Shown here one piece after another: positions 1 through 64,000 of a DNA stretch of 64,000 bases. The translations under genes and the position numbers were made by a program. Source of the stretch: an uncultured Bdellovibrionales bacterium (GTDB taxonomy: Bacteria > Patescibacteriota > Minisyncoccia > Moranbacterales > UBA1568); the NCBI GenBank assembly GCA_964483635.1, contig CAZABS010000001.1, positions 16,692 to 80,691 of the forward strand. Reading direction: 5' to 3'. Within the stretch, counting starts at the first letter, position 1. Every line of letters begins with the position of its first letter. The notes beneath the pieces are model-generated. The model did not search any database and had not been told where the DNA came from. It was given only the letters and a program-made list of their open reading frames with translations.

Positions 1-180
1 GCAAGAGTGCGAACTTGCAAAATCCCTCGAAATGCGAATACAACAGTAGGACGATTGCTCTACGAAAGCGATCCTGATTGGCAGTGTCTGGAATTGCCTC
101 ACATTGATTGTGGAGGAACCGGAGCTCCTCAGTACGCCAGGCAAGTTCCTCTTCCAGTTGCGAGCGGAACTCGGAGAGTT

Positions 181-1368
181 TCATGCTCCAGGAAGGACCC
201 GTTCACGAACAAATGCGATGCGCTCATTAAGTGGGCCAGGACTATTCTTCCCACCACCCGATGTCAGCTCGACAAAGGCAGCATCCATCTTCACTTCTTT
301 CATGACCGTTTTGAGTTGTTCCAGCTGCGCCTCCGAATCGAGATCCACAGCATCGAGACCCCGCTGAATGCCGACGGTAAACGCTTCGAACTGATAGATT
401 CCGAACCCACGAACGAGGCCAGTCCGCGTCTTGTTCGCTCGACTGAAAGCAGTGTCGCCGAGCGTTTTCGCGAGCACGTCAAACGTCTTTTGAAAGACCC
501 GCTCCTCACGCTCGTAGTCGAACTCAATGGGAGCATCTGGATCGGAAATCGCCTCCATGTATTCCGTAAGGAAGTCCGTGACGTCGTGCCGGAAGCGGTG
601 GCGCCAGTTCTTCAAAGCAAAGAACCGCAAAACCAGCTCTTTGTCGTAGGCCCCATAAAGCTGTTCTTCAGATATCGTTGAAATGCAGAGTTTGAATGAC
701 TCGGATGTATCGGCCAACCGGTTGATGAAGTCATTGAATCGCGGATCCAGCAATCGAATCGTGCAGTTTCTCAATTGCTGGGCGGTGAGCGGCTCACCAC
801 CAGTATTCAGTCGCTTGAACATGTGGTACTTGAACTTGGGATTGCTGCCCCGACGGATTACTTCGACACGCACAAACGACCGGCGCAGCTTTATCTGTAG
901 CGCGGTACCAAGATCGTCATACGTCTTTCCATTGAGTCGTGGGAGGATATCGCAATCCTGCAATATAAGTTTGTCACCCCTTTGAACCGGTGGGCGAAGG
1001 TGAGCAGCGTCCAGCATCCCGCGGAAGTGGAGATAAGAAGAGAGTCGTTGTAGACCGTCGATGAGGAGCTTCTTGTTATCTTCCTCTTCGACCATGTAAA
1101 TCGGAGGAACAGGCATTTCAAGAAGCAGTGATTCAATGAATCGGGATCGGGCACCCTCCGACCACTGAAAGAGCCGTTGATAGTCAGGGCGGATGTCCAA
1201 TTCGCCAGTCTCGACCATATCCGCAAGTTCGTTGAATGAGATGTCGAGGCTTTGGGTGTGGACACTCTTGAGCTGGACATCGAGATCTCGGATGAGATCA
1301 ACGACGCTTTCATCGTTCCCTGGAACCGGCATTGCTAACCTCGCTTGCAAGTGAGTGGTGTACCTCAA
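181..1368 (-). CDS. DUF262 (GmrSD N-terminal-like, ParB/Srx-fold) domain protein; last gene of the RM operon
   Basis: Motif IRPDYQRLFQWSEGARSRFIESLLLEMPVPPIYM matches the DUF262 (D/E)xQR...W signature. No HNH/DUF1524 half is recognisable. The gene lies 34 bp downstream of the REase on the same strand. Confidence 0.6.
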   Translation of the reverse strand: MRYTTHLQARLAMPVPGNDESVVDLIRDLDVQLKSVHTQSLDISFNELADMVETGELDIRPDYQRLFQWSEGARSRFIESLLLEMPVPPIYMVEEEDNKKLLIDGLQRLSSYLHFRGMLDAAHLRPPVQRGDKLILQDCDILPRLNGKTYDDLGTALQIKLRRSFVRVEVIRRGSNPKFKYHMFKRLNTGGEPLTAQQLRNCTIRLLDPRFNDFINRLADTSESFKLCISTISEEQLYGAYDKELVLRFFALKNWRHRFRHDVTDFLTEYMEAISDPDAPIEFDYEREERVFQKTFDVLAKTLGDTAFSRANKTRTGLVRGFGIYQFEAFTVGIQRGLDAVDLDSEAQLEQLKTVMKEVKMDAAFVELTSGGGKNSPGPLNERIAFVRERVLPGA

Positions 1369-1401
1369 GGCAGTCCATAGCTTCGTCCAAATACCGATTG
1401 G

Positions 1402-2268
1402 CTATTCGAAGCGCGCTTCATACGCCTTGGCCAAGTTGCTGATGAACTCGTCCCAGCGCAATCCGCTTCCAACCGGAGGTACATCGCTCTCTATTTGTCC
1501 TGTATTTGGGTCATATGCGACGACTGAGATGCCTTCGAGCAGATGCGCAGCGTCGGCCTCAGTCTCTCGGCCACCTGCACGGATCAGTCGTTTTACGGCA
1601 CGGTCGATGAGGTGACGGGTGGGTCGCTGGGACGGCAAGTGGGAAACGGGCGAGGGCTCGACTCCTGGTGGCACAGCTGAAATTGGCTCGCGATCCAGAT
1701 CAGCAGCCAATTCGGACGAATCACCTTTTTCCGCAACCTCTGCTTCCGCCTGCTCCGCCTCTATCGCGTCTTTGCTTCCGACTTCTTCGTAGGTCGGAAT
1801 CACCAGCACTCCCCCTACGACAGCGAAAGGGAATTTGAGGTGCAAGTTAACCGCAAAGGTCCGGAGATCGCCGAACCGGTTCCAGATTGCCCGCCCAACG
1901 GCGAGGTTCACGGGCTTGAGTTCAATGGCAAGGCGCAGGCCATCGAGTTCATTAGTCTCGGAGACGTCAGCATTGGTAGTGCGAAGCGCGCCGGCAACTT
2001 TGCGTTCCCCGACGATTGCGCCTGCGAGACTGGGGAGTTTGGCTTTGAGGTCATGCAAGAGTGCTCGGCCGAGTGCGTTCGATAGTCGAATCTGAGCCGC
2101 CTTCTTTGGCCCAGCGGCGAGCCCGCGTTGCTCGCGGACGTAGGCACTAACAGCGACAATGTAGTTTGATATGACACATGGATCGAGGGATGCGAGCCGA
2201 TCGATTGGTTCGATGCCCGTAGGCTCCGGGTCTTTCTTCTTGCGCGGCGACTTCCTTCGCGTAGCCAT
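1402..2268 (-). CDS. Putative Type II restriction endonuclease (PD-(D/E)xK-like)
   Basis: DGLRLAIELKP fits a D-x(n)-E-x-K catalytic motif. The start overlaps the MTase stop at 2268, implying translational coupling in an RM operon. Confidence 0.4.
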   Translation of the reverse strand: MATRRKSPRKKKDPEPTGIEPIDRLASLDPCVISNYIVAVSAYVREQRGLAAGPKKAAQIRLSNALGRALLHDLKAKLPSLAGAIVGERKVAGALRTTNADVSETNELDGLRLAIELKPVNLAVGRAIWNRFGDLRTFAVNLHLKFPFAVVGGVLVIPTYEEVGSKDAIEAEQAEAEVAEKGDSSELAADLDREPISAVPPGVEPSPVSHLPSQRPTRHLIDRAVKRLIRAGGRETEADAAHLLEGISVVAYDPNTGQIESDVPPVGSGLRWDEFISNLAKAYEARFE

Positions 2269-3164
2269 TACCGCCCAATTGCTTGCGCCCTGGACGCAGG
2301 GGTCTGCGGTAGGGTGCGGACGATCTTTAGATCGACGGTCAAACTCCCAAGAGCAGCCAATCGCGCTTCGATCATCTGAACATAGGCCGGCTCGATCTCG
2401 ACACCAATGCTGTTGCGTCCGGTCTCGACCGCCGCGAGTGTCGTGGTACCAGTACCGAGGAATGGATCTACGACGGTGTCACCCGCAAAGCTGAACATCC
2501 GAATGAGGCGGCGGGGAATCTCGATGGGATAGGGTGCTGGATGACCCTTGCGAAGCTGGCCGGTGACATCCGCCCAGACCGGCGCATACCATTTCATGTA
2601 GTCCTCGGTTTCGATGCGCGATCGACGCTCCATCTCTTGAGTGGGCTTGCGGTAGCCGCCTGGTTTCCGGAAGAAGAGAATATGCTCAATGTCGTTCTTG
2701 ACGATTCCGTTCGGGAGATTGGGTTTGCCGAGGAAACGAGAAGACCTGGAAGCCTCAAGTTTGATGTTGGCAACCTTGAGCCATCGAATAGGGGTCAAGT
2801 TGTCAAAGCCCAGCTTGCGTGCCCGTACTTGAAGATCGCCGGAGAGTGGCAAGACGTAGTGACGCCCACCAGCACGGCGTGAGACACACACGTCACCGAC
2901 AACACATGCGACGCGACCACCTGGCACGAGGATGCGCAGACATTCCGCCCACACCTTGTCGAGCTCGTCGAGAAAAACCTCATAGGAAGCGATATTCCCG
3001 AGCTGAGCGTCGTGATCGGGATAGGTCTTCAGTGAACCATACGGAGGACTGGTGCAAATGAGGTGGACACTCTCAGTAGTAATGGCCGCGAGCGAGCGAG
3101 CATCGCCCTCGTAGACCATGTGGTGGGTGAATCCAGCAGAGCGGCGTTTTCCCTGGTTTGGCAT
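2268..3164 (-). CDS. DNA methyltransferase, beta-class N4-cytosine/N6-adenine family
   Basis: TSPPY catalytic motif IV precedes DPFLGTGTT (FxGxG AdoMet motif I), the order typical of beta-class MTases in the N6_N4_Mtase family. Confidence 0.85.
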   Translation of the reverse strand: MPNQGKRRSAGFTHHMVYEGDARSLAAITTESVHLICTSPPYGSLKTYPDHDAQLGNIASYEVFLDELDKVWAECLRILVPGGRVACVVGDVCVSRRAGGRHYVLPLSGDLQVRARKLGFDNLTPIRWLKVANIKLEASRSSRFLGKPNLPNGIVKNDIEHILFFRKPGGYRKPTQEMERRSRIETEDYMKWYAPVWADVTGQLRKGHPAPYPIEIPRRLIRMFSFAGDTVVDPFLGTGTTTLAAVETGRNSIGVEIEPAYVQMIEARLAALGSLTVDLKIVRTLPQTPASRAQAIGR

Positions 3165-3182
3165 CAGGTTCTTCCTGGTGAA

Positions 3183-3386
3183 TCAGACTCGGTTCTGTTG
3201 CTCCAAGAGCGGCCACTGATCGGCAACGTACCTCTCGGCAGCGTCCCGCACCACCCAGGCCACCGAGACCTTCTTCTGCCTAGCGATCTCTTCGAGGGTT
3301 CGATAGAGGTCGGGCGGGAAGGTAACTGACGCACGCGGTGCGCTCGTCGTTTTGGCTTCGGGATGCGGTTTCGTGACTCGACTCAT
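3183..3386 (-). CDS. Ribbon-helix-helix (CopG/Arc-like) small regulator, putative RM controller
   Basis: It is 67 aa. VTFPPDLYRTLEEIARQKKVSVAWVVRDAAERYV is the beta-strand plus two-helix RHH pattern. It is the first gene of the minus-strand RM operon. Confidence 0.5.
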   Translation of the reverse strand: MSRVTKPHPEAKTTSAPRASVTFPPDLYRTLEEIARQKKVSVAWVVRDAAERYVADQWPLLEQQNRV

Positions 3387-3467
3387 CGGGTGCAGACCTC
3401 CAGACGCACCACTTTACACCGCCGTGGTGCACTCGTAAACTAAAAGCTCTTTCTTCGAGGACTGGTC

Positions 3468-4964
3468 ATGGGCAAGACCGGTTCCACCAAGCGTGTCGGC
3501 ATCTGGATTCGGGTCTCTACCGAGGATCAGGTGCGGGGTGAGAGCCCCGAGACCCACGAGCGTAGGGCTCGGGCGTACGCCGAAGCCAAGGAGTGGTCGG
3601 TCGCCCAGATCTACCGCCTGGATGCCGTTTCTGGGAAGACCGTCAAGGAACACCCCGAAGCCAAGCGGATGCTCCAAGACATCCGAGCAGGTCATATCAC
3701 CGGTCTCATCTTCTCGAAGCTCGCCCGCCTCGCACGGAACACCAAGGAACTCCTGGAGTTCGCCGAGTTCTTCCGGGAAGAGGAAGCCGACCTCGTGTCT
3801 CTCGCGGAATCGATCGATACGTCGACTCCGGCCGGTCGGCTCTTCTACACCATGATCGCTGCCATGGCTCAGTGGGAGAGAGAGGAGATCGCCGAGCGGG
3901 TCGCCGCCTCCGTTCCGGTACGCGCCAAGATGGGGAAGCCCTTGGGCGGAGCCGCTCCCTTCGGGTACCAGTGGCTGGATGGCAAGCTCCTCCCGGATCC
4001 CAAGGAGGCTCCGGTTCGGAAGCTTCTCTACGAACTCTTCCGAGAGCATCAGCGGAAGAAGACGGTCGCAAGGCTCTTGAGTGAGAAGGGTTACCGCACC
4101 CGGAACGGCTCAGCCTTCTCCGATACCACGGTCGCCCGGCTTGTCCGTGATCCAACCGCCAAGGGAGTCCGCCGCGCCAACTACACCAAGACCACGAACA
4201 GTAAGAAAGCCTGGGAGCGGAAGCCCGAGAGCGACTGGGTACTCCACGAGATTCCCGCGATTGTCCCCGAGGATCTCTGGAACGAGTGCAATGCCATCTT
4301 GGATGCCCGGAAGGACACCGGGAAGCGTCCGGCCAAGAAGGTGACCCACCTCTTCTCGGGAGTGACCTATTGCCAATGCGGTAGCAAGATGTATGTACCC
4401 TCGAATACCCCGAAGTACGTCTGCACCCAGTGCCGGAACAAGATCCCAATCATTGATCTCGACGCCGTCTTTCATGAGCAGCTGAGGGGGTTCCTCTTCT
4501 CTCCCGAGGAACTGGCTGTTCATCTGCGGGCAGCCGACGGTGCGCTCCGGGAGAAGGAGGAACTCCTCCAGGTACTCTCCCTGGAACGCGGGAAGCTCAC
4601 CGGAAAGATCGAGCGGCTCCACGAACTCTACGAAGTCGGCTCCATCGACAAGCACGGCTTCGGGCTGAAGTACCGCCCGATGGCCGAGCGCCTGGCGCAG
4701 CTCGACGACGAGATCCCGAAGACCCATGCCGAAGTGGACGTCATGAAGATCGCCCACCTCTCCCAAGAAGAGATCCTGGCCGAAGCAAGGGATCTCTTCA
4801 CTCGTTGGCCAACCCTCCCGGGAGACGAGAAGCGCCGCATTGTCGAAACCATTACCGAACGGATCACTATCGGTAAGGATGACATTGAGATCGACCTCTA
4901 CTACGTCCCGCCGGGACTCGGTGAAACCAAAGCCCGTCCCATTTCTACTCCTTCTTTCAATTGA
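3468..4964 (+). CDS. Large serine recombinase (integrase type)
   Basis: N-terminal resolvase catalytic domain (VGIWIRVSTEDQ with the Ser nucleophile, and LIFSKLARLARN). A recombinase domain follows, then a C-terminal zinc-ribbon (CQCGSKMY...CTQCRNK) and a coiled coil. Total length is 498 aa. Confidence 0.9.
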   Translation: MGKTGSTKRVGIWIRVSTEDQVRGESPETHERRARAYAEAKEWSVAQIYRLDAVSGKTVKEHPEAKRMLQDIRAGHITGLIFSKLARLARNTKELLEFAEFFREEEADLVSLAESIDTSTPAGRLFYTMIAAMAQWEREEIAERVAASVPVRAKMGKPLGGAAPFGYQWLDGKLLPDPKEAPVRKLLYELFREHQRKKTVARLLSEKGYRTRNGSAFSDTTVARLVRDPTAKGVRRANYTKTTNSKKAWERKPESDWVLHEIPAIVPEDLWNECNAILDARKDTGKRPAKKVTHLFSGVTYCQCGSKMYVPSNTPKYVCTQCRNKIPIIDLDAVFHEQLRGFLFSPEELAVHLRAADGALREKEELLQVLSLERGKLTGKIERLHELYEVGSIDKHGFGLKYRPMAERLAQLDDEIPKTHAEVDVMKIAHLSQEEILAEARDLFTRWPTLPGDEKRRIVETITERITIGKDDIEIDLYYVPPGLGETKARPISTPSFN

Positions 4965-4974
4965 TGGTGAATAC

Positions 4975-5280
4975 GCGATGAATCCTCATGGCCGCGTTGC
5001 CTTTTTGCCATTCGTCCTGATCAAGCTTAAGTGCCAGAAACCAAAGGGTTATTCCGAGAACCCTAAGACTATCGGCGAGCACGTGAGGAAACGCCGGATG
5101 GAGCTTGGGCTGACGCTTCGGGAAGCCGGGAGGCTTATGGGGGTGACTGAGTACACAGTCATCAATTGGGAAGGCGGCCACTGTGAGCCCTCCGTCAAGA
5201 GCTCTCGGGCGATCCGATCCTTCCTGTACTATGACCCATTGCCGGAGCCGGACACCCTCGGCGTCGACCGGACAACCTGA
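4975..5280 (+). CDS. XRE-family helix-turn-helix transcriptional regulator
   Basis: IGEHVRKRRMELGLTLREAGRLMGVTEYTVINWE is a canonical XRE HTH. The gene starts immediately 3' of the recombinase. I chose the internal ATG at 4975; the ORF track's longer 4840 start overlaps the recombinase. Confidence 0.6.
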   Translation, partial: AMNPHGRVAFLPFVLIKLKCQKPKGYSENPKTIGEHVRKRRMELGLTLREAGRLMGVTEYTVINWEGGHCEPSVKSSRAIRSFLYYDPLPEPDTLGVDRTT

Positions 5281-5430
5281 CGGGTCTGGGAAGGAGGCCG
5301 ATTAGTCCGGTTCTGTCGCCACCGCGTCGCCGTGGCGAAGCTTCTCGGCCTGGATCCGGCGTTCCTGACTGTGGAGTTGCGAAGCCGCCGGAACAGTAAG
5401 CTCCCGTTCCACGTTCCGACGTCTCCAGCG

Positions 5431-6327
5431 TCACCCGCACACGTACGCGTACGGACTCCCTCCGCCCATGCAGTGGCCAGGACATTGATTGAGGCGAACT
5501 GCACCACTTGCGCAACGCGGCTCCGGAGCACTGACTGGCGGGTTGAAGCCCCAGCAACCGCACGCTTGCATTCCGTAGCCAGGAGGATATCCAGACTGCG
5601 CCGGCGTGAAGCCGTCTCGAATTGACACCCACGATCCCTGATTCAAGAACTGCGCGATCCGAGGACTAACCTGGCTTTCGAAATCGTAGGCCTCCCGCTC
5701 GAAACGGTTCCGCCGATCCTGGCAGCCGCCGCACTCTACGTACTGTCGGCTGTAATCACACTTGAACCGATCGGTTCCGCTTGCCCGGTACTGGCGAATA
5801 TGAACGACCTCATGAGCAAGCGTTGAGGCTGTCGCCAAGGTATCCCCTTTGAGGGAGACATCAAGGTAGATCCGTCCGCGATCGGGAGCCATGCCGTGCG
5901 CTCCTTGGAGCGGGCACCACCGTGTCTGGACGCCGTTGAGCTCCCCAAGCTGGATGATGCCGGCCGAGGTCAGTGTGTTGATAGCCTGCACGATGAGGTG
6001 CTGATCATCGAGCCGTCCGTCCCAGTTCGAGCATCGGGCAATGACGATCCCCGTGACGGTTTGATACGGTCCGGTACAGGCCTGGGTGCCGTACGTCTCG
6101 ATCTGCTCCCGTGGTGTCAAGGGGATGTTGGGAACATTGGATCGGGTGACACAGGCGAGTTTCTTGGCAGCCTCACACTTGGCGTGACAGGTCGGCTCGA
6201 TGAACTCGACCGGCGGGAAGTCGGTGCGTATCCGGCACTGTCGGTGACAGTCGGTATCGCAGGATTCAGCCTGTGCCACCGTAACAGCGCCCGCAAAGAG
6301 CAGAGCGAGAGCAATTCGACGAAGCAT
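5431..6327 (-). CDS. Secreted cysteine-rich protein with an HExxH zinc-metallopeptidase-like motif
   Basis: Signal peptide MLRRIALALLFAGAVTVAQAES. Many Cys residues and an AHEVVHIRQY motif are present. Start is set at the internal Met; the ORF track extends to 6399. Confidence 0.45.
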   Translation of the reverse strand: MLRRIALALLFAGAVTVAQAESCDTDCHRQCRIRTDFPPVEFIEPTCHAKCEAAKKLACVTRSNVPNIPLTPREQIETYGTQACTGPYQTVTGIVIARCSNWDGRLDDQHLIVQAINTLTSAGIIQLGELNGVQTRWCPLQGAHGMAPDRGRIYLDVSLKGDTLATASTLAHEVVHIRQYRASGTDRFKCDYSRQYVECGGCQDRRNRFEREAYDFESQVSPRIAQFLNQGSWVSIRDGFTPAQSGYPPGYGMQACGCWGFNPPVSAPEPRCASGAVRLNQCPGHCMGGGSPYAYVCG

Positions 6328-6564
6328 GAGTTCCTCCAGTCGTGCGTTGCCGCCTGAAGCACCCTCTGCTGCCCTGACTCCGAGCAGTGTCACTGGCAAA
6401 TCTAATGCATTACCTCACGTGCTGTCTGCAGAAAACATGTGTCTGAACCCGGATCGCATCGCCGCGCTCGCCGCCATGCGACGCCTCCCTTGCGAAATGC
6501 ACTCGATGCGATCCCCGGACTGAGAGTAGAGAGGCAGGGTTCTGAACTATTCGCGCCTGACCCG

Positions 6565-7203
6565 TCAAGAAACTGCGGCGACCTGACCAAGTTGCTCGTG
6601 AAACAGCGAACAGTTCTTGAATATCGCGTAAAGGCCAAAGTATCCGAAATTGTAAGCCTCCTTATCGTCCACCATCGTCTTCGCGAGCTTAGAGATCATG
6701 AAAGGATGCAGCTCGAATGATGTTTGACGATCAAGCTGCGTATTCAACAGCAGAAGTCTCGCAATCCGAACCGTGGGAAGGTATCGACCGGGGCGGTTAG
6801 ACTCGCATTGCACAAAGTCTGCAAAAGCCCACCCGAATCCATAGGCGTACTTAAACAGATCTGGCTCTTTAGGCGTTATTTCGTACTCAAGGATGTAAGT
6901 CTTCACCCACATATTAACGCGCTTCCAGAACTGTGGCGGCTCTTCCTTCACTGAAACCGAAATTGCTACAAAGCGGTCAAGCATGACCATTAGTTCGTCA
7001 ACCAGCACACGCACATCATCTCGTTCCAATAGGATGTATGCGTCACGTGGGGAATACACGGATCCCGTTGATCGGCCGGCCGCGAGATCCTCCCCAATCT
7101 GCGTCGCAAGCGATGCTGCATCTGCTAGGGTGTCGGCAAAACCAGTAAACATGGCTTGCCATCGAATCTTTTCTTTTTCGGGTGTCATAAATAAAAAGGG
7201 CAC
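6565..7203 (-). CDS. Hypothetical protein
   Basis: Long ORF with protein-like composition; no recognisable motif. Confidence 0.35.
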   Translation of the reverse strand: MPFLFMTPEKEKIRWQAMFTGFADTLADAASLATQIGEDLAAGRSTGSVYSPRDAYILLERDDVRVLVDELMVMLDRFVAISVSVKEEPPQFWKRVNMWVKTYILEYEITPKEPDLFKYAYGFGWAFADFVQCESNRPGRYLPTVRIARLLLLNTQLDRQTSFELHPFMISKLAKTMVDDKEAYNFGYFGLYAIFKNCSLFHEQLGQVAAVS

Positions 7204-8012
7204 AGGTTCGTCTGCGCCCCTTAAGTTAGTTGGCGTTGTGCGAACTACGGTTGTTCGGGAGTCTTGCTCTCCGGTAGTCGCGCATACTTACTGCAAAGAT
7301 CCATTGGGCCAAGCACCGCATCCTTTAGTGGCTGAGGATTATGATTGGTGATTGGTGAACATTCACCCGCGCCGCCAGGCGGATGATGCGCCCACTTCCC
7401 CAATGCGTTCACGGCTTTTTCACCAAATGCTGCGGCTCGCGCGCGATGCGCTTCTCGCCATGCAGTGGAGTCTAGTCGATCTGTCATATTGATCCTTGGA
7501 AAGAGCGTACGTGTTAGAACGCTGCATGCACTACGGAAAAATCCTCAGGAACGAGATTTCTCAGGACAACGAACTTTGTGCAATGTTGGAGTAGGGAAAG
7601 CAACACATCACCCACCCTTGAGGCGCCGATAGCCTCAAGCAATAAGAGCGACTAAGCGCACCGCACGCTGCCGATCAAGCGCTCGACGATCGAATCCGAT
7701 TCGTTCGCCCCGATCGGTTGAATGCCATTTCCACCCGTCGGCACGACAGTCTTTTCAAAGTGCTATGTGTCTTCATTATGGGGGCATCATAAAAAAAGTC
7801 AATGCCATCAACAACATAGACCCGTGCACGGCGCGGTGAATGCGTCATTGCAGCACACCACTGGAGCATTGAAGAAAAACGAGGTAACGAAATTCATTTG
7901 ATTTCATCAGCATAGTTGACAGACTGGCAATCTTGACGAGATTGCGAAGCTGTTGCGGCTGAGCGACACAACGTAACCACCAACTCCCTTTCTGAACAAT
8001 CGTTCGAGCTAA

Positions 8013-8026
8013 TGCGCATATGCGCA
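8013..8026. promoter_or_regulatory. Perfect 14-bp palindrome TGCGCATATGCGCA followed by a T7 run, 37 bp upstream of the regulator gene. It is a candidate operator or a small terminator.
   Basis: Read directly from the sequence; the half-sites are TGCGCAT/ATGCGCA. Confidence 0.3.
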
Positions 8027-8062
8027 CTGACCTTTTTTTGTGATAAAGTGTGACTCCTCGCA

Positions 8063-9007
8063 GTGGAGGCACCGGTGCCGCGTCTGAACGTTTTCGTGTC
8101 GGAAGAGCTGCACGATCTGATCGACAAGTGGCGCGGGCGCTTCAATTTGTCCGAGATATGTGCACGCGCACTGGAAGCAGAGCTTCGTGCCGTCGATATT
8201 GGAAAGGCAACCGACACACTCTTGAGTCGCGAAGGGCCGCGTTCTGAGTTCAGCAAACAGCTTCGGTCCCGACTTGGGTTGAGAGATGTCCTCATTGCCG
8301 AAACGGAACTAGTTGGCGAGCGGCTTCGGGAGCAATTGGGCAAACTGGCTGCAGCGTATGTAGACCAGTTCATCTCTGAGGGTGCGACGTTAGCTCTTGC
8401 AGGAGGAAAGCAGATTTGGGCGGTGGTGAACCAGCTACAACCGCGCAACGTTCTTGTTGCTCTCGCTGGAGTCGGATTCGCGAATGATTCGGAAGTTTTT
8501 GAAGCACACCCGAATACGAGTGTCACCATTGCGTGGCTCCGCTACCGCTCTGGATCTAAGGCGTATCGCGTGGGAGCAGCCGAGTTTTCCCAGTTGCTGT
8601 TTCCAATGGAAAATACGAAACAGAAGGTACGAATTGTTGTTGCGTCCTGTGCGCCGTTTGACACGAATTCGCCGTTCAGCGAACTACTCGGAACGGCAGC
8701 AGTCCGTTCGTTGGTAGAGGCGGGAGCAGTGGGTGACTTCTGTTACAACTTCTTTGATGCCGCTGGCGAATCCTTATTGCCGCCAATTGTCCCAGGGCTC
8801 GCGCGGTCACTAATCGACACAGAACACCTCCGCTCATTGGTCAATGATGACTCCGCGCATGTCTTACTTGTCGCCGGTGGTCGCGAGAAACATGACACGA
8901 TTGCACACACCATTCGGGCTCGACTGTGCAACGTACTTGTGACTAATAGAGAAACCGGAGAGTTCTTAATGTGCCTCGATCCTGATAAAGGTGTCGCACT
9001 AGCTTGA
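8063..9007 (+). CDS. SorC/DeoR-like regulator (putative sugar-binding effector domain) with an RHH-like N-terminus
   Basis: VLIAETELVGERLREQLGKLAAAYVDQFISEGATLALAGGKQIWAVV and a later LLVAGGREK resemble the SorC-family sugar-binding domain. The N-terminal 45 aa look RHH-like. Confidence 0.45.
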   Translation: MEAPVPRLNVFVSEELHDLIDKWRGRFNLSEICARALEAELRAVDIGKATDTLLSREGPRSEFSKQLRSRLGLRDVLIAETELVGERLREQLGKLAAAYVDQFISEGATLALAGGKQIWAVVNQLQPRNVLVALAGVGFANDSEVFEAHPNTSVTIAWLRYRSGSKAYRVGAAEFSQLLFPMENTKQKVRIVVASCAPFDTNSPFSELLGTAAVRSLVEAGAVGDFCYNFFDAAGESLLPPIVPGLARSLIDTEHLRSLVNDDSAHVLLVAGGREKHDTIAHTIRARLCNVLVTNRETGEFLMCLDPDKGVALA

Positions 9008-9513
9008 CAGTCGGAAGCCCATACGATATATGCAATCTTATGACTCGTCCTGCCGCCGCCGTCTATCGAGAAGTCGTCCACTCGCCGCCATGGTGTTCGG
9101 AGGCCTTGCCATAACCGGCAAGCAGGATCAAAGGAACAAGGGGCGGCGCAGATACAATAGCCGCCCTTAGTTTTTCTTGGTACGTAGACAACGACAACTC
9201 GTCAATACAAAAGGAAAGCCGCCGATCGGGATTTACCCAACCAGCGGCTTGTTACTACGAAGAGGAGGATCCAATCATGTAATCAGATCACCCTGCAACG
9301 CTCCGTTTGAACCACACCGATTGCCACCAGGCCTGAGAAACCAGAGCAATCGGGAGATGGGAGGAGCAGCCCACCCACGTGCGCGGATACAACAATCGGG
9401 AATTCTACCCCGATTCATGCTGTGCCAAGGAACCGCCTTAACTATTGCATGACGTTGGCATAGCCGTCAAGCGCGCGTGACCCCGTTCCGTTGCTCGCTG
9501 GAAAGGTGTCACG

Positions 9514-9729
9514 ATGACCAAGAATGCTCTTCTCGTTGCTGCCCTTGGTGCGCTTACCGCACTCGGGATTCCGGCAAGTTCCGAAGCCAAAGCGAAGCGC
9601 TCGAAGCATCAAATTGCGCGCACCCTGAGGTTGCCCGGTCCACTCCTGGATCGAATCATCCGACGGTTGCCGCAGGAGTGCTTTGTCGTAAGCAATTGCC
9701 GCGATCGATCGAATCGTCGCGTCGCGTAG
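9514..9729 (+). CDS. Small secreted protein (signal peptide), hypothetical
   Basis: MTKNALLVAALGALTALGIPASSEA is a signal-peptide-like N-terminus. Confidence 0.3.
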   Translation: MTKNALLVAALGALTALGIPASSEAKAKRSKHQIARTLRLPGPLLDRIIRRLPQECFVVSNCRDRSNRRVA

Positions 9730-9790
9730 CCATCCCCTCACTGTAGCGCCAGTCGAGGGGGAAACCCCTCGACTCATCGAGGAGGTAATC

Positions 9791-10522
9791 ATGAAGTGTT
9801 CAAGAGACCTGAACGGAGTCGTCGATATACCGCGCCGCCGCCTCATTCGCGCTATCGCTGCATCAGGTGCTGTTCGATACGGAGGGCGCGTCGCATTAAC
9901 GGGAGTTGCCACTATCACAGCGAATGGCATTGCAATACATCCGGCAACTGCCGCTGCACCGATGGCCATAGTCTTTCTGACCGGCTTGCTTGGTGCACTT
10001 GGTCAGCTCGTTGCCGAGCTTCTCGGCGAAGTCTTGGGGCGAAGTGTGACATCGCACGACATCAGGACTCACGTAAACGAAAGCCCCGGACTCGACTCTC
10101 GACATCGCGCTTACCGCGACCCTGAGCGTGTTGTACGTATGCCGCGTTCGGACTGGTTTTCCACTTGCGCTGCCGACGCGCTCCAAGAACGCGCCGATGA
10201 TGGGCAATTGGATGACGATCGGAACGACATCAATCGATTGGAACTCGTTGCATTGACGAAGGCTCGGCGGTCGTCCGGAGCTCTCTACACCCCCACGAGT
10301 GAACGTCTCGGTCTCTCGCGAGAAACTGCGACCGGCCTCTTGCAACGGATGGTCGGTCGCCCATGGGTAAGGGAGGGTGACACCTTCTATGCGCAATACG
10401 GACGGCACTTCACCGGGCGATATGGTTCAGCTGGGCTCTTTGTCCTCCAGAAGGAAGGTGAGGCTCGTTTGCGCGCTACCATGGTTGATGCACGTACCGG
10501 ATACGTACTTGCTGAAGTTTAG
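9791..10522 (+). CDS. Hypothetical protein with a Tat-like signal (RRRLIRAIAASGAV)
   Basis: Twin-arginine motif followed by a hydrophobic stretch; no other motif. Confidence 0.4.
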   Translation: MKCSRDLNGVVDIPRRRLIRAIAASGAVRYGGRVALTGVATITANGIAIHPATAAAPMAIVFLTGLLGALGQLVAELLGEVLGRSVTSHDIRTHVNESPGLDSRHRAYRDPERVVRMPRSDWFSTCAADALQERADDGQLDDDRNDINRLELVALTKARRSSGALYTPTSERLGLSRETATGLLQRMVGRPWVREGDTFYAQYGRHFTGRYGSAGLFVLQKEGEARLRATMVDARTGYVLAEV

Positions 10523-10611
10523 GCCATGTCCTTAGTCAAGCCGTGCAGGGCGGCTTGATCAAGTCGATCGAAAGAAGAAATCCGTGACTCATCGCCACGG
10601 ATCAAAATACT

Positions 10612-11178
10612 TCAGAGCAATCCTCGCTCCGCAAAGCTCACGCATGAGGGTCCAGCGACCACGAAGTGATCGAGCACCCGGATGTCGACGAGGGCGAGGG
10701 CTTGCTTGAGAGATTGAGTGAGAAGTTCGTCGGCTCGGCTCGGTTCAGCCACGCCGCTCGGATGATTGTGAGCGAAGACGACCGCTCCGGCATTGCGCTT
10801 GAGCGAGTGCTTCACCACTTCTCTTGGGTAGACGCTTGTCTGAGCGAGGGTTCCGCGGAAGAGTTCTTCCGAAGCGATGAGCCGGTTCTGTGAATCAAGG
10901 AAGAGGGCATGGAAGGCTTCATGCTCCATCCCGGCGAATACCGAGACGAGGTAGGAGCGCACCGCCACGGGTGAGGTGAGGATCTCCCTCCCCGAGAGCG
11001 CTTCGGCGTAGTAGCGCTTCATGAGCTCCCGGGCGGCGAGGAGCTTCCTCTGTGAAGGCGAAGCTTCGCCTCCGGCTTCGAAGAGATCTCCAAGGGAACG
11101 GGTAAGGAGGATACGTGCCCTCTCCATGCCTACGAGCTGTCCCAAGAGTTCGACGTTACTCATGCGTTCAAGATCCAT
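10612..11178 (-). CDS. radC: RadC-family JAB/MPN domain protein
   Basis: HNHPSG JAMM motif plus [13 protein letters not shown], typical of RadC/UPF0758. RadC genes are frequent in integrative and conjugative elements. Confidence 0.85.
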
Positions 11179-11316
11179 GTCGGTCTCCTTCTCAGTGATG
11201 AAAGTACCGACTTCATCTTGGAACGCAGTGCGCTTCTTGCCATGACGCGGAAAGGTGCTCGGGGTGCACCTCTCCCACGGCTATCTCACTCTCGTGAGAT
11301 TCCCTAGTCTGAGTGA

Positions 11317-12498
11317 ATGCCTCCCTCTGACATTTCTTTCTTCGCCAGGACCAACGCTCGATCGTCATCGCAGCCATTCGGCCTGAGACAACCCGACCGA
11401 CTGCTGCATGTCTACGTGATCGGAAAGACCGGCACGGGGAAGTCAACCCTCTTGGAAACCCTCGCTCGTAGCGACATCTTGGCTGGCCGAGGTTGTGCTG
11501 TCCTCGATCCACATGGAGACCTGGTGGATCGCCTCATGAATGCTGTACCCGCAGGGCAGCGAGAGCGGATCGTCTTCTTCGATGTCACCGATCTCAAAGA
11601 GCCCTACGGCTACAACCCGCTTCGGAGAGTCAGACCGGACAAGATCCCACTGGCGGCTTCTGGTCTCATGGAAGCCTTGAAGAAGCTGTGGAGCGAAGCT
11701 TGGGGCGTACGGATGGAACACATTCTCCGGAACGCTCTCTATACTCTCCTCGAATACGAGGGTGCGCGGCTTCCCGACATCCTGCGGCTCATCTCGGACG
11801 CAAGCTTCCGAGCGATGGTGGTGAAGTCGATCACCAACGAGCAGGTGAAGCGCTTCTGGCTTACCGAGTTTCCGCACTACAACCCGCGCTATCGCCAAGA
11901 GACGATTGCTCCCATCCAGAACAAGGTGGGCGCCTTCCTCGCTGACCCACGGCTTTACCGAATCTTCACCGGAGGAGAGGAGCTGCGTTTCCGGCGGATC
12001 ATGGACGAAGGCCGGGTGCTCCTCGTCAACCTCTCCCGGGGTGAGCTCGGTGAGGACAGCTCGAATCTCCTGGGGAGCCTTCTCGTAACGACTCTTTCTC
12101 TCGCGGCGTATTCACGTGGAGAGTGTCCCCGAGAAGAGCGCACCCCGTTCTTCATCTACCTCGATGAATTTCAACTCTTCACCACGCTCTCGACTGCCAA
12201 CATGATCTCCGAGATGCGAAAGTTCGGGATCGGACTGATCCTCGCACATCAACACTTAGGGCAGCTTGCTCCAGAGGTGCGACATGCTGTCCTGGGGAAC
12301 ATGGGGACATTGGTGACGTTCAGGATGGGCGGAGAGGATGCTGAGTTCTTTGCTCGTGAGTTCTCGCCCGAGTTCACGGCTTACGATCTGCTCTCCCTTC
12401 CCAACTATGACTGCTATGTCCGCCTCATGATCGGCGGTAGCCCCACTCGTCCCTTCAGTGCGACGACCCTTAACCCAGATCAAAACTTGCTGCCCTGA
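11317..12498 (+). CDS. FtsK/HerA/T4CP-superfamily P-loop ATPase (soluble, 393 aa)
   Basis: Walker A VIGKTGTGKST, then VLDPHGDL (DUF87/HerA-like DPHGEY block), Walker B FFIYLDEFQLF and a sensor ILAHQHLGQL (T4CP/TraG-D-like). No transmembrane segment. Confidence 0.7.
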   Translation: MPPSDISFFARTNARSSSQPFGLRQPDRLLHVYVIGKTGTGKSTLLETLARSDILAGRGCAVLDPHGDLVDRLMNAVPAGQRERIVFFDVTDLKEPYGYNPLRRVRPDKIPLAASGLMEALKKLWSEAWGVRMEHILRNALYTLLEYEGARLPDILRLISDASFRAMVVKSITNEQVKRFWLTEFPHYNPRYRQETIAPIQNKVGAFLADPRLYRIFTGGEELRFRRIMDEGRVLLVNLSRGELGEDSSNLLGSLLVTTLSLAAYSRGECPREERTPFFIYLDEFQLFTTLSTANMISEMRKFGIGLILAHQHLGQLAPEVRHAVLGNMGTLVTFRMGGEDAEFFAREFSPEFTAYDLLSLPNYDCYVRLMIGGSPTRPFSATTLNPDQNLLP

Positions 12499-12541
12499 GT
12501 TGTGGAAGCGTCACGGGAAACAAGAGAGGGAGGAGTGAACC

Positions 12542-13054
12542 ATGGGATACGTTGCAGCGACCACCGTCTTGTCGCATTGGAACCATCGCATCGACGGAAT
12601 GCAGCAATCCGCCAATGAGTTCTACACCGAGGTCGAGAGGGTGCTCGCGGTCCAGAACGTCGACAAGATCAAAGCCGAGCGGGTCAATCTCTCAGAAGGT
12701 GGCATCTTCACCGGGAAGCGCGAGTATCTCCAGATTAGAAGAGGTGAGCAGCTCTTCCATGTGTGCGCCGCTCCCTTTGGGAACGGTTTCTTCATCTCCT
12801 CCTGGCTCGGCGTGAAGGAGTCCGGCTTCTGGGCCTGGCTTGCCATGCTGCCCGGTATCGGCTTCTTCGTGCAGCGCTTCCTCAAGCCCCTCACGTACTA
12901 CAAGATCGATACCTCGCTCATGTTTCAGTCGATCACCCATGGCGCCATCATGGAAGTAGTGGACGCTCTCACTAAAGCCAAGGGACTGCGCTCCCTCACC
13001 GAGAATGAACGCAAGCCCGTGATGCGCGACTTCTTCGCCAATATCGGCGGGTAG
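12542..13054 (+). CDS. Hypothetical protein (170 aa) between the two ATPase paralogs
   Basis: ORF with possible hydrophobic segments; no motif recognised. Confidence 0.35.
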   Translation: MGYVAATTVLSHWNHRIDGMQQSANEFYTEVERVLAVQNVDKIKAERVNLSEGGIFTGKREYLQIRRGEQLFHVCAAPFGNGFFISSWLGVKESGFWAWLAMLPGIGFFVQRFLKPLTYYKIDTSLMFQSITHGAIMEVVDALTKAKGLRSLTENERKPVMRDFFANIGG

Positions 13055-13063
13055 AAGGCTCCC

Positions 13064-16000
13064 ATGATTCCGACCCTGGCTGAAGCCGTTACGGCGAGCT
13101 TCTACGCTTGGGAGATTCGGGGGAGAGGCTGGTGGCTCTCGGACTATCCGGTGGTCCTGGAGCCACCCTTTCGCCACTGCTTCATGCTGCCGTCTCTCGC
13201 CTCACCCCGCCACATCATTGACGACGGGAAGCGCCCAACCTTCCTGAGTTCGCTGGTCGAAGGAGTCAAGGACACCCTGGTCGGGAAGTCTGCGATCTCA
13301 CAAACGAATGAGGAGCCATTCGAGGAGCCCGAACCAGCAAGGGCCGAGAGGGCGAACTCGCGCGTGTCGCTCCGGCTCACAGTTCCGGTCGATTTCCGGC
13401 TGCGGCCTGAGGCCATCGCGCAGTTTCTCCGATCGCTTTCGACCACACTCTCACCTGTTGCCTTCGAGATCGTTGGACGCGCTGGAAAGGTCGCGATCCA
13501 AGTCACCTGTGCCGAGGTTGATGCCGCCCTCGTCGGAAGCCAGCTTGAAGCCTCAATCCCCGAAGCAGTGGTGCTTCATGATGATGATCTTCTTTCTGAA
13601 GCATGGGACGAGGAGGCGAAACATCTCGTGGTCGATTTCGGACTCTCGCATGAGTTCTTCCTCCCGCTCGGATCAGTGAGCGTTGGACTCGATCCGTTCG
13701 TCACTCTCATCCCAGCCCTGGCGGCGTCTAAAGAAGGCGAGATCCTTGTCTACCAGGTGCTCTTCGAGGGTGTACGCAATCCGTGGTCCTCGGCGATTAG
13801 GGAGGCGCTCGATGACGGAACAGGCGGCTCCATCATGGCGGATGCACCTGAGTTCCTGCCGCTCTCTCGGGAGAAGCTCCGTACTCCGCTTCATGCCGTC
13901 TCGCTGCGCGTCGCCGCTCAAGCAAGGTCGACGTCACGAGCCTGGGACTTGGTACGTTTGACCGGAGCGTTCATCAGGCAGTGCGGACGACCGGGATCGA
14001 ATGAACTCCTCCCCTTGGAGAACACGGACTTTCCGGATGAACTGCATGCAAGCTCCGTCTTGTGGCGCGAGACCTATCGCTCAGGGATGCTCCTCTCAGG
14101 AGAAGAGCTCGGTCTCTTCGTCCATCTCCCTGACGCGTCGGTGAAGCATCCGGGACTCATCCGGAGTATCGAGCGTACCAAAGCTCTTCCCAATGAAGCT
14201 CGGGGAAGGGAGTTCGTCCTCGGCGAAAACGTCCACCGCGGAGAGCGGATGGCCGCGACCATCGGCGAAGCCGAGCGGCTTTCGCACACCTGGATCATCG
14301 GCGCTTCGGGAGCCGGGAAGTCAACCCTGCTTCAGAGTCTCATCCTTCAGGATCTCGAACGAGGAAATGGGATTGTGGTGCTTGATCCGCATGGCGATCT
14401 CATCGACGACGTTCTCGCGCGGATGCCGAAGGAGCGCATTGACGACGTCATCCTCTTCGATCCGAGTGATACCGAACATCCGATCGGCTTCAATGTCCTC
14501 TCTGCGGGAAGCGAAATCGAACGCACTCTCTTAGCTTCCGATCTGGTCGGAGTGTTTCGACGGCTCTCGACGTCCTGGGGCGATCAGATGTCGTCGGTCT
14601 TGGGAAATGCGGTCCTCGCCATCCTTGAAAGTGAGCGAGGCGGGACACTGCTCGATCTACGTCACTTTCTCGTTGACGATCGATTCCGGAGAGAGTTTCT
14701 CGGGACAGTCGACGACGATGAGATCCGCTTCTTCTGGGAACGTGAGTACCCACTCATTGGTTCACGCTCGATCGGACCGATCCTCACGAGGCTTGATACC
14801 TTTCTCCGGCCCAAGGTGATCCGGCATATCGTGGGACAACGGGATGGAAAGCTCGATCTCGGAAGAGTCCTCTCGAAGCGCCAGGTGCTCCTCGCCAAGC
14901 TCTCGCATGGAGCGATCGGCGAGGAGAACAGTTACCTCATGGGAAGTCTCATCGTCGGGAAGCTCCTGGAGCTTGCCCTCGCGCGCCAGCAGCTCGCCAA
15001 GGAAGAACGCGCCCCATTCTTCCTCTATGCCGACGAATTCCAGCATTTCCTGACGCCTACGGTCGAGACGCTTCTTTCCGGAGCAAGGAAGTACGCTCTC
15101 GGCGTGACCCTGGCTCATCAGACCCTTGGTCAGCTCGCCCAAGCGCCGAAAGTTCTCTCAGCTCTCTCAGGGAATGCCTACACCCGCATTGCATTCCGGA
15201 CGAGTGAGGAAGATGCGCGGAGAGTAGCTGAAGGGTTCTCCTTCTTCGAAGCTTCGGACCTCGTCAGACTCCGGCGAGGCGAAGCCATTGTCCGTATGGG
15301 TTCGTCGGAGAACGACTTCAACCTGAAGACACTACCGCCGAAGCTGATTGCGTCCAATGAACGAGGTAACCGGCTAGCGCGTCTCTCGCGCGAGCGCTAT
15401 GGAATACCGGTAGCCGAAGTACGCGAGGCGCTCGCCAATGCTCGTGAGCCGATTCGTTCGTCCGAGGACGCGGTTCCGCAAGCCACAGCAGAGGAAACGC
15501 CGCCTGCTCCGACACCGATGAGCATCGAGCGGAAGCCGCTCGCACGACGCAAGGTGCTCGCTGACACTCCGCCGGAACCTCTCGGCCACGGAGGTCAGGA
15601 ACACAAGTATCTCCAGCATCTCGTGAAGCGCCTGGCTGAGGAGCGAGGCTTTCGAGCCATCATCGAAGACGACGCTGGCGAAGGAAAAACCGATGTCGTC
15701 TTGAAGAAAGACACGCTCACTATCGGTTGTGAGATCTCGGTGACGACCGATGTCGAGCATGAACTCGGGAACCTCCGGAAGTGCCTTTCGGCTGGATTCG
15801 GGGGGATTGTCGCGATCGTCCCAGACAAGCGGCGCCGCGAGAAGTTGGCGAAGCGAGCTGCCGAGGAAGCGATTGCCGCTCGGGTTATCTCACCCGAGGA
15901 GATCGTGAGCTTCCTCGATGAAGTGGCGGTCGGCTCCGCGACTGCCGAATCAACCGTACGCGGCTACAAGGTCAAGGTGAAGCGGCAGGCGATGAGTCAG

Positions 16001-16072
16001 GGTGACCTCGCCGGCAGGCGCTCGGCTGTGGCCGAGGTGATCGCGCGGTCAATCGGGCGGAGCGAGGGTTGA
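13064..16072 (+). CDS. Large (1002 aa) FtsK/HerA/T4CP-superfamily ATPase with a ~370-aa unknown N-terminal domain and a C-terminal YraN/Hjc-like PD-(D/E)xK nuclease-like tail
   Basis: IGASGAGKSTLL, VVLDPHGDL, FFLYADEFQHF and TLAHQTLGQL are paralogous to the 393-aa ATPase. The C-terminus (ERGFRAIIEDDAGEGKTDVVLKKDTLTIGCEISVT) follows the E...G-x-D-hhh...hhh-E-h-(K/S) layout of YraN/Hjc-like nucleases. Confidence 0.7.
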   Translation: MIPTLAEAVTASFYAWEIRGRGWWLSDYPVVLEPPFRHCFMLPSLASPRHIIDDGKRPTFLSSLVEGVKDTLVGKSAISQTNEEPFEEPEPARAERANSRVSLRLTVPVDFRLRPEAIAQFLRSLSTTLSPVAFEIVGRAGKVAIQVTCAEVDAALVGSQLEASIPEAVVLHDDDLLSEAWDEEAKHLVVDFGLSHEFFLPLGSVSVGLDPFVTLIPALAASKEGEILVYQVLFEGVRNPWSSAIREALDDGTGGSIMADAPEFLPLSREKLRTPLHAVSLRVAAQARSTSRAWDLVRLTGAFIRQCGRPGSNELLPLENTDFPDELHASSVLWRETYRSGMLLSGEELGLFVHLPDASVKHPGLIRSIERTKALPNEARGREFVLGENVHRGERMAATIGEAERLSHTWIIGASGAGKSTLLQSLILQDLERGNGIVVLDPHGDLIDDVLARMPKERIDDVILFDPSDTEHPIGFNVLSAGSEIERTLLASDLVGVFRRLSTSWGDQMSSVLGNAVLAILESERGGTLLDLRHFLVDDRFRREFLGTVDDDEIRFFWEREYPLIGSRSIGPILTRLDTFLRPKVIRHIVGQRDGKLDLGRVLSKRQVLLAKLSHGAIGEENSYLMGSLIVGKLLELALARQQLAKEERAPFFLYADEFQHFLTPTVETLLSGARKYALGVTLAHQTLGQLAQAPKVLSALSGNAYTRIAFRTSEEDARRVAEGFSFFEASDLVRLRRGEAIVRMGSSENDFNLKTLPPKLIASNERGNRLARLSRERYGIPVAEVREALANAREPIRSSEDAVPQATAEETPPAPTPMSIERKPLARRKVLADTPPEPLGHGGQEHKYLQHLVKRLAEERGFRAIIEDDAGEGKTDVVLKKDTLTIGCEISVTTDVEHELGNLRKCLSAGFGGIVAIVPDKRRREKLAKRAAEEAIAARVISPEEIVSFLDEVAVGSATAESTVRGYKVKVKRQAMSQGDLAGRRSAVAEVIARSIGRSEG

Positions 16073-16170
16073 TAGACGGCGGATAGAGCTATTCAGCAAA
16101 TGAGAGCACCTACACGCCTTCAAGCCCGGTGCGTCAGACGCGGGTTCCTGTGCCTCATACACCCCTCCTA

Positions 16171-19100
16171 CTATTGAACGTACGTACGAAGGAAGTATCC
16201 GTAACCCGCGTTATGCCATGTCCCCGCAGGTGGAAGTCGTTCGAAGCGCGTAAGGTATGTGCCCCCCTGTGGTCCAACGCCACCCGCCAGCCCGGGTTGG
16301 GTGGCCACATTCGTCTCATCTGCTCGGAACCCAACGAGGAGGTGCTGACCAGCAGTTACCGCCAATCCATCACCCGGCAAGTGAATGGTCGTCCATGGAA
16401 CATTCATGAAGCCGGATGGGCTGATGTATTGCGACGTATTAGGCGGGAAACTGAGGAACGGAGTCGATGTCGTTACGAGCGACGATGTGGCTGGCACGTC
16501 GAATCCTGGGCCCGGAATGCCGTAGAAACTGACGGTCACGCTTCCAGTCGACGAGACCGTCGAACCCGTCAATATTTTCACGTCGATCTGCTTGAGCTGC
16601 CCGCTATGACCAACCTGGAACGCCTGTGCGATCTCTGTACCGTCAAACTTGTATGTCCCCGTCGTCACGTCAAAACCAACATTGAAGCCCTGCGCTATAT
16701 AGGCGGTTTCAGAGGGTGATGGTGAGTAGTTGAAATCCACCGCAAGAGGCGCAGGTGATCCACTGAGCGTCACGATCCAAGCTTCCGTCTGTCCGCTTGG
16801 ATTCAATCCCCAACCGACGATAGTCCGGCCGTCATCTGAAATACCCGTCGCCGCCGCCAGGAACCACCCCGCGAGACTGACGCCGTGATCGACTTCCAGA
16901 ACGTCTTTCAGACGACGTACGCCAATGCCCTCGATCCACATGAAGGCTTCGATACCAGCCGGCGTGCCCGGAGCACTTCCCTCTCCGACGACGACCTTGC
17001 CGTCGGCGGAAACGCCGTAGGCGATGCTTTGAGTATGTCCACTGGCGAGTCCCAATCCTTGCATCCCGCCCGCTGCAGTCCAGCGGAAGGCTTCGATCGA
17101 ACTCAGCCCGCTTCTGCTCCATCCAACGACGGTGTTGCCGTCAGCAGAGACGCCGTATGCCGTTGCATCATAGCCGCCGCCGGGGAGTTCGCCTAGAGAT
17201 TGCATACCGCCAGCCAGAGTCCAGCGAAACGCCTCGCTTCCCAGCGCAGTAAGCCCCGCGCCAACCACAATCCTCCCGTCTCTCGATACGGCACGGGCCT
17301 TACTAGAGAAACCTCCACCACTGAGATCGCCCAAGCCTTGCATGCCAGCGTCCTCAGTCCAACGGAAAGCCTCACTGATGCCCGTGTATCCCACCACGGC
17401 TTTGCCGTCGGCGGATACGCCATACGCCTCGCTATATGGATCGCCTCCGACAACGAGATAACCCAGGCCCTGCATGCCACCGCTCTCGGTCCAACGGAAA
17501 GCTTCAAGCCCTGAGCCTCTGTTTCCTCGTCCTACGACGGTCTTTCCATCCGACGATACGGCGTATGCCACTGTGTCGAAATACGCGCCACTGAGTTGCC
17601 CTAGTCCTTGCATGCCACCGCTTTTCGTCCAACGAAAGGCTTCGTTCCTTCGGCCATCGATTTCGCTTTCGCCCACGACCGTTTGACCGTCGCTTGAAAC
17701 CCCGAAAGCCCGGCTAAACACATTCCCTCCGGGCAAGTCGCCGAGTCCCGTGAATACTGCGATCTTCGGTATGCCAACTCCTGGCGGAGTCAACATAAAT
17801 CCGCGCGCCTGCCCATTGAGGCGACCGACTCCCACGATGTGGCCGACATTGTTGATCGCAGCCGCGCTATCGAGCAGCCATCCACTGCCTACGTCGATCC
17901 GCGTGTTGAGCTCGATCATCGTGCCGTCTTGCCAAACGAAGGCGCCGCCACGTACCGCATTCCCATCAACGATCCCCGTGTATCCAACTACCTGACCGAC
18001 GTTGTTGATCCCGTAGGCATAGCTTCCATAGCGAGTCGCACCAGCGAGCGAATTGATATCGCGCGTGACGCCGTTCTCCCAAAGGAAGGCGTGCTGGTAG
18101 TCGCAGCCGGTGGCCGCGTCCGTCGTCGATCGCGCATACCCCACTACTTGGCCGCGCTCGTTGATGGCGGTCGGGACGATGTCGGCACCGGCTACCAATG
18201 GGGTGAGCTTGCTTACCACTCCGTTGCGGAAGATAAAGCCGGTGATTCCGTCGAATCCATAGACACATCCGAATGGAATGAACTGCGAGCCGAATCCGAC
18301 CACGTTGCCCCCGCTGTTGACGGCGGTCGCGCTTCCAACTGGAATGAGGGGCGAGAGGTCGCTGAGGTCGGTGACGCTCCCACCATGAAAAACGAAAGCG
18401 TGGTCGCGACCCGTCGTCGTTGACGTAAGGGAGCCAGCGATATGACCAGCGTTGCTGATGCTCGCAGCTTCCGCGTGACCATCTGGATTGATGCGTAGGT
18501 CTGACATCGCACCGTTAACGTACAAGAACGGGCGCCACGCCTGATACACCGGTGTTGTTGTCATGACGTGCGATGACCCGACAACCTGACCACTGTTGTT
18601 GATGCTCGTTGCCATGGTTCCACTATTCGGGGATTCGAACCCAAGCTCTCCGAGGTCGAGGAGTATTCCTCCGCTCCAGAGAAAGGCTCTGCTTCCTCCG
18701 TTCAATATGTAACTGCCAACGACTTGCCCTCCGTCGTTGATTGAAGCCGGAGTGACGTCGCCCAAATCGGTGACGGTATAGCGCGACGGGATCACAAGAG
18801 GAGGTGGTACGACCGCATCGACCGTGACCGACCGTGTCGTCGTTCGCGCGCTGCCGCTGTTGTCGGTGACGGTGAGCGTTATGGTGTAGGTTCCAGGGCT
18901 CCCGTAGTACACGTCATGCGATGGCAGTGCGGTGTAAGTACCCTCGCCCTTTCCGGCATCCCAGACGTAGCTGACGATGGATCCATCAGGATCAGTGCTC
19001 CCGCTTGCATCGAGGTGTACTGCCTGATTTGCACTGATGGTCGACGGGATAGCCGTAAACGATGCGACAGGTGGGTGGTTGACGGTGATCGTTCGCGTGA

Positions 19101-20280
19101 ACGGATACGAAGTGGCACCACGGTCGTCGGTGACCCGCAGGGTGACCGCCTTGAGACCGGGGGACGTGTATGCGAACGCGATCGGCGCCGAGGAGGTGGT
19201 GCTGAACGGACCACCTTCACCGAGATCCCATCCATAGCTCTTGATGGTCCCGTTTCCGTCTGGGTCGGAACTTCCCGACGGGTCGAAACTCACCTCCTCG
19301 CCGACGTTCACCGTAAACGTGTTTGCGGATCCTGCACTCACCGAGAAGGAGGCGATGGGGGGTAGATTTGCGTGGCTACACCGAGCGTTGGTCAGAGCAA
19401 GAATGGATGAAGCGATGTTCTCGTAGACACGTTGCTCCACTACGCTCGGGTTGAGATACTCGTCTCCCGGAAACAGGTACGCCTCTAAGAACCCATGCCG
19501 CCAAGAGTCTGCCACCTTGAGTCCGTAAAAGTCCAGCCATGGATCGGTGTAAGGATCCTCTGTGTTTGCTCGCAAGGAAGGAGCTAGGAATTTGATTACC
19601 CGCTTGAGTGAGGCGTTGAAGATCACTTGGTCATCCGGGGTTCCGAGGGGCATACCGTCACCAATGCGAAGGTGAGGCACGACCGACCTCGAGATCCGCC
19701 AGTCAGGACTGGCAACAGCAACGATTGCAATCGCCGACTTGTCTGATCCGGGGATGCGATCGACAGCTGGATTCACAAAGTAGTTTCCTTGTGAGTGCGC
19801 CACCACAACAACAGTGCGTCCGGCGTTGATGAGCTCGATGTACTTGGTCTTATGATCATTAATAACTTGTGCGGTTTCTATTGGTGGAACTGCCAAGGCG
19901 TCCGTGATGAGATCAAGAACCTCGCTCAGTCGCCCGGATTGGATTGCCTGCAGCGATCGAATGATTCCCCATGGAGACGCCAGGCTGAAACCTTCCTGCT
20001 TCCCTACCTCCTGAATGTCAGAAATCAGATTATCTTTGGGGTTGTAAGCGATAACGGAGAAGTCAAGTCGGCTGGAATCCACTCCGAGATCGGCACGTTC
20101 GTCTACCCACGCCTTGAACCGCGCTTCGAGCTCGTCTCGTGTTTTCTCGGCATCGTGTCTTCTGTTAGCCACACCATTGCCGAACACAACATTCGTCACA
20201 CCGCATCCGGCAGGGACCACCTGAGCCGAGACCGAACCCAAGAGCGTTGTGAGGACAACCAACAGCACCAGTCGTAGCAT
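16171..20280 (-). CDS. Giant secreted multidomain protein: lipase/esterase alpha/beta-hydrolase, PKD-like domains and tandem HAF-family extracellular repeats
   Basis: Signal peptide MLRLVLLVVLTTLLGSVSAQ. Nucleophile elbow VVAHSQGN (GxSxG). PKD-like PDGSIVSYVWDAGKGEG and PDGNGTIKSYGWDLGEG. At least 5 tandem ~45-aa repeats EAFRWT..GGMQGLG......AYGVSADG..VVG, with earlier HAFLW/GAFVW-type units (HAF repeat family). Confidence 0.8.
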   Translation of the reverse strand: MLRLVLLVVLTTLLGSVSAQVVPAGCGVTNVVFGNGVANRRHDAEKTRDELEARFKAWVDERADLGVDSSRLDFSVIAYNPKDNLISDIQEVGKQEGFSLASPWGIIRSLQAIQSGRLSEVLDLITDALAVPPIETAQVINDHKTKYIELINAGRTVVVVAHSQGNYFVNPAVDRIPGSDKSAIAIVAVASPDWRISRSVVPHLRIGDGMPLGTPDDQVIFNASLKRVIKFLAPSLRANTEDPYTDPWLDFYGLKVADSWRHGFLEAYLFPGDEYLNPSVVEQRVYENIASSILALTNARCSHANLPPIASFSVSAGSANTFTVNVGEEVSFDPSGSSDPDGNGTIKSYGWDLGEGGPFSTTSSAPIAFAYTSPGLKAVTLRVTDDRGATSYPFTRTITVNHPPVASFTAIPSTISANQAVHLDASGSTDPDGSIVSYVWDAGKGEGTYTALPSHDVYYGSPGTYTITLTVTDNSGSARTTTRSVTVDAVVPPPLVIPSRYTVTDLGDVTPASINDGGQVVGSYILNGGSRAFLWSGGILLDLGELGFESPNSGTMATSINNSGQVVGSSHVMTTTPVYQAWRPFLYVNGAMSDLRINPDGHAEAASISNAGHIAGSLTSTTTGRDHAFVFHGGSVTDLSDLSPLIPVGSATAVNSGGNVVGFGSQFIPFGCVYGFDGITGFIFRNGVVSKLTPLVAGADIVPTAINERGQVVGYARSTTDAATGCDYQHAFLWENGVTRDINSLAGATRYGSYAYGINNVGQVVGYTGIVDGNAVRGGAFVWQDGTMIELNTRIDVGSGWLLDSAAAINNVGHIVGVGRLNGQARGFMLTPPGVGIPKIAVFTGLGDLPGGNVFSRAFGVSSDGQTVVGESEIDGRRNEAFRWTKSGGMQGLGQLSGAYFDTVAYAVSSDGKTVVGRGNRGSGLEAFRWTESGGMQGLGYLVVGGDPYSEAYGVSADGKAVVGYTGISEAFRWTEDAGMQGLGDLSGGGFSSKARAVSRDGRIVVGAGLTALGSEAFRWTLAGGMQSLGELPGGGYDATAYGVSADGNTVVGWSRSGLSSIEAFRWTAAGGMQGLGLASGHTQSIAYGVSADGKVVVGEGSAPGTPAGIEAFMWIEGIGVRRLKDVLEVDHGVSLAGWFLAAATGISDDGRTIVGWGLNPSGQTEAWIVTLSGSPAPLAVDFNYSPSPSETAYIAQGFNVGFDVTTGTYKFDGTEIAQAFQVGHSGQLKQIDVKILTGSTVSSTGSVTVSFYGIPGPGFDVPATSSLVTTSTPFLSFPPNTSQYISPSGFMNVPWTTIHLPGDGLAVTAGQHLLVGFRADETNVATQPGLAGGVGPQGGTYLTRFERLPPAGTWHNAGYGYFLRTYVQ

Positions 20281-20301
20281 CTGACCAACCCCCGCGGTTT
20301 T

Positions 20302-21168
20302 CTACGGCAAATCGGGATCAAAACCAACACAGTTTTGTTTGCTTTCTGACGGAGGCAGGCCGGCAGGGTCGCCAATCACCTGGCCAGCGAACAGATCGTC
20401 GAAGCGCTGGGATGCGTCAATGCGATTGGATGTGTTGAAGAAGATTGATTCCATCCAGTCATCTACCCCTATCCACCGCGGACCACTGACAACGTAGCGC
20501 AAACACCGGCGGGCCATTGCGGTCAAACGCCTCGCGGACACAACAGCGGGATCAGTGACTGCCGTAGCGCCGTCAACCATAAGAATGCTCTGGTCCGCCT
20601 TGCTTGATTGCATGAGGGCGGACCTGAGCTTGGGAGTATCCGGGTAAGTAAGAGCGATCAGTCTCTCCACATCGTCCCGCACCCCGTTCCCGTTCGAGTC
20701 AATCCCTGCGACCGTTGCTTTACCTGCCTCACCTGGATCAGGCGGGAGTCCGACCGCTGCCTCGGGAATGTCGGCGCTAACAGCGATTGCCGGTGTGAGC
20801 GACACCCGCGAAGGATTCGCAAATTTGAGCACGATCGGCGTGACGATCTGTCCGGCGATGATCGTATTGCCCGGTACTGACACATTGACGTAGGGCTTGC
20901 CTTGACTGGTCGTTCCCGCAGCGTTGGCCAGGGTCACTCCATTGGGGAGCCCGCTCACCGCAAGCTGCACCGGTGCGTTCACGGTGAGGGGTGAGGTGTT
21001 CTTGAGCGTGACCGTCGTATCGTAGGTATTGGTCGTCCGATTGAGGACGAAACCAGTCTTGGTGATCGCGAAGAGATTGGTCGCATCGGAGACGACGGCT
21101 AAGGCTGGTGAGCCGATCGCCAACCCGGCCAACGCTAGTACCAAGGTGAGGAAGCGACGAGAGGTCAT
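20302..21168 (-). CDS. Secreted hypothetical protein (signal peptide)
   Basis: MTSRRFLTLVLALAGLAIGSPALA signal peptide. Probably co-transcribed with the flanking surface-protein genes. Confidence 0.5.
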   Translation of the reverse strand: MTSRRFLTLVLALAGLAIGSPALAVVSDATNLFAITKTGFVLNRTTNTYDTTVTLKNTSPLTVNAPVQLAVSGLPNGVTLANAAGTTSQGKPYVNVSVPGNTIIAGQIVTPIVLKFANPSRVSLTPAIAVSADIPEAAVGLPPDPGEAGKATVAGIDSNGNGVRDDVERLIALTYPDTPKLRSALMQSSKADQSILMVDGATAVTDPAVVSARRLTAMARRCLRYVVSGPRWIGVDDWMESIFFNTSNRIDASQRFDDLFAGQVIGDPAGLPPSESKQNCVGFDPDLP

Positions 21169-21176
21169 AGGCGTTA

Positions 21177-21821
21177 TCAGACAGGGTTAAGCGAGGTGGG
21201 CTTGCGGAACCGCCGGAGCCCAATGAGCACAACGCTCAAGATGAAGAGACTCGTGACAATGAGAATGAGCGTGTTCGGCTCCGGGACAGCGTTTGAGCCT
21301 CCACCCAAGCGGACGGTATCCGAATAGATCGAGAGGGGATCTGTCTCGCCCACGTTGTAGAGGAGAAGCGCATTGGCTCCCGTTGGATCACTGGTTGTTG
21401 GTACCGGCATCCCGCTGCTGTCGAGGAGGAAGAACGAGAAGGCATCAGGAAAGGAGGTCGGATCAGCCGGGCTCCCTGTGGTATCGAAGGTGAAGGAGAG
21501 CGAGCCGCCAAAGGTGAAGCCTTGGAGGTACTCGTTGAAGAACTCACTGTCACCGAGCGTGACGGTCCCGGGGAGCGCCCCGCTCACATCTCCGGTTGGA
21601 GTCGATGTTCCGAGGGTTCCATCACTCGTGAAATCGGAGAGCGTTACCGTATTGGCCGGCGTCCCTCCATCGAGAAAATCGAAAGCCAGGCTCCCCGTCG
21701 TACCCGAAAGTGCCGAGGTGTCGACGGTGACGTGAGTCGGGGCAGCGTACGAAGTGGTTGGCAGAGTAGCGACGAGGAAGGCGATCACACGGATCATCCT
21801 TCCCAAGGTATGGGTATACAT
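21177..21821 (-). CDS. PEP-CTERM sorting-signal protein (putative exosortase substrate)
   Basis: N-terminal signal peptide (MIRVIAFLVATLPTTSYA). The C-terminus VPEPNTLILIVTSLFILSVVLIGLRRFRK is VPEP followed by a TM helix and basic tail, i.e. the PEP-CTERM architecture. Start is at the internal Met; the ORF track extends to 21863. Confidence 0.7.
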   Translation of the reverse strand: MYTHTLGRMIRVIAFLVATLPTTSYAAPTHVTVDTSALSGTTGSLAFDFLDGGTPANTVTLSDFTSDGTLGTSTPTGDVSGALPGTVTLGDSEFFNEYLQGFTFGGSLSFTFDTTGSPADPTSFPDAFSFFLLDSSGMPVPTTSDPTGANALLLYNVGETDPLSIYSDTVRLGGGSNAVPEPNTLILIVTSLFILSVVLIGLRRFRKPTSLNPV

Positions 21822-22162
21822 GATTTCTCCCTCGCGGCCGCCTGAGTGTCTGCGGTGCTTCAATGACTTACCGGTATCCGTCAGCTTTCAAAAGAAAGCA
21901 ACGAATGTACCTAGATAAAATATAGAAAGAAAACAAGAAACTGTCGAGAGAGGACTTAGTGACGTGTCAAGTATCTCGACACTTCTTCTTTGATAGTTGA
22001 GGCTGACAGTGGGAGATTGATGGCGACTGATGCGACGAGGCGCCACAGCGGACAGGGCGTCGACTCTAGGCTTCTCGCTCCTCAGATGAATAGCCGCACT
22101 GTCGGGCACATCGCTTCGCCGTTAGACTCATCGCGGAGTTCACCAAGAACGAGGAGGAGCCC

Positions 22163-23059
22163 ATGCAACATGCCCTGAGTGCGCGCAGTACGTTTCATCC
22201 GATTCGCATCGAGGATACCGGCCACGATCTTTCCGTCATTCGAGAGGCACTCGCCGAGCACTCCTTCGACCGCCTCGTACTGGCCGAAGGCGATTCCTGG
22301 TTCGATCTCTTTACGCCTCTCTTTGCCCGTTATCAACCGAACCTCCTCTCTGCTCTGCGGGTGCCGCGGCCCACGGTACTCGTCGATCTTTCGCGCATCG
22401 GCGACACCGCCAAGGACATGACGTCGGGTTGGCAAGCGCTCCGCACGGCAGAGATACTTGACGAGATTCCCTTTAACGCGTGGCTCGTAAGTGCCGGTGG
22501 GAATGATCTCATTGACGTCTTCGGAGGTCTCTTTGCTAAAGCCGCGCTCAGCAAACGCTCCGGATTCGCCAGGCTGACTTCACAGGAGGAAGGCATTCTC
22601 AAGGCACCCGCCAGCGCTCATGACGTGTACGACGAGATCATCGCGAACATCTTGAAGCTCGTCGCGATGCGCGATGCAAGTAGGAGTAATCAGAAGACAC
22701 CGATGATTCTTCACGGCTACGACTATCTGCAGCCGCGTCCCGCACCGGCGGTCGTTGTCCCTGGTATTGCCGAAGGGCCTTGGATTCACCCCGTCCTCAA
22801 GGCGCATGGTCTCAGTGCGGCTGAGATGCGCCAGATTGCGCATGACGTGATCAACACGTTCAATGATCGCCTCGGTAAGGCGCTTCATGGAAAGCCAAAC
22901 GTGTATTTCCTGGATCAACGCGGCAAGCTTACCCTGGCTGCTCCGGAGACGACTGCCGCGTCCAATGATTGGGCAGATGAAATCCATCCGCTGCCGGGAG
23001 GGTTCGACAAGTTGGCCAAGCTGTTCTGGAATCCGCTCTTGGCACAGTTGCTTGCATGA
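22163..23059 (+). CDS. SGNH/GDSL-family hydrolase
   Basis: Block I LAEGDSWFD, block III SAGGNDL and block V DEIHP (DxxH) match the SGNH catalytic blocks. Confidence 0.55.
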   Translation: MQHALSARSTFHPIRIEDTGHDLSVIREALAEHSFDRLVLAEGDSWFDLFTPLFARYQPNLLSALRVPRPTVLVDLSRIGDTAKDMTSGWQALRTAEILDEIPFNAWLVSAGGNDLIDVFGGLFAKAALSKRSGFARLTSQEEGILKAPASAHDVYDEIIANILKLVAMRDASRSNQKTPMILHGYDYLQPRPAPAVVVPGIAEGPWIHPVLKAHGLSAAEMRQIAHDVINTFNDRLGKALHGKPNVYFLDQRGKLTLAAPETTAASNDWADEIHPLPGGFDKLAKLFWNPLLAQLLA

Positions 23060-23613
23060 GCACGACGGTGTGGCAGTTGAGGAGCACCCAACGCTTGCGA
23101 ACTTCGGTTCAACGGGGAGCTGTGATTCTCACGACGCTCCTCGTCGGCTGTGCGGCGCCGCCCTATCGCTGCGTCGACCGCTCATCGATTCCCGAGGTAC
23201 CGACCGAGATCAGTGTTGGCGACGAAAGAACCTTCTTTGTCGACGCCAAGCTTCCCTGGAATCGGAGCGGTGTACGAGTGAGCGCCGGACAGATGTACCA
23301 GATATCGGTCGGCGCATCGGATCCACCCTGGATGGATTGGTTTATTCCCGCTACACCAGAGTCCGGTTGGTCACCGTGGTGGCAGCCACTCGGCGAGGTT
23401 CTCCGCTCTGCGGCTCGGGTACCAACCGCCAAGATGTCCGCGCTCGTTTGCAGCGCCGGTCAGGAAGATGGGAATGCTCTTCCCGTTGGAGAGATCGACG
23501 GCCGCCCGTTCCCATCAAGTGGCGAGCTCCTCTGCTTTGCCAATGACTGGGCGGGGCACTATGACAATAACCGGGGGTGTGTTCCCGTGACCATGCGCCG
23601 ATTGGAACCGTGA
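23056..23613 (+). CDS. Putative lipoprotein, hypothetical
   Basis: Lipobox-like LLVGC after an N-terminal hydrophobic region. The start overlaps the preceding stop (ATGA). Confidence 0.45.
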   Translation: MSTTVWQLRSTQRLRTSVQRGAVILTTLLVGCAAPPYRCVDRSSIPEVPTEISVGDERTFFVDAKLPWNRSGVRVSAGQMYQISVGASDPPWMDWFIPATPESGWSPWWQPLGEVLRSAARVPTAKMSALVCSAGQEDGNALPVGEIDGRPFPSSGELLCFANDWAGHYDNNRGCVPVTMRRLEP

Positions 23614-23623
23614 AGCGCGAACA

Positions 23624-24688
23624 CTACGGGAGTTCTTCCTTGTGGGTGTACCGAACGTCGGGGGCTCTCCCGAGGTTGATGCTCACCCCGCGTAGATAGG
23701 CGGACTTCGACGAGCGCCGTTCGCCGGCTGCGTCAGTCCATGCGTATTCGATCCGATCGAGTGCTGCATCGGTTGATTGTCCGGTGCTGATCGAAAAGCC
23801 ACATTGTCCTTCAGCACAAAGCTCCAGCTCGTTCCGCTGACCATCCTCTTCGAGATCAATGGCTTCGAGGACGAGACGAAACTGGACGGCCAGCATGTCG
23901 TGATTTTCTGTAATGAAGGGGGAGATCTCAGATTCAACGAGGCGTCCGAGCCGCATAGCATAGCGTGCAGCATCAGTCGCAACCTCCGCTTGAACGGCTG
24001 CATAGGCGGCTTCGGCGATCTGATGACGATCGATGTCTGGCATATCGGCGCGCAGCGCATCAAGGAGCGGTTTGAGATCGGAGTAGATATGGAGGGACAC
24101 CTTCCGCGCGACGCAATCTTGTTCCAGATTGACGGCCAGGCGGGTCTTCTCCTTGTCTCTATAGAACCCGCCGTCTTTCGTTACGAAATGAATGTCATAG
24201 CGGCTCCCGAGATCGAGGACTGCTTCCCAGATGAGGGAGTCCTTGAACTGCTGATTCTTCAGACTGTTCGGCGGAGTCTCGTCGTTGACACGCCCGAGCG
24301 CAGACTGAGCGTGCGCCAGCGTCATCGGCACGCGAACGAAAAGTGGAGCGAGCTCCTTAAGCCGCGTTCCGATGGCTTTCGTGATTCCGTCCTCGAAGGG
24401 TGCCTCGTACGGCCGATGGGCTCCCAGAATGAGACGCAGTTCGCGAAACCGGCGCCGGATTTCGTCAGCCGCTTCAAGCCCGGCTTTGAGGATCTGCTTT
24501 TCGATCTCTCCTTCAACCACTTCCGGCAGGCCAATCCGTCCCTGGTGTCGATGGATGACATGGAGAAGTGCTGGCCCGAGCCCGCCACGGAGAAGCAGGG
24601 TCTCGCGCCAAATATTCGTGTCCAGGACGACGCAGGGTTTTCGATCAATCGATTCCATACGGTATCGCAGCCGCCTTCCGTAGACCAA
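23624..24688 (-). CDS. PIN-like domain protein (N-terminal VVLDTNIW motif), hypothetical defence-associated
   Basis: N-terminus KPCVVLDTNIWRETLL resembles the first acidic strand of PIN/PIN-like (DUF4935-type) domains. The remaining ~300 aa have no recognised motif. An alternative start MESIDRK lies near 24658. Confidence 0.4.
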   Translation of the reverse strand: MVYGRRLRYRMESIDRKPCVVLDTNIWRETLLLRGGLGPALLHVIHRHQGRIGLPEVVEGEIEKQILKAGLEAADEIRRRFRELRLILGAHRPYEAPFEDGITKAIGTRLKELAPLFVRVPMTLAHAQSALGRVNDETPPNSLKNQQFKDSLIWEAVLDLGSRYDIHFVTKDGGFYRDKEKTRLAVNLEQDCVARKVSLHIYSDLKPLLDALRADMPDIDRHQIAEAAYAAVQAEVATDAARYAMRLGRLVESEISPFITENHDMLAVQFRLVLEAIDLEEDGQRNELELCAEGQCGFSISTGQSTDAALDRIEYAWTDAAGERRSSKSAYLRGVSINLGRAPDVRYTHKEELP

Positions 24689-24987
24689 TCGCCATCTCTA
24701 CCCCATTTGTTCCAATCGCGCTAGGCTATGAACGTGGAGATCGAAAAATGCCATCGATACATTGTTGGAAGCGTCTCGACGAAGCGTTAGGTGATCTGGT
24801 CATCCTTGGCGAAGCGCGCTAGCCGTTGGAAGACCCAGTCGATCTCCCAACCTTGCTGTCGCGACCAACGCCCCACAGCATGTCCCGCGATACGGAGCGC
24901 CACTTTGAGAATCAATGTGCGTCACCGTCCTTGAGGGAATCGATAACTCCAAGCCTCTCATCGTCAAAGTGATTTGCGCCAACACCT

Positions 24988-26280
24988 ATGCACGGTAAAG
25001 ATCCTCACCAAGCGCTCAAGACGACCGTCCTCGCGAAAGCCCAATCTGCTCATGCCGATCTGGTACTCGTGAAACAGCAGTGGGGCAGGGAGGACGTTGC
25101 TTTCAGTGTCCACGCGCATCCAAACTCCTTTAGTAGCTCGGGCATTCAACCTACCGATTTTCTCGAAGTGCTCGGCTTCGAGAGGAGTCCCTGTGTTCAC
25201 CTTGGCGAGTGCTTTGTACGATGGGTAGCCGAGGGCTTTGATCTGACTTCATTTGCCCAGAACTTCGATCAGGCGCTCGCCGAACTGCGGGAGGCGGAAC
25301 GTCATCTTGAGCCGTGCGGTATTGTTCTCAGGCAGTCAGAGGGGTGGGGTTTCTACTTCGGGAAGCCTTCCCAAGAAGTGCATCGTTACTACGGCATGTG
25401 TGGGGATGGGCACACGGGATCCAAAGTTACTTCGCTCAAACAAACTGAAGACGAGAGCTTTCTCTTCCGATTCTCCTGGCTCGACACCGGGCACGAGAAG
25501 GGGTGGATCACCCACTATCGTCCGAAGCATCCACCTTTGTCATCGGAGATGCGAGGTGTCTTTTCATTCCTGGGCTTCGCAGAGTTCGACGGGTGCCCAG
25601 AGTTTGAGTTCGAACCATGCTATTGGCGATCGATCGAGAAGCGCGGTGACGGCATCATGTTTGATCCCGCCACGGATTATGCCCACCGCTCCTTCGATGC
25701 CCACGCGCAGGAGTTTTCACAGGGCGTGGAGAAGCTTTTGGCAGCCAGTACGACGGTCAAAGCGTCTGGTCTCTCTTTCCTGGGAGCGTCATCGACGTTC
25801 GTCGCGATCGAACCGACCGCCGTGAGCGTGGTTTCATCGAGCGTACGGGATGCCCGCGTCGATTCCGATTTCGATGTGGCCATCTCCTTTGCCGGAACAG
25901 AGCGAAAGTATGCCGAGGCACTTGCCAAGTTTGTGCGAGACGCTGGTTTCGAGGTCTTCTACGATAACTTCTACCCGGAGCAGCTCTGGGGCAAGAACTT
26001 GATTGACTTGTTCGACCAAATCTACCGAAAGCAATCCCGCTACTGCGTCATCTTCGTCTCAAACGAATACAACGACCGGATCTGGACCAACCACGAGCGT
26101 AAGAGCGCCCAGGCGCGAGCCATCAAGGAGAAGGGGGACGAATACATCCTTCCGATCAAAGTAGACGAAGCGGAGCTTACAGGCATGCCTCCGACTGTCG
26201 GATATCTGCCGATCGCTCTTGGCATCAAGAAGATTGCGGAACTGCTCGTGAAGAAACTGAGTACAACGTCGAGGCGATAG
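24988..26280 (+). CDS. Unknown N-terminal domain fused to a C-terminal TIR-like domain
   Basis: C-terminal ~140 aa: DVAISFAGTERKYAEALAKFVRDAGFEVFYDNF...SRYCVIFVSNEYNDRIWTNHE...YILPIKVDEAEL follows the TIR/TIR_2 pattern (DVFISY(A/S)GEDR ... F.D ... vviSpnYl.S.WC..El). The ~290-aa N-terminal region is unrecognised. Confidence 0.55.
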   Translation: MHGKDPHQALKTTVLAKAQSAHADLVLVKQQWGREDVAFSVHAHPNSFSSSGIQPTDFLEVLGFERSPCVHLGECFVRWVAEGFDLTSFAQNFDQALAELREAERHLEPCGIVLRQSEGWGFYFGKPSQEVHRYYGMCGDGHTGSKVTSLKQTEDESFLFRFSWLDTGHEKGWITHYRPKHPPLSSEMRGVFSFLGFAEFDGCPEFEFEPCYWRSIEKRGDGIMFDPATDYAHRSFDAHAQEFSQGVEKLLAASTTVKASGLSFLGASSTFVAIEPTAVSVVSSSVRDARVDSDFDVAISFAGTERKYAEALAKFVRDAGFEVFYDNFYPEQLWGKNLIDLFDQIYRKQSRYCVIFVSNEYNDRIWTNHERKSAQARAIKEKGDEYILPIKVDEAELTGMPPTVGYLPIALGIKKIAELLVKKLSTTSRR

Positions 26281-26382
26281 GCGCTTTTCCTTTGGCGGCG
26301 ACAATATACCGGTGGACGTGTGTTGCAGGGTAGTCGCTGCTCGGCCGTTGTGGCACCGCGAGCTGCGTATGGTCGTGCGCAA

Positions 26383-27075
26383 TCAACTCTCTCCACCCCC
26401 AACCGCCTGTTCTCGTCTTTGGCGCAGCATTTCAGCCTCGCGCGCGCGATCCTCTGCGTTGAACACGTCGACGCTGAGTCTCCGAAAACCCGTACTGAAC
26501 GAATGAACGTCCACCTGCAACTTCTCCAGGCTCTGTGCGATCGCGTACAAATGCGGTTTACCGAGCTGATAGTCTCGCTTCTGCTCGGTCATATCAACGG
26601 TTGCCGGGTGCCGGTATACCTCCCCGGACGCGCTGCGGTAGCTCAGGTCGATCGAAAGTACCGCATCGAGCTTCCCCTCGCCGTCCTTTGCCATGTCGGT
26701 GTAGAGCGAGAAGCGCTCCTCACCCGGACCGAGATATCCGAGTCCGGTCGTGAAGAACGATGAAGCTGTGAAATCCTTGAGGAGCGATTCCGCCGGAGCG
26801 CCACCCTTCACGACCTGAGGGGTGAATGCTACATCGAAGGCTGGACCGAGGCCGATATTGCGAATCCGGAGGCGAACAATATTTATCGCTATGTCCAGCG
26901 ACTGAGCCGTAATTTCCACACGCGGTTCTGTCTGTACCCTCCGCAGCTCTCTCGTTTCGGACACCAGCCGCGCCGTGAGCGCAGCATAGATGATGGTTGC
27001 AAGCGTAACGGCGCCAGTGAAGACGACGTTGAGGCTGCCGGAGTTCGTATTGAGAAACGTCAAGAGATCACTCAT
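26383..27075 (-). CDS. Single-pass membrane protein, hypothetical
   Basis: N-terminal TM helix VVFTGAVTLATIIYAALTARLV. Convergent with the TIR gene, and the last gene before the GC drop. Confidence 0.4.
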   Translation of the reverse strand: MSDLLTFLNTNSGSLNVVFTGAVTLATIIYAALTARLVSETRELRRVQTEPRVEITAQSLDIAINIVRLRIRNIGLGPAFDVAFTPQVVKGGAPAESLLKDFTASSFFTTGLGYLGPGEERFSLYTDMAKDGEGKLDAVLSIDLSYRSASGEVYRHPATVDMTEQKRDYQLGKPHLYAIAQSLEKLQVDVHSFSTGFRRLSVDVFNAEDRAREAEMLRQRREQAVGGGES

Positions 27076-27506
27076 TTGTCAGTCCTCAAGTTGTGCCAAG
27101 TCTGTGGACGCATGCGATGTCTCCACCGAGTACTGTGCGCACTTGGGACCTCTTCGCGTCATGCACGCAGCCCGTGAACACGCGAGCATGAATGCATGGA
27201 TATTAGCCAAGACAAGGTGGAACGATTTCGCGAGCGCTTGAAGCACGAGTTCGGCGAGGAGCTATCGTTCGAGGAGGCGAGCAAGCGCTACATGAAGTTC
27301 CTTCATCTCTTCTGGATACTTTCTTACCGGCCACCGAAGTCGGGGGATGCTCCCTCCGAGCCTCCTCCTCCACCATGGCTTTGACGGCTCGCACCTTATC
27401 CAGTAACTTGAGAAGAGCAGGATCCTGACGCTCATACCTGGTTCGAACATCGTTGAGGAATGCCGACACGAACAAGAATAGATTGGGAACGCGTTTTGAT
27501 TCCATC

Positions 27507-27818
27507 ATGAAATTTCAACTCGAAAAAATACAAGAATCACCCGCTAGTCTCTTGAGACGTGCTGGCTACGTATTTCAGCATGACCGAGATGGAGAAATGA
27601 GTTTTGTGCGAGTACTCGCTCGAGCTGGATATCCACGATTTCATATCTACCTCCACCTCAAGGGAACAACGCTCATGGGAAGTATCCATCTCGACCAAAA
27701 AAAGGAAACCTATGGGAGGGATACTCGACATCATGGTGAATATGCTGACGAGGGCGCACTCAAAGATGAAATCACTCGTATTCAAGAGATCGTTCCCACT
27801 ATTCGTTTCTTTGCATAA
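27507..27818 (+). CDS. Hypothetical protein (low-GC side), ends 4 bp before tRNA-Leu
   Basis: ORF starting MKFQLEKIQESPASLLRRAGYVFQHDRDGEMSF. No motif. Confidence 0.3.
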   Translation: MKFQLEKIQESPASLLRRAGYVFQHDRDGEMSFVRVLARAGYPRFHIYLHLKGTTLMGSIHLDQKKETYGRDTRHHGEYADEGALKDEITRIQEIVPTIRFFA

Positions 27819-27822
27819 TCAG

Positions 27823-27906
27823 GCTGTGGTGGCGGAATTGGTATACGCGCTAGCCTTAGGAGCTAGTACCCGCAAGGGTTTGAGAGTTCGAGTCTCTCCC
27901 ACAGCA
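27823..27906 (+). tRNA. tRNA-Leu (anticodon UAG), class II with a long variable arm
   Basis: Acceptor GCTGTGG/CCACAGC. D-arm GCGGAATTGGTATACGCGC is nearly identical to the E. coli tRNA-Leu D-arm. Anticodon stem CTAGC/GCTAG with loop CTTAGGA gives anticodon TAG. Variable arm ACCCGCAAGGGTT. T-arm GAGAGTTCGAGTCTCTC. Discriminator A; CCA is not encoded. Confidence 0.9.
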
Positions 27907-27956
27907 CACGAAAGCACCCTGATACTCCGAATAGCAAGGAGAGAGCAGGCAAGAAT

Positions 27957-30900
27957 CTAGTTTCGGAAACTCTTTCCCCGTGAGAAGATCCGAGTGGATG
28001 GTTGGGTATTTGGAAGCCAAGCCATGACGAGACCAGCCACAAAGAGAATAAAAGCAACACTAAGAAGCATCCTGAGACCAAAGAGTACGGATGCCGGGAG
28101 ATAATTCGAAAGTAAAGCAAGATATTTTTTTGTCCCTTGTTGTTGATCCAAAAGATCCTCTGAAGGATGCTCGAGCTGAATACTTGCACCAAAATACTGT
28201 TCACTCGCATCAAACACTGAAATTCCCCAAATATCAGCAAGCGCCTTCCGACTCGCATCGGTCGGTCGATATACGGCATTCAAAACCACATTATATACGG
28301 AGCCTGCAGGTTTCTGCGTATCAAAAATAATTTCTTTGGTTCCACTTCCACCAAGCTCCGTATCATCTACTTTCCAAGAGAGCTCAACCTTTGGCCAACG
28401 AGCATCTGTTGGCACGTCCAAATTCCCGAGAAAGTCAGGAATAAACTTCGCTCGAAGTTTCACTGAGGAGTCGGGAAGTGCCTGAAATGTATCTTTGCTC
28501 TCATCAAGAAAGGCATTTCCATCCGCATCGCGATACTGTCCAAGTACTTTCGGCCAAACAAGAGTTTCATCACCCGAAATAATTTCCACTGATGGATCCG
28601 TGATTCGGAACAGTCGAGAAAGTGAGATGCTTTCATTGGTCGAGGTACGCGCAGCAATCTTATTGGCCGTCACACTAATCGTTAGTGAATCACCCACCTC
28701 TCCCATAACTGGAAAGAAGGCGATATTCCCCTGACGATCATCAAAACACTGTGGAGAGACTTTCACATTACAGATGAGTGGTTTTCCATTAACGGTCCAG
28801 CTAAAGTTAGAATAGGTCTCCTTTCCGGTTGCCGCGTCAATTGGGTTATCGAGTTCAACAGCAATAATTTCATTCTTGAGCACTCGACACACTTTCGCTT
28901 CAAGTTTATCCAGTGCTTGTTTTGCGGCTGCTTCAGGATCTGCAGCTGGTGGAGCCGCCACATTACCACCGAGACAAATTTCTGTATCACTTCGACCCAA
29001 ACGTGCCACACTCCCGGTGCCCGAAGGAATCTTCTCTACATCCACCAAATACGCATGAATTTTTTCTGTCGAAGACGAAAAACGAATAATCACCGAGCTT
29101 CTCCCCTTGCGCGTAACTCCAGAGGCTTCAAAGTTTTCTGCTGCATCAAGTCGAAAACGGAGATATCCGTTCTTATTGCCATCCAGGTACGTTGCAAGAG
29201 CTCGGCCAGCAAAGAGATCTCCGTCCCGAAGGTTCAGCTTCAATCGCACTGTATTTACCCCATTTCCACGTACCAGCGAGAGCAGTTTTCGATCATCAGA
29301 GAGTGCGTTGAGAGAAGAGGTAATGTTCACCCAGCCCGTCGTTGGATTTGCTGTTCCATTAGAAGAAAGTTCAACCCGCCAATCGAAGAACGTTTCGGTT
29401 AAATTCTTGGCGAGATTATCAATCGTTGCCGTGACTTCTACTGTATCGCCATCATCTCGTCCCGTGCCATCATTTTGTGGAAGATCAGGCGTTGAAGCCA
29501 GATGAAGTTCAAGATTGGTCGCCTGACCACCAACGGTCGGATCGATCAAATTTCGCTCGAGACATTTATTTAAATCGATATTGATGGTGGGAAACGTGAC
29601 ATCATACCCCTTGATTTTTTGACGATACTCACCTGTCCCCGATGCTTCACTCATGGGACAATTTTTCTTTGAGAAAGCCCACATAATCATTCCGGAAGCA
29701 TCAGCATGTTTCGTTGGATTCATTGATATTCCCTCAACTACCACCCCGACCATGTCTCCCGCGGCATAATTCCACCGGAAACGCGATTGCCCGAGTCCAG
29801 CAACATTCGCTTCATCCTTATTCCCATTACTCGCCGTACTTGGATCATTAGGGTCTGTCTGCCAAAAATTCTCCTCCTGGAGATTGAAAGATCCATTACC
29901 CGTCACCGCCCCAGGAGCATTTGGAAACAAGTGTTTGCACATTGGCTCCGCATCAGAACGATTTGATGCCTCACAGGAAGTCAAAACTGGCCCGCCACCT
30001 GAAACATTGAGGGTATCCGTCACACAAGCAGGCGTTCCAACATAACAGCTGGGGGTACCACCCGAACACGTTGGAAAACCAGCCAGCGCGTTATCAGCCG
30101 ATCCAGTCACAAAAGTATCTCCACTTACTGAAGCATCCCCACCAGTGCCGCCGCTCCCACCCGTACCACTTCCTCCACCGCTACCCCCATCGCCGCCAGT
30201 AGCTTCAGCATCAATCGTCCCAGGACTCACGGTCACATTCGTAATGAGACAAACCGGCTTTGCCGTACAGTCCACAGGGTTCCCACCGCTTGTATATCGA
30301 AAAGTAATATCTCCTCCTTCTGCGATTTCATAGAACGTCCCGTTCACAGAATCCTGGTAGTAGCAGTAATCTGTTTTGGAACGCAAATTATCACCACTCC
30401 CATAGGGCGCTCGAAAACCATCGTTATCATTATCAACCAGTCCATTGGCCGCATAATCAACTGGACCATCAAAATCATTGGAGGAAATGCTTCGCATCGC
30501 CTCGATTTTCCAGTCCTCCACAGTAATCTTGCTATCATTATCCCGATCGCACTGCTCAATAACGGCAGCTGCTGGACTATTACTCAGATTACAACCCGAG
30601 CGCTTGATATACCACGTGTAATACAACATGTCCTCAGAAGTGGTAAAAAAGGTGGGGAGTGCAATCGCGGTAATCTTTTCCCCCACAACAGGATCTGTCG
30701 GTGTAAACTGGATTGTGACTTCTGGCGCATTCTTCTTGAGATTCATCACATTGAATTGCTGCCCTTGTTCACGAACCGCTTCTGTATTGACGTTGTAGCG
30801 CTGTTCAATATCTCCCGCCACACTCGAAGCTGATGGCATCTTGAGCCCTCCTCCAAACAAACTGAAAGCAGAGGCTGGCAGTACTCCCTGAAGAAAAAAG

Positions 30901-30962
30901 ATACAACTGACGACACCACTGAGGATTCGCCACGTCATTTTGTGATGTGCTTGATGCATCAT
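27957..30962 (-). CDS. Large (~1000 aa) secreted surface protein with Gly-rich linker and C-terminal membrane anchor
   Basis: Signal peptide MTWRILSGVVSCIFFLQGVLPASAFS. GGDGGSGGGSGTGGSGGTGG low-complexity linker. C-terminal TM LLSVAFILFVAGLVMAWL. Start set at the internal Met to avoid overlap with the upstream gene. Confidence 0.6.
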   Translation of the reverse strand: MMHQAHHKMTWRILSGVVSCIFFLQGVLPASAFSLFGGGLKMPSASSVAGDIEQRYNVNTEAVREQGQQFNVMNLKKNAPEVTIQFTPTDPVVGEKITAIALPTFFTTSEDMLYYTWYIKRSGCNLSNSPAAAVIEQCDRDNDSKITVEDWKIEAMRSISSNDFDGPVDYAANGLVDNDNDGFRAPYGSGDNLRSKTDYCYYQDSVNGTFYEIAEGGDITFRYTSGGNPVDCTAKPVCLITNVTVSPGTIDAEATGGDGGSGGGSGTGGSGGTGGDASVSGDTFVTGSADNALAGFPTCSGGTPSCYVGTPACVTDTLNVSGGGPVLTSCEASNRSDAEPMCKHLFPNAPGAVTGNGSFNLQEENFWQTDPNDPSTASNGNKDEANVAGLGQSRFRWNYAAGDMVGVVVEGISMNPTKHADASGMIMWAFSKKNCPMSEASGTGEYRQKIKGYDVTFPTINIDLNKCLERNLIDPTVGGQATNLELHLASTPDLPQNDGTGRDDGDTVEVTATIDNLAKNLTETFFDWRVELSSNGTANPTTGWVNITSSLNALSDDRKLLSLVRGNGVNTVRLKLNLRDGDLFAGRALATYLDGNKNGYLRFRLDAAENFEASGVTRKGRSSVIIRFSSSTEKIHAYLVDVEKIPSGTGSVARLGRSDTEICLGGNVAAPPAADPEAAAKQALDKLEAKVCRVLKNEIIAVELDNPIDAATGKETYSNFSWTVNGKPLICNVKVSPQCFDDRQGNIAFFPVMGEVGDSLTISVTANKIAARTSTNESISLSRLFRITDPSVEIISGDETLVWPKVLGQYRDADGNAFLDESKDTFQALPDSSVKLRAKFIPDFLGNLDVPTDARWPKVELSWKVDDTELGGSGTKEIIFDTQKPAGSVYNVVLNAVYRPTDASRKALADIWGISVFDASEQYFGASIQLEHPSEDLLDQQQGTKKYLALLSNYLPASVLFGLRMLLSVAFILFVAGLVMAWLPNTQPSTRIFSRGKSFRN

Positions 30963-30963
30963 A

Positions 30964-31626
30964 CTAGGTACCAACAATGAGAATAAGAGCGTCCGCCAAA
31001 AACACAAAAAACCAGGAAGCTCCCCAAGATGCGAGGAGCGAGCGCGATTGATAGGCAATCAGCCCCGCCAAGGGAGAAAACAGGAGGAGCGGGATCATCG
31101 CTGGAGTCATATCATCCGTGAGAAAGAGAAACCCAGCGAAGAGCGCCGCCTGAATGAACACTGAAAAAAATCCAAACCTGCGGAGCCAAACAAACATGAC
31201 CAACCCTCGAAAGAACACCTCAATAAGCAAGGTAACCCATCCATTGAGCACCACTTCGTAGAGAAGAAAGAGGAAAAAATTTTCCTCAATTGACCGTGGC
31301 AAGTGTACCTCGTGAAACAACGGGGTAAAGTGCATCAGCCCAAATAAGAAGATGAGTCCCGAAACCAGTGCTATGATCGATCCGCCAAGCCCAGCCCAGA
31401 TGGATCCCTTCTGCAACCCAAGAACTGACCATGGTTGCTTTAGTATTATTTTACAATAAAGTAAGGGGAGTACCAAGAAGAGGACAGCACTTGCGATGAG
31501 ACTTTGAAAGACGGGATTGATGGTCGAGTGCTGCTCCAAGGATGGCAAGAACACCAACGTCGTCAAGACAACTCCACCGGTCACAAGAAATTCTTTACGC
31601 TCCCCGAGCCACTGTACCATATTCAT
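30964..31626 (-). CDS. CPBP-family (CAAX/Abi) intramembrane metalloprotease
   Basis: Polytopic membrane protein with motif 1 LLYEVVLNGWVTLLIEVFFRGLV (EExxxR) and downstream FxxxH-type residues. Confidence 0.7.
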   Translation of the reverse strand: MNMVQWLGERKEFLVTGGVVLTTLVFLPSLEQHSTINPVFQSLIASAVLFLVLPLLYCKIILKQPWSVLGLQKGSIWAGLGGSIIALVSGLIFLFGLMHFTPLFHEVHLPRSIEENFFLFLLYEVVLNGWVTLLIEVFFRGLVMFVWLRRFGFFSVFIQAALFAGFLFLTDDMTPAMIPLLLFSPLAGLIAYQSRSLLASWGASWFFVFLADALILIVGT

Positions 31627-31687
31627 ACCTTTCTATTATAGCGCATCTCTCGGACTGCTGTCTGCGTCCAATATCCTTTTATAAACC

Positions 31688-34600
31688 CTACTCTTCAATA
31701 TTCTCTCGAAATATCTCCAACATTTTTTCTTTCATCTTTCTTCTTTTTTCTATCCTCTCACCAAGAACACGCTTACATTCCTCAACTGTTTGTTGGTTGT
31801 TAAAAAGCTTCTCCGCATGGTTGATTGCCCCCTCTTTTACCCCCTTCTCTCTCATTTGCGCTATAAACATTTCCTTGGAACTATCAATTAGTCCCTGTTT
31901 CTCAATGAAGTTCCACATTCCATTGTCCATGGATGTCTGTTTCTCATCAACGAGATCAAGAAGCTCGCTCGCTCGATTCGCTATTCGAGAGTTTTTCTCA
32001 GGATCTCCCCCTTGTTGTGATTCTGCCATTTCGATTGTACGTATTTTTTCCCTTATTTCCTTTTTTATCCCTTCATCACGAGCATATTGCATTAACATTT
32101 GTGCATCTTTAATTTTCTGTTGAGCAGCCATGACTGGTTTTTCGCGCATAATTGAAGCTACATCCACGGGAGATAGGTTTTCATCCAGGAGATCAATCGC
32201 TTGACCATTATGTGTAATAAGATAGGCAGGGACTCCGTATTTTTCTGATATTTCCAAAGTACCCTTCATGTTTTTGAGTGTTTTTTTCATTTCCCAATCA
32301 AGATATTCATTGTAGCCTCCTCCATTGGTCATTGTGACATTCCCTTCTTTCTTGAGAGACGATATATAAGCGTATGCCCCAGAAACTTCTGGTTGCTCTA
32401 CCACAATCTCATTGGTTCCTCCATAAACTGCCGGATTGTCCTTCTTTCGTTCAATGGCCATGGACATATTCTCTTCAATACCGCCCTGGATAGTTGACTG
32501 AAGTGCTTTGTCATACTTTGAATATTTTTGACGCATCCCTTGGGTAATTGTCCCAGCATCCCCCCCATAAGCTGAAAGTACTCGGCCGCCACCCAGAATT
32601 ACACCAACGGGATAAAAGCTTTCCTCCGCATGTAAAGGTTCTTTCTCTCCCATTTTTCTCGTAAAGACTGATATTGTAGGCTGCACAGCCATAACCCCGC
32701 CAGCTCTTTCCAAATGACCCATTTTTTCAGATTCAAAAAGCGGGTTATTCATAGAGGTATTTCGACCGGGAACAGTTGTCCCATCGTTGTACCGCGTCAA
32801 TATAGGGACACCGTGTAAGAAGAGTGCCTTATGTTTATCAGACAACTGTTCTATATCTCGCTTTCCCGCAGCGATATCTTTCTGAAACTCATTTGCTATA
32901 CCTCGTTGGGTTGCATAAAATCCGCTAGCTATGGCTTGTTGCGATTCACGCGAACCGCCAGCCTTCCGTTCGATTCTCATCTGTTCTGCAGTATCGCGTC
33001 GCCATTTTTGAGAGTAATCTTTAGAAAACTGGTAGCCCTCATTTTGAGCACCCCGAGACTTGCCGAGATCTCCTTTCCTTGCATTTATGAGAGACTCCTT
33101 CTGTAGATTTTCGAAGAATTGATACTCTGTATTTCCCATGGGTTCAATACCAACAATATATTGGATAGGAAGACCATCAGGAACCTCAATGAGTTCCTCA
33201 CCTTTCTCTCCTCTGCTCGTCGCTGATCTGTGCTTATATCTCTCAAACGCCTCTTTCGAGATACCAATCACCACACCGCCGTTCTTCGAAGATTTTGTTA
33301 TTTTTCTTGCTTTTTCAATTTCAGCTACTGTTACTTGGCGACCTACCCTATTAAGCTCGCTTATAATTTGTTCATTTTCCATATCTGGAACAATGCGTGC
33401 CATAGTCTCCGCATTTGCATGAGGGTCGAGTCCCAAGGATCGGGAAAATGTAACTATCTCTGCGGATGCCCCTGCATAGCTCGATGCTCCCTCAAGAGCA
33501 GTATCTCCACCAAAGCCAACACGCGCTTCATAATCTGTTGTAGCAGAAATCGGAAATACCGAAATTTCTGGGTTTCCTTCTTTTGTCGTAGCAAGTCTGT
33601 TTCGCGTTGCGCCAGGCATCTTTCCGTGTTCAAGAAGATATTGAATAGTATCTAATGTGCATCCGTGGTAAGCAATAATATTCGGATCATTCAAACCCTG
33701 AGAAAAACCGTTTGAAAGAAACTGCATACGCTTGTTTTTTTCAGATGTGTTGGTAGAACTTTCATCTGTTAATGGCGCGTTGGGAGTTGCAGAATATGAA
33801 GGGTTTGATACTCCATTGGTCTGATCTCGGGATGTACCTACGTCTTGTGAGAATTGCGAAGACGCCAAACTTCCTGACTGCATAGCCACTGGAGGACTTA
33901 CCATTGAAGACTTCGCTTGATCTTGATTTGATTCAAGAGTCTGAGATGACTGTGGAACAGGATGGGCAGGAGCAGCGCTAGAAGTGATTGTGCTACCAGA
34001 AAGGGCTGTGTTACTCGACCGAAAAGCAGATTGCGTAGAAGGACGAGCTATCACGATATCACTCCCACTTACCACACGCTCACGTGGCTGCTGTGGCGCA
34101 TCGAATCGAGCGTCGTTGGCAGCTTGACCACGCATTTGAATCGATGCGTTTTGGGGCGCAGCTGGTACACCGGCTACCCCATCCATCGCCTTCGATTGCG
34201 GTGACATTCCTTGCCCGGGAAACGCTCGGGTGGGAGACGAGAGAGAAGCAGCCATCATGGCGTTCCCTAGTGCCATTCCCCCACGATTCATCTCCGGCGC
34301 AGATCCTCCTTGGGTCACTTTAGCCTCAGCTCGCATCGCCGTCTCTTGCTCGGCTTCCATCCGAGCCCGTTGAAGCTCGATTTGTTCTTTCCGAGAGAGT
34401 CCTCGCATGGTAGCATCGAGCTTGGCAAGTTCATCTCGGGCTACATCAGCCGCCTCTTTGGCCAAGTGACGAGCATAGAGAACGCACACCGTCGTAAATG
34501 GAATCAGATCAATAATAGGAACGATATCTAATAGACTGACGAAAAAGAAAAGCACTCGCATCTTCCATTTTCCTCGACCCCACATGAAGATAAAAAGGTA

Positions 34601-34831
34601 GACGGCAATTGGAAAGCTTAAGAGAATATCAAGGACTTGTCCGACAATGGGAATATCCGAGATCGGATCCACCAATCCATCTTTTACAATCGCAACAATG
34701 AGAGGGAGCAAAAAAACTGAGAGGTCACCCTCTTTGACCCGTCTTCGAGCATCAAAAGCAAGCTTCGTAGCAAGCTTCAATCGCTCGGTTTGACTTCCTC
34801 TCACAAACTTCGTCACCTGCTCAAGCTCCAT
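31688..34831 (-). CDS. Large (1047 aa) membrane-anchored hypothetical protein of the T4SS-like cluster
   Basis: N-terminal TM helices (LLPLIVAIVKDG..., IAVYLFIFMW...), a long low-complexity Ser/Ala/Gln-rich linker, and a ~650-aa C-terminal domain with no recognised motif. Confidence 0.55.
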   Translation of the reverse strand: MELEQVTKFVRGSQTERLKLATKLAFDARRRVKEGDLSVFLLPLIVAIVKDGLVDPISDIPIVGQVLDILLSFPIAVYLFIFMWGRGKWKMRVLFFFVSLLDIVPIIDLIPFTTVCVLYARHLAKEAADVARDELAKLDATMRGLSRKEQIELQRARMEAEQETAMRAEAKVTQGGSAPEMNRGGMALGNAMMAASLSSPTRAFPGQGMSPQSKAMDGVAGVPAAPQNASIQMRGQAANDARFDAPQQPRERVVSGSDIVIARPSTQSAFRSSNTALSGSTITSSAAPAHPVPQSSQTLESNQDQAKSSMVSPPVAMQSGSLASSQFSQDVGTSRDQTNGVSNPSYSATPNAPLTDESSTNTSEKNKRMQFLSNGFSQGLNDPNIIAYHGCTLDTIQYLLEHGKMPGATRNRLATTKEGNPEISVFPISATTDYEARVGFGGDTALEGASSYAGASAEIVTFSRSLGLDPHANAETMARIVPDMENEQIISELNRVGRQVTVAEIEKARKITKSSKNGGVVIGISKEAFERYKHRSATSRGEKGEELIEVPDGLPIQYIVGIEPMGNTEYQFFENLQKESLINARKGDLGKSRGAQNEGYQFSKDYSQKWRRDTAEQMRIERKAGGSRESQQAIASGFYATQRGIANEFQKDIAAGKRDIEQLSDKHKALFLHGVPILTRYNDGTTVPGRNTSMNNPLFESEKMGHLERAGGVMAVQPTISVFTRKMGEKEPLHAEESFYPVGVILGGGRVLSAYGGDAGTITQGMRQKYSKYDKALQSTIQGGIEENMSMAIERKKDNPAVYGGTNEIVVEQPEVSGAYAYISSLKKEGNVTMTNGGGYNEYLDWEMKKTLKNMKGTLEISEKYGVPAYLITHNGQAIDLLDENLSPVDVASIMREKPVMAAQQKIKDAQMLMQYARDEGIKKEIREKIRTIEMAESQQGGDPEKNSRIANRASELLDLVDEKQTSMDNGMWNFIEKQGLIDSSKEMFIAQMREKGVKEGAINHAEKLFNNQQTVEECKRVLGERIEKRRKMKEKMLEIFRENIEE

Positions 34832-34839
34832 AGAGTTCC

Positions 34840-36771
34840 TTATGCGTGGCTCGCGTCAAACTCCTTTTTGGCATCTTCGATTTCGAGAAGCTGACGTGGA
34901 TCAGAGGTGATAATCTGATCCTCGCTATAAGAAGCAATCACTTTGATGGCCGCATGCTTGGTTCCAGCGAAGAATATCCCCTCTCCGACATTTGACTCCA
35001 GAAGAAGAAATTTCTCGTGATCAGTAAGATAGAACGTCTCCGTCACATAATCAATTGATGAGGGTGACTGCCGCAGGAGAAGCTGCATCGAAGAGTTCGT
35101 GATAATTGGTTTCCCAAAACGGGACGACATAAAATCACTAATATCTTGGGTAATGGTGGTCAGCCCAGTATAGTATTTCCGGCAACGCTTCGCGATGCCA
35201 AAGAGGAAGGTAGCTGCCTCTTCGTTTTGCATCATTACCCACGCCTCATCCACTACAATAATGCGCTTCTTCATTTCAGAGCGGATGGTGTTCCAGATGT
35301 ACTGGAGGACTATATACATAGCAATTGGACGCAGCTCTTCCTCAAGATCACGGATATTAAAAACAACGAGCTGATTTTTTGTTTCAACATTCGTCTGATG
35401 ATTGAGAAATCCCGAAAATATACCAGTTGTGTAACGCTCCAATCGAGCCGCTAATGATTCTGCCCCTTCCATATTCTTCAGTACCGCGTAGAGATCAGAC
35501 ATGGTTGGAAACGAACTCGCAGTAAGATTGACGAAATTTCCGTCTTCCTGAATATCTCTTACGGCATACGTCTCACGGATTGCCTGATCGAGAATCGAAT
35601 CTTCCTCGGGAGTCACTGCGCCGAGCATAATATGCAAAAGCCCAATCAGGTTGGCCACCGAATTCCGATAGATTCCTTCGTCATCATCCTCACCACTCAT
35701 GTTGGGCAAATCAAATGGGTTGAGGTGAACATCTGAATTCAGCGAGATCTTCATGAATGACCCCCCCACGGTTTCACAGAGATGTTTGTACTCGTTTTCT
35801 GGATCGATAATAATTACATCTGTCCCCATCATGAGCGAACGGAGAACCTCGAGCTTTACCGTATAACTTTTTCCGGCACCGGACTTCGCGAAGACCACCA
35901 TGTTGGCGTTTTCCATTTTGAACCGATCAAACAACACCAGTGAGTTATTGTGACGGTTAATCCCATATAAAATCCCCTCATTTGAAGAGAGATCCGAAGA
36001 AACAAACGGAAAGGTTGTCGAGAGTGGTTCCGTATTGAGATTGTTGGCAACATCAAGCGTATCAGTCGCGAGAGGGCGAGTCGCTTGGAATCCAGCATCC
36101 ATCCGCAGTACCGCTGGCTTCGTATAGACGAGTTGAGCCTCGAGAAGTGCCGAAACCGATTGCGTTTTTTGATTTAAATCCCGTTCATCCGAACCATAGA
36201 TCATCATATAAATTCCGAAGCGAAAGAACTTTTCGGTTCCTTGTTGGAGCTTGTCGCGTAAACCTTCTATATCCTGGATGGCTGTTTCAAGAACCGGATC
36301 ACGGATTTTCCCCTCCTCAGCTTCAATAGTCATTTGAGACTGAACTTGTGTAGCCGATTTTCGTAAATTCTTGAGAATTTCTCCGGTCTCGATAGGATGG
36401 ATGAAGAGAGCCGTGTCCATCGGAAAATCCAGATTGATGATGGGAGAAAACCAGTTGGTCGAAAGATACCGAGGGTACGCAATGATAAAGAGACAGCGAG
36501 CCAAAACTTCACCAACCTGAATATTGGTTGGAGATAACCGAATGGCCGGTGGAGCGATAAGATCCTTGATGGTAGCCAATCCTTTCTGATATAGCGCATC
36601 GCTATTATTGGCACCTGAGCGTTCCTCAGTTTCATGATGGAGAATACGATCCATCAACCCCGTTGAAACTTTCTTGGGATCCTCTGGTTTTTTGGCCGCG
36701 CGTGACACCACCGACTCAACCGCTCGAGCCTTTTCCTCGTCATCGTTAAAAATAACTAGTTTTTCTTTCAT
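34840..36771 (-). CDS. VirB4/TraE-type conjugation/T4SS ATPase (C-terminal ATPase part)
   Basis: Walker A VVFAKSGAGKSYT, Walker B RIIVVDEAW, TTITQD and overall VirB4-like order. Length 643 aa. Confidence 0.85.
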   Translation of the reverse strand: MKEKLVIFNDDEEKARAVESVVSRAAKKPEDPKKVSTGLMDRILHHETEERSGANNSDALYQKGLATIKDLIAPPAIRLSPTNIQVGEVLARCLFIIAYPRYLSTNWFSPIINLDFPMDTALFIHPIETGEILKNLRKSATQVQSQMTIEAEEGKIRDPVLETAIQDIEGLRDKLQQGTEKFFRFGIYMMIYGSDERDLNQKTQSVSALLEAQLVYTKPAVLRMDAGFQATRPLATDTLDVANNLNTEPLSTTFPFVSSDLSSNEGILYGINRHNNSLVLFDRFKMENANMVVFAKSGAGKSYTVKLEVLRSLMMGTDVIIIDPENEYKHLCETVGGSFMKISLNSDVHLNPFDLPNMSGEDDDEGIYRNSVANLIGLLHIMLGAVTPEEDSILDQAIRETYAVRDIQEDGNFVNLTASSFPTMSDLYAVLKNMEGAESLAARLERYTTGIFSGFLNHQTNVETKNQLVVFNIRDLEEELRPIAMYIVLQYIWNTIRSEMKKRIIVVDEAWVMMQNEEAATFLFGIAKRCRKYYTGLTTITQDISDFMSSRFGKPIITNSSMQLLLRQSPSSIDYVTETFYLTDHEKFLLLESNVGEGIFFAGTKHAAIKVIASYSEDQIITSDPRQLLEIEDAKKEFDASHA

Positions 36772-37460
36772 ACATTCGATTGAAGCTCTATGGATGAGAT
36801 GTTTTTCACTATCGAGGTTGTAAAGAGCGAAGGATTGTAACTATTATAGAGGAGCTCAATCACTTCTTCGGTACCGAGTAGCGTTGCTCTGATTCCAGTG
36901 GGAGTCAGCGCCGCCATAACATGTTCGACACGCTGGAGGAGCTGTGTTCGATAGGTGTCAAATTGTTCTTCCTGAAGACCTACCGTTTGTTTTTGATGAA
37001 AGATGTCTGTGATTTTCTGAAAAAATCCGCCTTGTTCATTTTCTACCGGAGAGAACGGTACGACAACATAAAAAAACTTTGACATAATATTTGAAACTTC
37101 GGTAAGATTTTTTATAAAATCGCGATACTCACCGATTTGGAATCGCAAGAGTTCGTTGGTTTGTTGCGCTTCACGATTCTTCAAGAGTGAGAGATATGGA
37201 TCAATATTGAAACGTCTGGATTGAACAACAATCTGAACTGGAAAATCCAAAGAGTTCAAAAAGTTTTGGTACTGAGCAATAATCGCATCTTGTTCCTCGC
37301 TTGATTTCAAATCAAAGTTAATCGACGAGACCAAAAGTACTGAGCGGAGCGCGCCACTTTTGAGAACAATTACGCCCTCGCGGATTTCTTCAACGTCCAC
37401 ATACCGCTGAGTACTTGCCGCGCCGGTCTTCTTTTTTGGAGTGAGGAGTTCTGTCAGCAT
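36768..37460 (-). CDS. VirB4 N-terminal domain-like protein, separate ORF overlapping the ATPase start by 4 bp
   Basis: RYVDVEEIREGVIVLKSGALRSVLLVSSINFDLKSSEEQDAIIAQYQNFLNSLDFPVQIVVQSRRFNIDPYL matches the N-terminal region of Gram-positive VirB4 homologues (TrsE/PrgJ type). Confidence 0.5.
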   Translation of the reverse strand: MLTELLTPKKKTGAASTQRYVDVEEIREGVIVLKSGALRSVLLVSSINFDLKSSEEQDAIIAQYQNFLNSLDFPVQIVVQSRRFNIDPYLSLLKNREAQQTNELLRFQIGEYRDFIKNLTEVSNIMSKFFYVVVPFSPVENEQGGFFQKITDIFHQKQTVGLQEEQFDTYRTQLLQRVEHVMAALTPTGIRATLLGTEEVIELLYNSYNPSLFTTSIVKNISSIELQSNV

Positions 37461-37462
37461 AT

Positions 37463-37867
37463 TTATATTCGTCCGTGTTGATCAACGATATTCGCCAAAC
37501 GCCGGAGCTCTTCTAGAGTAACACGTTTCTCTTTTGGTTGGATATCGGCTTTGACTATCGGCTCAACGACTTTTTTCGGTAACTTGCTCACCGGACGTTC
37601 CCACAGTGCCAGTTTTGGTCGAAAAAGGAACAGAAATGCATAAGCTACGTAGACGATAAGCGGCTGATTGTGTGGTCGATAAAACGCAAGGGCAACAAAG
37701 AGAAGAATTACTGGAACAGCGATCACCATAAAAAGGCTCTTCTCTACCACATTGAAGAGTACAAGCAGTACTGCCCCTAATCCGATCATCCACAGCAGTT
37801 GGCGCCAAGTCAGCGGGCCTGCGATCTTGTCCTCGACATCGATAAATTGTGGGACATTGAACATCAT
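37463..37867 (-). CDS. VirB3/PrgI-like small membrane protein
   Basis: Two TM helices (LLWMIGLGAVLLVLFNVV; MVIAVPVILLFVALAF) in a ~135-aa protein immediately upstream of VirB4, the usual VirB3 position. Confidence 0.45.
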   Translation of the reverse strand: MMFNVPQFIDVEDKIAGPLTWRQLLWMIGLGAVLLVLFNVVEKSLFMVIAVPVILLFVALAFYRPHNQPLIVYVAYAFLFLFRPKLALWERPVSKLPKKVVEPIVKADIQPKEKRVTLEELRRLANIVDQHGRI

Positions 37868-37935
37868 AGCAAGAGAAATACTTTGAAATGAAACTCGCAC
37901 GCGTTCTCCATCAAACCACACTGAGCCGACTTGCC

Positions 37936-39201
37936 CTACGGCTTATCGCTCCGTGATCGAAATGGACGGATTGAATATGGAGAGCGACTTTGATTGGCAG
38001 GATTCGTAATTCGTTGTCCAGTCCCAAAACGAGTTGCTCCGGTGCTGGCAGCGACTGGGACACTTGCGACTGGTGGTACTACTTGAGTCTCCTGACTCGC
38101 CTTTTCCGCCGGTAACACATGACCAGTTGAAAATTGGACGGTATGATTGGCAATATTTTCAATCGGCTTCATATTTCCTACCAAAGACGGTACAGCTGAT
38201 GCCGAAGACGTAGACACAGGACGAGATGCTCCTCCAAAGCTCGCCTTTGACTGAGCTGCGATGGGTGGCCGCGAGGCTAAAGAGGTAGGTGGCTGGATAA
38301 CCCAAGGATTGACTCCGCGAGACGAGACTCCTGAAGGCTGATTCATCCCCCCTTGAAATATCGGAGCAGAAAACGCCTGAGCCTCCGGTTTTGATGCGCT
38401 AGACGAAGCCTGGGGTGTCGGAAAAGATACCGCTCCCCTCAAAGGAGCTCCTCCGCCCTGATTGGATTGAGGAATGGTGACATCTGGAAAAACGATTTCT
38501 TGACGCGCCGTATCAATATCTAATGGAAACTCTTCTTCAATCGACTTCAGAATAAGATTGAGTCGCTCGCGTTCCTCCCCTGATAGACGCTTTCCATTTT
38601 CGGACTGAAAGAGAAATTTTCCACGCAAAACCTGATCATGAAACCCAATCCCAAGTTCATCGCGATAATAGTGAATCCAATTGGTAAGCGATCCCCTAAC
38701 TGGTTCCGACGATTGCTTCGTCTTGATCCGATTCGCGGTAATATTTTGCTCTCCCAATCGCGGATACTCACTCAACGCCTTGAGAAGTGGCTTCTTAATC
38801 ACTCCAATCACCTTGGGTTGCTCAACAGATTCCACCTCTTCATTCACCGGCTTTGGAATAAGATGCAGTATCTCTCGATCAATAAACGAAACGATATCTT
38901 TGGCCCGGTTTGGATCACCACCCGGTGTCTGCGTAAGTAGAGATACGATCTTCGCCTCAGCCCCAGGTAAATCTATCTCCTGAAAAATTATCTCTCTGAC
39001 GAGTAGACTCACTTTTGCAGTGATGTCTCTGCTAAGATTAAATTTATCTTGTAAGATCTTCAATTTCAGGGGGAGTTCATTTGCTGTCAGAATATCTTGA
39101 GCCTTATGATCAAGAGTATCAAACTTCTGCCACGCCAAAAACAGCTCGTCTTGAGAGCCACCATCACTTCGTACCAACATTGGCAAGTATATGGGATCCA
39201 T
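37936..39201 (-). CDS. Hypothetical protein (421 aa) with Ser/Pro/Ala-rich C-terminal half
   Basis: Long ORF in the T4SS-like operon; no motif. Confidence 0.45.
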   Translation of the reverse strand: MDPIYLPMLVRSDGGSQDELFLAWQKFDTLDHKAQDILTANELPLKLKILQDKFNLSRDITAKVSLLVREIIFQEIDLPGAEAKIVSLLTQTPGGDPNRAKDIVSFIDREILHLIPKPVNEEVESVEQPKVIGVIKKPLLKALSEYPRLGEQNITANRIKTKQSSEPVRGSLTNWIHYYRDELGIGFHDQVLRGKFLFQSENGKRLSGEERERLNLILKSIEEEFPLDIDTARQEIVFPDVTIPQSNQGGGAPLRGAVSFPTPQASSSASKPEAQAFSAPIFQGGMNQPSGVSSRGVNPWVIQPPTSLASRPPIAAQSKASFGGASRPVSTSSASAVPSLVGNMKPIENIANHTVQFSTGHVLPAEKASQETQVVPPVASVPVAASTGATRFGTGQRITNPANQSRSPYSIRPFRSRSDKP

Positions 39202-39216
39202 TATTGAATAAGTGCC

Positions 39217-41316
39217 TTAGGAGCGTTTTGAATAATTCCCCTGGGGAATAATTATTCCTGCAGGCGTGACCTGTTCACCAGACTTTTCTGTTACCCGACT
39301 TTTTCCACCAATCCAGACTTCACGATCCTTGAGTGACATTTTTTTAAGCATTTCCTGCATATATTGAGAGTCCTCATTGAAGCGACCTTCAAGATACGCC
39401 CGGAGCGCCTTACTGTCTTCCCCTCCTCCGAGTGTCGATTGGTGCATATTGGACTGAGCAGCCAAATCATCAGCTTTAAGGCCCTTCAGTAAACTGTCGT
39501 ACGCTTTATTCCTTGCGGCGTCTTTTCCGAGTGTTGGGGTAAATTGATCTATCTCATAGGCTATTCGAGCATCCAACTTACCCTCTTTTTTCATCTTATC
39601 ATTCAATGCCTTATAAACATCACTCTCAGCATCAACCGCTGGTTTCCCATTCACCATGACAATCTTGTTATCTTGATCGCGTTTTGTCAAAGCTGGACTT
39701 GCGAGAATTGCAGCATAGATATCTTTGTTCATCCCATCAAATGCCTCCGATCTTGCCCCATCCAAAACCTTATCAGCAAGATCCAGATTATCTCCGGCTG
39801 CCGCCATTGCCTGCTGGAGCACTTCCGCGCTTTTAATTTCTTTTGCTTCTGCGAGAGAGAGGGCATTTGCAGCTCGAGTAATTTCATCATTCTTCGTTGG
39901 GTCAAGCCCGGCAATAAGAGCTGATCGATTTACTCGATTCTCCTTATTTTCCTTAGCTTTCTCATTAATTTCTTTCCACTTCAATTTCTGAAGTTCTGTT
40001 TTCGCTCCCGCTAATCCCTTACCGGTACGGACTGTTGCTTTAGAAAAATACCCCTTGAGAGCCGCCTCGCTCTTACTCGGGGATGTTATAAACTTCCCCA
40101 TCCAGGTATTAGACAATCGCTTCTTGACACCACCGCCGACACCACGTGCAATTGGATTCTTATATCCTACCCATTTACCACCACGCAGAGCTTGATTTCC
40201 ACCCCACTTGGCAAATTTCTCGCCCATGCCGGTCACTGCTCCTGCGCCAGCAATACTAAATTTATTTGCAGAACCAATAGCCATCCAAATCAAAATAATC
40301 GGCAAGAGAAACATCACCATAGCCGTCATAATACCAGCACCACTTGAATCTGTAGCAATGTTCACAGCGGTCTTTTGAAGTTCGGCGCTCATTGTTCCAG
40401 ATATTTTCACCGCTGACATAAATTTTACAGCAACCAAGAGCATAAGTGCCGCTGAAGGTCCAAACAAAGCATAACTCCAAAACTTTTCCCACCATTGGCT
40501 ACTGTATTTACTCAAGCCTGGCATAAAACTTGCAGCAAAACCGACTGGAGAAAAAATTAGTAAAAGTACCAATCCAATCACTCGGATAAAAAGCATTACA
40601 GATAGTACAACTACTGAGATGGCAAAAATAAACATGAATACAATCCCGAGGAGTAATGCTTTAAATGAAGTGTCTCTCGCTTTTTGATCATCAGGAATAA
40701 TAATTTTGGTCAATTGTGAAGCACTCAGAACCTCTCCAAGTGCTGTTTTCGATGCTCCATCAACGCTTCCATTAGGACTGAGGGTGTTGACAAAGTAATA
40801 CATCGGAACATTGGTCATATCCACGAGAAATCTCGTGATGGGGAAACTGAAATTGACGAGGAGAGCCCCGAGCAAAATACTGAGAAATAACTTTTTTAAG
40901 CTATACTGCTCTACCTGAAAAATTGTAGCAAAGGCAGAGAAAAGAAGTATAAGAATAAAGAAAAGGTTGAAAAAATCCCGAATAAACTGCCAAAGTTCAA
41001 GAGTTGCTTGAATGTTTAATAGCCCTCCAGGACCAGATATGTTACTCGGTTGTATAACAAATTGAAACAGTACAAGTGCTGCGCTCGCAATAACCTGCAT
41101 GACAATAAGAACAGCATAGAGAATCCACTTCGCTCCAATACAAAAAATATTGACAACACTACATTTGTCATCATCGCCAGCTGACGATTCTGCGACTTCC
41201 TGAGCAAACACATCAAACGAATAAAATGGGGAAAAAGAAATCCCCTGTGAAAGCACTATCACCAAAAACAGACTTACAAGAAGTTTTTTTATATTTTGTT
41301 TTTTCAGCCAACGCAT
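39217..41316 (-). CDS. VirB6/TrbL-like polytopic membrane protein with a ~330-aa hydrophilic Lys/Ala-rich C-terminal extension
   Basis: Signal/TM N-terminus followed by at least 6 TM helices in the first ~370 aa, then a charged extension. Its position relative to the hydrolase, VirB3 and VirB4 matches monoderm T4SS loci. Confidence 0.5.
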   Translation of the reverse strand: MRWLKKQNIKKLLVSLFLVIVLSQGISFSPFYSFDVFAQEVAESSAGDDDKCSVVNIFCIGAKWILYAVLIVMQVIASAALVLFQFVIQPSNISGPGGLLNIQATLELWQFIRDFFNLFFILILLFSAFATIFQVEQYSLKKLFLSILLGALLVNFSFPITRFLVDMTNVPMYYFVNTLSPNGSVDGASKTALGEVLSASQLTKIIIPDDQKARDTSFKALLLGIVFMFIFAISVVVLSVMLFIRVIGLVLLLIFSPVGFAASFMPGLSKYSSQWWEKFWSYALFGPSAALMLLVAVKFMSAVKISGTMSAELQKTAVNIATDSSGAGIMTAMVMFLLPIILIWMAIGSANKFSIAGAGAVTGMGEKFAKWGGNQALRGGKWVGYKNPIARGVGGGVKKRLSNTWMGKFITSPSKSEAALKGYFSKATVRTGKGLAGAKTELQKLKWKEINEKAKENKENRVNRSALIAGLDPTKNDEITRAANALSLAEAKEIKSAEVLQQAMAAAGDNLDLADKVLDGARSEAFDGMNKDIYAAILASPALTKRDQDNKIVMVNGKPAVDAESDVYKALNDKMKKEGKLDARIAYEIDQFTPTLGKDAARNKAYDSLLKGLKADDLAAQSNMHQSTLGGGEDSKALRAYLEGRFNEDSQYMQEMLKKMSLKDREVWIGGKSRVTEKSGEQVTPAGIIIPQGNYSKRS

Positions 41317-41543
41317 AGAAATTCACTTTCCGATATGGAAATGGAAGATGCATTTAGTATATCATAAGTATCAACCAATCAAGTACTGTTTCACGAAAAG
41401 AAAAGCGAGTCATGAAACCTCTTTTCTCTCCATTAAAAAACGGGGGCTTCCCCCCATCAGAGTCAACTAGCATTTCTACTGATCGTGGTTTTTTTAGTTG
41501 TTTTGATTCCAAATGGAAGGGAACGTCGAAATGTAGAGTGGCA

Positions 41544-42785
41544 TCAGTAAATGTACCCCTTAATCACTCGACTCGTGCGAGCGAGTTGACGAGTGCTCTT
41601 CTTCCCCCAACCAACATAATTCATTTCAGAAACCGTAATCGTTGAGGCAGAAACCTTTTCGACGTACGCAACGTGGCCATAGTAACGATTTTCGGTCGTC
41701 ACCACAATTGATCCAACCGTGGGCGTCTTCCCGGTCTTATACCCAAGGGCGCGCGCATTAAAAAGCCACGTTCCAGCATTCCCACCCCAAGGAACAAAAC
41801 GTTTTTGGGCGACATACCAGGTACAGTACCCGTATGGAAAACGGTGCCCGGCTCCAACTTTCCCTTCCTTGGGACGTGAAAAGTCTGGGGTTATATCCGT
41901 CGCTGCCCCCCCGCCAGCCGTTGCATATTGACGGCGTGCCAAACCTGATGCATCCGGAGTACTCGATGGTGGAAGCGCTTTCTGCCCATCAGGAATCACG
42001 ATCGTCTCCCCAACCGAAAGTTCCCCATTCGCTGGAAGACCATTAAAAGCGATGATTTTCCCTTTATTCGAATGATATTTTGCTGAAATTGAATCAATAG
42101 TATCTCCTGCTGCCACGGTATAGGTAAATCCTGCCACTGGTAGGATGAAAATCTGATCACCTGGCTTTATCGAATCAACATTATCGAGATCATTCGCCCA
42201 GAGGATAGTATTAACACTAATCCCATTCTTGGCAGCAATCCCTGAAACCGTATCTCCGGCCAAAACAGTATATATCCGCACCCCCCCATCTTCCTCAGGA
42301 TCTCGAGCAATATTACTCGAAACAGCTGCTGCTAAGAACATCTGATTTTCTGGGCTGAGAGCCGTTTCTTCAAAGACACTCGCATCTGACTTTTGATTTG
42401 GATCAATACTATTCGGGGCGCTCGCAAGAGAAACCAAGCTCAAATTCTCCTGTTTGCTTTCTTGAGCAGCCAAACGTGGGGCTCGATGCTGCCCGGCTGC
42501 CACTACTACCCCAGAAAGAAAGCCTGGTGTGCCTCGTCCATGGGTAAAATTTGTGAGTGAAACGAGAAGCGCTGTCACCACGACCAAAGAAAAGGCTGCA
42601 TAATTTCGAAAAAGACGTACCGGAAGATATCCAGAACCCTCTTTTACCCAAATAAGAAAACGCGACTGCACGTGATGAAACGCCGTATTCCAAAGAACCC
42701 CCTTCTCTTGAAAACGGAGGAAGAAGGTGGCCACCAATTGAGTCAAACGCGTAAAAATAACTCGGGTCCTTTCTGGGAACAGCAC
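41544..42785 (-). CDS. Cell-wall hydrolase with 2 LysM domains and a C-terminal CHAP domain (VirB1 functional analogue)
   Basis: LysM 1 YTVLAGDTVSGIAAKNGISVNTILWANDL and LysM 2 YTVAAGDTIDSISAKY. CHAP domain FPYGYCTWYVAQKRF (Cys) and YGHVAYVEKV (His). Confidence 0.8.
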   Translation of the reverse strand: MLFPERTRVIFTRLTQLVATFFLRFQEKGVLWNTAFHHVQSRFLIWVKEGSGYLPVRLFRNYAAFSLVVVTALLVSLTNFTHGRGTPGFLSGVVVAAGQHRAPRLAAQESKQENLSLVSLASAPNSIDPNQKSDASVFEETALSPENQMFLAAAVSSNIARDPEEDGGVRIYTVLAGDTVSGIAAKNGISVNTILWANDLDNVDSIKPGDQIFILPVAGFTYTVAAGDTIDSISAKYHSNKGKIIAFNGLPANGELSVGETIVIPDGQKALPPSSTPDASGLARRQYATAGGGAATDITPDFSRPKEGKVGAGHRFPYGYCTWYVAQKRFVPWGGNAGTWLFNARALGYKTGKTPTVGSIVVTTENRYYGHVAYVEKVSASTITVSEMNYVGWGKKSTRQLARTSRVIKGYIY

Positions 42786-43020
42786 GTAAGCCTTGAAACA
42801 AAAGGTGATCCTTTTGACCCTTCGGCATCAGTGCTACCCCTTAGAGTTACAGTACTGAGGATACCCGAAAACCCTCATTCAGTCAATCAAAAATTAGTGA
42901 TAAATCTCCATATTAAGCTTTAGATAAGGCATTTTTGGATATTTCATCTTGCAGCATCTCTCCTCAATGAGAGCATTCAAGTCGCCACGCGCTCCATGGT
43001 ACAATAATGTCGCAGAACCT

Positions 43021-43980
43021 ATGATTCCCTTTGAAAAACCCAAAACCGAATTGGAACGTCTCGCGAAACGTTATTGCGAGCACCTGGAAATCGAACTCGG
43101 GCGCTCTGTCCGTACCCTCGAAAGCTACGCACATACGCTTTCGGCCTTTTTTTCTTGGGGAAATCTGAGGCATCCAAGCGAAATCACTGCCGAACGCGTC
43201 CGTGAATATCGCATTGCACTCAATCGAAAAGTCACTCGTTCGGGCGGATCCATGAAAAAAAATACCCAAGCCTACCATGCCATTGTGCTCCGTTCATTCC
43301 TCAAATACCTGGCCAAACAGGATATCAGAACACTGGCCGCCGAAAAAATTGAGGTGGGGAAGGTGCCTGATCGACAAGTAGACTTCCTCGAATTTGAGGA
43401 GGTAGAACGACTCCTCGAAGCCGCAACTGGTGATGACCTTCGAAATTTGCGAGATCGAGCCATCCTTGAGCTTCTCTTTTCTGCTGGCTTACGGGTTTCC
43501 GAACTTGTTTCACTGAATCGAGAACAGGTAAACCTCGGGAAAGACGAATTCAGTGTCCGAGGGAAAGGCTCAAAACTGCGTGTCGTCTTCCTCTCCCCCG
43601 GAGCCAAAAGCACCCTCAAAAGATACCTTGATCATCGAACGGACATCGATCCGGCTCTCTTTGTTGCTCACGGGAAAAAGGGGCTCATCAACCTATCAGC
43701 CAAGAAGCGTGAAAGCCTTCGTCTCACTCCCCGCTCGGTCGAACGACGTGTCAAATACTATGCTCAAAAGGCCGGAATCACCAAAGATGTCCATCCGCAT
43801 ACGCTGCGTCATAGTTTTGCCACCGATCTCCTCATGAATGGGGCAGATATTCGAGCTGTACAGTCAATGCTCGGGCATGCGTCAATTACCACCACTCAAA
43901 TCTATACCCATGTGACCAATGAACGACTTCGGGAAATTCACCAAAAATTCCACGCTAAAAGAAAAAAAGAACTTAATTAA
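43021..43980 (+). CDS. xerC: Tyrosine recombinase XerC/XerD family
   Basis: C-terminal catalytic region HPHTLRHSFATDLLMNGADIRAVQSMLGHASITTTQIYTHV (R..H.. and the Y nucleophile). Start set at MIPFEK; the ORF track extends to 42949. Confidence 0.85.
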   Translation: MIPFEKPKTELERLAKRYCEHLEIELGRSVRTLESYAHTLSAFFSWGNLRHPSEITAERVREYRIALNRKVTRSGGSMKKNTQAYHAIVLRSFLKYLAKQDIRTLAAEKIEVGKVPDRQVDFLEFEEVERLLEAATGDDLRNLRDRAILELLFSAGLRVSELVSLNREQVNLGKDEFSVRGKGSKLRVVFLSPGAKSTLKRYLDHRTDIDPALFVAHGKKGLINLSAKKRESLRLTPRSVERRVKYYAQKAGITKDVHPHTLRHSFATDLLMNGADIRAVQSMLGHASITTTQIYTHVTNERLREIHQKFHAKRKKELN

Positions 43981-46214
43981 AGTTTTTGGAGCGGTGCCAC
44001 ACCCAGCATCATTTTTTTCACTCCCCGTTTTTTGAAGGCTACGGTCACCAAAGTACCGTCAAGCGCAATCACGAGACCATTACCAAACTCTGCGTGCTCT
44101 ACCATATCACCCGGACGGAGATCCTTGGCGGGTTCTGGAGCCTTCCCCTCGAGCGTAAGTTTGGGAGTTCGAACTTGCCTCGGATAGGCAGCCGTAAAGC
44201 GTTTTGGTTTTTGAAAGAACGCACTTTCCTCTTGCTGTGCTCGTGTCTCCAAGAGGTGTTCTGGAATTTCCGCCAGAAAGCGCGACGGCGGATTCATCTG
44301 GGTTGAACCAAAAATAGTCCGGGTTTCGGCATGCAAAAGATAGGCTTGCTCTTTCGCCCTGGTGAGACCGACGTACATGAGCCGACGTTCTTCCTCGAGC
44401 TCATTCGGCGAGAGAGCACTTCGTGCATGCGGAAAAATACCCTCTTCCAGTCCTACGATGAAGACGACGGGAAACTCGAGTCCCTTGGCACTATGAATGG
44501 TCATGAGATGCACCGCGGCACTTTCTTGATTGATACCATCCGTATCAGAGGCGAGCGCCACTTCTTCAAGAAACATTCGGAGAGCATCTTCAAGAGAAAA
44601 ATCATCAAACTTCCGAGCTACCGAACAAAGTTCTCGGACATTTTCTTCACGAGCTTCACCTTCCGAAGTACCGTCTCGCAGAGTATTGAGATAGCCACTT
44701 TCGCGGGTGATGATATCGATGAGCAGAGCAAGTTTTAAACTGGCATCATGCAGTATTGATTCGCGCCAATGATAAAACAATTCTGCAAACTCATCGAGGC
44801 TTTTGAGTTTTCGCTCTGGCACCACTCCTGTTTCACGCAAGGCTGTAATGGCTTCGAGAAAATTAGATCCACTTTCCCGAGTAGCCGCGACCCAATGCTC
44901 GAGTGTCACCTCGCCTATTCCACGTTTTGGCTCATTCAGAATCCGTTCAAGCGCTAGGAGATCACGTGGGTTCTGGAGAAAGCGCACATAGGCAATCACA
45001 TCCTTCACCTCTTTGCGCTGATAAAATTTCAGTCCACCAACAATTTTGTACGCGATATCCGCCCGCAAACAAGCTTCTTCGAGAGCGCGCGACTGCGCAT
45101 TGGTTCGATAGAGAACCGCAAAATCACTGAAAGAACGTCCGCACCCGATGAGTTTTTTAATTTCCTGAGTGACGATTTTTGCTTCGCTCTCCTCGCTTGC
45201 CGCAGGTGAAAGAATGATCTTGCCTCCTTCCTTTTTCTCGGTCCACAATTTCTTGTGACGTTGATGTACATTGTTGCCAATCACTTCACTTGCCGCATCG
45301 AGAATCACTTGGGTTGATCGGTAATTTTGGTCCAATGTAATCACTGTTGCTTCCGGGTAATCTTCTTCAAATGAAAGGATGTTTCGGATATCTGCTTGGC
45401 GCCAACTATAAATTGACTGATAATCATCACCAATCACAAACAGGTTATGATACTTTCCCGCAAGGAGCGTCACAAACCGATACTGTAGTGGATTCGTGTC
45501 CTGATATTCATCAACCATGAGGTATCGAAATTGTTCCTGATACCGGGCAAGCACTTCAGGATGTTCCTGAAACAATTTTACGGTGAGCGCAATTAAATCA
45601 TCAAAATCCAGTGCATTGATACGTCGAAGCTCATCTTGATAGCGGGCATACGCTTTCCCTACGAGTTCTTCGAAATAACTTCCGGCTCCAACCTGAACTC
45701 GCTCAGGAGAAAGTTCTGAACTCTTCGCTCCAGAAATAGCCTCAAGGAGTGAACGTGGACGGACTTGATCGGGATTCATCTCGAGTTCCTTCATGACCTT
45801 TTTCATGAGTGAGAGTTGATCATCCGCATCGATAATATTGAAATTGCGATCATATCCCAGCACCGCAATATCCTGACGCAAAAAGCGTGAGCACAAACTA
45901 TGAAAGGTTCCAATATACCGTGGAGGATACCAGGATTGCCCCGTATCACGTCCTCGTTCCAAGAGTGCATTCACTCGTTCTCGCATTTCTCCGGCTGCTT
46001 TGTTGGTAAAGGTGACCGCCAAAATTTGTTCTGGCTTAACGCGTTTCTCGGCAATGAGGTACGCGATGCGGTGTGTCAGCGTTTTGGTTTTACCGCTCCC
46101 CGCACCAGCCAAAATAAGGACCGGCCCCTCAGTGGCGAGTACGGCTCTTTTTTGTTCTGGATTCAGTCCAATCTCCCAGAAAGCGTTCCCGGTGCCTTTA
46201 TGTGTCGGTGTCAT
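43977..46214 (-). CDS. pcrA: ATP-dependent DNA helicase PcrA/UvrD
   Basis: LILAGAGSGKTKTLTHRIAYLI (motif I), VDEYQDTN (motif II), and the overall 1A/1B/2A/2B order including GLEFP and VGLTRA motifs. Confidence 0.9.
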   Translation of the reverse strand: MTPTHKGTGNAFWEIGLNPEQKRAVLATEGPVLILAGAGSGKTKTLTHRIAYLIAEKRVKPEQILAVTFTNKAAGEMRERVNALLERGRDTGQSWYPPRYIGTFHSLCSRFLRQDIAVLGYDRNFNIIDADDQLSLMKKVMKELEMNPDQVRPRSLLEAISGAKSSELSPERVQVGAGSYFEELVGKAYARYQDELRRINALDFDDLIALTVKLFQEHPEVLARYQEQFRYLMVDEYQDTNPLQYRFVTLLAGKYHNLFVIGDDYQSIYSWRQADIRNILSFEEDYPEATVITLDQNYRSTQVILDAASEVIGNNVHQRHKKLWTEKKEGGKIILSPAASEESEAKIVTQEIKKLIGCGRSFSDFAVLYRTNAQSRALEEACLRADIAYKIVGGLKFYQRKEVKDVIAYVRFLQNPRDLLALERILNEPKRGIGEVTLEHWVAATRESGSNFLEAITALRETGVVPERKLKSLDEFAELFYHWRESILHDASLKLALLIDIITRESGYLNTLRDGTSEGEAREENVRELCSVARKFDDFSLEDALRMFLEEVALASDTDGINQESAAVHLMTIHSAKGLEFPVVFIVGLEEGIFPHARSALSPNELEEERRLMYVGLTRAKEQAYLLHAETRTIFGSTQMNPPSRFLAEIPEHLLETRAQQEESAFFQKPKRFTAAYPRQVRTPKLTLEGKAPEPAKDLRPGDMVEHAEFGNGLVIALDGTLVTVAFKKRGVKKMMLGVAPLQKL

Positions 46215-46353
46215 GTTGTACGTATGATTAGATATGTATTGTAGCATTGGGAGAAAAATCACTCTACTCCGGTATTACAACGAGGCCACACAAGTTTTCT
46301 TGCTCATACCACATCTCACATATTTTCCCTCAAGAGTGCTATAATGGAGCACT

Positions 46354-47988
46354 ATGCAGCAACAAATACGCTCGATTATCAACTCTATTGAGGGTCTCCC
46401 GTTCTCCCTTGGAACTTGGGTCATAACCTACACCGCACTCGTTGCTGGGAGACTTGGGATTGAGCACGTGCTCAATGATATGATCCTGCAGACACCCGGC
46501 TATTATTTCTATCAGTCAGCGCATCATTTTTTTACGTTTCTCTGCATTTTTCTCGTGATTCTCATTGCCACCACCTGGCTCGCTCGTGTCAAGCTTCGAG
46601 AAGCAGCCAATATCCTCACTTTTGGATTTCTGCTTATCTGGATCCCCCCCATCATTGACGAGATTGCAACTCATGGAAAAGGTACGTGGAGTTTCTATGC
46701 CTTTGACAGCATCCTTGGTCTTTGGCAGCGCTACCTCACTTTCTTCGGTGATCAGCCGGAAATCGGTATCACCTACGGTATTCGAGTCGAAATTGCCATA
46801 GCAGTGATTGCTCTCGGACTCTACACCTTTATGAAAACCGGCAACCTCCTCCGCGGACTTTTCGCAACTTGGGTTACCTATACTCTTTTCTTTTTTCTGG
46901 GAGCACTCCCATCCTTTGTTACCATTGCACTCCTTGGTTGGGAAAAAGGTTTCCTTATGGTGAGCGAGAACGATATCGCCGGACTCATGCTTTCACCAAC
47001 AGCTCTTTTTGGTCTGATCCCACCAAGTAGCCTCTCCAGCCTCAGTGTCAAAATGAGCCTCGTTTTTGCCAGCCTCGACATCATCCTCATCGATATCATC
47101 CTCTTTTTCTTTTTTCGAACGTATTTTATCGCGCGCTGGAAAAATGCCAGAATTCCTCAAGTCCTCTTCCATAATGGTCTCTTACTCCTAGGCGGAGCCC
47201 TTGCTCTCGTGTATGCACCCGGATCCTTCGCACCCGATCTTTTTCATGGACTGGCACTTTTTATCTCCTGTTCGAGTGTTACTCTTGCCTGGCTTGCTTC
47301 AGTTGTTATCAACGATTTCTCAGATCAAAAAATCGACGCGCTCACCAACCCGACCCGACCTATACAAAGCGGTTCCATTCCACCAGATCTCTACCAAACC
47401 TTTGGAATTCTCTTTTTTCTTGCTTCCCTCCTCCTTATGGCGCTCGTCTCTACGCAAGCAACAATTTTCCTCGCTATCTACCAAGGAATTGCCTGGCTCT
47501 ATTCTGCTCCCCCTCTACGGCTCAAACGATTCCCGCTCGTCGCTACTGGACTCGCCAGCGGTGCTTCCCTCCTAATCCTCTTGAGTGGCTATCTCGTGTT
47601 CGCTGCCGAAAAAAGTATTTCCGCCCTCCCGTGGCAAATCCCCGTCTTCTTCTTCATTGCCTACACCCTCCTCATTCCCATTAAAGATTTCAAGGATACT
47701 CCTGGGGACCGCGCGGATGGGGTACTGACCCTACCAGTTCTCCTCGGGGAAGTACGAGCCAAACATCTTATCGGCGCTTTTTATTTCTTCTTTTTCATCA
47801 CGAGTATTTTCATCTTCCATTTGGAGCATCTGTTTCCGCTAGCACTGTTCTATGCCACTGGTAGCTACTGGCTCCTCCAAATTTCTGGAACGGGGAACAA
47901 ATATTTTCATTACCACAACCTTCCCGGCTGGGAATTCGTCCTCGTTGCCAGTTTTATTCTCTTCCTCCTCCGAACACTCATTGGATGA
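46354..47988 (+). CDS. Polytopic membrane protein with a C-terminal UbiA-family prenyltransferase domain
   Basis: VINDFSDQKIDALTNPTRPIQSGSIP matches the first UbiA Asp-rich motif (NDxxDxxxD....RP..SG). About 300 aa of additional N-terminal TM helices precede it. Confidence 0.6.
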   Translation: MQQQIRSIINSIEGLPFSLGTWVITYTALVAGRLGIEHVLNDMILQTPGYYFYQSAHHFFTFLCIFLVILIATTWLARVKLREAANILTFGFLLIWIPPIIDEIATHGKGTWSFYAFDSILGLWQRYLTFFGDQPEIGITYGIRVEIAIAVIALGLYTFMKTGNLLRGLFATWVTYTLFFFLGALPSFVTIALLGWEKGFLMVSENDIAGLMLSPTALFGLIPPSSLSSLSVKMSLVFASLDIILIDIILFFFFRTYFIARWKNARIPQVLFHNGLLLLGGALALVYAPGSFAPDLFHGLALFISCSSVTLAWLASVVINDFSDQKIDALTNPTRPIQSGSIPPDLYQTFGILFFLASLLLMALVSTQATIFLAIYQGIAWLYSAPPLRLKRFPLVATGLASGASLLILLSGYLVFAAEKSISALPWQIPVFFFIAYTLLIPIKDFKDTPGDRADGVLTLPVLLGEVRAKHLIGAFYFFFFITSIFIFHLEHLFPLALFYATGSYWLLQISGTGNKYFHYHNLPGWEFVLVASFILFLLRTLIG

Positions 47989-47993
47989 GGGGC

Positions 47994-48824
47994 TCATCCC
48001 CGCACTGAGGTCTGTTTTTCACGTTCAAGATTTTCAATCACCGGAACAAGGCCTCGCCATTCTGCCACAGAAAGTGCCTGCGCTCGAATATCCGCGCGCA
48101 AACCAAGTGAACTGAGCGCTTGTTCAATTCGCATCCGTTCAATCTGAAAACTCGACGCGAAATTGTTGGCAAGTGTTTTACGGCGTGCTGCAAAACCAGC
48201 TCGCGCAATTCGAAAGAGTCGCCGATCTTGTTCATCGTCATAGACGCGCATCGGTCGTAGCTCGATGACAGCACTCTCAACCGCTGGAGCTGGATCAAAA
48301 GCAGTCGCAGCAACAGTAAAAGCGATCCGCGCATCTGCATAGTATTGCACCATGAGAGACAGCAAACTCATCGAACCGGGTTTTGCCGTAATTCGTTCGG
48401 CTACTTCTTTTTGCACCATAAGGATCAGGCTCTTTGGAGTTATCTCAAGACTGAGGAGCGTTCGAATAATTGGTGCCGTAATATAATACGGGAGATTAGC
48501 AACGATTTTATATCCTCGACTTTCAAAACCTGCCTGAACAAGGAGTTCGTTCAAATCAACTTCGAGAACGTTTGCTTCAAGGAGAGAAAATCCCTGACTG
48601 GCTTCCAAGGTTTGTGTGAGGTATTCCACCATTTGATGATCGAGTTCAATAGCAATCACTTTTTTTACTCTCTCGATGAGCTTCTCGGTCAGGGCGCCAG
48701 TTCCCGGACCAATTTCTAAAATTTTTTCTTCGGGAGCAATTTGGGCCACGGCTAAAATATGCTCAATCACCGTTTGATCTTTGAGAAAATGTTGGCCGAG
48801 TGATTTTTTCGCTCTCGTCTCCAT
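47994..48824 (-). CDS. rsmA: 16S rRNA (adenine1518/1519-N6)-dimethyltransferase RsmA/KsgA
   Basis: KKSLGQHFLKD, EIGPGTGALT and ANLPYYITAPII motifs. Confidence 0.9.
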   Translation of the reverse strand: METRAKKSLGQHFLKDQTVIEHILAVAQIAPEEKILEIGPGTGALTEKLIERVKKVIAIELDHQMVEYLTQTLEASQGFSLLEANVLEVDLNELLVQAGFESRGYKIVANLPYYITAPIIRTLLSLEITPKSLILMVQKEVAERITAKPGSMSLLSLMVQYYADARIAFTVAATAFDPAPAVESAVIELRPMRVYDDEQDRRLFRIARAGFAARRKTLANNFASSFQIERMRIEQALSSLGLRADIRAQALSVAEWRGLVPVIENLEREKQTSVRG

Positions 48825-48846
48825 ATTTGATACAATACCAGGTATT

Positions 48847-49599
48847 ATGTATTCCCCCTTCCCTCCTTATCACACAGTATCACGAAGCCTCAATTTGTTC
48901 ATCCTCATGGTGGCGCTCAGCGTCAATTACCTCGCCGTATGGCTCTGGTGGCAGACACCCTATTTGGCTACCTTTCCTATTCTCCTGACTGGAATCCTCC
49001 TTCTACTGTATGCGAGGAGCCAGAAGCTCTGGATAACCTATATCCTTTTTGCTCTCGGTGGTGCCGGACAAGAAATCCTCTTCATCTCATCTGGTATATG
49101 GGAATATTCTTCAACGTCATTTTTCGCCATTCCGATTTATCTCCCTTTCATTTGGGGAAATATTGCACTGTTGGTCGTTGGACTCCTTCGCGGAATCCTT
49201 CAATGCCAGGAACAACTTCACTTTCCTCACCATCCACCCCGCTTCTCTCGAGTCTTCCTCTCAACGCTCTTACTTATAGTATTCGTTGTCTTGAGTATTT
49301 ACTGGTTTGCCGAAAATCCAAAACTCCTCTTTGCTCTTTTTCTTGCCGCTGATATTGCTTACCTGATCGCGCAGAGGAGTGTTCCTCTTGCATTCGTCGG
49401 TCTCGTCGCACTCTGCATGGGATCACTCGCTGATCTCATTGCGGTACCCGCAGGCATTTGGTTCTATCCACTCCATGCACCCACCACTGAAATTCCGGCA
49501 TTTATTTTTCTTGGTTGGGATATTGTTGGTCTTTTGGCTGGTGGCATCTACCTCACCCTAGAAGCGTGGGAGACCCCGCCGACAAATCCCCTTTCTTGA
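48847..49599 (+). CDS. Hypothetical polytopic membrane protein
   Basis: At least 6 predicted TM helices. The start is chosen after the rsmA start to avoid overlap. Confidence 0.45.
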   Translation: MYSPFPPYHTVSRSLNLFILMVALSVNYLAVWLWWQTPYLATFPILLTGILLLLYARSQKLWITYILFALGGAGQEILFISSGIWEYSSTSFFAIPIYLPFIWGNIALLVVGLLRGILQCQEQLHFPHHPPRFSRVFLSTLLLIVFVVLSIYWFAENPKLLFALFLAADIAYLIAQRSVPLAFVGLVALCMGSLADLIAVPAGIWFYPLHAPTTEIPAFIFLGWDIVGLLAGGIYLTLEAWETPPTNPLS

Positions 49600-49639
49600 T
49601 GCACCCCCTTTCTGAGAGCAACACCCTCCCACAAAATGT

Positions 49640-50584
49640 CTAGTTGATAATTTCTTCCATTTTGATATTGATCACTCCTGCGCCAATTGAAGCAATTTTT
49701 TCAAAAGCTACTTTGTCGAGATCAAGAATTCTCCCAGGCACAAATGGGCCCCGATCATTAATAACCACGATCACCGATTTTCCATTATCGAGATTGGTTA
49801 CACGAACATAACTCCCCTTCGGAAGCCACGGATTTGCAGCTGCCAGAGTTCCTGTCCAGGCATACCATGAAGCTGCTCCTTTATGGGTTTTTCCCACTTT
49901 GACCAACGTACCCTGTACGACGATTTCTTCTGTGGGAGATTCGATGATTTCAGTCCGGAGCACTTTGCGCGAAATTTCCTTTCCATTATGGTAACTCACG
50001 CGAAAGATTGTTCTCTTTACTCCCTTTTTCCCTTTCTGTCTGACTTCTTTTTTTCGCCACGAAAGGTCGCCATCCTGAAGAGTTTTGGTGGTATAGGCTA
50101 TATCTGTATCTTTCACTTCTTCTTGCACCAGCACTCGAGTGACGGTGATGATACTCCCTCCACTCACCGTAGCTCTGCGGGATGGAACAACCAGATCATC
50201 CTCATCGAGCGTCACGCCCATCTCTTGGAGAATGAGCTCAGCAGTTGGCAGGCTGGTTGTAATTTTTTCATTGCGTCCATCAACGACCAACCCAATCGTT
50301 CGAACTGGTTCAAGAATAATAATCGTCCCGGGTAGGAGTTTCGCTGATCGTTCTGGAAAAATTTGTTCTCCAACTTGCACGTCATACCCTCGTGCCAGCA
50401 AAAAGGATCCGACGCTCTCCTCAATTACATCCCGAAAAAAGAGGGTCTGTCCCGAGATCAGCAATGTAACTGATTTTTTCTCGACGAAAAGAATCTCCCG
50501 ATCATCATGAGGAATGAAGAGGAGTTTGTCCCAAAGGATCGTCAACACGAGAATGATACCGATCCAAAAAGAAAAATATCGCAT
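49640..50584 (-). CDS. RlpA-like double-psi beta-barrel (DPBB) domain protein with an N-terminal membrane anchor
   Basis: C-terminal GAASWYAWTGTLAAANPWLPKGSYVRVTNLDNGKSVIVVINDRGPFVPGRILDLDKVAFEKI matches the RlpA/DPBB consensus (ASwYG..., vrVtNl.NGksvvvrvnDRGPf...R.iDLS..af..l). Confidence 0.7.
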   Translation of the reverse strand: MRYFSFWIGIILVLTILWDKLLFIPHDDREILFVEKKSVTLLISGQTLFFRDVIEESVGSFLLARGYDVQVGEQIFPERSAKLLPGTIIILEPVRTIGLVVDGRNEKITTSLPTAELILQEMGVTLDEDDLVVPSRRATVSGGSIITVTRVLVQEEVKDTDIAYTTKTLQDGDLSWRKKEVRQKGKKGVKRTIFRVSYHNGKEISRKVLRTEIIESPTEEIVVQGTLVKVGKTHKGAASWYAWTGTLAAANPWLPKGSYVRVTNLDNGKSVIVVINDRGPFVPGRILDLDKVAFEKIASIGAGVINIKMEEIIN

Positions 50585-50659
50585 GCATGTAGATTGAGAA
50601 AATTTTGCCGCAAACACCTTTTTCTCCTTCTTAAAATATGGGAGGGAACTCAACCGAAT

Positions 50660-52177
50660 TTAATCACGAAAGCGATACTGGAGTGCCTCAGCAATATGTG
50701 CCGAACTAATCTGCTCTGAAGCTCCAAGATCCGCAATAGTTCGTGCGAGTTTGAGGATTCGGGTATACGCACGTGGTGAGAGCTTGTAGACCGTGACAGC
50801 ATTGCGCAAGAGTGCTTTCGATGCCTCATCCAGAGCACAATAGGTCTCCAGTGAACGATTATCCATTTCTGAATTGGAAAGCCAGCCAACTTCACGATAG
50901 CGTTCCCGTTGCAGGAGTCGAGATTTCTCAACTCGCTCACGAATCACCCGACTTGGCTCCGCGGTAGCCTTGGCTTCGAGCGCTTCAAATTTAAGCCGAG
51001 GAACATCCACGTGTAAATCAATTCTATCAAGAATCGGTCCAGATACCTTCTGGCGATACTTTTGGATTTGGTAGGCACTGCATCCACACAAACGCTCGGG
51101 ATCACCATGATGCCCACAAGGACATGGGTTCATAGCCGCCACGAGCATAAAACGCGCGGGAAAAGTGAGAGTTCCTTTGGCTCTTGAAACCACCACGATC
51201 CCGTCCTCGAGTGGCTGCCGGAGCATTTCCAGAACTGCCCGAGGAAACTCAGCAAACTCATCGAGAAAAAGAACCCCGCGATGAGCAAGACTAATTTCAC
51301 CTGGCTTCGGCAAAGTACCACCTCCAATGAGTGAAACGGCGCTGGCACTATGATGTGGAGAACGTAGTGGCCGTTCGGAGAGCAATCCGATATCTCGAGA
51401 GAGACGTCCGGCCACCGAAAAAATCTGCGTTATCTCAAGTTGCTCTTCAAAGGAGAGTTTGGGCAAAATTGACGGAAGTGTTTTAGCAAGGAGCGTTTTC
51501 CCGGATCCAGGAGGACCCACCATGAGGATATTATGCCCACCAGCAGCAGCGATTTCAAGAGCTCGCTTCGCGTGCGCTTGACCCTTGATAAACCCCATAT
51601 CGTAATCATACTCTACATCATGAGGTTCTGCTTCTTGGAGAATCGATGGCTGAATGGTCTGCTTCCCTTCCAAATGGAGAATGAGATCTTTCAAATTCTT
51701 GACAGGATATAAGGTAATGCCGCGAACCAAACTCGCTTCTTGCTGGTTATCTTCCGGAATAAACACTTCGGTAAATCCATGCCGTTGTGCGAAAAGAACG
51801 AGCGGGAGCACCCCCTGAATACGCCTCACCGACCCATCGAGTGCTAACTCTCCAAGAAAGAGTTTGTGTTCTATTGGAAACGCGAGTTGTTTCGTCGCAA
51901 GGAGAAATGAAAGAGCGATAGGAAGATCGTAGAGCGTCGAGTTTTTCGGAAGATCAGCTGGGGCAAGATTGATCGTGACCCGCCCATTTTGGTGCGGAGG
52001 ACGAAAACCACTATTTTTGAGAGCAGCACTCACCCGGTCACGAGATTCCTTCACGGCGGTATCAGGAAGACCCACCACAGTAAACTGATGGAGTCCCCGC
52101 AACAAAACATCCGCTTCGACTTCGACGAGCATTCCTTCAAGACCAATCGTGGCTCCAGAAAAGACTTTGGCAGACAT
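50660..52177 (-). CDS. comM: YifB/ComM-family Mg-chelatase-like AAA+ ATPase
   Basis: GPPGSGKTLLAK Walker A, LFLDEFAEF Walker B, a ChlI-like core and a C-terminal domain. Length 505 aa. Confidence 0.9.
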   Translation of the reverse strand: MSAKVFSGATIGLEGMLVEVEADVLLRGLHQFTVVGLPDTAVKESRDRVSAALKNSGFRPPHQNGRVTINLAPADLPKNSTLYDLPIALSFLLATKQLAFPIEHKLFLGELALDGSVRRIQGVLPLVLFAQRHGFTEVFIPEDNQQEASLVRGITLYPVKNLKDLILHLEGKQTIQPSILQEAEPHDVEYDYDMGFIKGQAHAKRALEIAAAGGHNILMVGPPGSGKTLLAKTLPSILPKLSFEEQLEITQIFSVAGRLSRDIGLLSERPLRSPHHSASAVSLIGGGTLPKPGEISLAHRGVLFLDEFAEFPRAVLEMLRQPLEDGIVVVSRAKGTLTFPARFMLVAAMNPCPCGHHGDPERLCGCSAYQIQKYRQKVSGPILDRIDLHVDVPRLKFEALEAKATAEPSRVIRERVEKSRLLQRERYREVGWLSNSEMDNRSLETYCALDEASKALLRNAVTVYKLSPRAYTRILKLARTIADLGASEQISSAHIAEALQYRFRD

Positions 52178-52180
52178 ACG

Positions 52181-52588
52181 CTATTCTTGGTGCTCAGGGC
52201 GAACAAAAAGATAGAAGAAAAGGAGGCCAACCCCAAGACAGAGCATCATATCAGCCATATTGAAACTTGGGAAGAGCGGAAGCTGGAGATAGTCCCGGAC
52301 ACACCCAAAGATGATACGATCCATCAAATTCATGACTCCCCCAAAGAAAATAAGGCAACAAGCCACTCGAATTCGCCAATGTTCTGATTTCCACCAATAC
52401 CAACTCACACCAATAAGGGTAAGAGGAGAGATCACGAAGATCCATTCTTGGGGGGCGCGAATCCCCCACCCAATACCGTGATTACAGAGAAATACATCGA
52501 AGCCATTCCCACTTCGAAAAAAGAAATCGATTCCAGAGAAAATAAATATCAGGAGAAAAACAAGTTTCTCCTGATACGTAAAATTCAT
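52181..52588 (-). CDS. lspA: Lipoprotein signal peptidase II
   Basis: NHGIGWGI (NxGxAFG-like) and FNMADM (the FN.AD block) in a 4-TM ~135-aa protein. Start chosen at MNFTYQ to avoid overlapping the upstream gene. Confidence 0.75.
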   Translation of the reverse strand: MNFTYQEKLVFLLIFIFSGIDFFFRSGNGFDVFLCNHGIGWGIRAPQEWIFVISPLTLIGVSWYWWKSEHWRIRVACCLIFFGGVMNLMDRIIFGCVRDYLQLPLFPSFNMADMMLCLGVGLLFFYLFVRPEHQE

Positions 52589-52598
52589 ACGGTATAAT

Positions 52599-52949
52599 CT
52601 AAGCCGCAATTTTGGTTCGTGCCTCGGGATATGCCCGCAAACGATCGAGGGGGATTTCTTCACCCGTTTTCTCACAAATTCCATACGTACCCTTCTCCAT
52701 TTTTTCAAGCGCTACGAGCACGTCACCGAGTTGTGCCTCAAGCGATCCTTCCAGCGCGAGATTATCTGTGTAATTTTCAACCTCAGTTGCGTTTTCGTCC
52801 GGATCTGTGCCGATATTCTCAAAATTCGTTTCAAATTGACCGGCTCCTCCAGTAGGATTCGCAAAACGACCAAGCTCAGCTTCAAGACGCGTCTTCTCAC
52901 CAAGGAGTTTCTGCTTCAGTTCTTCGAGGACATTTGCATCAAGTGCCAT
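52599..52949 (-). CDS. DksA/TraR-family-like protein with a degenerate (Cys-less) C-terminal finger
   Basis: Coiled-coil N-terminus plus GTYGICEKTGEEIPLDRLRAYPEARTKI, resembling the DksA/TraR C-terminal region. Only one Cys is present. Confidence 0.5.
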   Translation of the reverse strand: MALDANVLEELKQKLLGEKTRLEAELGRFANPTGGAGQFETNFENIGTDPDENATEVENYTDNLALEGSLEAQLGDVLVALEKMEKGTYGICEKTGEEIPLDRLRAYPEARTKIAA

Positions 52950-53000
52950 AAGAAATCAATTAAAAAGTACTCTCAGTATAAAGAAAGTCAGCCCTATCGT

Positions 53001-53402
53001 CTAGAGGAAGATATGATCGAAATGGTTAAGTGAGAGCACCTCTCCCGAAGTGCCAAGAACGAGTGCCACAACATCAAAACGATAGGGAGCATCCTCACAT
53101 TTCTCCTTACGAAGCCATATTCCCGCTGCTCGCTCCATACGCTGAAGTTTATAGCGATCGACTCGAAGCTCAGGGTGAAGCTCAACCCCAGGCTTTGATA
53201 AGCTCGTTTTTACCTCAACAAAAACAATCTCTTTACCATCCCGAGCTACAATATCGAGTTCGCCGAGCCGAACACCCTTCGTATTAAAGCTATTTCGAGC
53301 CAAAATTCGATATCCAAGATCCCGGAGAAAACGCTCTGCTAAGCGCTCTCCCTCGGCTCCGATATTCAATACTCTGGTCTTTTTCAAGAAAAACATAGTC
53401 AT
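53001..53402 (-). CDS. yraN: YraN-family (UPF0102) endonuclease-like protein
   Basis: GERLAERFLRDLGYRILARN and GELDIVARDGKEIVFVEVKT, the PD-(D/E)xK variant characteristic of YraN. Confidence 0.8.
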   Translation of the reverse strand: MTMFFLKKTRVLNIGAEGERLAERFLRDLGYRILARNSFNTKGVRLGELDIVARDGKEIVFVEVKTSLSKPGVELHPELRVDRYKLQRMERAAGIWLRKEKCEDAPYRFDVVALVLGTSGEVLSLNHFDHIFL

Positions 53403-54098
53403 TCAGACTAGCAAAAAACCAAAAAAAGGCAACAAAAAAAGGCCCTGCTCGGCCAATTCACTTCTTTTCCCGGACAATTCAACAAAAGGCTGTTGGTTGC
53501 CGGGCGCTACATCTGCGCCCAAAATATTATATAAATTTGGCTGAGTGTAGCACCCGGCGGATGGCCCAACACGTTTGTTGGAGAACTGTAGCCCGGGTGA
53601 GAGGCACGTTCGGTTCTACGCGGACAACGTGTAGTTTGTGGTCATCATGGGACGTGCTGGTGCTGTGTCCCGAATCTCCGACACCGTTCTTTGGTATTAA
53701 ACCAGATTTTTTTATGAAGGTACTGCAGCAGTTTTGCTGTTTGTTTTTGTTTTGGCTACTCTGCTTTTATTATATTTCAGAGTAATTTTTGTTTTGGTTT
53801 TGATCCGGCTCCTTTTACCAGAACGGGAGCAGTCATGCGCGTTGGCATGACAGTTGAACAGTGGGAGAGTTCCCATCACAATGAGGGGGATCATTGTGAG
53901 CGGGAGCACTCCCTCTCTTCCTCAATTAGTAAATCAACAATATTTCTTCACTCACAGATCAATTATAGCAGAAAAAAACGCTCAAGTCAATCAAAAGTTC
54001 CTTTCTCTCTCAATCAAGCCACAAAATATTTTTGATTATATTTCGCGCGCTATTCAATACATTCACTCACAAAAAAAAGTCCCCTGACTTTCTTCCAA

Positions 54099-55346
54099 TT
54101 ATGGCTTTGACGAATCAATAACCGGTGAATTTCCCTGGGTTGAACCAGTAAGTGCTGCGTCTGATGTTGCTGGAGCAAGATCTGCAGCTACCTTATCCAG
54201 CAGGGCACGCAATGTCATCTGACTCGTCCCAATAAACCACTCTTTTGATGTGAGAACGTAGTCAACCGAAAGACCCAAAGTACTATCTACGTTTGCAAAG
54301 CGAGTACTAAAGCCCCTATAGCTCCCAGAGCGAAAAAGCAGATTGGATTTTGGAGCAGTGGTGGTATCGATAAACAAGGGAGTAATAGCCTGTGGAAGCG
54401 TTTTTTCCGCTTTTTGAAGCTCTTTGGTGAAGGTTGGCATATCCTTGACCACTACACTCAATCCCAAGCGGGGTCGATCGGCGTCTATAACGACATAGAG
54501 TGAGAACGCTTCATCGAGCGTCACGAGGAGGGTCTCTGGAAAAGCCACCCCCAAGAGATAGCTAAATCGCGTAAAGGCAAGTGGATTATAGTTCTGATCA
54601 CGTACCACAAATTCAAGAGCGGTCTTTGGATTTTCTCGTTTAACCTCTGCGGCCAACTTCAAAAGCTCTGTCCGAAGCCCCTCCGCCGTAGCCGTTTCTG
54701 TATCTAATGAAAAAATATTCGGTTGATCTGAAGTAAAGCGCTTCGTTTGGTCGAGAATTGGCAAATCGATTGGGACTGTCGGAGGAACAACCGGTGGATT
54801 TACCGGAGGCACCACATCATTGTTCGAGATAGGAGGCATGGGAGGCTCTGTGTCACGCCCGAACCACCAATATGTTCCCAGTCCAATGATCAATAGCACG
54901 CCGATACTCACTGCCCCCATAATAAGAAATCGCTTCTGACGATACATTGGTACAGGTGTTCCACTGGACGAAGTTCTTTCTCCAGGTACGAAAGGACGTG
55001 CGATTTCCGGAGGGGTCATCGGCAAAACAGCCGTCGCCTGAGCTTGCGTCGGAGCAGCACCCGGCAACGCCCCTTCTTGAGCGAGTGGAGCGGCATCATT
55101 CAAGAATGGACTCTCTCCCTGTGGAGCCGATTCAGAAAAATTTGTTTCAGCTGCAGCATAAAACGGCACTCCTTGAGCGGGGTTGGTCGAGACATCCATT
55201 GGAGGATCAGCAGGCACCACTTCCGTATTTGAAGGCAAAGGAACATTGGTAATATCATCTTCCATCGTTCGCATTGCCCGCACTAACTCAGGCGCCAAAT
55301 CAGTCTCAGTGGCTTTTTTTTGTTTTCCAAACCCAAACATAAACAA
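54099..55346 (-). CDS. Pro-rich membrane-anchored hypothetical protein
   Basis: Internal TM FLIMGAVSIGVLLIIGLGTYWWF with Pro-rich flanks; no catalytic motif. Confidence 0.45.
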   Translation of the reverse strand: MFMFGFGKQKKATETDLAPELVRAMRTMEDDITNVPLPSNTEVVPADPPMDVSTNPAQGVPFYAAAETNFSESAPQGESPFLNDAAPLAQEGALPGAAPTQAQATAVLPMTPPEIARPFVPGERTSSSGTPVPMYRQKRFLIMGAVSIGVLLIIGLGTYWWFGRDTEPPMPPISNNDVVPPVNPPVVPPTVPIDLPILDQTKRFTSDQPNIFSLDTETATAEGLRTELLKLAAEVKRENPKTALEFVVRDQNYNPLAFTRFSYLLGVAFPETLLVTLDEAFSLYVVIDADRPRLGLSVVVKDMPTFTKELQKAEKTLPQAITPLFIDTTTAPKSNLLFRSGSYRGFSTRFANVDSTLGLSVDYVLTSKEWFIGTSQMTLRALLDKVAADLAPATSDAALTGSTQGNSPVIDSSKP

Positions 55347-55409
55347 TAAACACTAAAGAGAGTACCCATGTACTCTCTTAGTATACCAAATATTCACTGA
55401 GAAGCTAGC

Positions 55410-57590
55410 TTAGATCTGGCTTTCGCTTTCAAGTTTCCGTTTCGCAGCTTTGAGCGAAAGATTGATTCGATTTTGTGCATCAATTTCCTTCACTAAAACA
55501 GGAACTTCGTCACCCACCTTGACAATATCTTCCACTTTTTCAACGCGATAATCAGCAAGCTCTGAAATATGAATCAGTCCTTCTTGATTGGGCAAAACCT
55601 CTGCAAAGGCTCCAAAGTTCATGAGTCTCGTAATCCGCGCTCGCGGGAAAAACTCTCCTGCCTTCACCTCTCGCGTCAAACTCTCAATCCACTCTACCGC
55701 CCGCTTGGCTCCATCCCCATCAGTTGCGGTGACAAAAACTGACCCGTCGTCCTCAATATCGATAGAGACGCCAGTTTCATCAATGATTTTATTAATCATT
55801 TTCCCACCTGGACCAATCACATCTCCGATCTTCTCGGGATTTATCTGGAGAGTAATGATGCGCGGGGCATATGGAGAGAGTTCTTTCCGAGGTTCGGATA
55901 TGGTTTCAAGCATCTTCCCCATAATAAACAACCGACTGGCTTTGGCCTGGATAACTGCGGTCGCAAGCATATCAGGCGTAAGACCGTCAATTTTAACATC
56001 CATCTGCATCGCCGTAATTCCATCCTTGGTTCCTGCTACCTTAAAATCCATGTCACCATAATGATCTTCCAATCCTTGAATATCTGAAAGAATCTTATAT
56101 TGACCATCCGTACCAGTAATCACCCCCATTGCGACACCAGCCACTGGTTTCTTGAGTGGCACTCCCGCATCCATCAGCGAGAGCGTCGAACCACACGTCG
56201 AGGCCATTGAAGATGAGCCATTGGAAGCAAGCACTTCCGAGACGAGATGAATGGTATACGGAAATTCTGCAAGGGTCGGTAAGACTGGGATCAAAGCCTT
56301 CTCTGCCAAGGCTCCATGTCCAACTTCACGCCGTCCCGGTCCTCGCATCGGCTTGATCTCACCCACGGAGTAAGCTGGAAAGTTATAGAAGTGCATATAA
56401 CGCTTCTTCTCATCGGTTTCCATCGTATCAACGATCATCTGATCACCAGGGGCACCGAGTGTCGTCACGGTGAGAACCTGTGTCTCTCCTCGAGTAAAGA
56501 GTCCCGTACCATGGGTTCGCGGCAAAACACCTACTTTACTCCAAATAGGCCGGATTTCATCAAGTTTCCGTCCATCGGGACGAGCTTCTTTGGCGAGTAT
56601 ATTGGCGTGCACCGCTGCATCCGAATATTCATCCAGAATAAGCGAGAGTATTTCGTCGCGATAATCCTCTTCGGGAAACTCAGCTGCTGCATATGCCAGG
56701 GCTTTCTCCTGAATGAGATCCACCTGGGCAGCCATCGCCTGTTTCGGACGAAGATACAGCGCTTCTTCAAGCTTTTCAACCTGAAAGAAGTCCTTCATGG
56801 CCTTTTCAAAGGCCGGCGTTCCTATCATGAGAGCAGCAGCGCGCTTGGGTTTCCCCGCTTCTTTCTGAATAGCGGCAATAAAATCCGTAATACTCGCAAT
56901 GGCTGTATGTCCAAATCGAAAGGCTTCAATCATTTTTTCTTCGGTCACTTCTTTCGCTCCAGCCTCAATCATATTGATTTTGTCGCCAGTACCCGCGAGC
57001 AAGAGATCAAGCAAACTTTCAAGGCGTTCCTCTGATTTCGGATTGAGAATCAGTTGTCCTTGAGTATTGAGTCCAATCCGCACCGCTCCAATAGGACCAC
57101 TCCATGGAATATCAGAAAGTGAGAGGGCCGCCGAAGCCGCAATCATCGCCACCAAATCTGGATCATTTTCCCCGTCATACGAGAGTACCGTCGTCACGAC
57201 CTGCACTTCATTGCGCATGCGGGAGTTAAAGAGAGGCCGAATCGTCCGATCAACCGCACGACCAGAAAGAATCGCATCATCTGATGGGCGACCTTCACGT
57301 TTTACAAATTTTGACCCTTTGATTTTCCCAGCAGCATAGTAACGCTCCTCAAAATCCACCATGAGCGGGAAATACCCGGTGATTTTTGACATTGATTGGC
57401 TCATGACCGCTGTCGCGAGGACAACCGTATCACCATATTGAACGGTCACTGCACCATTGGCTTGACCAGCCAAAAGACCGGTAGAAAACGTGAGCGCCCT
57501 TCCCCCCAGCTCCATGGACCATTTTGTGGCTTCCATATCTTTGGTATCCAGGAAGCTCATAAACACGCGGTTTGACTTGAAAAACTTCAA
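55410..57590 (-). CDS. pnp: Polyribonucleotide nucleotidyltransferase (PNPase)
   Basis: Two RNase PH domains, a KH domain (VIGPGGKMINKIIDETG) and a C-terminal S1 domain (GAFAEVLPNQEGLIHISE). The true start may be an internal Met. Confidence 0.9.
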   Translation of the reverse strand: MKFFKSNRVFMSFLDTKDMEATKWSMELGGRALTFSTGLLAGQANGAVTVQYGDTVVLATAVMSQSMSKITGYFPLMVDFEERYYAAGKIKGSKFVKREGRPSDDAILSGRAVDRTIRPLFNSRMRNEVQVVTTVLSYDGENDPDLVAMIAASAALSLSDIPWSGPIGAVRIGLNTQGQLILNPKSEERLESLLDLLLAGTGDKINMIEAGAKEVTEEKMIEAFRFGHTAIASITDFIAAIQKEAGKPKRAAALMIGTPAFEKAMKDFFQVEKLEEALYLRPKQAMAAQVDLIQEKALAYAAAEFPEEDYRDEILSLILDEYSDAAVHANILAKEARPDGRKLDEIRPIWSKVGVLPRTHGTGLFTRGETQVLTVTTLGAPGDQMIVDTMETDEKKRYMHFYNFPAYSVGEIKPMRGPGRREVGHGALAEKALIPVLPTLAEFPYTIHLVSEVLASNGSSSMASTCGSTLSLMDAGVPLKKPVAGVAMGVITGTDGQYKILSDIQGLEDHYGDMDFKVAGTKDGITAMQMDVKIDGLTPDMLATAVIQAKASRLFIMGKMLETISEPRKELSPYAPRIITLQINPEKIGDVIGPGGKMINKIIDETGVSIDIEDDGSVFVTATDGDGAKRAVEWIESLTREVKAGEFFPRARITRLMNFGAFAEVLPNQEGLIHISELADYRVEKVEDIVKVGDEVPVLVKEIDAQNRINLSLKAAKRKLESESQI

Positions 57591-57672
57591 AGAAAACCGT
57601 GTACCTATAAACTCACCCAGACAAAATAAATGTTAAGTAGCTTCAGAGTAACCTCTTTTTTGCTCTTTTGTC

Positions 57673-57775
57673 AATGAATTCTCTCCTTGCCAAGCCTTCT
57701 TACTGTGTGCTAACCTCGGAGCCAAGTGTCAAAGAAGTGCCTTACCAATCCAACAATTCAACCGCGGAGGCAATC
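57673..57775 (+). promoter_or_regulatory. Conserved ~100-nt 5' leader (copy 1): 28-nt identical core AATGAATTCTCTCCTTGCCAAGCCTTCT plus partially conserved downstream blocks, ending at an RBS GGAGG
   Basis: Direct comparison with 59193–59286. The core is identical, then gctaacctcgga vs gctagcctcgaa and ccttaccaatccaac vs ccttaccaaccaacc. Confidence 0.5.
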
Positions 57776-59146
57776 ATGAAGATCAAGCAGAATCGTCTGG
57801 TCATCATTCTTGGAACCTCAGACTTCAGCACCTCAATCGCAGGGCAACTGAACCAATCCCAGAAGGCGCGCGGGGAACCCGAAGTCATCGCCGCGCTTGT
57901 CGCACAGACGAATGGCTCCCTCAGCCAGGTAGAAAACTTCCTCGCGGCCCATCCGGAGACCAAGGTCATCGTGCTTCAAGCCCGTGTCTTCAAAGATCAC
58001 CTTCGGGATACAGCGAGGCACTTTATCAGCCGGAGGCTACAGGTTATCGTGATCATCCTCCCGACCGACGATCAACCACTGAAACATCTCGAGAAGCAAT
58101 ACCATTCACTCGGAGTGTCCGTAATTGGAGAGAATCGCGCCAACTTAATGGCACTTCTTGAGTCAACTATCCTGCGTCTCCTTAATCCATCAGCCGTAAC
58201 CCAGAGGAGGGAATTTGCCCGCCCACAGCCTGAAGATCATGACGCTGGTGCAGCGCCAAAGCGACTATACCGCAGGGCTTCTCCTCAAGATATCCCTCAG
58301 GTTCAAAGCTACGTAAACCTCCTCGGATTCGACGATGTCGACTTGGGAAATACATCCTCTCTGGATCTGGATGAGACAGCTCAAGAACCTCCCCCGCCCA
58401 CTTTGCCGTCAGGATCCCACACCGAGCGCCAAGTACACGTATCTTGGGCTCTTTCCTCTCGCGTACCGACACGCACTGCCTCTCAGCAAACGACCGCCCC
58501 GAGGAAAACTCCAACTATATCAGTGTCGAATACTTCGATCGACGCGGCCGAAGCCACAACCTCGGATCGTGAAAATACTTGTACGCGCATCGGGAGGATT
58601 GAGCATCTTGAGAGCGAACAAGATCAACTCCGGAGAAAACTAGAGGAGCTCCAGGAACAGTTCACCCAAGAACAAACCGCCATTCGCTCGGCCTTGGAAC
58701 AAGCTGGCGATGCCCTTCTTTTCGCTGTGGCGGCACTGCGGAAAATTCCCCTGACGGTTCGTCCGCTCGAAACAACGACTGCACCAACTGGGCTCTGCGC
58801 ACCCCAGTTGGAGAAGTCTACCGTAACACCGAGTGAGGGGTCTCCGGCTACCTCAGCCACCCTCCCTCTCTCCAGAGAAACTCCGGGGGAAAATCGTGCC
58901 GAAGATACTGAGGAAAAGAGTCAGTTGTCTCGTGATTCTATCTTCTCTCCTCGAGAACGAGAACTTCTCCAGATCTTGCGGAGCAACAATAGCAACATCG
59001 TCCATTACAAGGAGCTCGTGGAGCGGTTTGTGAGTCAAGGAAATATAGCCATGCTCGTAAGCAAGATCCGAGCCAGGGCCAAAAACAATTCACTCCCCGA
59101 TCCCATCAAGACATATCCTGGGATTGGATTATCGGCTCAGCGCTAG
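57776..59146 (+). CDS. Putative transcriptional regulator with a C-terminal OmpR/PhoB-type winged-helix domain
   Basis: C-terminus FSPRERELLQILRSNNSNIVHYKELVERF...MLVSKIRARAKN matches the trans_reg_C pattern (L(T/S)P+E.ELL..L......V.SR..L...VW.........V.I.RLRKKL). The N-terminus is only weakly receiver-like, followed by a long low-complexity middle. Start set at the ATG after the GGAGG RBS. Confidence 0.5.
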   Translation: MKIKQNRLVIILGTSDFSTSIAGQLNQSQKARGEPEVIAALVAQTNGSLSQVENFLAAHPETKVIVLQARVFKDHLRDTARHFISRRLQVIVIILPTDDQPLKHLEKQYHSLGVSVIGENRANLMALLESTILRLLNPSAVTQRREFARPQPEDHDAGAAPKRLYRRASPQDIPQVQSYVNLLGFDDVDLGNTSSLDLDETAQEPPPPTLPSGSHTERQVHVSWALSSRVPTRTASQQTTAPRKTPTISVSNTSIDAAEATTSDRENTCTRIGRIEHLESEQDQLRRKLEELQEQFTQEQTAIRSALEQAGDALLFAVAALRKIPLTVRPLETTTAPTGLCAPQLEKSTVTPSEGSPATSATLPLSRETPGENRAEDTEEKSQLSRDSIFSPRERELLQILRSNNSNIVHYKELVERFVSQGNIAMLVSKIRARAKNNSLPDPIKTYPGIGLSAQR

Positions 59147-59192
59147 AGCCGAAGCATTTGGGAAGACTCATCGAGTCCTCCCGTTTTTTTTA

Positions 59193-59286
59193 AATGAATT
59201 CTCTCCTTGCCAAGCCTTCTCGCGCCATGCTAGCCTCGAAACAAAGGAGATCCTTACCAACCAACCCACTACGAGAAAGGAATGGT
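59193..59286 (+). promoter_or_regulatory. Conserved 5' leader (copy 2), preceded by a T8 run
   Basis: See copy 1; the core is at 59193–59220. Confidence 0.5.
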
Positions 59287-60027
59287 ATGACTTCCATCAT
59301 CCTCTATGGAAGCAAGAGAGAGACTCAATCATTACACCTGGCACTCACGCATATCGGTGTCGGAGCTATCCTCACTGATTCAGTCTCCCCAAGCATCGCC
59401 CGCCGCTACTTTGATCGATGGCCAAAACCGGCTGGCATGGTGATATTCCCCGGGGTACTCTCCACTGACTTGCCAGACACACTCACTCCGTTGCAGGATT
59501 GTCCTGGAAACATCATCCTCCTCACCCACCTCCAAGGGCAGCGCTCGCCAGAGGGAGTCCGCAGTCTAGGCGTCGCTTATTGGTTCGTTAATCTTCGAAT
59601 TACCGAGCGAATTGCTCTTGAACCAACCCTCATCACAAGTGCTGTCGCCAAAGCAATAAGTTCGAATGATGCTGTCCAGCCGATTTTCCTGTCAGATATC
59701 CCTCCAAAGCATAAGAAGGTTTCTTTCGAGCAGCCAACTCAGCCCAGAAAAGGATTCGAAGCAATCCTCGTAGCCGGAAGAGATTGCATACCAGACTCTC
59801 CCGGTCAAGCCAAAGTGCTCCGATTCCTGCAAAACAAGAGGAATTGGAATCTTCCGTTTTCAGCGAAAACGGTGGCTATAGAGACCCGGATGGTCACCCA
59901 CCAAGCATCAACTCACCTGCATCAGCTGATGGGTACTTTGCCGCCAGGGTGGCTCGAAACTGCTACATACGGTTTCTATACCTTCAACCCAGAAGGAGCT
60001 CATGCGGTATCTTTGGCAGATTTCTAG
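59287..60027 (+). CDS. Hypothetical protein, weak N-terminal paralogue of the upstream regulator
   Basis: MTSIILYGSKRETQSLHLALTHIGVGAIL vs MKIKQNRLVIILGTSDFSTSIAGQL. No DNA-binding domain recognised. Confidence 0.4.
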   Translation: MTSIILYGSKRETQSLHLALTHIGVGAILTDSVSPSIARRYFDRWPKPAGMVIFPGVLSTDLPDTLTPLQDCPGNIILLTHLQGQRSPEGVRSLGVAYWFVNLRITERIALEPTLITSAVAKAISSNDAVQPIFLSDIPPKHKKVSFEQPTQPRKGFEAILVAGRDCIPDSPGQAKVLRFLQNKRNWNLPFSAKTVAIETRMVTHQASTHLHQLMGTLPPGWLETATYGFYTFNPEGAHAVSLADF

Positions 60028-60063
60028 TCTGTCTCAAACATATAAGGTAACCTCGCCCTATCC

Positions 60064-60102
60064 TCGCCGAGACATCTCCGTGTCCCGGTGTCTTTTTTTT
60101 AT
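60064..60102 (+). terminator. Weak hairpin followed by a T8 run, candidate terminator of the 59287–60027 gene
   Basis: cgccgagaca...tgtcccggtg is an imperfect stem, followed by tctttttttt. Confidence 0.3.
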
Positions 60103-60119
60103 ACAAAACTAAAGAAAAT

Positions 60120-60149
60120 CCCCCGCCCGGTCAGATGACCAAGCGGGGG
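60120..60149 (-). terminator. Rho-independent terminator of pyrC (minus strand)
   Basis: 7-bp GC stem CCCCCGC/GCGGGGG with a 16-nt loop. On the minus strand it is followed by GATTTTCTTTAGTTTT. Confidence 0.6.
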
Positions 60150-60169
60150 CACGCAGCGAAGTTCAGCCG

Positions 60170-61261
60170 CTACGCTTCAACTCGCCACTGGAGCGTCTTG
60201 CCAGCGCAGAGCGGGACCACCGTTCCATTGGCTCCGAGCGGATACCAGCTCGGAACTTTGAAAGGGGCTCGCTGGAGCGTGATGCTTTCCAAACCGCGTG
60301 GAACCCGGTAGAAGTCGGCCCCGTGGATAGAGGTAAACCCACCGAGCTTGTCGAGCGCCCCGGCTTCCTCGAAGACTTCCGCGTAGAGGGCGAGGGCCGT
60401 CCTGTCGGTCGTATAGCACCCCGCACAGCCACAGGCAGCTTCCTTGTCGCCACGTTCATGCGGAGCGCTATCGGTACCCATGAAGAACTTCGGGTTACCG
60501 GATGTCGCAGCCGTAACCAGCGCTTGCCGATGTGCTTCACGCTTCAGAACCGGCAGGCAGTACCAGTGCGGACGGATTCCCCCGACGAGGAGCGCGTTGC
60601 GTGAGTAGCGTGCGTGCTGAGGAGTGATGGTCGCTGCCACGTTGGGCCCGGACTCACGCACGAACGACGCCGCCTCGGACGTGGTGATGTGCTCGAGCAC
60701 GATTCGCAGCCCCGGGAAGTCACGCACGATTTGTGTCGCGTAACGTTCGACGAAGATACGTTCGCGGTCGTAAACATCAACTCCGGCATCTGTCACTTCG
60801 CCGTGCACCGAGAGCACCACGTCTTCACGCTCCATTGCAGCCAGTGCCGGGTAGGCACGCTCGAGTGCTGTCACCCCCGAGTCCGAGTTGGTTGTCGCGC
60901 CAGCCGGATAATACTTGAAGGCTAGTACGAAACCCGTGTCTTTGGCAAACCTGACGTCCTGGGGCAAAGTGTTGTCAGTGAGGTACTGCGTCATCCAGAT
61001 GGAGATGGGTTGTTCCCTTCCTTCTGGAATCGCATTCTGGATCTCCTCTCGGTACGCGAGCACCGCAGGTCCGGTTGTCAGGGCCGGCTTAGTGTTCGGC
61101 ATGACGAGGACATGCTCAAAGAGGAGCGACTCTCTCACCAAGTGCCTCAAGATATCTTGGCCTTGACGCAAATGGCGGTGCCAGTCGCCGGGCCGACTCA
61201 TCCGAATCCGATTGACCGGTGGAACAACGGTTTTTTCCAATTCACCTACTTCCATAGCCAT
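60170..61261 (-). CDS. pyrC: Dihydroorotase, class II (E. coli PyrC type)
   Basis: DWHRHLRQGQ (HxH), VLEHITTSEAASFVRESGPNVAATITPQHARYSRNALLVGGIRPHWYCLPVLKR and FFMGTDSAPHERGDKEAACGCAGCYT are nearly collinear with E. coli PyrC (VFEHITTKDAADYV...ATITPQH...LGTDSAPH...SCGCAGCF). Start set at MAMEV. Confidence 0.85.
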   Translation of the reverse strand: MAMEVGELEKTVVPPVNRIRMSRPGDWHRHLRQGQDILRHLVRESLLFEHVLVMPNTKPALTTGPAVLAYREEIQNAIPEGREQPISIWMTQYLTDNTLPQDVRFAKDTGFVLAFKYYPAGATTNSDSGVTALERAYPALAAMEREDVVLSVHGEVTDAGVDVYDRERIFVERYATQIVRDFPGLRIVLEHITTSEAASFVRESGPNVAATITPQHARYSRNALLVGGIRPHWYCLPVLKREAHRQALVTAATSGNPKFFMGTDSAPHERGDKEAACGCAGCYTTDRTALALYAEVFEEAGALDKLGGFTSIHGADFYRVPRGLESITLQRAPFKVPSWYPLGANGTVVPLCAGKTLQWRVEA

Positions 61262-61355
61262 TGCTTTTCCTTTCCCGTTTAGATTCGATTTTCCCTTCGA
61301 TTCATGAAGGGTTGTTGAGTACTTCTCCTTTTCTTTTCCTTTCTTTCGGTTCAGG

Positions 61356-62369
61356 TTAACGGAAATCGTCGGCGAACCAGTCCACGAAGCGTGAGCTTGC
61401 AAGGAAGTCGGCAAAGAAACGAGCCGCCTGGGGATGCCACACTGGACCAGAGGTGCACTGCACTGCCGAGGCACCCGCCTGAAGTGTGTCTACGACATCA
61501 TCGCCTGTGAGATTTCCACCACTTGCGACAAGGTCAACATGTTCCCACGGCGCGAGCCAAGAAACAATCTGACGGATCAGCTCATGCGAGATCTCCTTCA
61601 CGATGGGGCCAGAGAGTCCGGCTCGTCCTTCATAGGGGCTTGTCACCGGTCGGCCATCTTCGCCGAAAGCCCGGCAGCCAGGAAGTGTGTTGCAAGCGAC
61701 AAATGCCTTGATGAAGGGGTACTGAAGGAGCAGCCGTACATATTGCTTGGCGTATCCCTCAGGCACCGTGAGCGTCTCGTCAAAGTTGAAACGTGGATAC
61801 GCCAGAGCCAGCTGGTCACGCCGCTTTTCCGTAATGAGTGGGGCGAGTTTCCACCAGATCGGCTTCGTCAGATGGCCTCTCGCCACCTCGGCATGAATCG
61901 CTCTCAGCGTGTCGGCTGTCGCGTCCAGTTGGTAGCACATCGGCGGTTTGCCGGTGTTGCCACAGCTCGCGTTGGCCTCGTGACCAGCAACGCTCACTGA
62001 CTCGTCCGCCATGCACATGGACTCGGCATATTGGTTCGGACTGAAGCCAGCGTGACTCACCAAAGTTGGACGATCAAGTGGCACAGTCTCCAGGGTTTCT
62101 ATTCCCTCTTTTTCCCCAATGTTCGGCATACCCCTCGAGTTGAGCCCGCCGCCAACGTCGAGAAATTCCCTCCAGCTCAGTGGCCACTGGAGCACCGCTC
62201 CCTCGTTTTGATGTCGTGGTTCGGGAGTGAGAGAGCCAACCACATAGGCTCCCAGGGGGACATCTTGACCAATCAAAGACAGAAGATCCCGTGGGTACTT
62301 GGCAAAGCCGGCTCCAATCATGATGGGCCAGCGCATGGCAATACCACCGACAATATACGACTTTTCCAT
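61356..62369 (-). CDS. Dihydroorotate dehydrogenase family protein (class 1-like)
   Basis: GGGLNSRGMPNIGEKEG (GlN..G..N.G), NASCGNTGKP (like the N.SCPN catalytic-Cys block) and GLSGPIV...LVASGGNLTGDDVVDTLQAGASAVQCTSG (C-terminal FMN-binding block). Confidence 0.55.
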   Translation of the reverse strand: MEKSYIVGGIAMRWPIMIGAGFAKYPRDLLSLIGQDVPLGAYVVGSLTPEPRHQNEGAVLQWPLSWREFLDVGGGLNSRGMPNIGEKEGIETLETVPLDRPTLVSHAGFSPNQYAESMCMADESVSVAGHEANASCGNTGKPPMCYQLDATADTLRAIHAEVARGHLTKPIWWKLAPLITEKRRDQLALAYPRFNFDETLTVPEGYAKQYVRLLLQYPFIKAFVACNTLPGCRAFGEDGRPVTSPYEGRAGLSGPIVKEISHELIRQIVSWLAPWEHVDLVASGGNLTGDDVVDTLQAGASAVQCTSGPVWHPQAARFFADFLASSRFVDWFADDFR

Positions 62370-62407
62370 TGTTTCCTCGCTTTCCTCTGTTGTTCAGGTA
62401 CGAAAAA

Positions 62408-62425
62408 GGAACCGATTTTGGTTCC
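62408..62425 (-). terminator. Rho-independent terminator of the NYN gene (minus strand)
   Basis: GGAACC gatttt GGTTCC is a perfect 6-bp stem preceded on the plus strand by an A5 run (a T-run on the minus strand). Confidence 0.5.
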
Positions 62426-62470
62426 TCCTTACGTCCCCACCTTATCAAGATTGTTTTCGCTGGTCAAACT

Positions 62471-62968
62471 CTAAATAAGGAATCTTTTTTTGTTCAGAGA
62501 GAGATTGGTGAACTCATCTGCTTTCTCGATAAGCTTGGCACTTGCCGACTCAGCAAAAGCAATTACCTCCACCCGGCAGCCATAGGTGTTCTGGAGATAC
62601 TCCACCAGATGAACATAATCTCCGTCCCCAGAAACAAGAACCACCACATCAAGCTTGGCAGCCATCTTCACGGCATCAATCGCAATACCAACATCCCAGT
62701 CGCCTTTTCTCGAACCATCTGGAAAAATTTGAAGATCTTTTGTTTTGACATCGTACCCACTTTTCGTCAGGGCTTCAAAAAATTTTTCTTCCATTCCTTC
62801 AGTGGTCTTGATCCCATACGCGAGTGCCCGGATAAGTTTGCGCTCATTGGTCGCCACATCCAATACAGATTTGAAATTCACTTTTTTGCTATATAAAACG
62901 CGCGCACTGTAATAGAGATTCTGAATATCAACGAGCACACCGACGCGTTGTTCGCTAAATTTTGTCAT
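62471..62968 (-). CDS. NYN-domain (LabA-like) protein
   Basis: RVGVLVDIQNLYYSAR and VVLVSGDGDYVHLVEYLQ match NYN/LabA-like motifs. Confidence 0.7.
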   Translation of the reverse strand: MTKFSEQRVGVLVDIQNLYYSARVLYSKKVNFKSVLDVATNERKLIRALAYGIKTTEGMEEKFFEALTKSGYDVKTKDLQIFPDGSRKGDWDVGIAIDAVKMAAKLDVVVLVSGDGDYVHLVEYLQNTYGCRVEVIAFAESASAKLIEKADEFTNLSLNKKRFLI

Positions 62969-63006
62969 AAAAATATGTCACCCTTTAAGAAAATTATTAG
63001 AAACGA

Positions 63007-63026
63007 AATCGCCACTTGCGTGGCGA
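63007..63026 (-). terminator. Rho-independent terminator of rpsO (minus strand)
   Basis: ATCGCCAC ttgc GTGGCGAT is a perfect 8-bp stem with a T-rich tract on the minus strand (ttcgtttct). Confidence 0.55.
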
Positions 63027-63032
63027 TCTGGT

Positions 63033-63296
63033 TTACAACCCCAACTTCTTCACCAGCGTTTTGGCTGCCTTCTCATTGGTTCGTTCGAGATATGACATGA
63101 GACGTTTCCGTTTGGCCACCATCTTGAGAAGTCCTCTTCGGGAATGGAAATCTTTCTTGTTCTTCTTGAGATGAGTTGTCAGTCGCTTGATCTCTTCGGT
63201 AAAAAGGGCGATCTGGTACTCTGGAGAACCAGTATCCTTATCATGCCTCTTAACCTCACTCGTCACCTTGTCTTTCTGCTTGTGCGAAAGCGCCAT
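63033..63296 (-). CDS. rpsO: 30S ribosomal protein S15
   Basis: TGSPEYQIALFTEEIKRLTTHLKKNKKDFHSRRGLLKMVAKRKRLMSYL matches the S15 consensus. Start at MALSHKQK. Confidence 0.9.
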   Translation of the reverse strand: MALSHKQKDKVTSEVKRHDKDTGSPEYQIALFTEEIKRLTTHLKKNKKDFHSRRGLLKMVAKRKRLMSYLERTNEKAAKTLVKKLGL

Positions 63297-63457
63297 ATGA
63301 TTGTCAGCTCTCCTCTCGCTCATCTCCTTCAAGACGAACCAAAGTAGGCTCAATAAAAATTAGAATATAGCTATTCTGGCACGATTCACCTTCCTTGGCA
63401 AGCATGACGCGTTTTGTGCTAGACAAATCGAGCTGTCTCCGGTACCGTGGAAGCGCT

Positions 63458-64000
63458 ATGCCAAAAACAACACTCATTCTCAAAATTGGTGGGAGCATCG
63501 TAACCGAAAAGTATCGATCTACTCCGGCCATCAGACGCCAATTGGTTATCCAAATAGGCAAAGTGATCAAGCGCTTTTATAAGCCAAGCAAGCACCAACT
63601 CATTCTCATTCACGGAGCTGGATCTTTTGGTCATATCTCAGCAAAGAAATTTGGTCTCACACATGGGACTCGCGATTCTCTGAAAAAACTCCCGGCAGCT
63701 CTTGCAAACAAAACCCTTGATCAGCATCTCAACGTAACGCTCGCACATCTTTTTCAATCTGTTGGTCTCCCAGTAACTGGAATTAATACTTCTTCATCGG
63801 TACTGAATCGAGCAGGAAAATTTCATACGATATTTACTGAACACCTCAACGCCGCTCTTCGTATCGGGGCTATTCCCCTACTCCATGGGGATATGGTATT
63901 CGATCAAGTGTGGGGAATGTCTATTTGTTCTGGTGACGTTCTCCTTCCAGAGCTTGCAAAACATTTTCGATCAGAGCGAGTGTTTTATGCCAGTGACGTT
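63458..64000 (+). CDS. Amino-acid-kinase-fold protein, isopentenyl phosphate kinase-like (3' partial, runs off the window)
   Basis: TLILKIGGSIVTEK and ILIHGAGSFGH resemble the IPK motifs (KLGGS...; VHGGGSFGH). No stop codon before the window end. Confidence 0.55.
   Translation, partial: MPKTTLILKIGGSIVTEKYRSTPAIRRQLVIQIGKVIKRFYKPSKHQLILIHGAGSFGHISAKKFGLTHGTRDSLKKLPAALANKTLDQHLNVTLAHLFQSVGLPVTGINTSSSVLNRAGKFHTIFTEHLNAALRIGAIPLLHGDMVFDQVWGMSICSGDVLLPELAKHFRSERVFYASDV

Follow-up and report, generated by a model that had tools for sequence, protein, structure and literature searches.

Gene content of the island edge

The window, a 64,000-nucleotide stretch of DNA from an uncultured Bdellovibrionales bacterium, carries three adjacent open reading frames (ORF A, ORF B and ORF C) at the end of a high-GC region (Table 1). 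A first-pass annotation had placed a PIN-like protein, a TIR fusion protein and a single-pass membrane protein here, and the position and orientation of all three frames were confirmed. The genes alternate in strand (-, +, -), with ORF A and ORF B divergent (329 bp) and ORF B and ORF C convergent with a gap of 102 bp, and because of this alternation they do not form an operon. A simple scan of the 329 bp between ORF A and ORF B returned no sigma-70 consensus promoter.

Table 1. Features of the locus, numbered from the first nucleotide of the window.
Feature	Coordinates	Strand	Basis
ORF A, DUF4935/PIN_12 predicted nuclease, 344 aa	23624..24658	-	Pfam PIN_12; C-terminal half uncharacterised
Intergenic region between ORF A and ORF B, divergent, 329 bp	24659..24987	.	
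ORF B, main feature, predicted stand-alone sensor-TIR protein, 430 aa	24988..26280	+	ORF call, homologues, TIR_2 match
ORF B N-domain repeat 1, residues 5-112, beta3-alpha-beta2-alpha	25000..25323	+	AF2 model, hhalign, conserved columns
ORF B N-domain repeat 2, residues 140-262	25405..25773	+	AF2 model, hhalign, conserved columns
ORF B variable low-confidence linker, residues 263-293	25774..25866	+	pLDDT, alignment length variation
ORF B TIR domain, residues 294-427	25867..26268	+	Pfam TIR_2, PDB profile matches
ORF B WxxxE motif, W366	26083-26085	+	
ORF B WxxxE motif, E370 (catalytic Glu)	26095-26097	+	
ORF C, single-pass membrane protein, 230 aa	26383..27075	-	Hydropathy, homologues
Recombinase-like gene truncated to its 3' end, at the GC-content junction	27203..27469	-	Similarity to L013 protein
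tRNA-Leu, just past the island end	27823..27907	+	ARAGORN; Rfam 59 bits

The longest ORF A frame (23624..24688, minus strand) encodes 354 aa, but database homologues begin at Met11 and the 344-aa frame was therefore adopted. Its PIN-like N-terminus, suspected in the first-pass annotation, proved to match the whole Pfam PIN_12 profile (PF16289; E 2.5e-14, 54.4 bits, cutoff 32, profile 1-172 of 172). Four acidic residues (D13, E51, D140, D162) are invariant, the first of them lying within the string VVLDTNIW, and the 40 homologues are ~340 aa long. By profile, PIN acidic residues and length ORF A belongs to DUF4935/PIN_12, of which it is an ordinary member with an alpha/beta C-terminal half and nothing distinctive. 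Genes of this family have been described as monocistronic, their ~350-aa products ending in an alpha/beta region (PMC5499597). No hydrophobic segment was found in ORF A by Kyte-Doolittle analysis. A homologue with 88% identity (86% at the nucleotide level) occurs at locus L009, where the upstream neighbour differs and no intact TIR gene is present; homology between the two loci breaks at ~24647.

ORF C contains one hydrophobic stretch (Kyte-Doolittle >1.6) at residues ~14-36 (26968-27036), in agreement with the earlier single-pass call. It has 98 homologues and is matched over its full length by phrog_11802 (E 8e-11), although no match was found in isolated phage genomes. In two 95% identical relatives (L013 and L014) ORF C is intact at 96% identity (95% nucleotide), while the TIR gene has been reduced to its last ~24 codons beside an IS630-type transposase. 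The TIR gene is dispensable, as judged from this remnant. ORF A and ORF C are separate single-gene modules that are also found in mobile contexts.

Near 27.5 kb, beyond ORF C, the GC content drops from ~57% to ~45% and a tRNA-Leu gene follows, so that the earlier description of an island edge is reasonable. The gene remnant at the junction encodes 89 aa with 90% identity to the C-terminal end of an L013 protein of at least 279 aa, which itself has a weak, sub-threshold match to Zn_ribbon_recom, and homology with L013 and L014 ends at 27469 and 27467, respectively. An intact serine recombinase gene at 3468-4964 is unrelated to the remnant. Self-BLAST revealed no direct repeats flanking the island region. 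The region is probably the cargo-bearing end of a mobile island of high GC content.

The TIR domain of ORF B and its family

The C-terminal TIR segment proposed earlier for the 430-aa protein was borne out. Pfam TIR_2 (PF13676) matched residues 297-394 above its curated cutoff (E 1.2e-11, 45.6 bits, cutoff 28), placing ORF B in the TIR superfamily; the motif string quoted in the first-pass annotation is present and the catalytic Glu, E370, is intact. Solved TIR structures were matched over ~130 residues with E values of 1e-10 to 5e-7 (1.2e-10 at best), namely 7uxr (labelled 'TIR domain protein'), 7uwg ('Molecular chaperone Tir'), 8g83 ('NAD(+) hydrolase AbTIR'), 4lzp and 3h16 ('TIR protein'). 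Both W366 and E370 are invariant in an alignment of 34 homologues, and in a profile search against PDB TIR chains they align with W204 and E208 of AbTir. ORF B thus carries the WxxxE glutamate of the NADase-competent TIR subset. Work on the role of this motif found that the E208A substitution abolished the NADase activity of AbTir (PMC10641520).

The TIR domain is separated from the N-terminal part of the protein by a linker whose length varies across the alignment and whose residues 268-290 have pLDDT <50 in the full-length model. A Kyte-Doolittle scan detected no hydrophobic segment in ORF B, including at its N-terminus.

Full-length homologues of ORF B share 48-60% identity over 89-100% coverage, and nearly all of the best 120 listed are ~430-450 aa long. 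The family is small (268 clusters at the 50% identity level, in a set of 1.84 billion representatives) yet phylogenetically broad, spread over >10 phyla including CPR bacteria; it is found in free-living bacteria of soil and water and in CPR bacteria. In the GenBank collections of plasmids and phages, matches were to the TIR domain only, with no full-length member. One homologue lies on an IMG/VR viral contig. None of the papers searched describes the family, the name 'PDC-S66' appearing there in genome surveys only. ORF B belongs to a family of single-gene TIR proteins, widespread and as yet uncharacterised, that are predicted to cleave NAD+.

A duplicated N-terminal domain

The N-terminal domain had been described earlier as unassignable, and no family match was obtained for its ~260 residues ahead of the linker in Pfam, NCBIfam, PADLOC or PHROG. 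The structure prediction suggested at that stage gave a confident AF2 model (pLDDT 91.3, pTM 0.88) with a duplicated beta3-alpha-beta2-alpha layout. The duplication is also evident in sequence, the two repeats aligning to one another in hhalign with a probability of 96% (E 4.9e-9), and the equivalent positions (D5/H7 with D140/H142, H42 with H176, C69 with C203 and C75 with C211) are the conserved ones. In the 34-homologue alignment, D5, H7, H42, C69 and C75 of repeat 1 are invariant or near-invariant, and D140, H142, H176, C203 and C211 of repeat 2 are invariant. The His-His-Cys-Cys set in each half (H7/H42/C69/C75 and H142/H176/C203/C211) probably constitutes a structural Zn site.

The best fold matches of the domain were type III secretion chaperones. 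Each half superposes on SicP (1jyo), STM2138 (3epu), SycN/YscB (1xkp) and AmyR (5fr7) over 81-92 residues at ~3 A, none of these being a convincing relative, and shares with the T3SS chaperone/YbjN-like fold its beta3-alpha-beta2-alpha layout. T3SS chaperones function as dimers, whereas the N-domain of ORF B has its two copies within one chain; as modelled, it is an internal duplication forming a predicted pseudo-dimer with T3SS-chaperone-like topology in each half. No relatives of the domain were detectable outside the ORF B family. The domain is modular, and fusions in which it lies C-terminal to another domain join it to TIR (P0286), a SEFIR-like TIR (P0325) or a CHAT protease (P0274). The N-domain is previously undescribed.

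Neighbourhood of the ORF B family

The first-pass annotation had raised the possibility of a single system built from all three genes, or of a TIR toxin with its neighbours as accessories, and had named co-occurrence in other genomes as the test. None of 45 full-length TIR-family loci carried a PIN-family or ORF-C-family gene within 10 kb, none of 80 ORF-C loci (428 kb) carried a TIR-family or PIN-family member, and the three independent PIN-family contexts contained no TIR-family or ORF-C-family gene. The proposal thus fails the test that came with it, and the alternating strands also tell against it.

Nor did another partner emerge. Across the full-length TIR-family loci no neighbour is conserved out to 4 kb, the ORF-C loci have no conserved neighbour either, and a search that took in ORFs of at least 35 aa, up to 1 kb from each of 44 non-redundant ORF B homologues, found no small hidden partner. 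The largest shared neighbour group around the 44 homologues comprised four loci (L005, L035, L038, L045), of which at least the L005 member is a Phage_integrase gene.

The surroundings are those of defence islands and mobile elements. Among 136 neighbour genes of ORF B homologues (raw counts throughout), seven are Phage_integrase genes and others encode type I/III restriction-modification and XhoI/DpnI enzymes. Flanking genes also include a CBASS cyclase with patatin and E1-E2, AbiP2/DRT reverse transcriptases, Septu PtuA and PDC-S01, and further neighbours are Shedu SduA_C, AbiV and SLFN/HNH/CBASS/HEPN genes. At L002-L004 and L053 the homologue lies within a phage-tail-like cluster of sheath, tube, baseplate and PAAR genes; this context amounts to one independent locus among the 44, and the homologue is paired there with a PDC-S01-type ATPase.

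Comparison with known TIR systems

ORF B shares its TIR domain and WxxxE motif with the AbTir-type TIR NADases (7uwg/7uxu, 8g83, 7uxr, 4lzp, 3h16). The N-terminal region of AbTir is a coiled coil and so differs from the 260-residue, duplicated, Cys/His-rich domain of ORF B. With Thoeris, which pairs the TIR protein ThsB with ThsA, it has in common a bacterial TIR domain and a setting in defence islands. In ORF B, however, the predicted sensor is fused to the TIR domain and no conserved neighbour could supply a separate effector. The PADLOC ThsB1 match was weak (E 0.0087, 13.6 bits), short of a ThsB-type assignment. No ThsA lies adjacent in the flanking ORFs, which lack SIR2/SLOG and Macro domains as the first-pass annotation had observed, or at the 44 related loci. 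Thoeris, or another multigene TIR system, was rejected for want of a conserved partner, ThsA-like or otherwise.

The best PADLOC match of ORF B was PDC-S66 (E 5.8e-15) and the best PHROG match phrog_15646 (E 2.4e-11), both of them, like ORF B, single-gene TIR proteins with an N-terminal extension. They align at the TIR part only (profile 137-240 of 282 and 149-252 of 293, respectively; ORF B residues 283-390 for PDC-S66), and their N-terminal parts are unrelated to that of ORF B, so the architecture is different. The NCBIfam retron-TIR model scored 37 bits against a cutoff of 600. Membership of PDC-S66, RT-TIR or NCBIfam retron-TIR was rejected because only the TIR domain matches, and ORF B is a full-length member of no PADLOC, NCBIfam or PHROG defence family.

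The combination of a sensor, in ORF B a predicted one, and a TIR death effector in one polypeptide is shared with retron/RT-TIR, TIR-NLR/Avs-like, TIR-SAVED and TIR-STING proteins, but the N-domain of ORF B differs from their reverse transcriptase, STAND NTPase, SAVED and STING domains and has no Pfam, NCBIfam or PADLOC match. Recombination of sensors with other effectors is a common logic of such single-protein fusions, and the joining of the N-domain to CHAT follows it. The single-polypeptide sensor-TIR design is already known in bacterial immunity, and the predicted sensor domain of ORF B is the new part.

Proposed function of ORF B

We consider it rather probable that the three genes of the locus are accessory genes, each transcribed on its own and functionally independent of the other two, and that ORF B is a predicted single-gene sensor-TIR NADase acting by abortive infection. 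The earlier suggestion of a new TIR-based system survives as a single-gene defence candidate and falls as a multi-gene locus. In the proposed mechanism, the N-domain would act as a sensor and autoinhibitory module, flexibly linked to an AbTir-type TIR NADase domain. It would recognise a cue of infection, a phage protein or peptide being the likeliest candidate, upon which the TIR domains could self-associate and complete a composite active site. The ensuing cleavage of NAD+ would arrest or kill the infected cell and so could protect against phage.

A more tentative proposal, possible but to be held loosely, concerns the N-domain itself. It may be a Zn-stabilised intramolecular pseudo-dimer that takes hold of a phage protein or peptide directly, in the way that T3SS chaperone dimers hold their effectors, and may serve as a portable infection sensor coupled to TIR (in either order), SEFIR-like TIR and CHAT domains. 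ORF B would then represent a new class of single-protein immune receptors across >10 bacterial phyla, including CPR. If validated, the domain would provide a new trigger-recognition module for TIR-based immunity, and ORF B a compact one-gene system for the switching of TIR NADases.

Related bacterial TIR domains can produce cADPR-isomer signals rather than mere NAD+ depletion, and ORF B might accordingly be a Thoeris-like signal generator whose cADPR isomer or related nucleotide switches on an effector with its gene elsewhere in the genome. Among solved TIR structures its TIR domain is nearest to the AbTir group, members of which are reported to produce cADPR isomers, and the faint ThsB1 similarity points the same way. 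We regard this as unlikely. No SIR2/SLOG, Macro or other conserved partner accompanies the 44 related loci, and the horizontal transfer of a lone gene across >10 phyla fits poorly with a need for an effector that is not linked to it. The fusion of the N-domain to CHAT protease, a terminal effector, also argues against signalling.

A role outside immunity is likewise improbable, whether as a secreted or injected toxin (for example, one carried by a contractile injection system, its chaperone-like N-domain serving as adaptor for loading or secretion), as a host-interaction factor of the Tcp type or as an enzyme that decaps NAD-RNA. It would accommodate the homologues inside the phage-tail-like cluster and the resemblance of the N-domain to type III secretion chaperones, and NAD-RNA decapping by TIR proteins has been reported (PMC10937652). 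However, the tail-cluster context is a single independent locus, where the ATPase pairing resembles a prophage defence moron; no conserved immunity-gene partner adjoins the homologues, the hosts are free-living, and an N-terminal hydrophobic segment is lacking in the Kyte-Doolittle scan.

A two-gene module in which ORF C is a membrane co-effector or regulator of the TIR protein is very unlikely: L067 does encode an unrelated protein with an N-terminal TIR domain followed ~170 bp on by a short ORF C homologue, and a weakly TIR-like ORF (E 5.5e-5) lies close by at the ORF-C locus L167, but the genes are convergent in the window, the two families did not coincide at any of the 80 and 45 loci, and ORF C stays intact where the TIR gene is lost. 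A three-gene defence system, or a TIR toxin with two accessories, is just as far-fetched, since the adjacency of the genes and the mobile or defence-like contexts of all three families are outweighed by three transcription units on alternating strands, the lack of co-occurrence, PIN without TIR at L009, ORF C with only a TIR remnant at L013 and L014, and the monocistronic habit of DUF4935 genes (PMC5499597). For the reading of three independent accessory genes, adjacency at an island edge does not amount to a system, and the PIN_12 and single-pass membrane protein genes are better annotated as independent cargo.

Co-occurrence of the three genes

The locus comprises a PIN gene (ORF A), a TIR-fusion gene (ORF B) and a gene for a single-pass membrane protein (ORF C) on alternating strands, with ORFs A and B divergent (329 bp gap) and ORFs B and C convergent (102 bp gap). 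The first-pass annotation, which had proposed that the three may form one defence system, was correct in all details of its observation: the ORFs, their domains and orientation, and a place at an island edge. At that edge, near 27.5 kb, GC drops from ~57% to ~45%, with a tRNA-Leu close by.

Features of the TIR locus in the window and structural elements of the ORF B N-domain (E, strand; H, helix)
Feature	Position	Strand	Description
ORF A, longest reading	23624..24688	-	ORF call
ORF A, start at Met11	23624..24658	-	344 aa; start where database homologues begin
ORF B	24988..26280	+	430 aa; Pfam TIR_2 at residues 297-394
ORF C	26383..27075	-	230 aa; one hydrophobic segment, residues ~14-36
Recombinase-like gene remnant	27203-27469	-	last 89 residues, 90% identical to a protein of at least 279 aa in L013
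tRNA-Leu	27823-27907
N-domain repeat 1			E11-19, E23-31, E37-45, H55-61, E65-69, E73-80, H86-110
N-domain repeat 2			E146-154, E158-166, E171-179, H186-194, E198-203, E209-217, H227-258

Contexts of ORF B homologues were drawn from 8 metagenomic or genomic and 80 GTDB species-representative loci with flanks of up to 10 kb. Excluding the window, 45 loci carried a full-length family member (44 after removal of duplicates), and HMMs for the PIN and ORF C families detected neither family in any of the 45. When all neighbours within 4 kb were compared with one another, no protein was common to more than a handful of ORF B loci. No conserved small partner was found among all ORFs of at least 35 aa within 1 kb, where the widest neighbour group spanned 4 loci and had at least one integrase among its members. 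Likewise, 80 metagenomic ORF C loci (428 kb) contained no PIN-family gene, no ORF B family member and no conserved neighbour, and both other families were missing from three independent PIN-family contexts. DUF4935 genes, the family to which ORF A belongs, have been reported to be monocistronic as a rule (PMC5499597).

Homologous loci from other genomes and metagenomes (L-numbers) showed the flanking genes separately. Window positions 23186-24647 had 86% DNA identity to L009, spanning the PIN gene and a convergent 185-aa ORF downstream; homology ended near the PIN start codon, and the upstream gene differed. L009 holds the closest PIN relative (88% amino-acid identity), and where the window has the TIR gene it encodes a 462-aa protein (561-1949; no Pfam or PADLOC match) on the same strand, 12 bp upstream of the PIN homologue, which suggests that the slot upstream of the PIN gene is variable. 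On the other side, L013 and L014 were 95% identical to window positions 26208-27469 and retained an intact ORF C (96% amino-acid identity). Of the TIR gene, these two loci (L013 1836-2169; L014 1285-2125) hold no more than the last ~24 codons, following an in-frame stop and unrelated DNA that carries an IS630-type (DDE_3) transposase; the gene looks to have been lost or disrupted naturally. Either flanking gene can therefore be present where an intact TIR gene is missing.

Outside the window lineage, a TIR gene adjacent to an ORF C homologue was found only in L067 (6557-13069; Caldilineaceae), where HsdR is followed by a 403-aa protein, a 164-aa ORF C homologue and a 319-aa ORF. The TIR domain of the 403-aa protein is N-terminal, its C-terminal region is unassigned and the protein is not related to ORF B, and this adjacency is outweighed by the negative results from the other loci. 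The proposed multi-gene system falls, as the three genes did not co-occur at any of the other loci surveyed and L009 keeps the PIN gene, and L013 and L014 keep ORF C, with no intact TIR gene; the TIR-based candidate survives as a single gene. ORF B is very probably a single-gene module and not part of a three-gene system, and what is new in it is the putative sensor domain together with the one-gene layout.

TIR domain of ORF B

ORF B matched Pfam TIR_2 with 45.6 bits (cutoff 28), and a profile built from 34 members of its family matched the solved bacterial TIR domains 7uxr, 7uwg/7uxu, 8g83 (AbTIR), 4lzp and 3h16 with E values from 1e-10 to 5e-7. The W-T-N-H-E segment of ORF B (W366 to E370) aligned opposite W-T-N-Y-E of AbTir, which supplies W204 and the catalytic E208 of the WxxxE motif, and W366 and E370 were invariant throughout the 34-member alignment. 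The NADase activity of AbTir is inactivated by E208A (PMC10641520). The earlier TIR call with a catalytic glutamate stands, with the Pfam score above cutoff and E370 aligned to E208; neither a failed TIR HMM nor a missing glutamate, set beforehand as grounds for refuting it, was found. Judged from its sequence, the domain looks catalytically competent.

A duplicated N-terminal domain

Outside the TIR domain, ORF B was recognised by none of the family libraries searched (Pfam, PADLOC, NCBIfam, PHROG). Its top PADLOC match, PDC-S66, aligned over the TIR part only (profile positions 137-240 of 282), NCBIfam retron-TIR scored 37 bits against a 600-bit cutoff, and the PHROG matches were confined to the TIR domain. 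An AlphaFold2 model of the N-terminal 267 residues (34-sequence alignment) reached a pLDDT of 91.3 and a pTM of 0.88, and residues 268-290 formed a low-confidence linker in the full-length model. The secondary structure of this N-domain is a tandem repeat, and aligning the profile of one half with that of the other (hhalign, probability 96%, E 4.9e-9) confirms, at the level of sequence, that the domain arose by true internal duplication. The alignment equated D5-x-H7 with D140-x-H142, H42 with H176, C69 with C203 and C75 with C211, and the superposed D, H and C residues were all invariant or nearly so in the family. Because these His and Cys residues are conserved and equivalent between repeats, each repeat is predicted to hold one His2Cys2 metal (Zn) site.

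The homologues of ORF B number about a thousand, and the best 120 were nearly all full length, mostly ~430-450 aa, with 48-60% identity. When 1.84 billion cluster representatives were searched exhaustively with the N-domain (phmmer), no more than 268 clusters matched, 93 of them at E<=1e-30, the majority being TIR fusions of ~430-450 aa. Among variant architectures, one protein (P0286) reversed the order, with TIR at residues 9-134 and the N-domain behind it at 200-465, another paired the N-domain with a SEFIR-like TIR (P0325), a third had an additional N-terminal extension of 360 residues (P0273), and a fourth carried a CHAT caspase-like protease (residues 300-467) in place of TIR (P0274). 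Shuffling with different death effectors, on either side of the domain, is how a sensor or regulatory module in conflict systems behaves.

Hosts include Patescibacteria (among them Saccharibacteria and Magasanikbacteria), Alpha- and Betaproteobacteria, Acidobacteriota, Chloroflexi/Dehalococcoidia, Planctomycetota (Brocadiaceae), Armatimonadota, Actinomycetes, Verrucomicrobia, Thermodesulfobacteriota and Acetothermia. An IMG/VR viral contig carries one member, and none was found in the plasmid and isolated-phage collections.

Genomic company and proposed mechanism

The two nearest genes per side were surveyed at 43 loci (136 proteins). They included 7 tyrosine integrases, 2 large serine recombinases, components of type I/III restriction-modification, and the nucleases XhoI and DpnI. 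CBASS cyclase, patatin and E1-E2, AbiP2/DRT reverse transcriptases, Septu PtuA, SMC-like ATPases and PDC-S01 were also present. One ORF B locus carried SLFN/HNH/CBASS/HEPN-Toprim and another Shedu SduA_C with HEPN AbiV. In L002-L004 (6001-8639) and L053, the TIR homologue and an AAA_14/DUF4143 ATPase (PADLOC PDC-S01) lie within a contractile-tail cluster (prophage or CIS), inserted between tube and baseplate/spike genes. By raw neighbour counts, the pattern is one of defence islands and prophage morons.

ORF B combines a catalytically equipped TIR domain, a flexible linker and a duplicated Cys/His-rich domain, with no partner gene. The N-domain would keep the TIR domain inactive and would respond to a cue of infection; the analogy with chaperone-like folds makes a phage protein or peptide the probable cue. 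Recognition would allow the TIR domains to self-associate. Self-association is required for assembly of the TIR active site, as known from AbTir, SARM1 and plant TIRs. NAD+ would then be cleaved and the cell would arrest or die. Second-messenger signalling is less likely than NAD+ depletion because there is no effector partner and the sensor is also fused to a terminal protease effector. On balance, we lean towards ORF B being an anti-phage NADase.

The flanking genes

ORF A covered the whole Pfam PIN_12/DUF4935 profile (54.4 bits, cutoff 32), its acidic PIN residues (D13, E51, D140, D162) were invariant in 24 homologues, and it is an ordinary DUF4935 member. Genes near its relatives encode a resolvase, the VapBC and BrnTA toxin-antitoxin pairs, and an SNF2 helicase with an MmeI-like methyltransferase.

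No Pfam, NCBIfam or PADLOC family matched ORF C, which matched phrog_11802 over its full length. Members of its family (~230 aa) have an N-terminal TM helix, a beta-rich region with a conserved 'RNIG-GPA' and a charged tail. Across the 80 metagenome loci (L101-L180), the gene was usually a lone one, often with integron-integrase-like genes, RelE/ParE-like toxins or IS200-like transposases next to it. A deaminase gene and PemK neighbour one further homologue. ORF C may be a mobile cassette gene.

Island context

GC is high throughout the leftmost 27.5 kb of the window, and the drop near 27.5 kb coincides with a right boundary at 27469 that cuts a gene, the recombinase-like remnant, whose L013 counterpart is intact and has a weak zinc-ribbon-recombinase match. 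A low-GC 121-aa ORF and the tRNA-Leu lie just past the boundary. The junction could be a decayed integration junction next to the tRNA-Leu, or an assembly chimera.

Elsewhere in the high-GC part (2268-4964 and 11317-16072), an N6_N4 DNA methyltransferase, a large serine recombinase (Resolvase and Recombinase domains) and two HerA/TrwB-like ATPases are consistent with an integrative mobile element. A 1369-aa ORF (16171-20280) has, by eye, an N-terminal hydrophobic segment, and contains internal repeats (self-similar at 16984-17643); just left of ORF A, a 228-aa ORF (21177-21863) has a PEP-CTERM-like end by eye. These two ORFs do not look like defence genes. Further right, a 61-bp direct repeat (57666-57726 and 59186-59246; 80% identity) sits at the starts of the adjacent ORFs 57668..59146 and 59194..60027.

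What the first reader, a model, noticed from the sequence alone, without database searches (positions are those of the whole stretch)
27100..27910. Composition junction ~400 bp upstream of tRNA-Leu(UAG), with overlapping small ORFs on both strands
The tRNA is E. coli-like in its D-arm and is intact. The GC drop occurs before the tRNA rather than at its 3' end, which is atypical for tRNA-targeted integration. 27196–27384(+) and 27203–27508(−) are mutually antisense small ORFs spanning the transition. One may be a real small gene such as a toxin/antitoxin or excisionase-like gene, or the region could hold an att core.
Basis: seen in the sequence. Interest (0 to 1): 0.5.

Follow-up and report, generated by a model that had tools for sequence, protein, structure and literature searches.

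The report
Right border of a genomic island
The GC drop marks the right edge of a foreign mobile island of at least 36 kb in a Moranbacteria (CPR) chromosome; its last ~320 bp hold one real 62-codon gene plus the detached tail of a serine-recombinase gene, and the tRNA is only a neighbour.

Summary
GC falls from 57% (1-27152) to 47% (27468-58000), about 350-440 bp upstream of an intact tRNA-Leu(UAG).

The left side is a mosaic mobile element. It carries a serine recombinase, a methylase, RadC, coupling-protein-like ATPases and GmrSD/PIN/TIR cargo, and it runs at least 8.6 kb beyond the window start. The right side is Moranbacteria core genome. The 103-aa gene plus tRNA-Leu form a vertically inherited pair, so the tRNA is not the target.

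Independent assemblies span the junction, so it is not a chimera. A near-clonal strain is 99.6% identical in the host flank. It shares only a ~315-bp terminal module, at about 90% identity, and then carries unrelated GC-rich DNA.

In that module the 62-aa + ORF is a real gene: substitutions fall mainly on third codon positions, and seven copies of it are known. Only the first ~40 codons of the 101-aa minus ORF are coding. The rest is antisense read-through.

Those ~40 codons are the C-terminal tail of a second large serine recombinase. In a collinear relative this recombinase sits at the opposite end of the element, reading outward into a tRNA.

My best model, which is inferred, is that attP lies inside this recombinase ORF, so integration splits off its tail. 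The left end was out of reach, so this remains untested.

The parts
1..27152 (.). Interior of the GC-rich (57%) mosaic mobile island. It contains GmrSD 181-1368(-), N6/N4 methylase 2268-3164(-), RHH ~3183-3386(-), LSR-1 3468-4964(+), RadC 10612-11178(-), coupling-protein-like ATPases 11317-12498(+) and 13064-16072(+), a PKD surface protein 16171-20280(-), PIN_12 23624-24688(-), a TIR protein 24988-26280(+) and a 230-aa membrane-anchored protein 26383-27075(-). It continues at least 8.6 kb left of the window.
   Evidence: Pfam and PADLOC hits. GC profile. Left extension L007. Collinear backbone at 80-88% nt identity in L012 from another sample.
27153..27195 (+). Conserved non-coding leader of the 62-aa gene (CGCGTCATGCACGC..GAACACGCGAnCATGAATGC). 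Homology with the near-clonal strain L003 starts here, at 27148.
   Evidence: Five-copy DNA alignment. BLAST breakpoint at 27148.
27196..27384 (+). Real 62-aa gene. The predicted fold is a two-helix hairpin with a Pro-rich tail ending PPPPPWL. In every copy it is convergent with the recombinase tail.
   Evidence: Substitutions by codon position are 92/54/281, with 176 synonymous and 160 non-synonymous codon pairs and no internal stops. Seven homologues align. AF2 pLDDT is 80. GC3 of 0.65 is island-like. No family or fold hit.
27360..27469 (-). Coding remnant: the last ~35-40 conserved codons, (V/M)SAFLNDVRTRYERQDPALLKLLDKVRAVKAMVEEE, of a large-serine-recombinase ORF (LSR-2 tail, 'R2'). It reads inward from the island edge.
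   Evidence: Codon-position differences are 73/48/160 with 0 stops in six copies. Relatives continue upstream into an LSR C-terminus.
27203..27359 (-). The remainder of the 101-aa minus ORF. This is antisense read-through of the 62-aa gene and is not coding.
   Evidence: In this frame differences fall at codon position 2 (92/277/50), with 24 synonymous against 320 non-synonymous pairs. The C-terminal half is not conserved between window and L003.
27446..27472 (.). Outermost 27 nt of the module, including the 22-nt motif AACATCGTTGAGGAATGCCGAC. It is under extra nucleotide-level constraint and is a recurrent breakpoint in other copies, so it is the candidate recombination site.
   Evidence: Third codon positions are invariant in 7 of 9 codons here, against 2 of 16 in codons 10-25. 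L005 has partial sites that keep only one arm plus this motif.
27456..27480 (.). Island/host boundary zone.
   Evidence: Window versus L003 identity is 89.5% for 27148-27384, 95.2% for 27385-27467 and 99.6% for 27468-29543, and the last module mismatch is at 27455. Homology to L005 and L006 ends at 27467. Positions 27480-27506 resemble the 5' leader of the orthologous gene in L004.
27507..27818 (+). Host gene: a conserved 103-aa Moranbacteria hypothetical protein.
   Evidence: 880 homologues, named Moranbacteria/Moraniibacteriota wherever a source gives a name. It is always followed by tRNA-Leu(TAG). GC3 is 0.36.
27823..27907 (+). Host tRNA-Leu(UAG). It is intact and a bystander.
   Evidence: ARAGORN and Rfam. 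Orthologues show compensatory changes. No duplicated fragment in the window.

Best explanation
SHOWN. The junction is the right-hand border of a horizontally acquired, mosaic, GC-rich mobile island of at least 36 kb. It sits in a Candidatus Moranbacteria (Patescibacteria/CPR) chromosome, in the variable slot between cca and the vertically inherited pair formed by the 103-aa gene and tRNA-Leu(UAG). The tRNA is not the target. It lies about 345 bp beyond the border.

SHOWN. The last ~315-325 bp of the island (27153 to about 27478) are a conserved terminal module made of two convergent coding units. One is a genuine 62-aa gene. The other is the last ~40 codons of a large serine recombinase ORF (LSR-2), reading inward from the edge. 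The rest of the 101-aa minus ORF is non-coding antisense read-through.

INFERRED mechanism. In this element family attP lies inside the 3' end of the LSR-2 ORF. Integration therefore cuts the ORF. The catalytic N-terminal ~490 aa stay at one end of the integrated element, reading outward into host DNA, as seen in the collinear relative L012. The C-terminal tail and its convergent 62-aa partner end up at the other end, which is this junction. Excision would rejoin them into the uninterrupted arrangement seen in L021 and L022. The 62-aa protein is then a candidate accessory or directionality factor, and the outermost 27 nt would be the half-site.
For: Host versus island:
- The right side carries PNPase, LspA, KsgA, UvrD and ComM. 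The 103-aa gene has 880 Moranbacteria homologues.
- The left side carries a recombinase, a methylase, RadC, T4CP-like ATPases and defence genes.
- The GC and GC3 step is documented.
- The island backbone recurs at 80-88% nt identity, with the same GC, in L012 from another sample.

Empty-site synteny: infB-cca-(0-3 small genes or tRNA-Pro)-103aa-tRNA-Leu is seen in L004, L009, L010 and L011.

Not a chimera.

The module belongs to the island:
- It is about 90% identical between two strains whose host flank is 99.6% identical.
- It sits at the same border in a distant Moraniibacteriota MAG, next to different cargo.
- It occurs in several copies in a GC-rich contig that has no host genes.

Coding status: codon-position statistics.

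Recombinase link:
- phmmer relatives of the minus peptide carry about 100 further conserved residues upstream.
- Those residues match residues 377-482 of the terminal 498-aa gene of L012 (E 1.5e-19 and 9e-18).
- That L012 gene has Resolvase, Recombinase and Zn_ribbon_recom domains. It reads outward into a tRNA 3' end at the element's left terminus.
- L021 and L022 show the uninterrupted recombinase C-terminus running into the tail, convergent with a 62-aa-like gene.

Extra DNA-level constraint at the terminal 27 nt, and its reuse as a breakpoint.
Against: - The island's left end was not seen. No LSR-2 N-terminal part lies within window 1-27 kb or the 8.6 kb to its left, so the two halves have never been observed in one genome.
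- Breakpoints are not at a single nucleotide. In L006 the module abuts the ATG of the 103-aa gene, whereas the window has a 39-nt spacer. The partial sites in L005 break 5-7 codons further in. L012 diverges ~10 residues after 'KKP'.
- A shared 8-mer at the two junctions (GAACAAGA) is only marginal (p about 0.05), and joining there is out of frame.
- The 'uninterrupted' copies L022 and L023 are themselves 5'-truncated. No full-length recombinase with this tail was found among 1.84 billion representative proteins.
- The island also carries another serine recombinase, LSR-1 at 3468-4964, that could be the active integrase.
- The function of the 62-aa protein has no direct support.
Confidence: 0.6

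Rival explanations
1. Relic scar. The module is the decayed remnant of an older LSR-2 element at a chromosomal hotspot. The present island arrived or was remodelled by other means: LSR-1, homologous recombination between conserved flanks after DNA uptake, or deletions. The truncated recombinase tail then has no current role.
For: - Truncated and pseudogenised copies are common: copy c3 in L005 has a stop codon and no start codon, L024 holds only a 150-nt scar, and L022 is 5'-truncated.
- Breakpoints vary between copies.
- No LSR-2 N-terminal part was seen in 36 kb of island.
- The cca-103aa slot is variable in other Moranbacteria.
Against: - Purifying selection acts on both coding units across copies.
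- The module is 10% diverged between strains whose flanks are 0.4% diverged, so it was not simply inherited in place.
- The same polarity, with the tail reading inward at the right edge, recurs in what look like independent insertions in window/L003 and L006. The complementary polarity is seen in L012.
Confidence: 0.3
2. The two small ORFs are a self-contained toxin-antitoxin or excisionase-type gene pair.
For: They are small, adjacent, conserved as a pair and sit at an island edge. A role for the 62-aa protein as a recombination directionality factor is compatible with the best model.
Against: - No hit in Pfam, PADLOC, NCBIfam, PDB sequences or PDB folds.
- The genes are convergent, not co-directional.
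- Their overlap is not conserved: L005 c2 and L021 have ~190 nt more between the conserved tail and the 62-aa-like gene, so the two barely overlap or not at all.
- The minus partner is a fragment of a recombinase ORF, not a stand-alone gene.
- The AF2 model is a two-helix hairpin, not a winged helix.
Confidence: 0.08
3. Classical tRNA-targeted island, integrated by a tyrosine integrase with its att core in tRNA-Leu.
For: A tRNA lies within 0.4 kb. A Phage_integrase-family gene lies at 42949-43980.
Against: - The border is about 345 bp upstream of the tRNA's 5' end, with a conserved host gene in between.
- No duplicate of any part of the tRNA occurs in 64 kb.
- The 103aa-tRNA-Leu pair is syntenic in island-free relatives.
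- No tyrosine integrase was found in the island part.
Confidence: 0.03
4. Assembly chimera of two organisms, or a vertically inherited GC-rich host segment.
For: The composition step is abrupt and the source is a metagenome.
Against: Three independent assemblies contain the join. The near-clonal relative has different DNA to the left of 27148.
Confidence: 0.02

Closest known systems
Genomic islands of Patescibacteria/CPR (PMC12455944)
   Same: Horizontally acquired, compositionally deviant islands with defence and restriction-modification cargo in streamlined CPR genomes.
   Different: Here one border is resolved to within ~25 bp, and a conserved terminal module with a recombinase-tail fragment is described. 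That paper predicted islands by composition (IslandViewer). A term search of its text found no mention of 'integrase' or 'recombinase'.
Integrative elements moved by large serine recombinases (phage phiC31/Bxb1 type, SCCmec Ccr, Tn4451 TnpX; from general knowledge)
   Same: A recombinase with Resolvase, Recombinase and Zn-ribbon domains sits at an element terminus (L012). No long direct repeats are expected at the ends. In Tn4451 the circular joint changes recombinase expression (from memory).
   Different: In those systems attP lies beside the recombinase gene, not inside it. Here the ORF itself appears to cross the joint, so the integrated and excised forms would encode different C-termini.
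SSV-type 'suicidal' integrases of archaea (PMC7253208, PMC8371274)
   Same: The recombination site lies within the integrase ORF, and integration splits the gene into two pieces at opposite ends of the element.
   Different: Those are tyrosine recombinases of archaeal viruses and plasmids, and the split inactivates the enzyme. Here the enzyme is a bacterial serine recombinase and only a non-catalytic tail of about 40-110 aa would be detached. The split is inferred, not seen in one genome.
tRNA-targeted islands (Islander type, PMC4383910)
   Same: An island near a tRNA gene. The related element L012 does abut a tRNA 3' end.
   Different: In this window the tRNA is intact, is not duplicated and is separated from the border by a host gene.
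Integron cassette arrays
   Same: L005 shows several short gene units separated by a repeated site in direct orientation, some followed by a hairpin.
   Different: No IntI is present, the site lacks the attC R''/L''-L'/R' organisation, and the site is part of a coding sequence.

Membership tests
tRNA-targeted genomic island (tyrosine integrase) | The island abuts or overlaps the 3' part of the tRNA gene | tested here: not met
   The border is at 27456-27480 and the tRNA at 27823-27907, with a host gene in between.
tRNA-targeted genomic island (tyrosine integrase) | A direct repeat of the tRNA 3' fragment at the distal end | tested here: not met
   No second copy within 64 kb at up to 3 mismatches. 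The far left end was not available.
tRNA-targeted genomic island (tyrosine integrase) | A tyrosine integrase encoded in the island | tested here: not met
   No Phage_integrase hit among the island ORFs scanned. The only such gene, at 42949-43980, lies in host-GC DNA.
Large-serine-recombinase integrative element | Encodes a recombinase with Resolvase, Recombinase and (Zn-ribbon) domains | tested here: met
   LSR-1 at 3468-4964. The LSR-2 tail fragment at 27360-27469 is linked to a full LSR in L012.
Large-serine-recombinase integrative element | The recombinase gene is adjacent to an element end or att site | tested here: inconclusive
   LSR-1 is internal, more than 12 kb from the left limit seen and 22.5 kb from the right border. 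Only the 3' fragment of LSR-2 is at the right border. LSR-2 is terminal in L012.
Large-serine-recombinase integrative element | attL and attR with a short common crossover dinucleotide and imperfect dyad half-sites; excision restores attP and attB | not testable with these tools
   The left end was not retrievable and no read-level data were available. The candidate 8-mer GAACAAGA is not significant.
Integrative conjugative element | Relaxase, coupling protein and a mating-pair-formation T4SS inside the element | tested here: inconclusive
   Two TrwB/TraG-like ATPases were found. No relaxase or VirB4 was found in the island. The VirB4/PrgI cluster at 34-42 kb is in host-GC DNA.
SSV-type split integrase | attP lies inside the recombinase ORF, with N- and C-terminal fragments at opposite ends of the integrated element | tested here: inconclusive
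   The C-fragment is at the right end here. The N-part is at the left end in L012. Uninterrupted forms occur in L021 and L022. The two ends were never seen in the same genome.
SSV-type split integrase | Tyrosine recombinase fold | tested here: not met
   The enzyme is a serine recombinase.
Toxin-antitoxin module | Recognisable toxin or antitoxin family, with co-directional operon or antisense-RNA architecture | tested here: not met
   No hits. The genes are convergent and their overlap is not conserved.
Excisionase / Xis (HTH_17-type) | Winged-helix DNA-binding fold or a family match | tested here: not met
   No Pfam hit. AF2 gives a two-helix hairpin. No PDB fold match.
Integron | IntI integrase and attC sites (RYYYAAC...GTTRRRY) | tested here: not met
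   No IntI in the loci examined. The motif AACGTCGTTAACGAATGCCGAC does not fit attC, by inspection.

The most novel reading that the evidence does not exclude
A bacterial mobile-element family, found in CPR and other hosts, in which the attP site of a large serine recombinase lies inside the 3' end of its own ORF. The excised form would then encode the recombinase with a conserved ~40-110-aa tail, convergent with a conserved 62-aa partner gene. The integrated form would encode a tail-less or host-fused enzyme, with the tail and partner stranded at the far end. This would be a built-in physical record of integration state that could set directionality. The repeated one-armed sites in L005 would be cassette-like derivatives that use the same site.
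Probability: 0.35. Interest if true: 0.7.

Novelty: new variant of a known kind. Interest (0 to 1): 0.45.

Why it matters
A genomic island in a CPR genome is not news in itself. Two things add value.

First, the border is pinned to about 25 bp by comparing near-clonal strains. This shows that the slot upstream of the 103aa-tRNA-Leu pair is a strain-variable insertion point in Moranbacteria. It also shows that a nearby tRNA can mislead att-site reasoning.

Second, the border module links a stranded recombinase tail at one end with a terminal serine recombinase at the other end of a collinear relative. If the ORF really spans attP, this would be a bacterial, serine-recombinase counterpart of the archaeal SSV-type split integrases. 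It would also be a simple way for an element to encode its own integration state. That matters for understanding directionality control of large serine recombinases, which are used as genome-engineering tools. The 62-aa partner would be a candidate directionality factor with no known relatives.

Tried and rejected
- att duplication. The repeat finder over the whole window, a 22-nt motif search with up to 4 mismatches, and blastn-short of 27100-27520 against the window plus 8.6 kb found nothing beyond chance 11-13-mers.
- tRNA fragment duplication: none.
- Promoter and terminator consensus scan of 26900-28100: none found.
- Family searches for the 62-aa protein and the minus peptide in Pfam, PADLOC, NCBIfam, PDB sequence profiles and Foldseek against PDB gave nothing significant. 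The PHROGs call failed on a coordinate error and was not repeated.
- 62-aa family in public DNA. One locus in GTDB species genomes (L006). None in JGI metagenome contigs or IMG/VR.
- The degenerate 22-nt motif in JGI metagenomes gave 8 hits. All lack flanking homology, and the number is about what I estimate for chance.
- Similarity of the recombinase-tail family (A6) to the LSR-1 family: BLASTP and hhalign were negative. tblastn of A6 against plasmids and phages, and IMG/VR scans, were also negative.
- The AF2 model of A6 was too poor (pLDDT 55) for a fold search.
- A shared 8-mer GAACAAGA at the window and L012 junctions as crossover core: p about 0.05 by shuffling, and the in-silico join is out of frame, so it was not accepted.
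- Resemblance of the R2 5' codons (TTCGAA motifs), or of the module end (..GCCGAC), to a tRNA T-arm or to the tRNA-Pro 3' end: judged chance by inspection.
- The hairpin after the motif is present in L005 copies (z down to -3.5) but absent in the window and L006, where host DNA follows.
- Extending the island leftward failed. Look-ups were exhausted, and 2.4 kb of Logan contig SRR12762304_16221 remain unread.
Full report
OBSERVATION. The window has two compositional halves. GC is 0.573 for 1-27152 and 0.467 for 27468-58000. At 300-nt resolution the fall happens between about 27300 and 27500. ARAGORN and Rfam find a single intact tRNA-Leu(TAG) at 27823-27907.

WHICH SIDE IS THE HOST. To the right lie housekeeping genes: PNPase, LspA, KsgA/RsmA, UvrD/PcrA, ComM and a Xer-like recombinase. 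There is also a CPR-typical VirB4/PrgI/CHAP-LysM cluster.

The 103-aa gene at 27507-27818 has 880 homologues. Wherever a source names them, they are Moranbacteria/Moraniibacteriota/Patescibacteria. In five loci this gene is followed by tRNA-Leu(TAG), whose acceptor stem shows compensatory changes. In island-free relatives the synteny is infB-cca-(tRNA-Pro or 0-3 small genes)-103aa-tRNA-Leu. The right side is therefore the Moranbacteria chromosome, and the 103aa-tRNA pair is vertically inherited.

To the left lie GmrSD, an N6/N4 methylase, an RHH protein, a large serine recombinase (LSR-1, 3468-4964), RadC, two TrwB/TraG-like ATPases, a 1369-aa PKD protein, and PIN_12 and TIR proteins. Logan contig L007 extends this GC-rich DNA at least 8.6 kb further left, adding HEPN, Lcl_C, M23 peptidase, HTH and FRG genes. 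The island is therefore at least 36 kb. L012, a contig from an unrelated sample, is collinear with it: three backbone blocks match at 80-88% nt identity and the GC is the same 57-60%. The left side is a mosaic mobile element that keeps its own composition.

NOT A CHIMERA, NOT VERTICAL. Logan contig L001 (SRR12762304) equals window 16383-27856 with one mismatch.

L003 (SRR30164250) matches window 27148-29543, and the identity is strongly non-uniform:
- 89.5% over 27148-27384;
- 95.2% over 27385-27467;
- 99.6% over 27468-29543.

The last mismatch inside the module is at 27455. To the left of 27148, L003 carries unrelated GC-rich DNA encoding a 129-aa membrane protein. Two near-clonal strains therefore carry different islands at the same place, and each island has its own diverged copy of a ~315-bp end module.

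The same module sits at the same border in the more distant NCBI MAG contig JBDTWF010000066.1 (L006). There a 496-aa gene is followed by the module, the 103-aa gene and tRNA-Leu. Homology to L005 and L006 ends at 27467. Positions 27480-27506 resemble the 5' leader of the orthologous gene in L004. I place the island/host border at 27456-27480. In L006 the module abuts the ATG of the 103-aa gene directly, so the host-side position is not identical in the two lineages.

THE TWO SMALL ORFS. I compared five or six diverged copies: window, L003, L006 and L005 copies c1-c3.

In the + frame of 27196-27384, substitutions by codon position are 92/54/281, with no internal stops. In the frame of the 101-aa minus ORF over the same stretch they are 92/277/50, with 24 synonymous against 320 non-synonymous codon pairs. 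The 62-aa gene is therefore real, and the minus ORF over it is antisense read-through.

From 27467 down to about 27360 the minus frame does behave as coding: 73/48/160, no stops, peptide SAFLNDVRTRYERQDPALLKLLDKVRAVKAMVEE.

The 62-aa protein has third-position GC of 0.65, which is island-like, against 0.36 for the 103-aa gene. Its predicted fold is a two-helix hairpin with a disordered Pro-rich tail. It has no family or fold relatives. Seven homologues are now known, and all end in PP.PPW(L/I).

WHAT THE MINUS PEPTIDE IS. A phmmer search of 1.84 billion representative proteins found 11 relatives, all on short contigs. Four of them (alignment A6) have about 100 further conserved residues upstream..WFEP..L..F..A..WF..G.D..KR.I....GSN..L.D.KL..EA..PF...

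tblastn shows that this upstream part matches residues 377-482 of the 498-aa minus-strand gene at the extreme left end of L012 (E 1.5e-19 and 9e-18). That gene has Resolvase, Recombinase and Zn_ribbon_recom domains. It is a second large serine recombinase, which I call LSR-2. In L012 it reads outward. About 10 residues after 'KKP' its ORF leaves the family consensus and runs into the T-arm and acceptor 3' strand of a tRNA, at the contig end.

In L021 and L022/L023 the recombinase C-terminus continues without interruption into the tail, which is convergent with a 70-aa or 65-aa homologue of the 62-aa gene. The window's border module is therefore a 62-aa gene followed, on the opposite strand, by the last ~40 codons of an LSR-2 ORF that has been cut off from its body.

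MECHANISM (INFERRED). The simplest reading is that attP of this element family lies inside the 3' end of the LSR-2 ORF. Integration would leave the catalytic part at one end, reading outward, as in L012. It would leave the tail and its convergent partner at the other end, reading inward, as in the window, L003 and L006. Excision would restore the uninterrupted form seen in L021 and L022.

Two further observations fit a DNA site at the edge.
- The first nine codons of the tail (27446-27472, which include the motif AACATCGTTGAGGAATGCCGAC) have invariant third positions in 7 of 9 codons, against 2 of 16 in codons 10-25.
- In the GC-rich contig L005 the motif occurs six times in direct orientation. 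Three times it is part of a whole or decayed module. Three times it is a one-armed site (left arm plus motif at 3350; motif plus right arm at 4688 and 9799), each next to a different gene. In five of the six L005 sites a hairpin follows the motif.

The archaeal SSV-type integrases are the known precedent for an att site inside the recombinase ORF (PMC7253208, PMC8371274). Here the enzyme is a serine recombinase, and only a non-catalytic tail would be detached.

CAVEATS.
- The island's left end is beyond reach. No LSR-2 body lies within the 36 kb seen.
- Breakpoints differ by several codons between copies.
- An 8-mer shared by the window and L012 junctions is only marginal, and joining there is out of frame.
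- The uninterrupted copies are themselves 5'-truncated.
- No full-length recombinase with this tail was found among the representatives.
- A relic-scar explanation therefore remains viable, at about 0.3.
- The toxin-antitoxin, excisionase, tRNA-targeting, chimera and vertical-inheritance readings are each contradicted by specific tests.

COMPARISON AND VERDICT. Genomic islands in Patescibacteria are documented (PMC12455944), so the island itself is ordinary. The new elements are:
- the precise border;
- the demonstration that the neighbouring tRNA is a bystander;
- a conserved, previously undescribed 62-aa gene;
- evidence that a serine-recombinase ORF spans the element joint.

I rate this as a new variant of a known kind, with interest 0.45. 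I put the shown parts (border and module anatomy) at about 0.85 and the split-ORF mechanism at about 0.45, which gives an overall confidence of 0.6.

Noticed in passing
window 3468-4964 (+): LSR-1 belongs to a very large family that stays 67-80% identical at the protein level. The 120 best hits are listed, out of 5774 with E<=1e-20. Sources name some of them as Accumulibacter, Gallionellaceae, Gammaproteobacteria, Patescibacteria and Pacebacteria. That is unusually high conservation across phyla and suggests a very promiscuous element.
   Followed up: partly
L005 (ENA ERZ27314171 k119_226908) 2024-9820: The 22-nt motif occurs six times in direct orientation, three of them one-armed. They separate units of 0.5-5.6 kb with unrelated genes (membrane proteins, Trypco2, gag-Asp-protease-like). 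Five are followed by a hairpin, GTGAGAAGGTGCC-N5-GGCACCTTCTCAC, with partly compensatory variants. The arrangement looks like a cassette array.
   Followed up: partly
window 27507-27907 and L003, L006, L009, L010: The conserved 103-aa hypothetical gene, which has no Pfam family, is immediately followed by tRNA-Leu(TAG) in all five loci where the downstream DNA could be read. In the window and L006 its native upstream region is largely replaced by island DNA, so it may be transcribed from within the module.
   Followed up: no
window ~27856; L004 end; L012 start: Logan contigs repeatedly terminate inside tRNA genes: L001 at window 27856, L004 at the equivalent position, and L012 inside a tRNA T-arm. 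This is probably k-mer sharing between tRNAs of co-occurring organisms and not an att signal.
   Followed up: partly
window 27957-43980: Directly downstream of the tRNA lies a host-GC cluster of very large secreted or membrane proteins (1033 and 1047 aa), a CAAX protease, VirB4/TraG-like ATPase, PrgI and LysM-CHAP. It ends with a Phage_integrase-family (Xer-like) gene at 42949-43980. It could be an old, ameliorated conjugative element or the CPR-typical T4SS-like locus.
   Followed up: no
window 16984-17709 (-) within 16171-20280: The 1369-aa PKD-domain protein contains five diverged tandem units of ~138-141 nt (families D1 and D2, 62-82% identical).
   Followed up: no
window 57666-57726 and 59186-59246; 58-62.4 kb: A 61-nt sequence, 80% identical between its two copies, covers the starts of two adjacent + strand ORFs (57668 and 59194). 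The stretch 58001-62400 is a second GC-rich patch (0.55) within the low-GC half, with amidohydrolase-like and DHO_dh-like ORFs.
   Followed up: no
L024 (ENA ERZ3602260 NODE_6121) 347-700: A ~150-nt scar of the module (the recombinase tail plus the last ~15 codons of the 62-aa gene) lies between a GIY-YIG gene and nucleoside deoxyribosyltransferase/AGOG/thymidylate-kinase genes. tblastn finds a second tail-like stretch at 2761-2973.
   Followed up: partly
L006 1-387 (-) vs window 21177-21863 (-) and L007 10172-10636: The island in the distant MAG L006 encodes a 45%-identical homologue of the window's 228-aa island protein, and the window's own island extension has a paralogue. The different islands at this slot therefore draw on a shared gene pool.
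   Followed up: no
P0254 / L021 (DASWEC010000048.1): The best uninterrupted recombinase-tail copy is on a 1.8-kb contig binned by NCBI as Candidatus Bathyarchaeia archaeon. Binning of so short a contig is doubtful, but an archaeal host is not excluded.
   Followed up: no

Follow-up and report, generated by a model that had tools for sequence, protein, structure and literature searches.

Locus organisation and synteny

The T4SS-like genes at positions 27,957–42,785 of the 64-kb stretch of DNA analysed here (the window) raise the question of whether they belong to a mobile element or to a chromosomal secretion machine, and of what the two very large proteins encoded among them contribute to it. 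The organism is a member of Candidatus Moranbacteria (Patescibacteria), and the named sources of the closest VirB4 homologs are Moranbacteria or Patescibacteria, with identities of 76–100%. The ORFs of the window confirmed nine minus-strand genes in the order originally predicted (coordinates below refer to the minus strand unless stated otherwise). The intergenic gaps range from −4 to 61 nt, with the exception of a single gap of 228 nt. It separates the hydrolase gene from the rest of the cluster and contains a terminator-like GC hairpin and T-run (41,439–41,458), in which an 8-bp stem with 5 GC pairs precedes TTTTAATGGA; the match is to the consensus alone.

The synteny survey included 80 species-representative loci of relatives, and the counts of gene presence are given per 82 loci. 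The order XerD–LysM/CHAP–699 aa–421 aa–PrgI–TrsD–VirB4–small membrane protein–CPBP-like–~1000 aa–tRNA-Leu is kept, at the GC content of the host, in about 65 species-level genomes; the shared order also includes PcrA upstream of XerD, and tRNA-Leu with a small ORF beyond the ~1000-aa gene. The cluster has a GC content of 0.44–0.48, the same as the adjacent genes for PcrA, KsgA, ComM, LspA and PNPase; of these, PcrA, ComM and PNPase all lie within 20 kb. Given this recurrence at the GC content of the host, the cluster itself is a conserved chromosomal one of the Patescibacteria type and not an ICE; a T4SS of this kind has already been described. The expectation of a reduced, relaxase-less monoderm T4SS of CPR/Patescibacteria is in line with both the VirB4 homologs and the synteny with core genes. 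There is good reason to believe that the region represents a chromosomal, vertically inherited, relaxase-less monoderm (MPF-FATA-derived) T4SS locus of Moranbacteria with the part roles proposed below; its putative placement in the Patescibacteria T4SS clade comes from VirB4 best hits only.

Components of the proposed translocon

The first gene encodes a membrane-anchored peptidoglycan hydrolase with two LysM repeats and a CHAP domain (41,544–42,785; Pfam LysM 5.2e-22, CHAP 1.4e-18) and one N-terminal TM segment at residues 58–76. It is syntenic in 52 of 82 loci, with a median identity of 59%. The profile matches support the original assignment, and the same is true of the VirB3-like small membrane protein (37,463–37,921; Pfam PrgI 7.2e-12), which is present in 75 of 82 loci. 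As its homologs are 130–138 aa long, the true start of this gene is probably an internal Met.

The gene at 34,840–36,771 encodes a complete VirB4 ATPase, the T4SS signature protein (Pfam P-loop_TraG 1.6e-30, AAA_10 2e-13, DUF87), with the Walker A “GAGKS” and Walker B “VVDEAW” motifs legible in the sequence. Its homologs are 73–100% identical in the 82 loci and also comprise thousands of CPR entries. VirB4 had been predicted to occupy two ORFs, but the second (36,768–37,460) is a separate TrsD-like gene (NCBIfam TrsD, NF041427, 2.3e-8; VirB4_plasma 1.8e-9 at model positions 98–265). Its product is homologous to the VirB4 N-terminal region and has a precomputed PF26593 TraC-like assignment. The TrsD-like protein is present in 80 of 82 loci (median identity 67%), and in 80 of 82 it is encoded by a gene distinct from virB4.

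The polytopic membrane protein of 699 aa in the VirB6 position (39,217–41,316) has a signal-like helix, six TM helices and a hydrophilic C-terminal half of about 350 aa, which differs among relatives: the closest ones align over residues 1–386 only (61–63% identity). No Pfam, NCBIfam or PDB-sequence match was found for this protein; TrbL was matched by only one of 33 family members (E 0.032), and the hhalign comparison of the family with pCF10 PrgH gave an E value of 0.088. The predicted VirB6 label fits by topology and position only, with no confirmation from the sequence. The adjacent 421-aa protein (37,936–39,201) is a conserved soluble protein without TM segments, present in 65 of 82 loci. 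It comprises an N-terminal domain of about 250 aa, a low-complexity stretch and short conserved C-terminal motifs, and its N-terminal 137 residues are replaced in the relative L086. It has no match in Pfam, NCBIfam or PDB, nor to pCF10 PrgL or PrgD. A search for VirB8-like and VirB2-like components found none.

Flanking regions and the origin of the locus

The downstream end of the locus is marked by a tRNA-Leu gene (anticodon TAG; 27,823–27,907, plus strand; ARAGORN), which is found after the ~1000-aa gene in 20 relatives or more. A small conserved ORF (27,453–27,818, plus strand), with a same-place homolog in 42 loci, is the last native gene ahead of a GC-rich left block of 27 kb, and the GC step is at 27.3–27.6 kb. 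The left block contains genes for a large serine recombinase, RadC, a DNA methylase, GmrSD, PIN and TIR proteins, and two T4CP-like ATPase paralogs of the TrwB/VirD4 P-loop family (393 and 1002 aa; 11,317–12,498 and 13,064–16,072, plus strand), with a 170-aa ORF between them. The paralogs are 38% identical to one another and match the Pfam families TrwB_AAD_bind (7.5e-10 and 1.2e-9), TraG-D_C and T4SS-DNA_transf. The original prediction that the cluster lacks a relaxase, a coupling protein and a pilin holds within the cluster, but the two T4CP-like ORFs are found 12–16 kb beyond it, in a compositionally distinct block.

This gene content, together with the location of tRNA-Leu at the GC step and a tyrosine recombinase gene bordering the opposite end of the cluster, could suggest that the T4SS and T4CP-like genes form, together with the serine recombinase, an integrative conjugative or mobilisable element inserted next to tRNA-Leu. 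However, the GC content of the T4SS cluster matches the housekeeping side and not the left block, and the cluster is syntenic in about 50–65 species together with both flanks (XerD/PcrA on one side, tRNA-Leu and the small ORF on the other). The tyrosine recombinase is XerD/XerC-like (42,949–43,980, plus strand; TIGR02225 XerD 2.6e-74); its gene is found in 51 loci (68% identity), where it invariably has PcrA on one side and the hydrolase gene on the other, and is a syntenic core flank rather than the integrase of an element. The T4CP-like proteins have no homologs at any of the 80 relatives' loci, and neither do the serine recombinase, RadC, PIN and TIR proteins; homologs of other left-block ORFs are limited to three, all at the L003 locus. 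Neither T4CP-like protein has a canonical membrane anchor (by hydropathy, the 393-aa protein lacks TM segments and the 1002-aa protein has a single weak one), and their alignment with pCF10 PcfC is confined to the Walker regions. No match to relaxase families was found among the scanned ORFs of the whole window, which likewise lacks a direct repeat of the tRNA end. The adjacent relaxase and T4CP genes that would be expected of an ordinary ICE were not observed, the T4CP-like paralogs being distant. The conjugative element is hardly credible and already largely refuted, and conjugation by the T4SS locus is unlikely, since there is neither a relaxase nor a canonical coupling protein.

A chimeric contig, in which misassembly produced either the 1047-aa gene or the boundary to the GC-rich block, might also explain the abrupt GC change at 27.4 kb. 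Two Logan contigs terminate inside tRNA-Leu, and the left block encodes a PEP-CTERM protein, unusual for a CPR genome. Nevertheless, in two assemblies obtained independently from different samples (L001, SRR12762287; L002, ERR8482633), a 1047-aa gene with a few amino-acid differences lies between neighbours of identical length in both. The nearest species (L003) has homologs of the PKD, 288-aa and PEP-CTERM proteins a few kb past its ~1000-aa gene, with a similar rise in GC, and the left block is reproduced in a third assembly (L083), the contig of which does not span the junction. An artefact is highly improbable, and the chromosomal locus remains the preferred interpretation.

The post-virB4 protein and its swappable cassette

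Both large proteins had been considered candidate adhesins or host-interaction factors. The 1047-aa one is not an adhesin; its gene consists of a small membrane protein gene fused to a swappable tail of about 850 residues. A membrane protein with a median length of 179 aa occupies the slot after virB4 in every locus that has both neighbours, and in the divergent sub-lineage it is also present, judged by position. Residues 1–135 of the 1047-aa protein (34,427–34,831) make up this slot membrane domain: the hhalign comparison of its group with the main slot family gave a probability of 98.4% and an E value of 5.6e-15, and the N-terminal domain is 45% identical to the slot protein of L018. The 1047-aa protein has matches in nine of 82 loci, over the first ~130 residues only. 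Hydropathy indicates three TM segments in the slot protein and a possible fourth or a re-entrant hairpin, so the side of the membrane bearing the cassette is uncertain.

The cassette (31,648–34,248) covers codons ~195–1047 and about 40 nt past the stop. In a blastn comparison of the window with the closest relative, L086, it demonstrated no DNA similarity, whereas the flanks were 90–92% identical; the proteins share 87% identity over residues 1–227 and are unrelated beyond. The GC content of the cassette is 0.444 versus 0.465–0.476 in the flanks. Domain A (residues 365–585; 33,077–33,739) has an ADP-ribosyltransferase (ART) fold with conserved His389-Gly390 and Glu563/Glu569 and is closest to nucleic-acid modifiers of the Tpt1/DarT type. 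Among the slot-protein cassettes compared, it is restricted to the present genome. Its stand-alone homologs are mostly 205–265 aa long. Domain B (residues ~600–960; 31,952–33,034) is CPR-specific, with the motifs LFLHGxP, LEPTISxS, LSAY..DAGT and NE(I/L)VVExP. It belongs to no Pfam family, is not related to domain A, and its sole PDB match, to OPRT, is marginal (E 2.6e-4). Four of the six long slot-protein variants carry this domain (the window, L086, L041 and L087; hmmsearch E 1e-20 to 1e-87), and its stand-alone homologs have 235–913 aa.

An ~850-residue tail with an ADP-ribosyltransferase-fold domain on a slot protein is a candidate cargo of the secretion machine. Alternatively, the extension is not secreted and represents a cytoplasmic enzyme or regulator fused for co-localisation (“Rosetta stone”), or is not linked to secretion at all. 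The stand-alone homologs of domains A and B whose sequences were read have no N-terminal signal peptides, and two domain B genes have tRNA-synthetase, FtsZ and ribosomal genes as neighbours but neither T4SS genes nor recognisable immunity genes in their vicinity, which argues against a classical toxin. Furthermore, the gene downstream of the 1047-aa gene encodes the universally conserved CPBP-like protein and not a cassette-specific immunity protein, and domain B occurs with both N-terminal subtypes of the slot protein, as expected of a functional partner. On the other hand, the replacement breakpoints between genomes are sharp while neighbouring genes are 90–99% identical, as is typically seen for functions that face outward and diversify. 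Among the modules are an ART fold and a region with an HExxH motif, and domain A is also found behind a zincin module and within a 5935-aa protein. A non-secreted extension is a serious contender with a somewhat less than even chance. The 1047-aa protein is probably a T4SS-associated membrane subunit with a swappable enzymatic cassette folded in the cytoplasm. The most likely options for the cassette are that it docks at the machine as cargo or that it is an enzyme retained on the cytoplasmic side of the machine.

The CPBP-like protein and the probable surface protein

The next gene encodes a 220-aa protein of the CPBP/Rce1 fold with seven TM segments (30,964–31,626), present in 68 of 82 loci. 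Its Pfam Rce1-like match is marginal (22.8 bits versus a cutoff of 22.4), and 20 of 34 family members show this match (best E 2.8e-7). In the family alignment, E124, E136 and R140 are invariant, no His is invariant or at least 90% conserved, and the two canonical catalytic/metal-binding His motifs are absent family-wide. The assignment to the fold can be retained, but the suggested protease and effector-processing function is weakened: as no histidine is conserved, the protein is unlikely to work by the canonical protease mechanism. The lack of conserved His appears not to have been described so far.

Of the two large proteins, only the ~1000-aa one (27,957–30,959) resembles a surface or adhesin-type protein. 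Translation of its 1033-aa ORF most likely begins at Met34, which gives 1000 aa. The product is a secreted Cys-rich Ig-like/beta-sandwich array with a Sec signal, 14 invariant Cys, a Gly-rich linker and a C-terminal TM anchor. It is conserved in 66 of 82 loci and specific to Moranbacteria, and its module with the CPBP-like protein is missing from the divergent sub-lineage. Such an anchored array also appears to be undescribed.

Proposed function and comparison with known systems

Homologous systems suggest that the anchored LysM–CHAP enzyme opens peptidoglycan locally, and that the 699-aa protein, PrgI, TrsD and the VirB4 ATPase would form an energised cytoplasmic-membrane translocon. The small polytopic post-virB4 protein may be a further, as yet unnamed subunit. 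Here and in a few relatives it carries a linker of low complexity and, at the C-terminus, a swappable cassette, in the present case with an ART-fold domain nearest to the Tpt1/DarT type and the CPR-specific domain B. The anatomy of the His-less CPBP-fold protein and the ~1000-aa Ig-like chain points to an envelope module specific to Moranbacteria, which would most likely serve as a surface stalk or adhesin at host-cell contact. The roles of the slot, CPBP-like, 421-aa and ~1000-aa proteins are suggested by position and conservation alone.

Another view is that the T4SS mainly imports host RNA, DNA or other material instead of exporting effectors, and that the Tpt1/DarT-like ART domain, tethered on its cytoplasmic side, would modify or process the incoming nucleic acid. 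S. epibionticum requires its CPR T4SS, while ComEC-dependent competence is dispensable, and the T4SS has been proposed to serve nucleotide acquisition (PMC11665869; PMC12857230). A cultivated CPR bacterium takes up host RNA and shows tubular structures that possibly represent T4SS pili (preprint 10.64898/2026.06.21.733656). Tpt1 (RNA 2'-phosphate) and DarT (ssDNA) are among the nearest structural relatives of domain A; comM directly follows the slot gene in the L074–L082 lineage, and the window has PcrA, ComM and PNPase close to the cluster. However, nothing in the sequence indicates directionality, these nucleic-acid genes are ordinary housekeeping genes of a compact genome, no pilin was found in the window, and an ART domain confined to one genome's cassette cannot be part of a general mechanism. 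An importer is considered rather unlikely.

The chromosomal T4SS locus can be compared with known systems at several points. The LysM–CHAP hydrolase is a functional analogue of VirB1-type enzymes. T4SS loci of the Patescibacteria class are chromosomal and relaxase-free, and the system is indispensable to S. epibionticum (PMC12102498; PMC10633639; PMC12857230); the present locus fits this class (Quiñonero-Coronel 2025; Wang 2023; PMC12102498; PMC10633639). In this class, KsgA is typically encoded close to virB4 (PMC12102498), and the window agrees with it in this respect as well.

Gene Content and Affiliation of the Secretion Locus

The GC content of the window is 0.53–0.60 from position 1 to about 27.4 kb and 0.44–0.49 from there up to about 59 kb, and the region 27957–42785 lies entirely in the low-GC part. 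It comprises nine ORFs, all on the minus strand, with gaps ranging from a 4-nt overlap to 61 nt, except for one gap of 228 nt that contains a terminator-like hairpin (41458–41439). HMM searches agreed with the labels originally given to VirB4 (34840–36771, minus strand; Pfam P-loop_TraG, 1.6e-30), PrgI/VirB3 (37463–37921, minus strand; Pfam PrgI, 7.2e-12) and the hydrolase with two LysM domains and a CHAP domain (41544–42785, minus strand; 5e-22 and 1.4e-18). The hydrolase is of the amidase/peptidase type, not a lytic transglycosylase, and is syntenic in 52 loci. VirB4 had been thought to occupy two ORFs, but the 230-aa ORF upstream of virB4 on the minus strand is a separate TrsD-like gene (NCBIfam TrsD, 2.3e-8) and not a VirB4 fragment. 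Its product aligns to the N-terminal part of VirB4 models. The last 4 nt of the gene, at its stop codon, overlap the start of virB4, and in 80 of 82 related loci the two genes are separate.

The VirB6-like label of the 699-aa protein held as far as topology is concerned. A signal-like helix, six TM helices and a hydrophilic tail of about 350 aa agree with the “extended VirB6” architecture described in PMC12857230, but the sequence methods gave negative or borderline results. Pfam (E ≤ 10) and NCBIfam searches with this protein returned nothing, TrbL was touched by one of 33 family members in a family-wide Pfam scan (E-value 0.032), the hhalign comparison of the family with PrgH of the monoderm MPF-FATA plasmid pCF10 was borderline (E-value 0.088), and the family profile had no match among PDB sequences. 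The 421-aa protein was considered as VirB8/PrgL or PrgD, and no match was obtained. As had been predicted, no pilin is evident; when small ORFs with two or more TM segments were searched for heuristically, PrgI and LspA were the only ones obtained.

The gene of a XerD/XerC-like recombinase (42949–43980; XerD, 2.6e-74), with 68% identity across 51 loci, is followed on its right by housekeeping genes of the same GC content encoding PcrA, UbiA, KsgA, a G5/DPBB protein, ComM, LspA and PNPase. Farther right, two neighbouring ORFs of the plus strand (57668–59146 and 59194–60027) each have at the 5′ end a copy of a 61-nt direct repeat (57666–57726 and 59186–59246; 80% identity), which probably marks paralogous N-termini or leaders.

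VirB4 is 76–100% identical to its best 120 database matches, and all source names among these are Candidatus Moranbacteria/Moraniibacteriota or “Patescibacteria group”. Judged by these best matches, the closest relatives of VirB4 appear to be patescibacterial. Many related MAG records (TPA assemblies) are titled “uncultured Bdellovibrionales bacterium”. These titles look like taxonomic mislabels, because the T4SS loci of the records are collinear with those of Moranbacteria and 75–85% identical to them. To our knowledge, Moranbacteria have no cultured member.

Eighty loci from species-representative genomes were fetched, and the window proteins were mapped onto them. In about 65 of the 80, the shared order is PcrA, XerD-like recombinase, LysM/CHAP hydrolase, 699-aa protein, 421-aa protein, PrgI, TrsD, VirB4, a small membrane protein (hereafter the slot protein), a CPBP-like protein and a protein of about 1000 aa, and in many relatives a tRNA-Leu gene and a small ORF come next (27823–27907 and 27453–27818 in the window). 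The comparison with CPR genomes thus finds the gene order recurring in about 65 species, and the earlier reading of the cluster as a reduced, relaxase-less system of CPR/Patescibacteria matches the class described in PMC12102498 (Quiñonero-Coronel et al. 2025). That class is chromosomal and MPF-FATA-derived, comprises VirB4, TrsD, PrgI and sometimes VirB6 and VirB1 analogues, and lacks a relaxase; its T4CP homologs are mostly encoded at other sites of the genome, and ksgA is frequently close by. In Patescibacteria-type T4SS, a VirB2-like pilin gene or array near virB4 is known from many classes, though not from every one. The identification of the locus as a chromosomal patescibacterial T4SS is well supported, and we regard it as highly probable. 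How it works may be judged by analogy with homologous monoderm systems. T4SSs are near-universal in Patescibacteria, and in Southlakia epibionticum, the one genetically tractable species, a homologous T4SS (SEML1_0006-0019) is essential (Wang et al. 2023, PMC10633639). The function of this T4SS has been called “completely unknown”, with effector delivery and uptake of nucleic acids or nutrients as alternatives (PMC11665869).

The GC-Rich Left Block and the Question of a Mobile Element

The T4SS genes might be thought to belong to an ICE, since the GC-rich left block carries two T4CP-like ORFs, located at 11317–12498 (393 aa; TrwB_AAD_bind, 7.5e-10, and TraG-D_C) and 13064–16072 (1002 aa; TrwB_AAD_bind, 1.2e-9, and T4SS-DNA_transf). 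However, no scanned ORF of the window, in the left block or in the flanks, matched a relaxase family of Pfam or NCBIfam, and the pair of adjacent relaxase and T4CP genes that would make the cluster an ordinary ICE was looked for and not found. The two T4CP-like ATPases are paralogs (38% identity) that share only the Walker regions with PcfC of pCF10 and have no canonical membrane anchor, as the 393-aa protein shows no TM segment by hydropathy analysis and the 1002-aa protein a single weak one. Their genes belong to a different GC block, at a distance of 19–25 kb from virB4, and are absent from the loci of all 80 relatives. Besides, the tRNA end has no repeat elsewhere in the window, there are no flanking direct repeats, and the locus occurs in about 65 species and has the GC content of the housekeeping flank. 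The ICE reading was rejected as very improbable.

The tyrosine recombinase, considered as the integrase of an element, is XerD-like and syntenic and represents a core gene. It was also considered that the drop in GC content at 28 kb and the tRNA-Leu gene might delimit the T4SS cluster as an island. This idea was dropped, because relatives have the cluster in a syntenic position and PcrA, KsgA, ComM, LspA and PNPase are encoded on the low-GC side. The odd part of the window is the GC-rich left block, not the T4SS cluster.

The left block (1–27400), whose left end is beyond the window, has the appearance of a mobile or defence island. It encodes GmrSD (181–1368), an N6/N4 DNA methylase (2268–3164), a large serine recombinase (3468–4964), RadC (10612–11178), PIN_12 (23624–24688) and TIR_2 (24988–26280) proteins. 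A 1369-aa PKD-repeat protein (16171–20280) is encoded beside a 288-aa ORF (20302–21168), which adjoins the minus-strand gene of a PEP-CTERM-family protein (21177–21863; NF038129, 3e-31). Normally, PEP-CTERM sorting is associated with exosortase systems of diderm bacteria, and such a protein is unexpected in a monoderm CPR genome. Part of the PKD-repeat gene (16984–17709) contains two interleaved tandem repeat families of about 138 nt, five copies each, 62–82% identical, which probably reflect repeated protein domains.

Eight left-block genes, the first to be tested, had no match in the T4SS loci of the 80 relatives, save a weak PKD match in L003, the nearest species. There, homologs of the PKD, 288-aa and PEP-CTERM genes were found at the equivalent place (18.7–20.9 kb, 56–61% identity). 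Since these three homologs are located just past the gene of the approximately 1000-aa protein in L003, the junction of the T4SS side with the GC-rich block is probably real. A chimeric assembly at the junction is improbable, though two Logan contigs stop inside tRNA-Leu. These independent assemblies (L001 10744–10813 and L002 9405–9474, corresponding to about 27838–27907 in the window) end 70 nt into the tRNA gene. The shared ends suggest a branch of the assembly graph at the tRNA, caused either by strain variation beyond it or by the shared tRNA sequence.

A Putative T4SS Subunit Fused to Two Independent Domains

The distance between virB4 and the CPBP-like gene is 153–983 nt in relatives versus 3217 nt in the window. 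In relatives, this space holds the slot gene, whose product is a small, polytopic membrane protein of 179 aa in median length that shares the motifs LLKDLLD, GSLPGIGT and NFLPIET. The slot family matched neither pilin families nor PrgD, E, F, G, H, I, L, M and PcfA of pCF10. In the window, the first 135 or so residues of the 1047-aa protein belong to this family (hhalign probability 98.4%, E-value 5.6e-15; 45% identity to the slot protein of locus L018), and they are followed by a Ser/Gln/Pro-rich linker and about 680 further residues. The original prediction of two surface proteins of more than 1000 aa seems to hold for the approximately 1000-aa protein, which has a Sec signal and an anchor, but not for the 1047-aa protein, which is a fusion of a slot subunit with a C-terminal cassette.

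When the C-terminal part was used as query in a word-indexed homology search, the protein matched nothing but itself. An exhaustive HMMER search returned 231 remote homologs, which resolve this part into two independent domains, A (residues ~365–585) and B (residues ~600–960). They occur together in none of the other HMMER matches, and no Pfam family covers either of them. Domain A mostly constitutes stand-alone proteins of 205–265 aa, e.g. in Doudnabacteria. It was also found once at the C-terminus of a 712-aa protein (P0242) with an HExxH zincin-like motif upstream, and once inside a giant protein of 5935 aa (P0272), two modular settings that recall polymorphic toxins. Domain B is present in signal-less proteins of 235–913 aa, e.g. 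in Parcubacteria.

Domain A has the split beta-sheet core of the ART fold and is a putative ADP-ribosyltransferase. Its residues H389-G390, located at the end of the first strand and conserved at 96–98%, align to the HGT motif of yeast Tpt1, the feature sought being a conserved His/Arg contacting NAD+. Two glutamates at or after the last strand (E563, 76%, and E569, 93%) and a tyrosine in a helix (Y452, 87%) are conserved as well and are candidates for the second and third ART motifs (Tyr or STS; catalytic Glu). Domain B had been suspected from motifs to be a second ART domain, and the hhalign comparison with domain A found nothing; its sole match among PDB entries was a marginal OPRT segment.

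Exchange of the C-Terminal Cassettes

Long slot proteins of 1047, 828, 641, 990, 953 and 597 aa differ in C-terminal content. Besides the window protein, they include the 828-aa protein of the closest relative, L086 (VirB4 identity 99%), the 641-aa protein of L085 (93%), the 990-aa protein of L087 (84%) and those of 953 and 597 aa from two more distant loci. In L087, the slot gene and the CPBP-like gene are separated by two inserted tiny ORFs and an inserted gene of HepT-like (HEPN toxin) type (11165–11509).

The neighbouring proteins of the window and L086 are closely similar (VirB4 99%, TrsD 98%, CPBP-like protein 98%, PrgI 93% and the approximately 1000-aa protein 91% identity). The slot proteins are 87% identical over residues 1–227 and then unrelated, save for a domain B with 26% identity. 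DNA identity amounts to about 92% between 38791 and 34249, is not detectable between 34248 and 31648 and returns to about 90% between 31647 and 27882. The breakpoints are thus at 34249 and 31647, and the similarity resumes about 40 nt past the stop codon. Of the six long variants, four contain domain B, which is attached to both N-terminal subtypes; in its place, as read by eye, the cassettes of L085 and L005 (another related locus) carry an HExxH-motif region and a GHG...SCSTG region, respectively. Pfam searches with the variant cassettes of L086, L085, L087, L005 and L041 gave nothing.

A conserved N-terminus with C-terminal modules exchanged at a sharp breakpoint is what polymorphic toxin and effector loci display. 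No cassette-specific immunity gene was found directly downstream, where the neighbour is the CPBP-like gene in 68 of 82 loci, whatever the cassette. Two other parts of the locus are replaced or strongly diverged relative to L086, one being the C-terminal, hydrophilic half of the 699-aa protein and the other residues 1–137 of the 421-aa protein. For this reason, the variable parts may be those that meet substrates or the host. The two segments have no DNA similarity (window 38792–40201 versus L086 1326–3233), and the TM half of the 699-aa gene retains 67% DNA identity.

The CPBP-Fold Protein and the Probable Ig-Like Surface Protein

The label of CPBP protease given to the product of 30964–31626 (minus strand) was retained for the fold. 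The window protein matches Rce1-like/CPBP marginally (22.8 bits versus a cutoff of 22.4), and 20 of 34 family members match PF02517 (best E-value 2.8e-7) and no other family; the family profile had no match among PDB sequences. Catalytic CPBP proteases are defined by two His motifs, FxxxH and HxxxN/D. In the alignment of the 34 members, no His is invariant or conserved at 90% or more, and the window protein has no His beyond residue 108. Motif 1, EExxxR, reads YEVFFRG in the family consensus and IEVFFRG in the window protein, with the first Glu missing and both the second Glu and the Arg invariant. As the His motifs are absent and only the Glu-x3-Arg of motif 1 is kept, the protein probably has a CPBP fold without the canonical protease mechanism.

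The CPBP-fold gene sits upstream of the gene of the approximately 1000-aa protein. The ORF of the latter is 1033 aa long, and it most likely starts at Met34, giving 1000 aa, in view of independent gene calls and homolog lengths of about 890–1200 aa, mostly 900–1000 aa. The protein carries a Sec-type signal (“...LPASA/FS”) and a C-terminal TM helix, contains a Gly-rich linker and is predicted to be an Ig-like anchored surface protein. Its family comprises 269 homolog clusters, all “hypothetical” and with Moranbacteria as the named sources; fourteen cysteines are invariant, and some members contain an inserted Laminin_G_3 domain.

A divergent sub-lineage (L074–L082) keeps the order polytopic protein, PrgI, TrsD, VirB4 and small membrane protein and lacks the CPBP-like/Ig-like pair at the locus, so that the pair is a lineage-specific add-on. 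In these loci, comM directly follows the post-VirB4 small membrane gene (e.g. L075 11833–14208), and the polytopic protein upstream of PrgI is far shorter (270–334 aa). This conserved pair would add a lineage-specific envelope module to the Moranbacteria parts list.

Possible Roles of the Cassette

The cassette can be read as cargo or an effector docked at the machine, which is supported by the pattern of cassette swaps and by the ART and HExxH modules. In a competing reading, it is a non-secreted enzyme held at the machine. This agrees with the lack of signal peptides in the homolog sequences read and of a cassette-specific immunity gene, and with the position of the two stand-alone domain B genes looked up, which sit among housekeeping genes, a context that does not seem to favour toxicity. 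The existence of signal-less stand-alone homologs suggests that the cassette would fold in the cytoplasm, a prediction in which the membrane side is uncertain. An import role of the T4SS would also be compatible with the Tpt1/DarT-like fold of domain A and with the host-RNA uptake reported for a cultivated CPR (preprint 10.64898/2026.06.21.733656).

It is tentatively proposed, as a rather unlikely possibility, that the post-virB4 slot is a diversifying cargo-on-machine locus. In this proposal, a conserved inner-membrane subunit of the T4SS would carry exchangeable C-terminal enzymes, which are delivered into the host bacterium by this T4SS or act on nucleic acid in transit through it, the candidates being the ART-fold domain, domain B, the HExxH-motif module and others. 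If true, a secretion system on which epibiotic growth depends would gain its first concrete candidate substrates or partners, and a T4SS link would follow by Rosetta-stone logic for the stand-alone domain B proteins that are widespread in CPR. A protein in which exchangeable enzymatic modules are joined to a conserved membrane subunit of the T4SS provides testable candidates for what the machine handles, with the domain B family, widespread in CPR, as a possible T4SS partner. Should these readings all fail, the locus would be a further example of a known system.

Comparison with Known Systems

The system class is already known. In the literature searched, no paper pairing Moranbacteria with type IV secretion was found, and neither was a description of the post-VirB4 small membrane subunit as a conserved part, of the Moranbacteria-specific His-less CPBP-fold/Ig-like pair, of the constant pairing of a CPBP-like protein with an anchored surface protein of about 1000 aa beside a T4SS, or of a polymorphic cassette with an ART-fold domain. 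PMC12102498 does not describe a polymorphic cassette on the post-VirB4 gene, nor does it contain the words CPBP, CAAX or Moranbacter.

Only 85–116 or so residues of domain A superpose on Tpt1/KptA and DarT, with 9–22% identity. Like Tpt1/KptA, domain A has a His-Gly-Thr/Ser motif at the end of strand 1; unlike Tpt1 and DarT, it contains a long helical insertion, and the N-terminal lobe of Tpt1 presumably has no counterpart in it. Other ART proteins listed with domain A are the Rhs ART toxins TreX and TreTu, heat-labile enterotoxin, pertussis toxin, PARPs, exotoxin A, diphtheria toxin and Arr. The CPBP-like protein resembles CPBP/Abi (Rce1-like, PF02517) proteins in its seven TM helices, Pfam match and invariant Glu-x3-Arg of motif 1, but the window family differs from the proteases of this group in the absence of FxxxH and HxxxN/D.

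Fusions of structural subunits with effectors and polymorphic toxins are known elsewhere, including the “evolved” VgrG/PAAR of T6SS, CdiA-CT, Rhs and LXG, and we know of no equivalent arrangement for a T4SS. Unlike in those toxins, no cassette-specific immunity gene follows here, the N-terminal part is a polytopic inner-membrane protein, the module homologs are ordinary signal-less CPR proteins and secretion is putative.

The order of membrane protein, PrgI and VirB4-type ATPase and the CHAP cell-wall hydrolase are shared with pCF10 (PrgH-I-J-K-L), the TrsD-type protein with pGO1, another monoderm MPF-FATA plasmid, and the absence of outer-membrane core components with monoderm MPF-FATA systems. 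In contrast to pCF10 and pGO1, the locus has no relaxase, no PcfC-type anchored coupling protein and no LPXTG adhesins, and, unlike the plasmid and ICE prototypes, it is core chromosomal. It agrees with the Patescibacteria-clade T4SS in its chromosomal location, in the presence of VirB4, TrsD, PrgI/VirB3 and a peptidoglycan hydrolase, in the lack of a relaxase, the non-adjacent T4CP homologs and the nearby ksgA, and in the strong conservation of VirB4 within a class. It differs in that no VirB2-like pilin array was found here and the VirB6 homolog is unrecognisable by sequence. To that class, the locus adds a small membrane protein encoded after VirB4, a His-less CPBP-fold protein and an Ig-like anchored protein of about 1000 aa.
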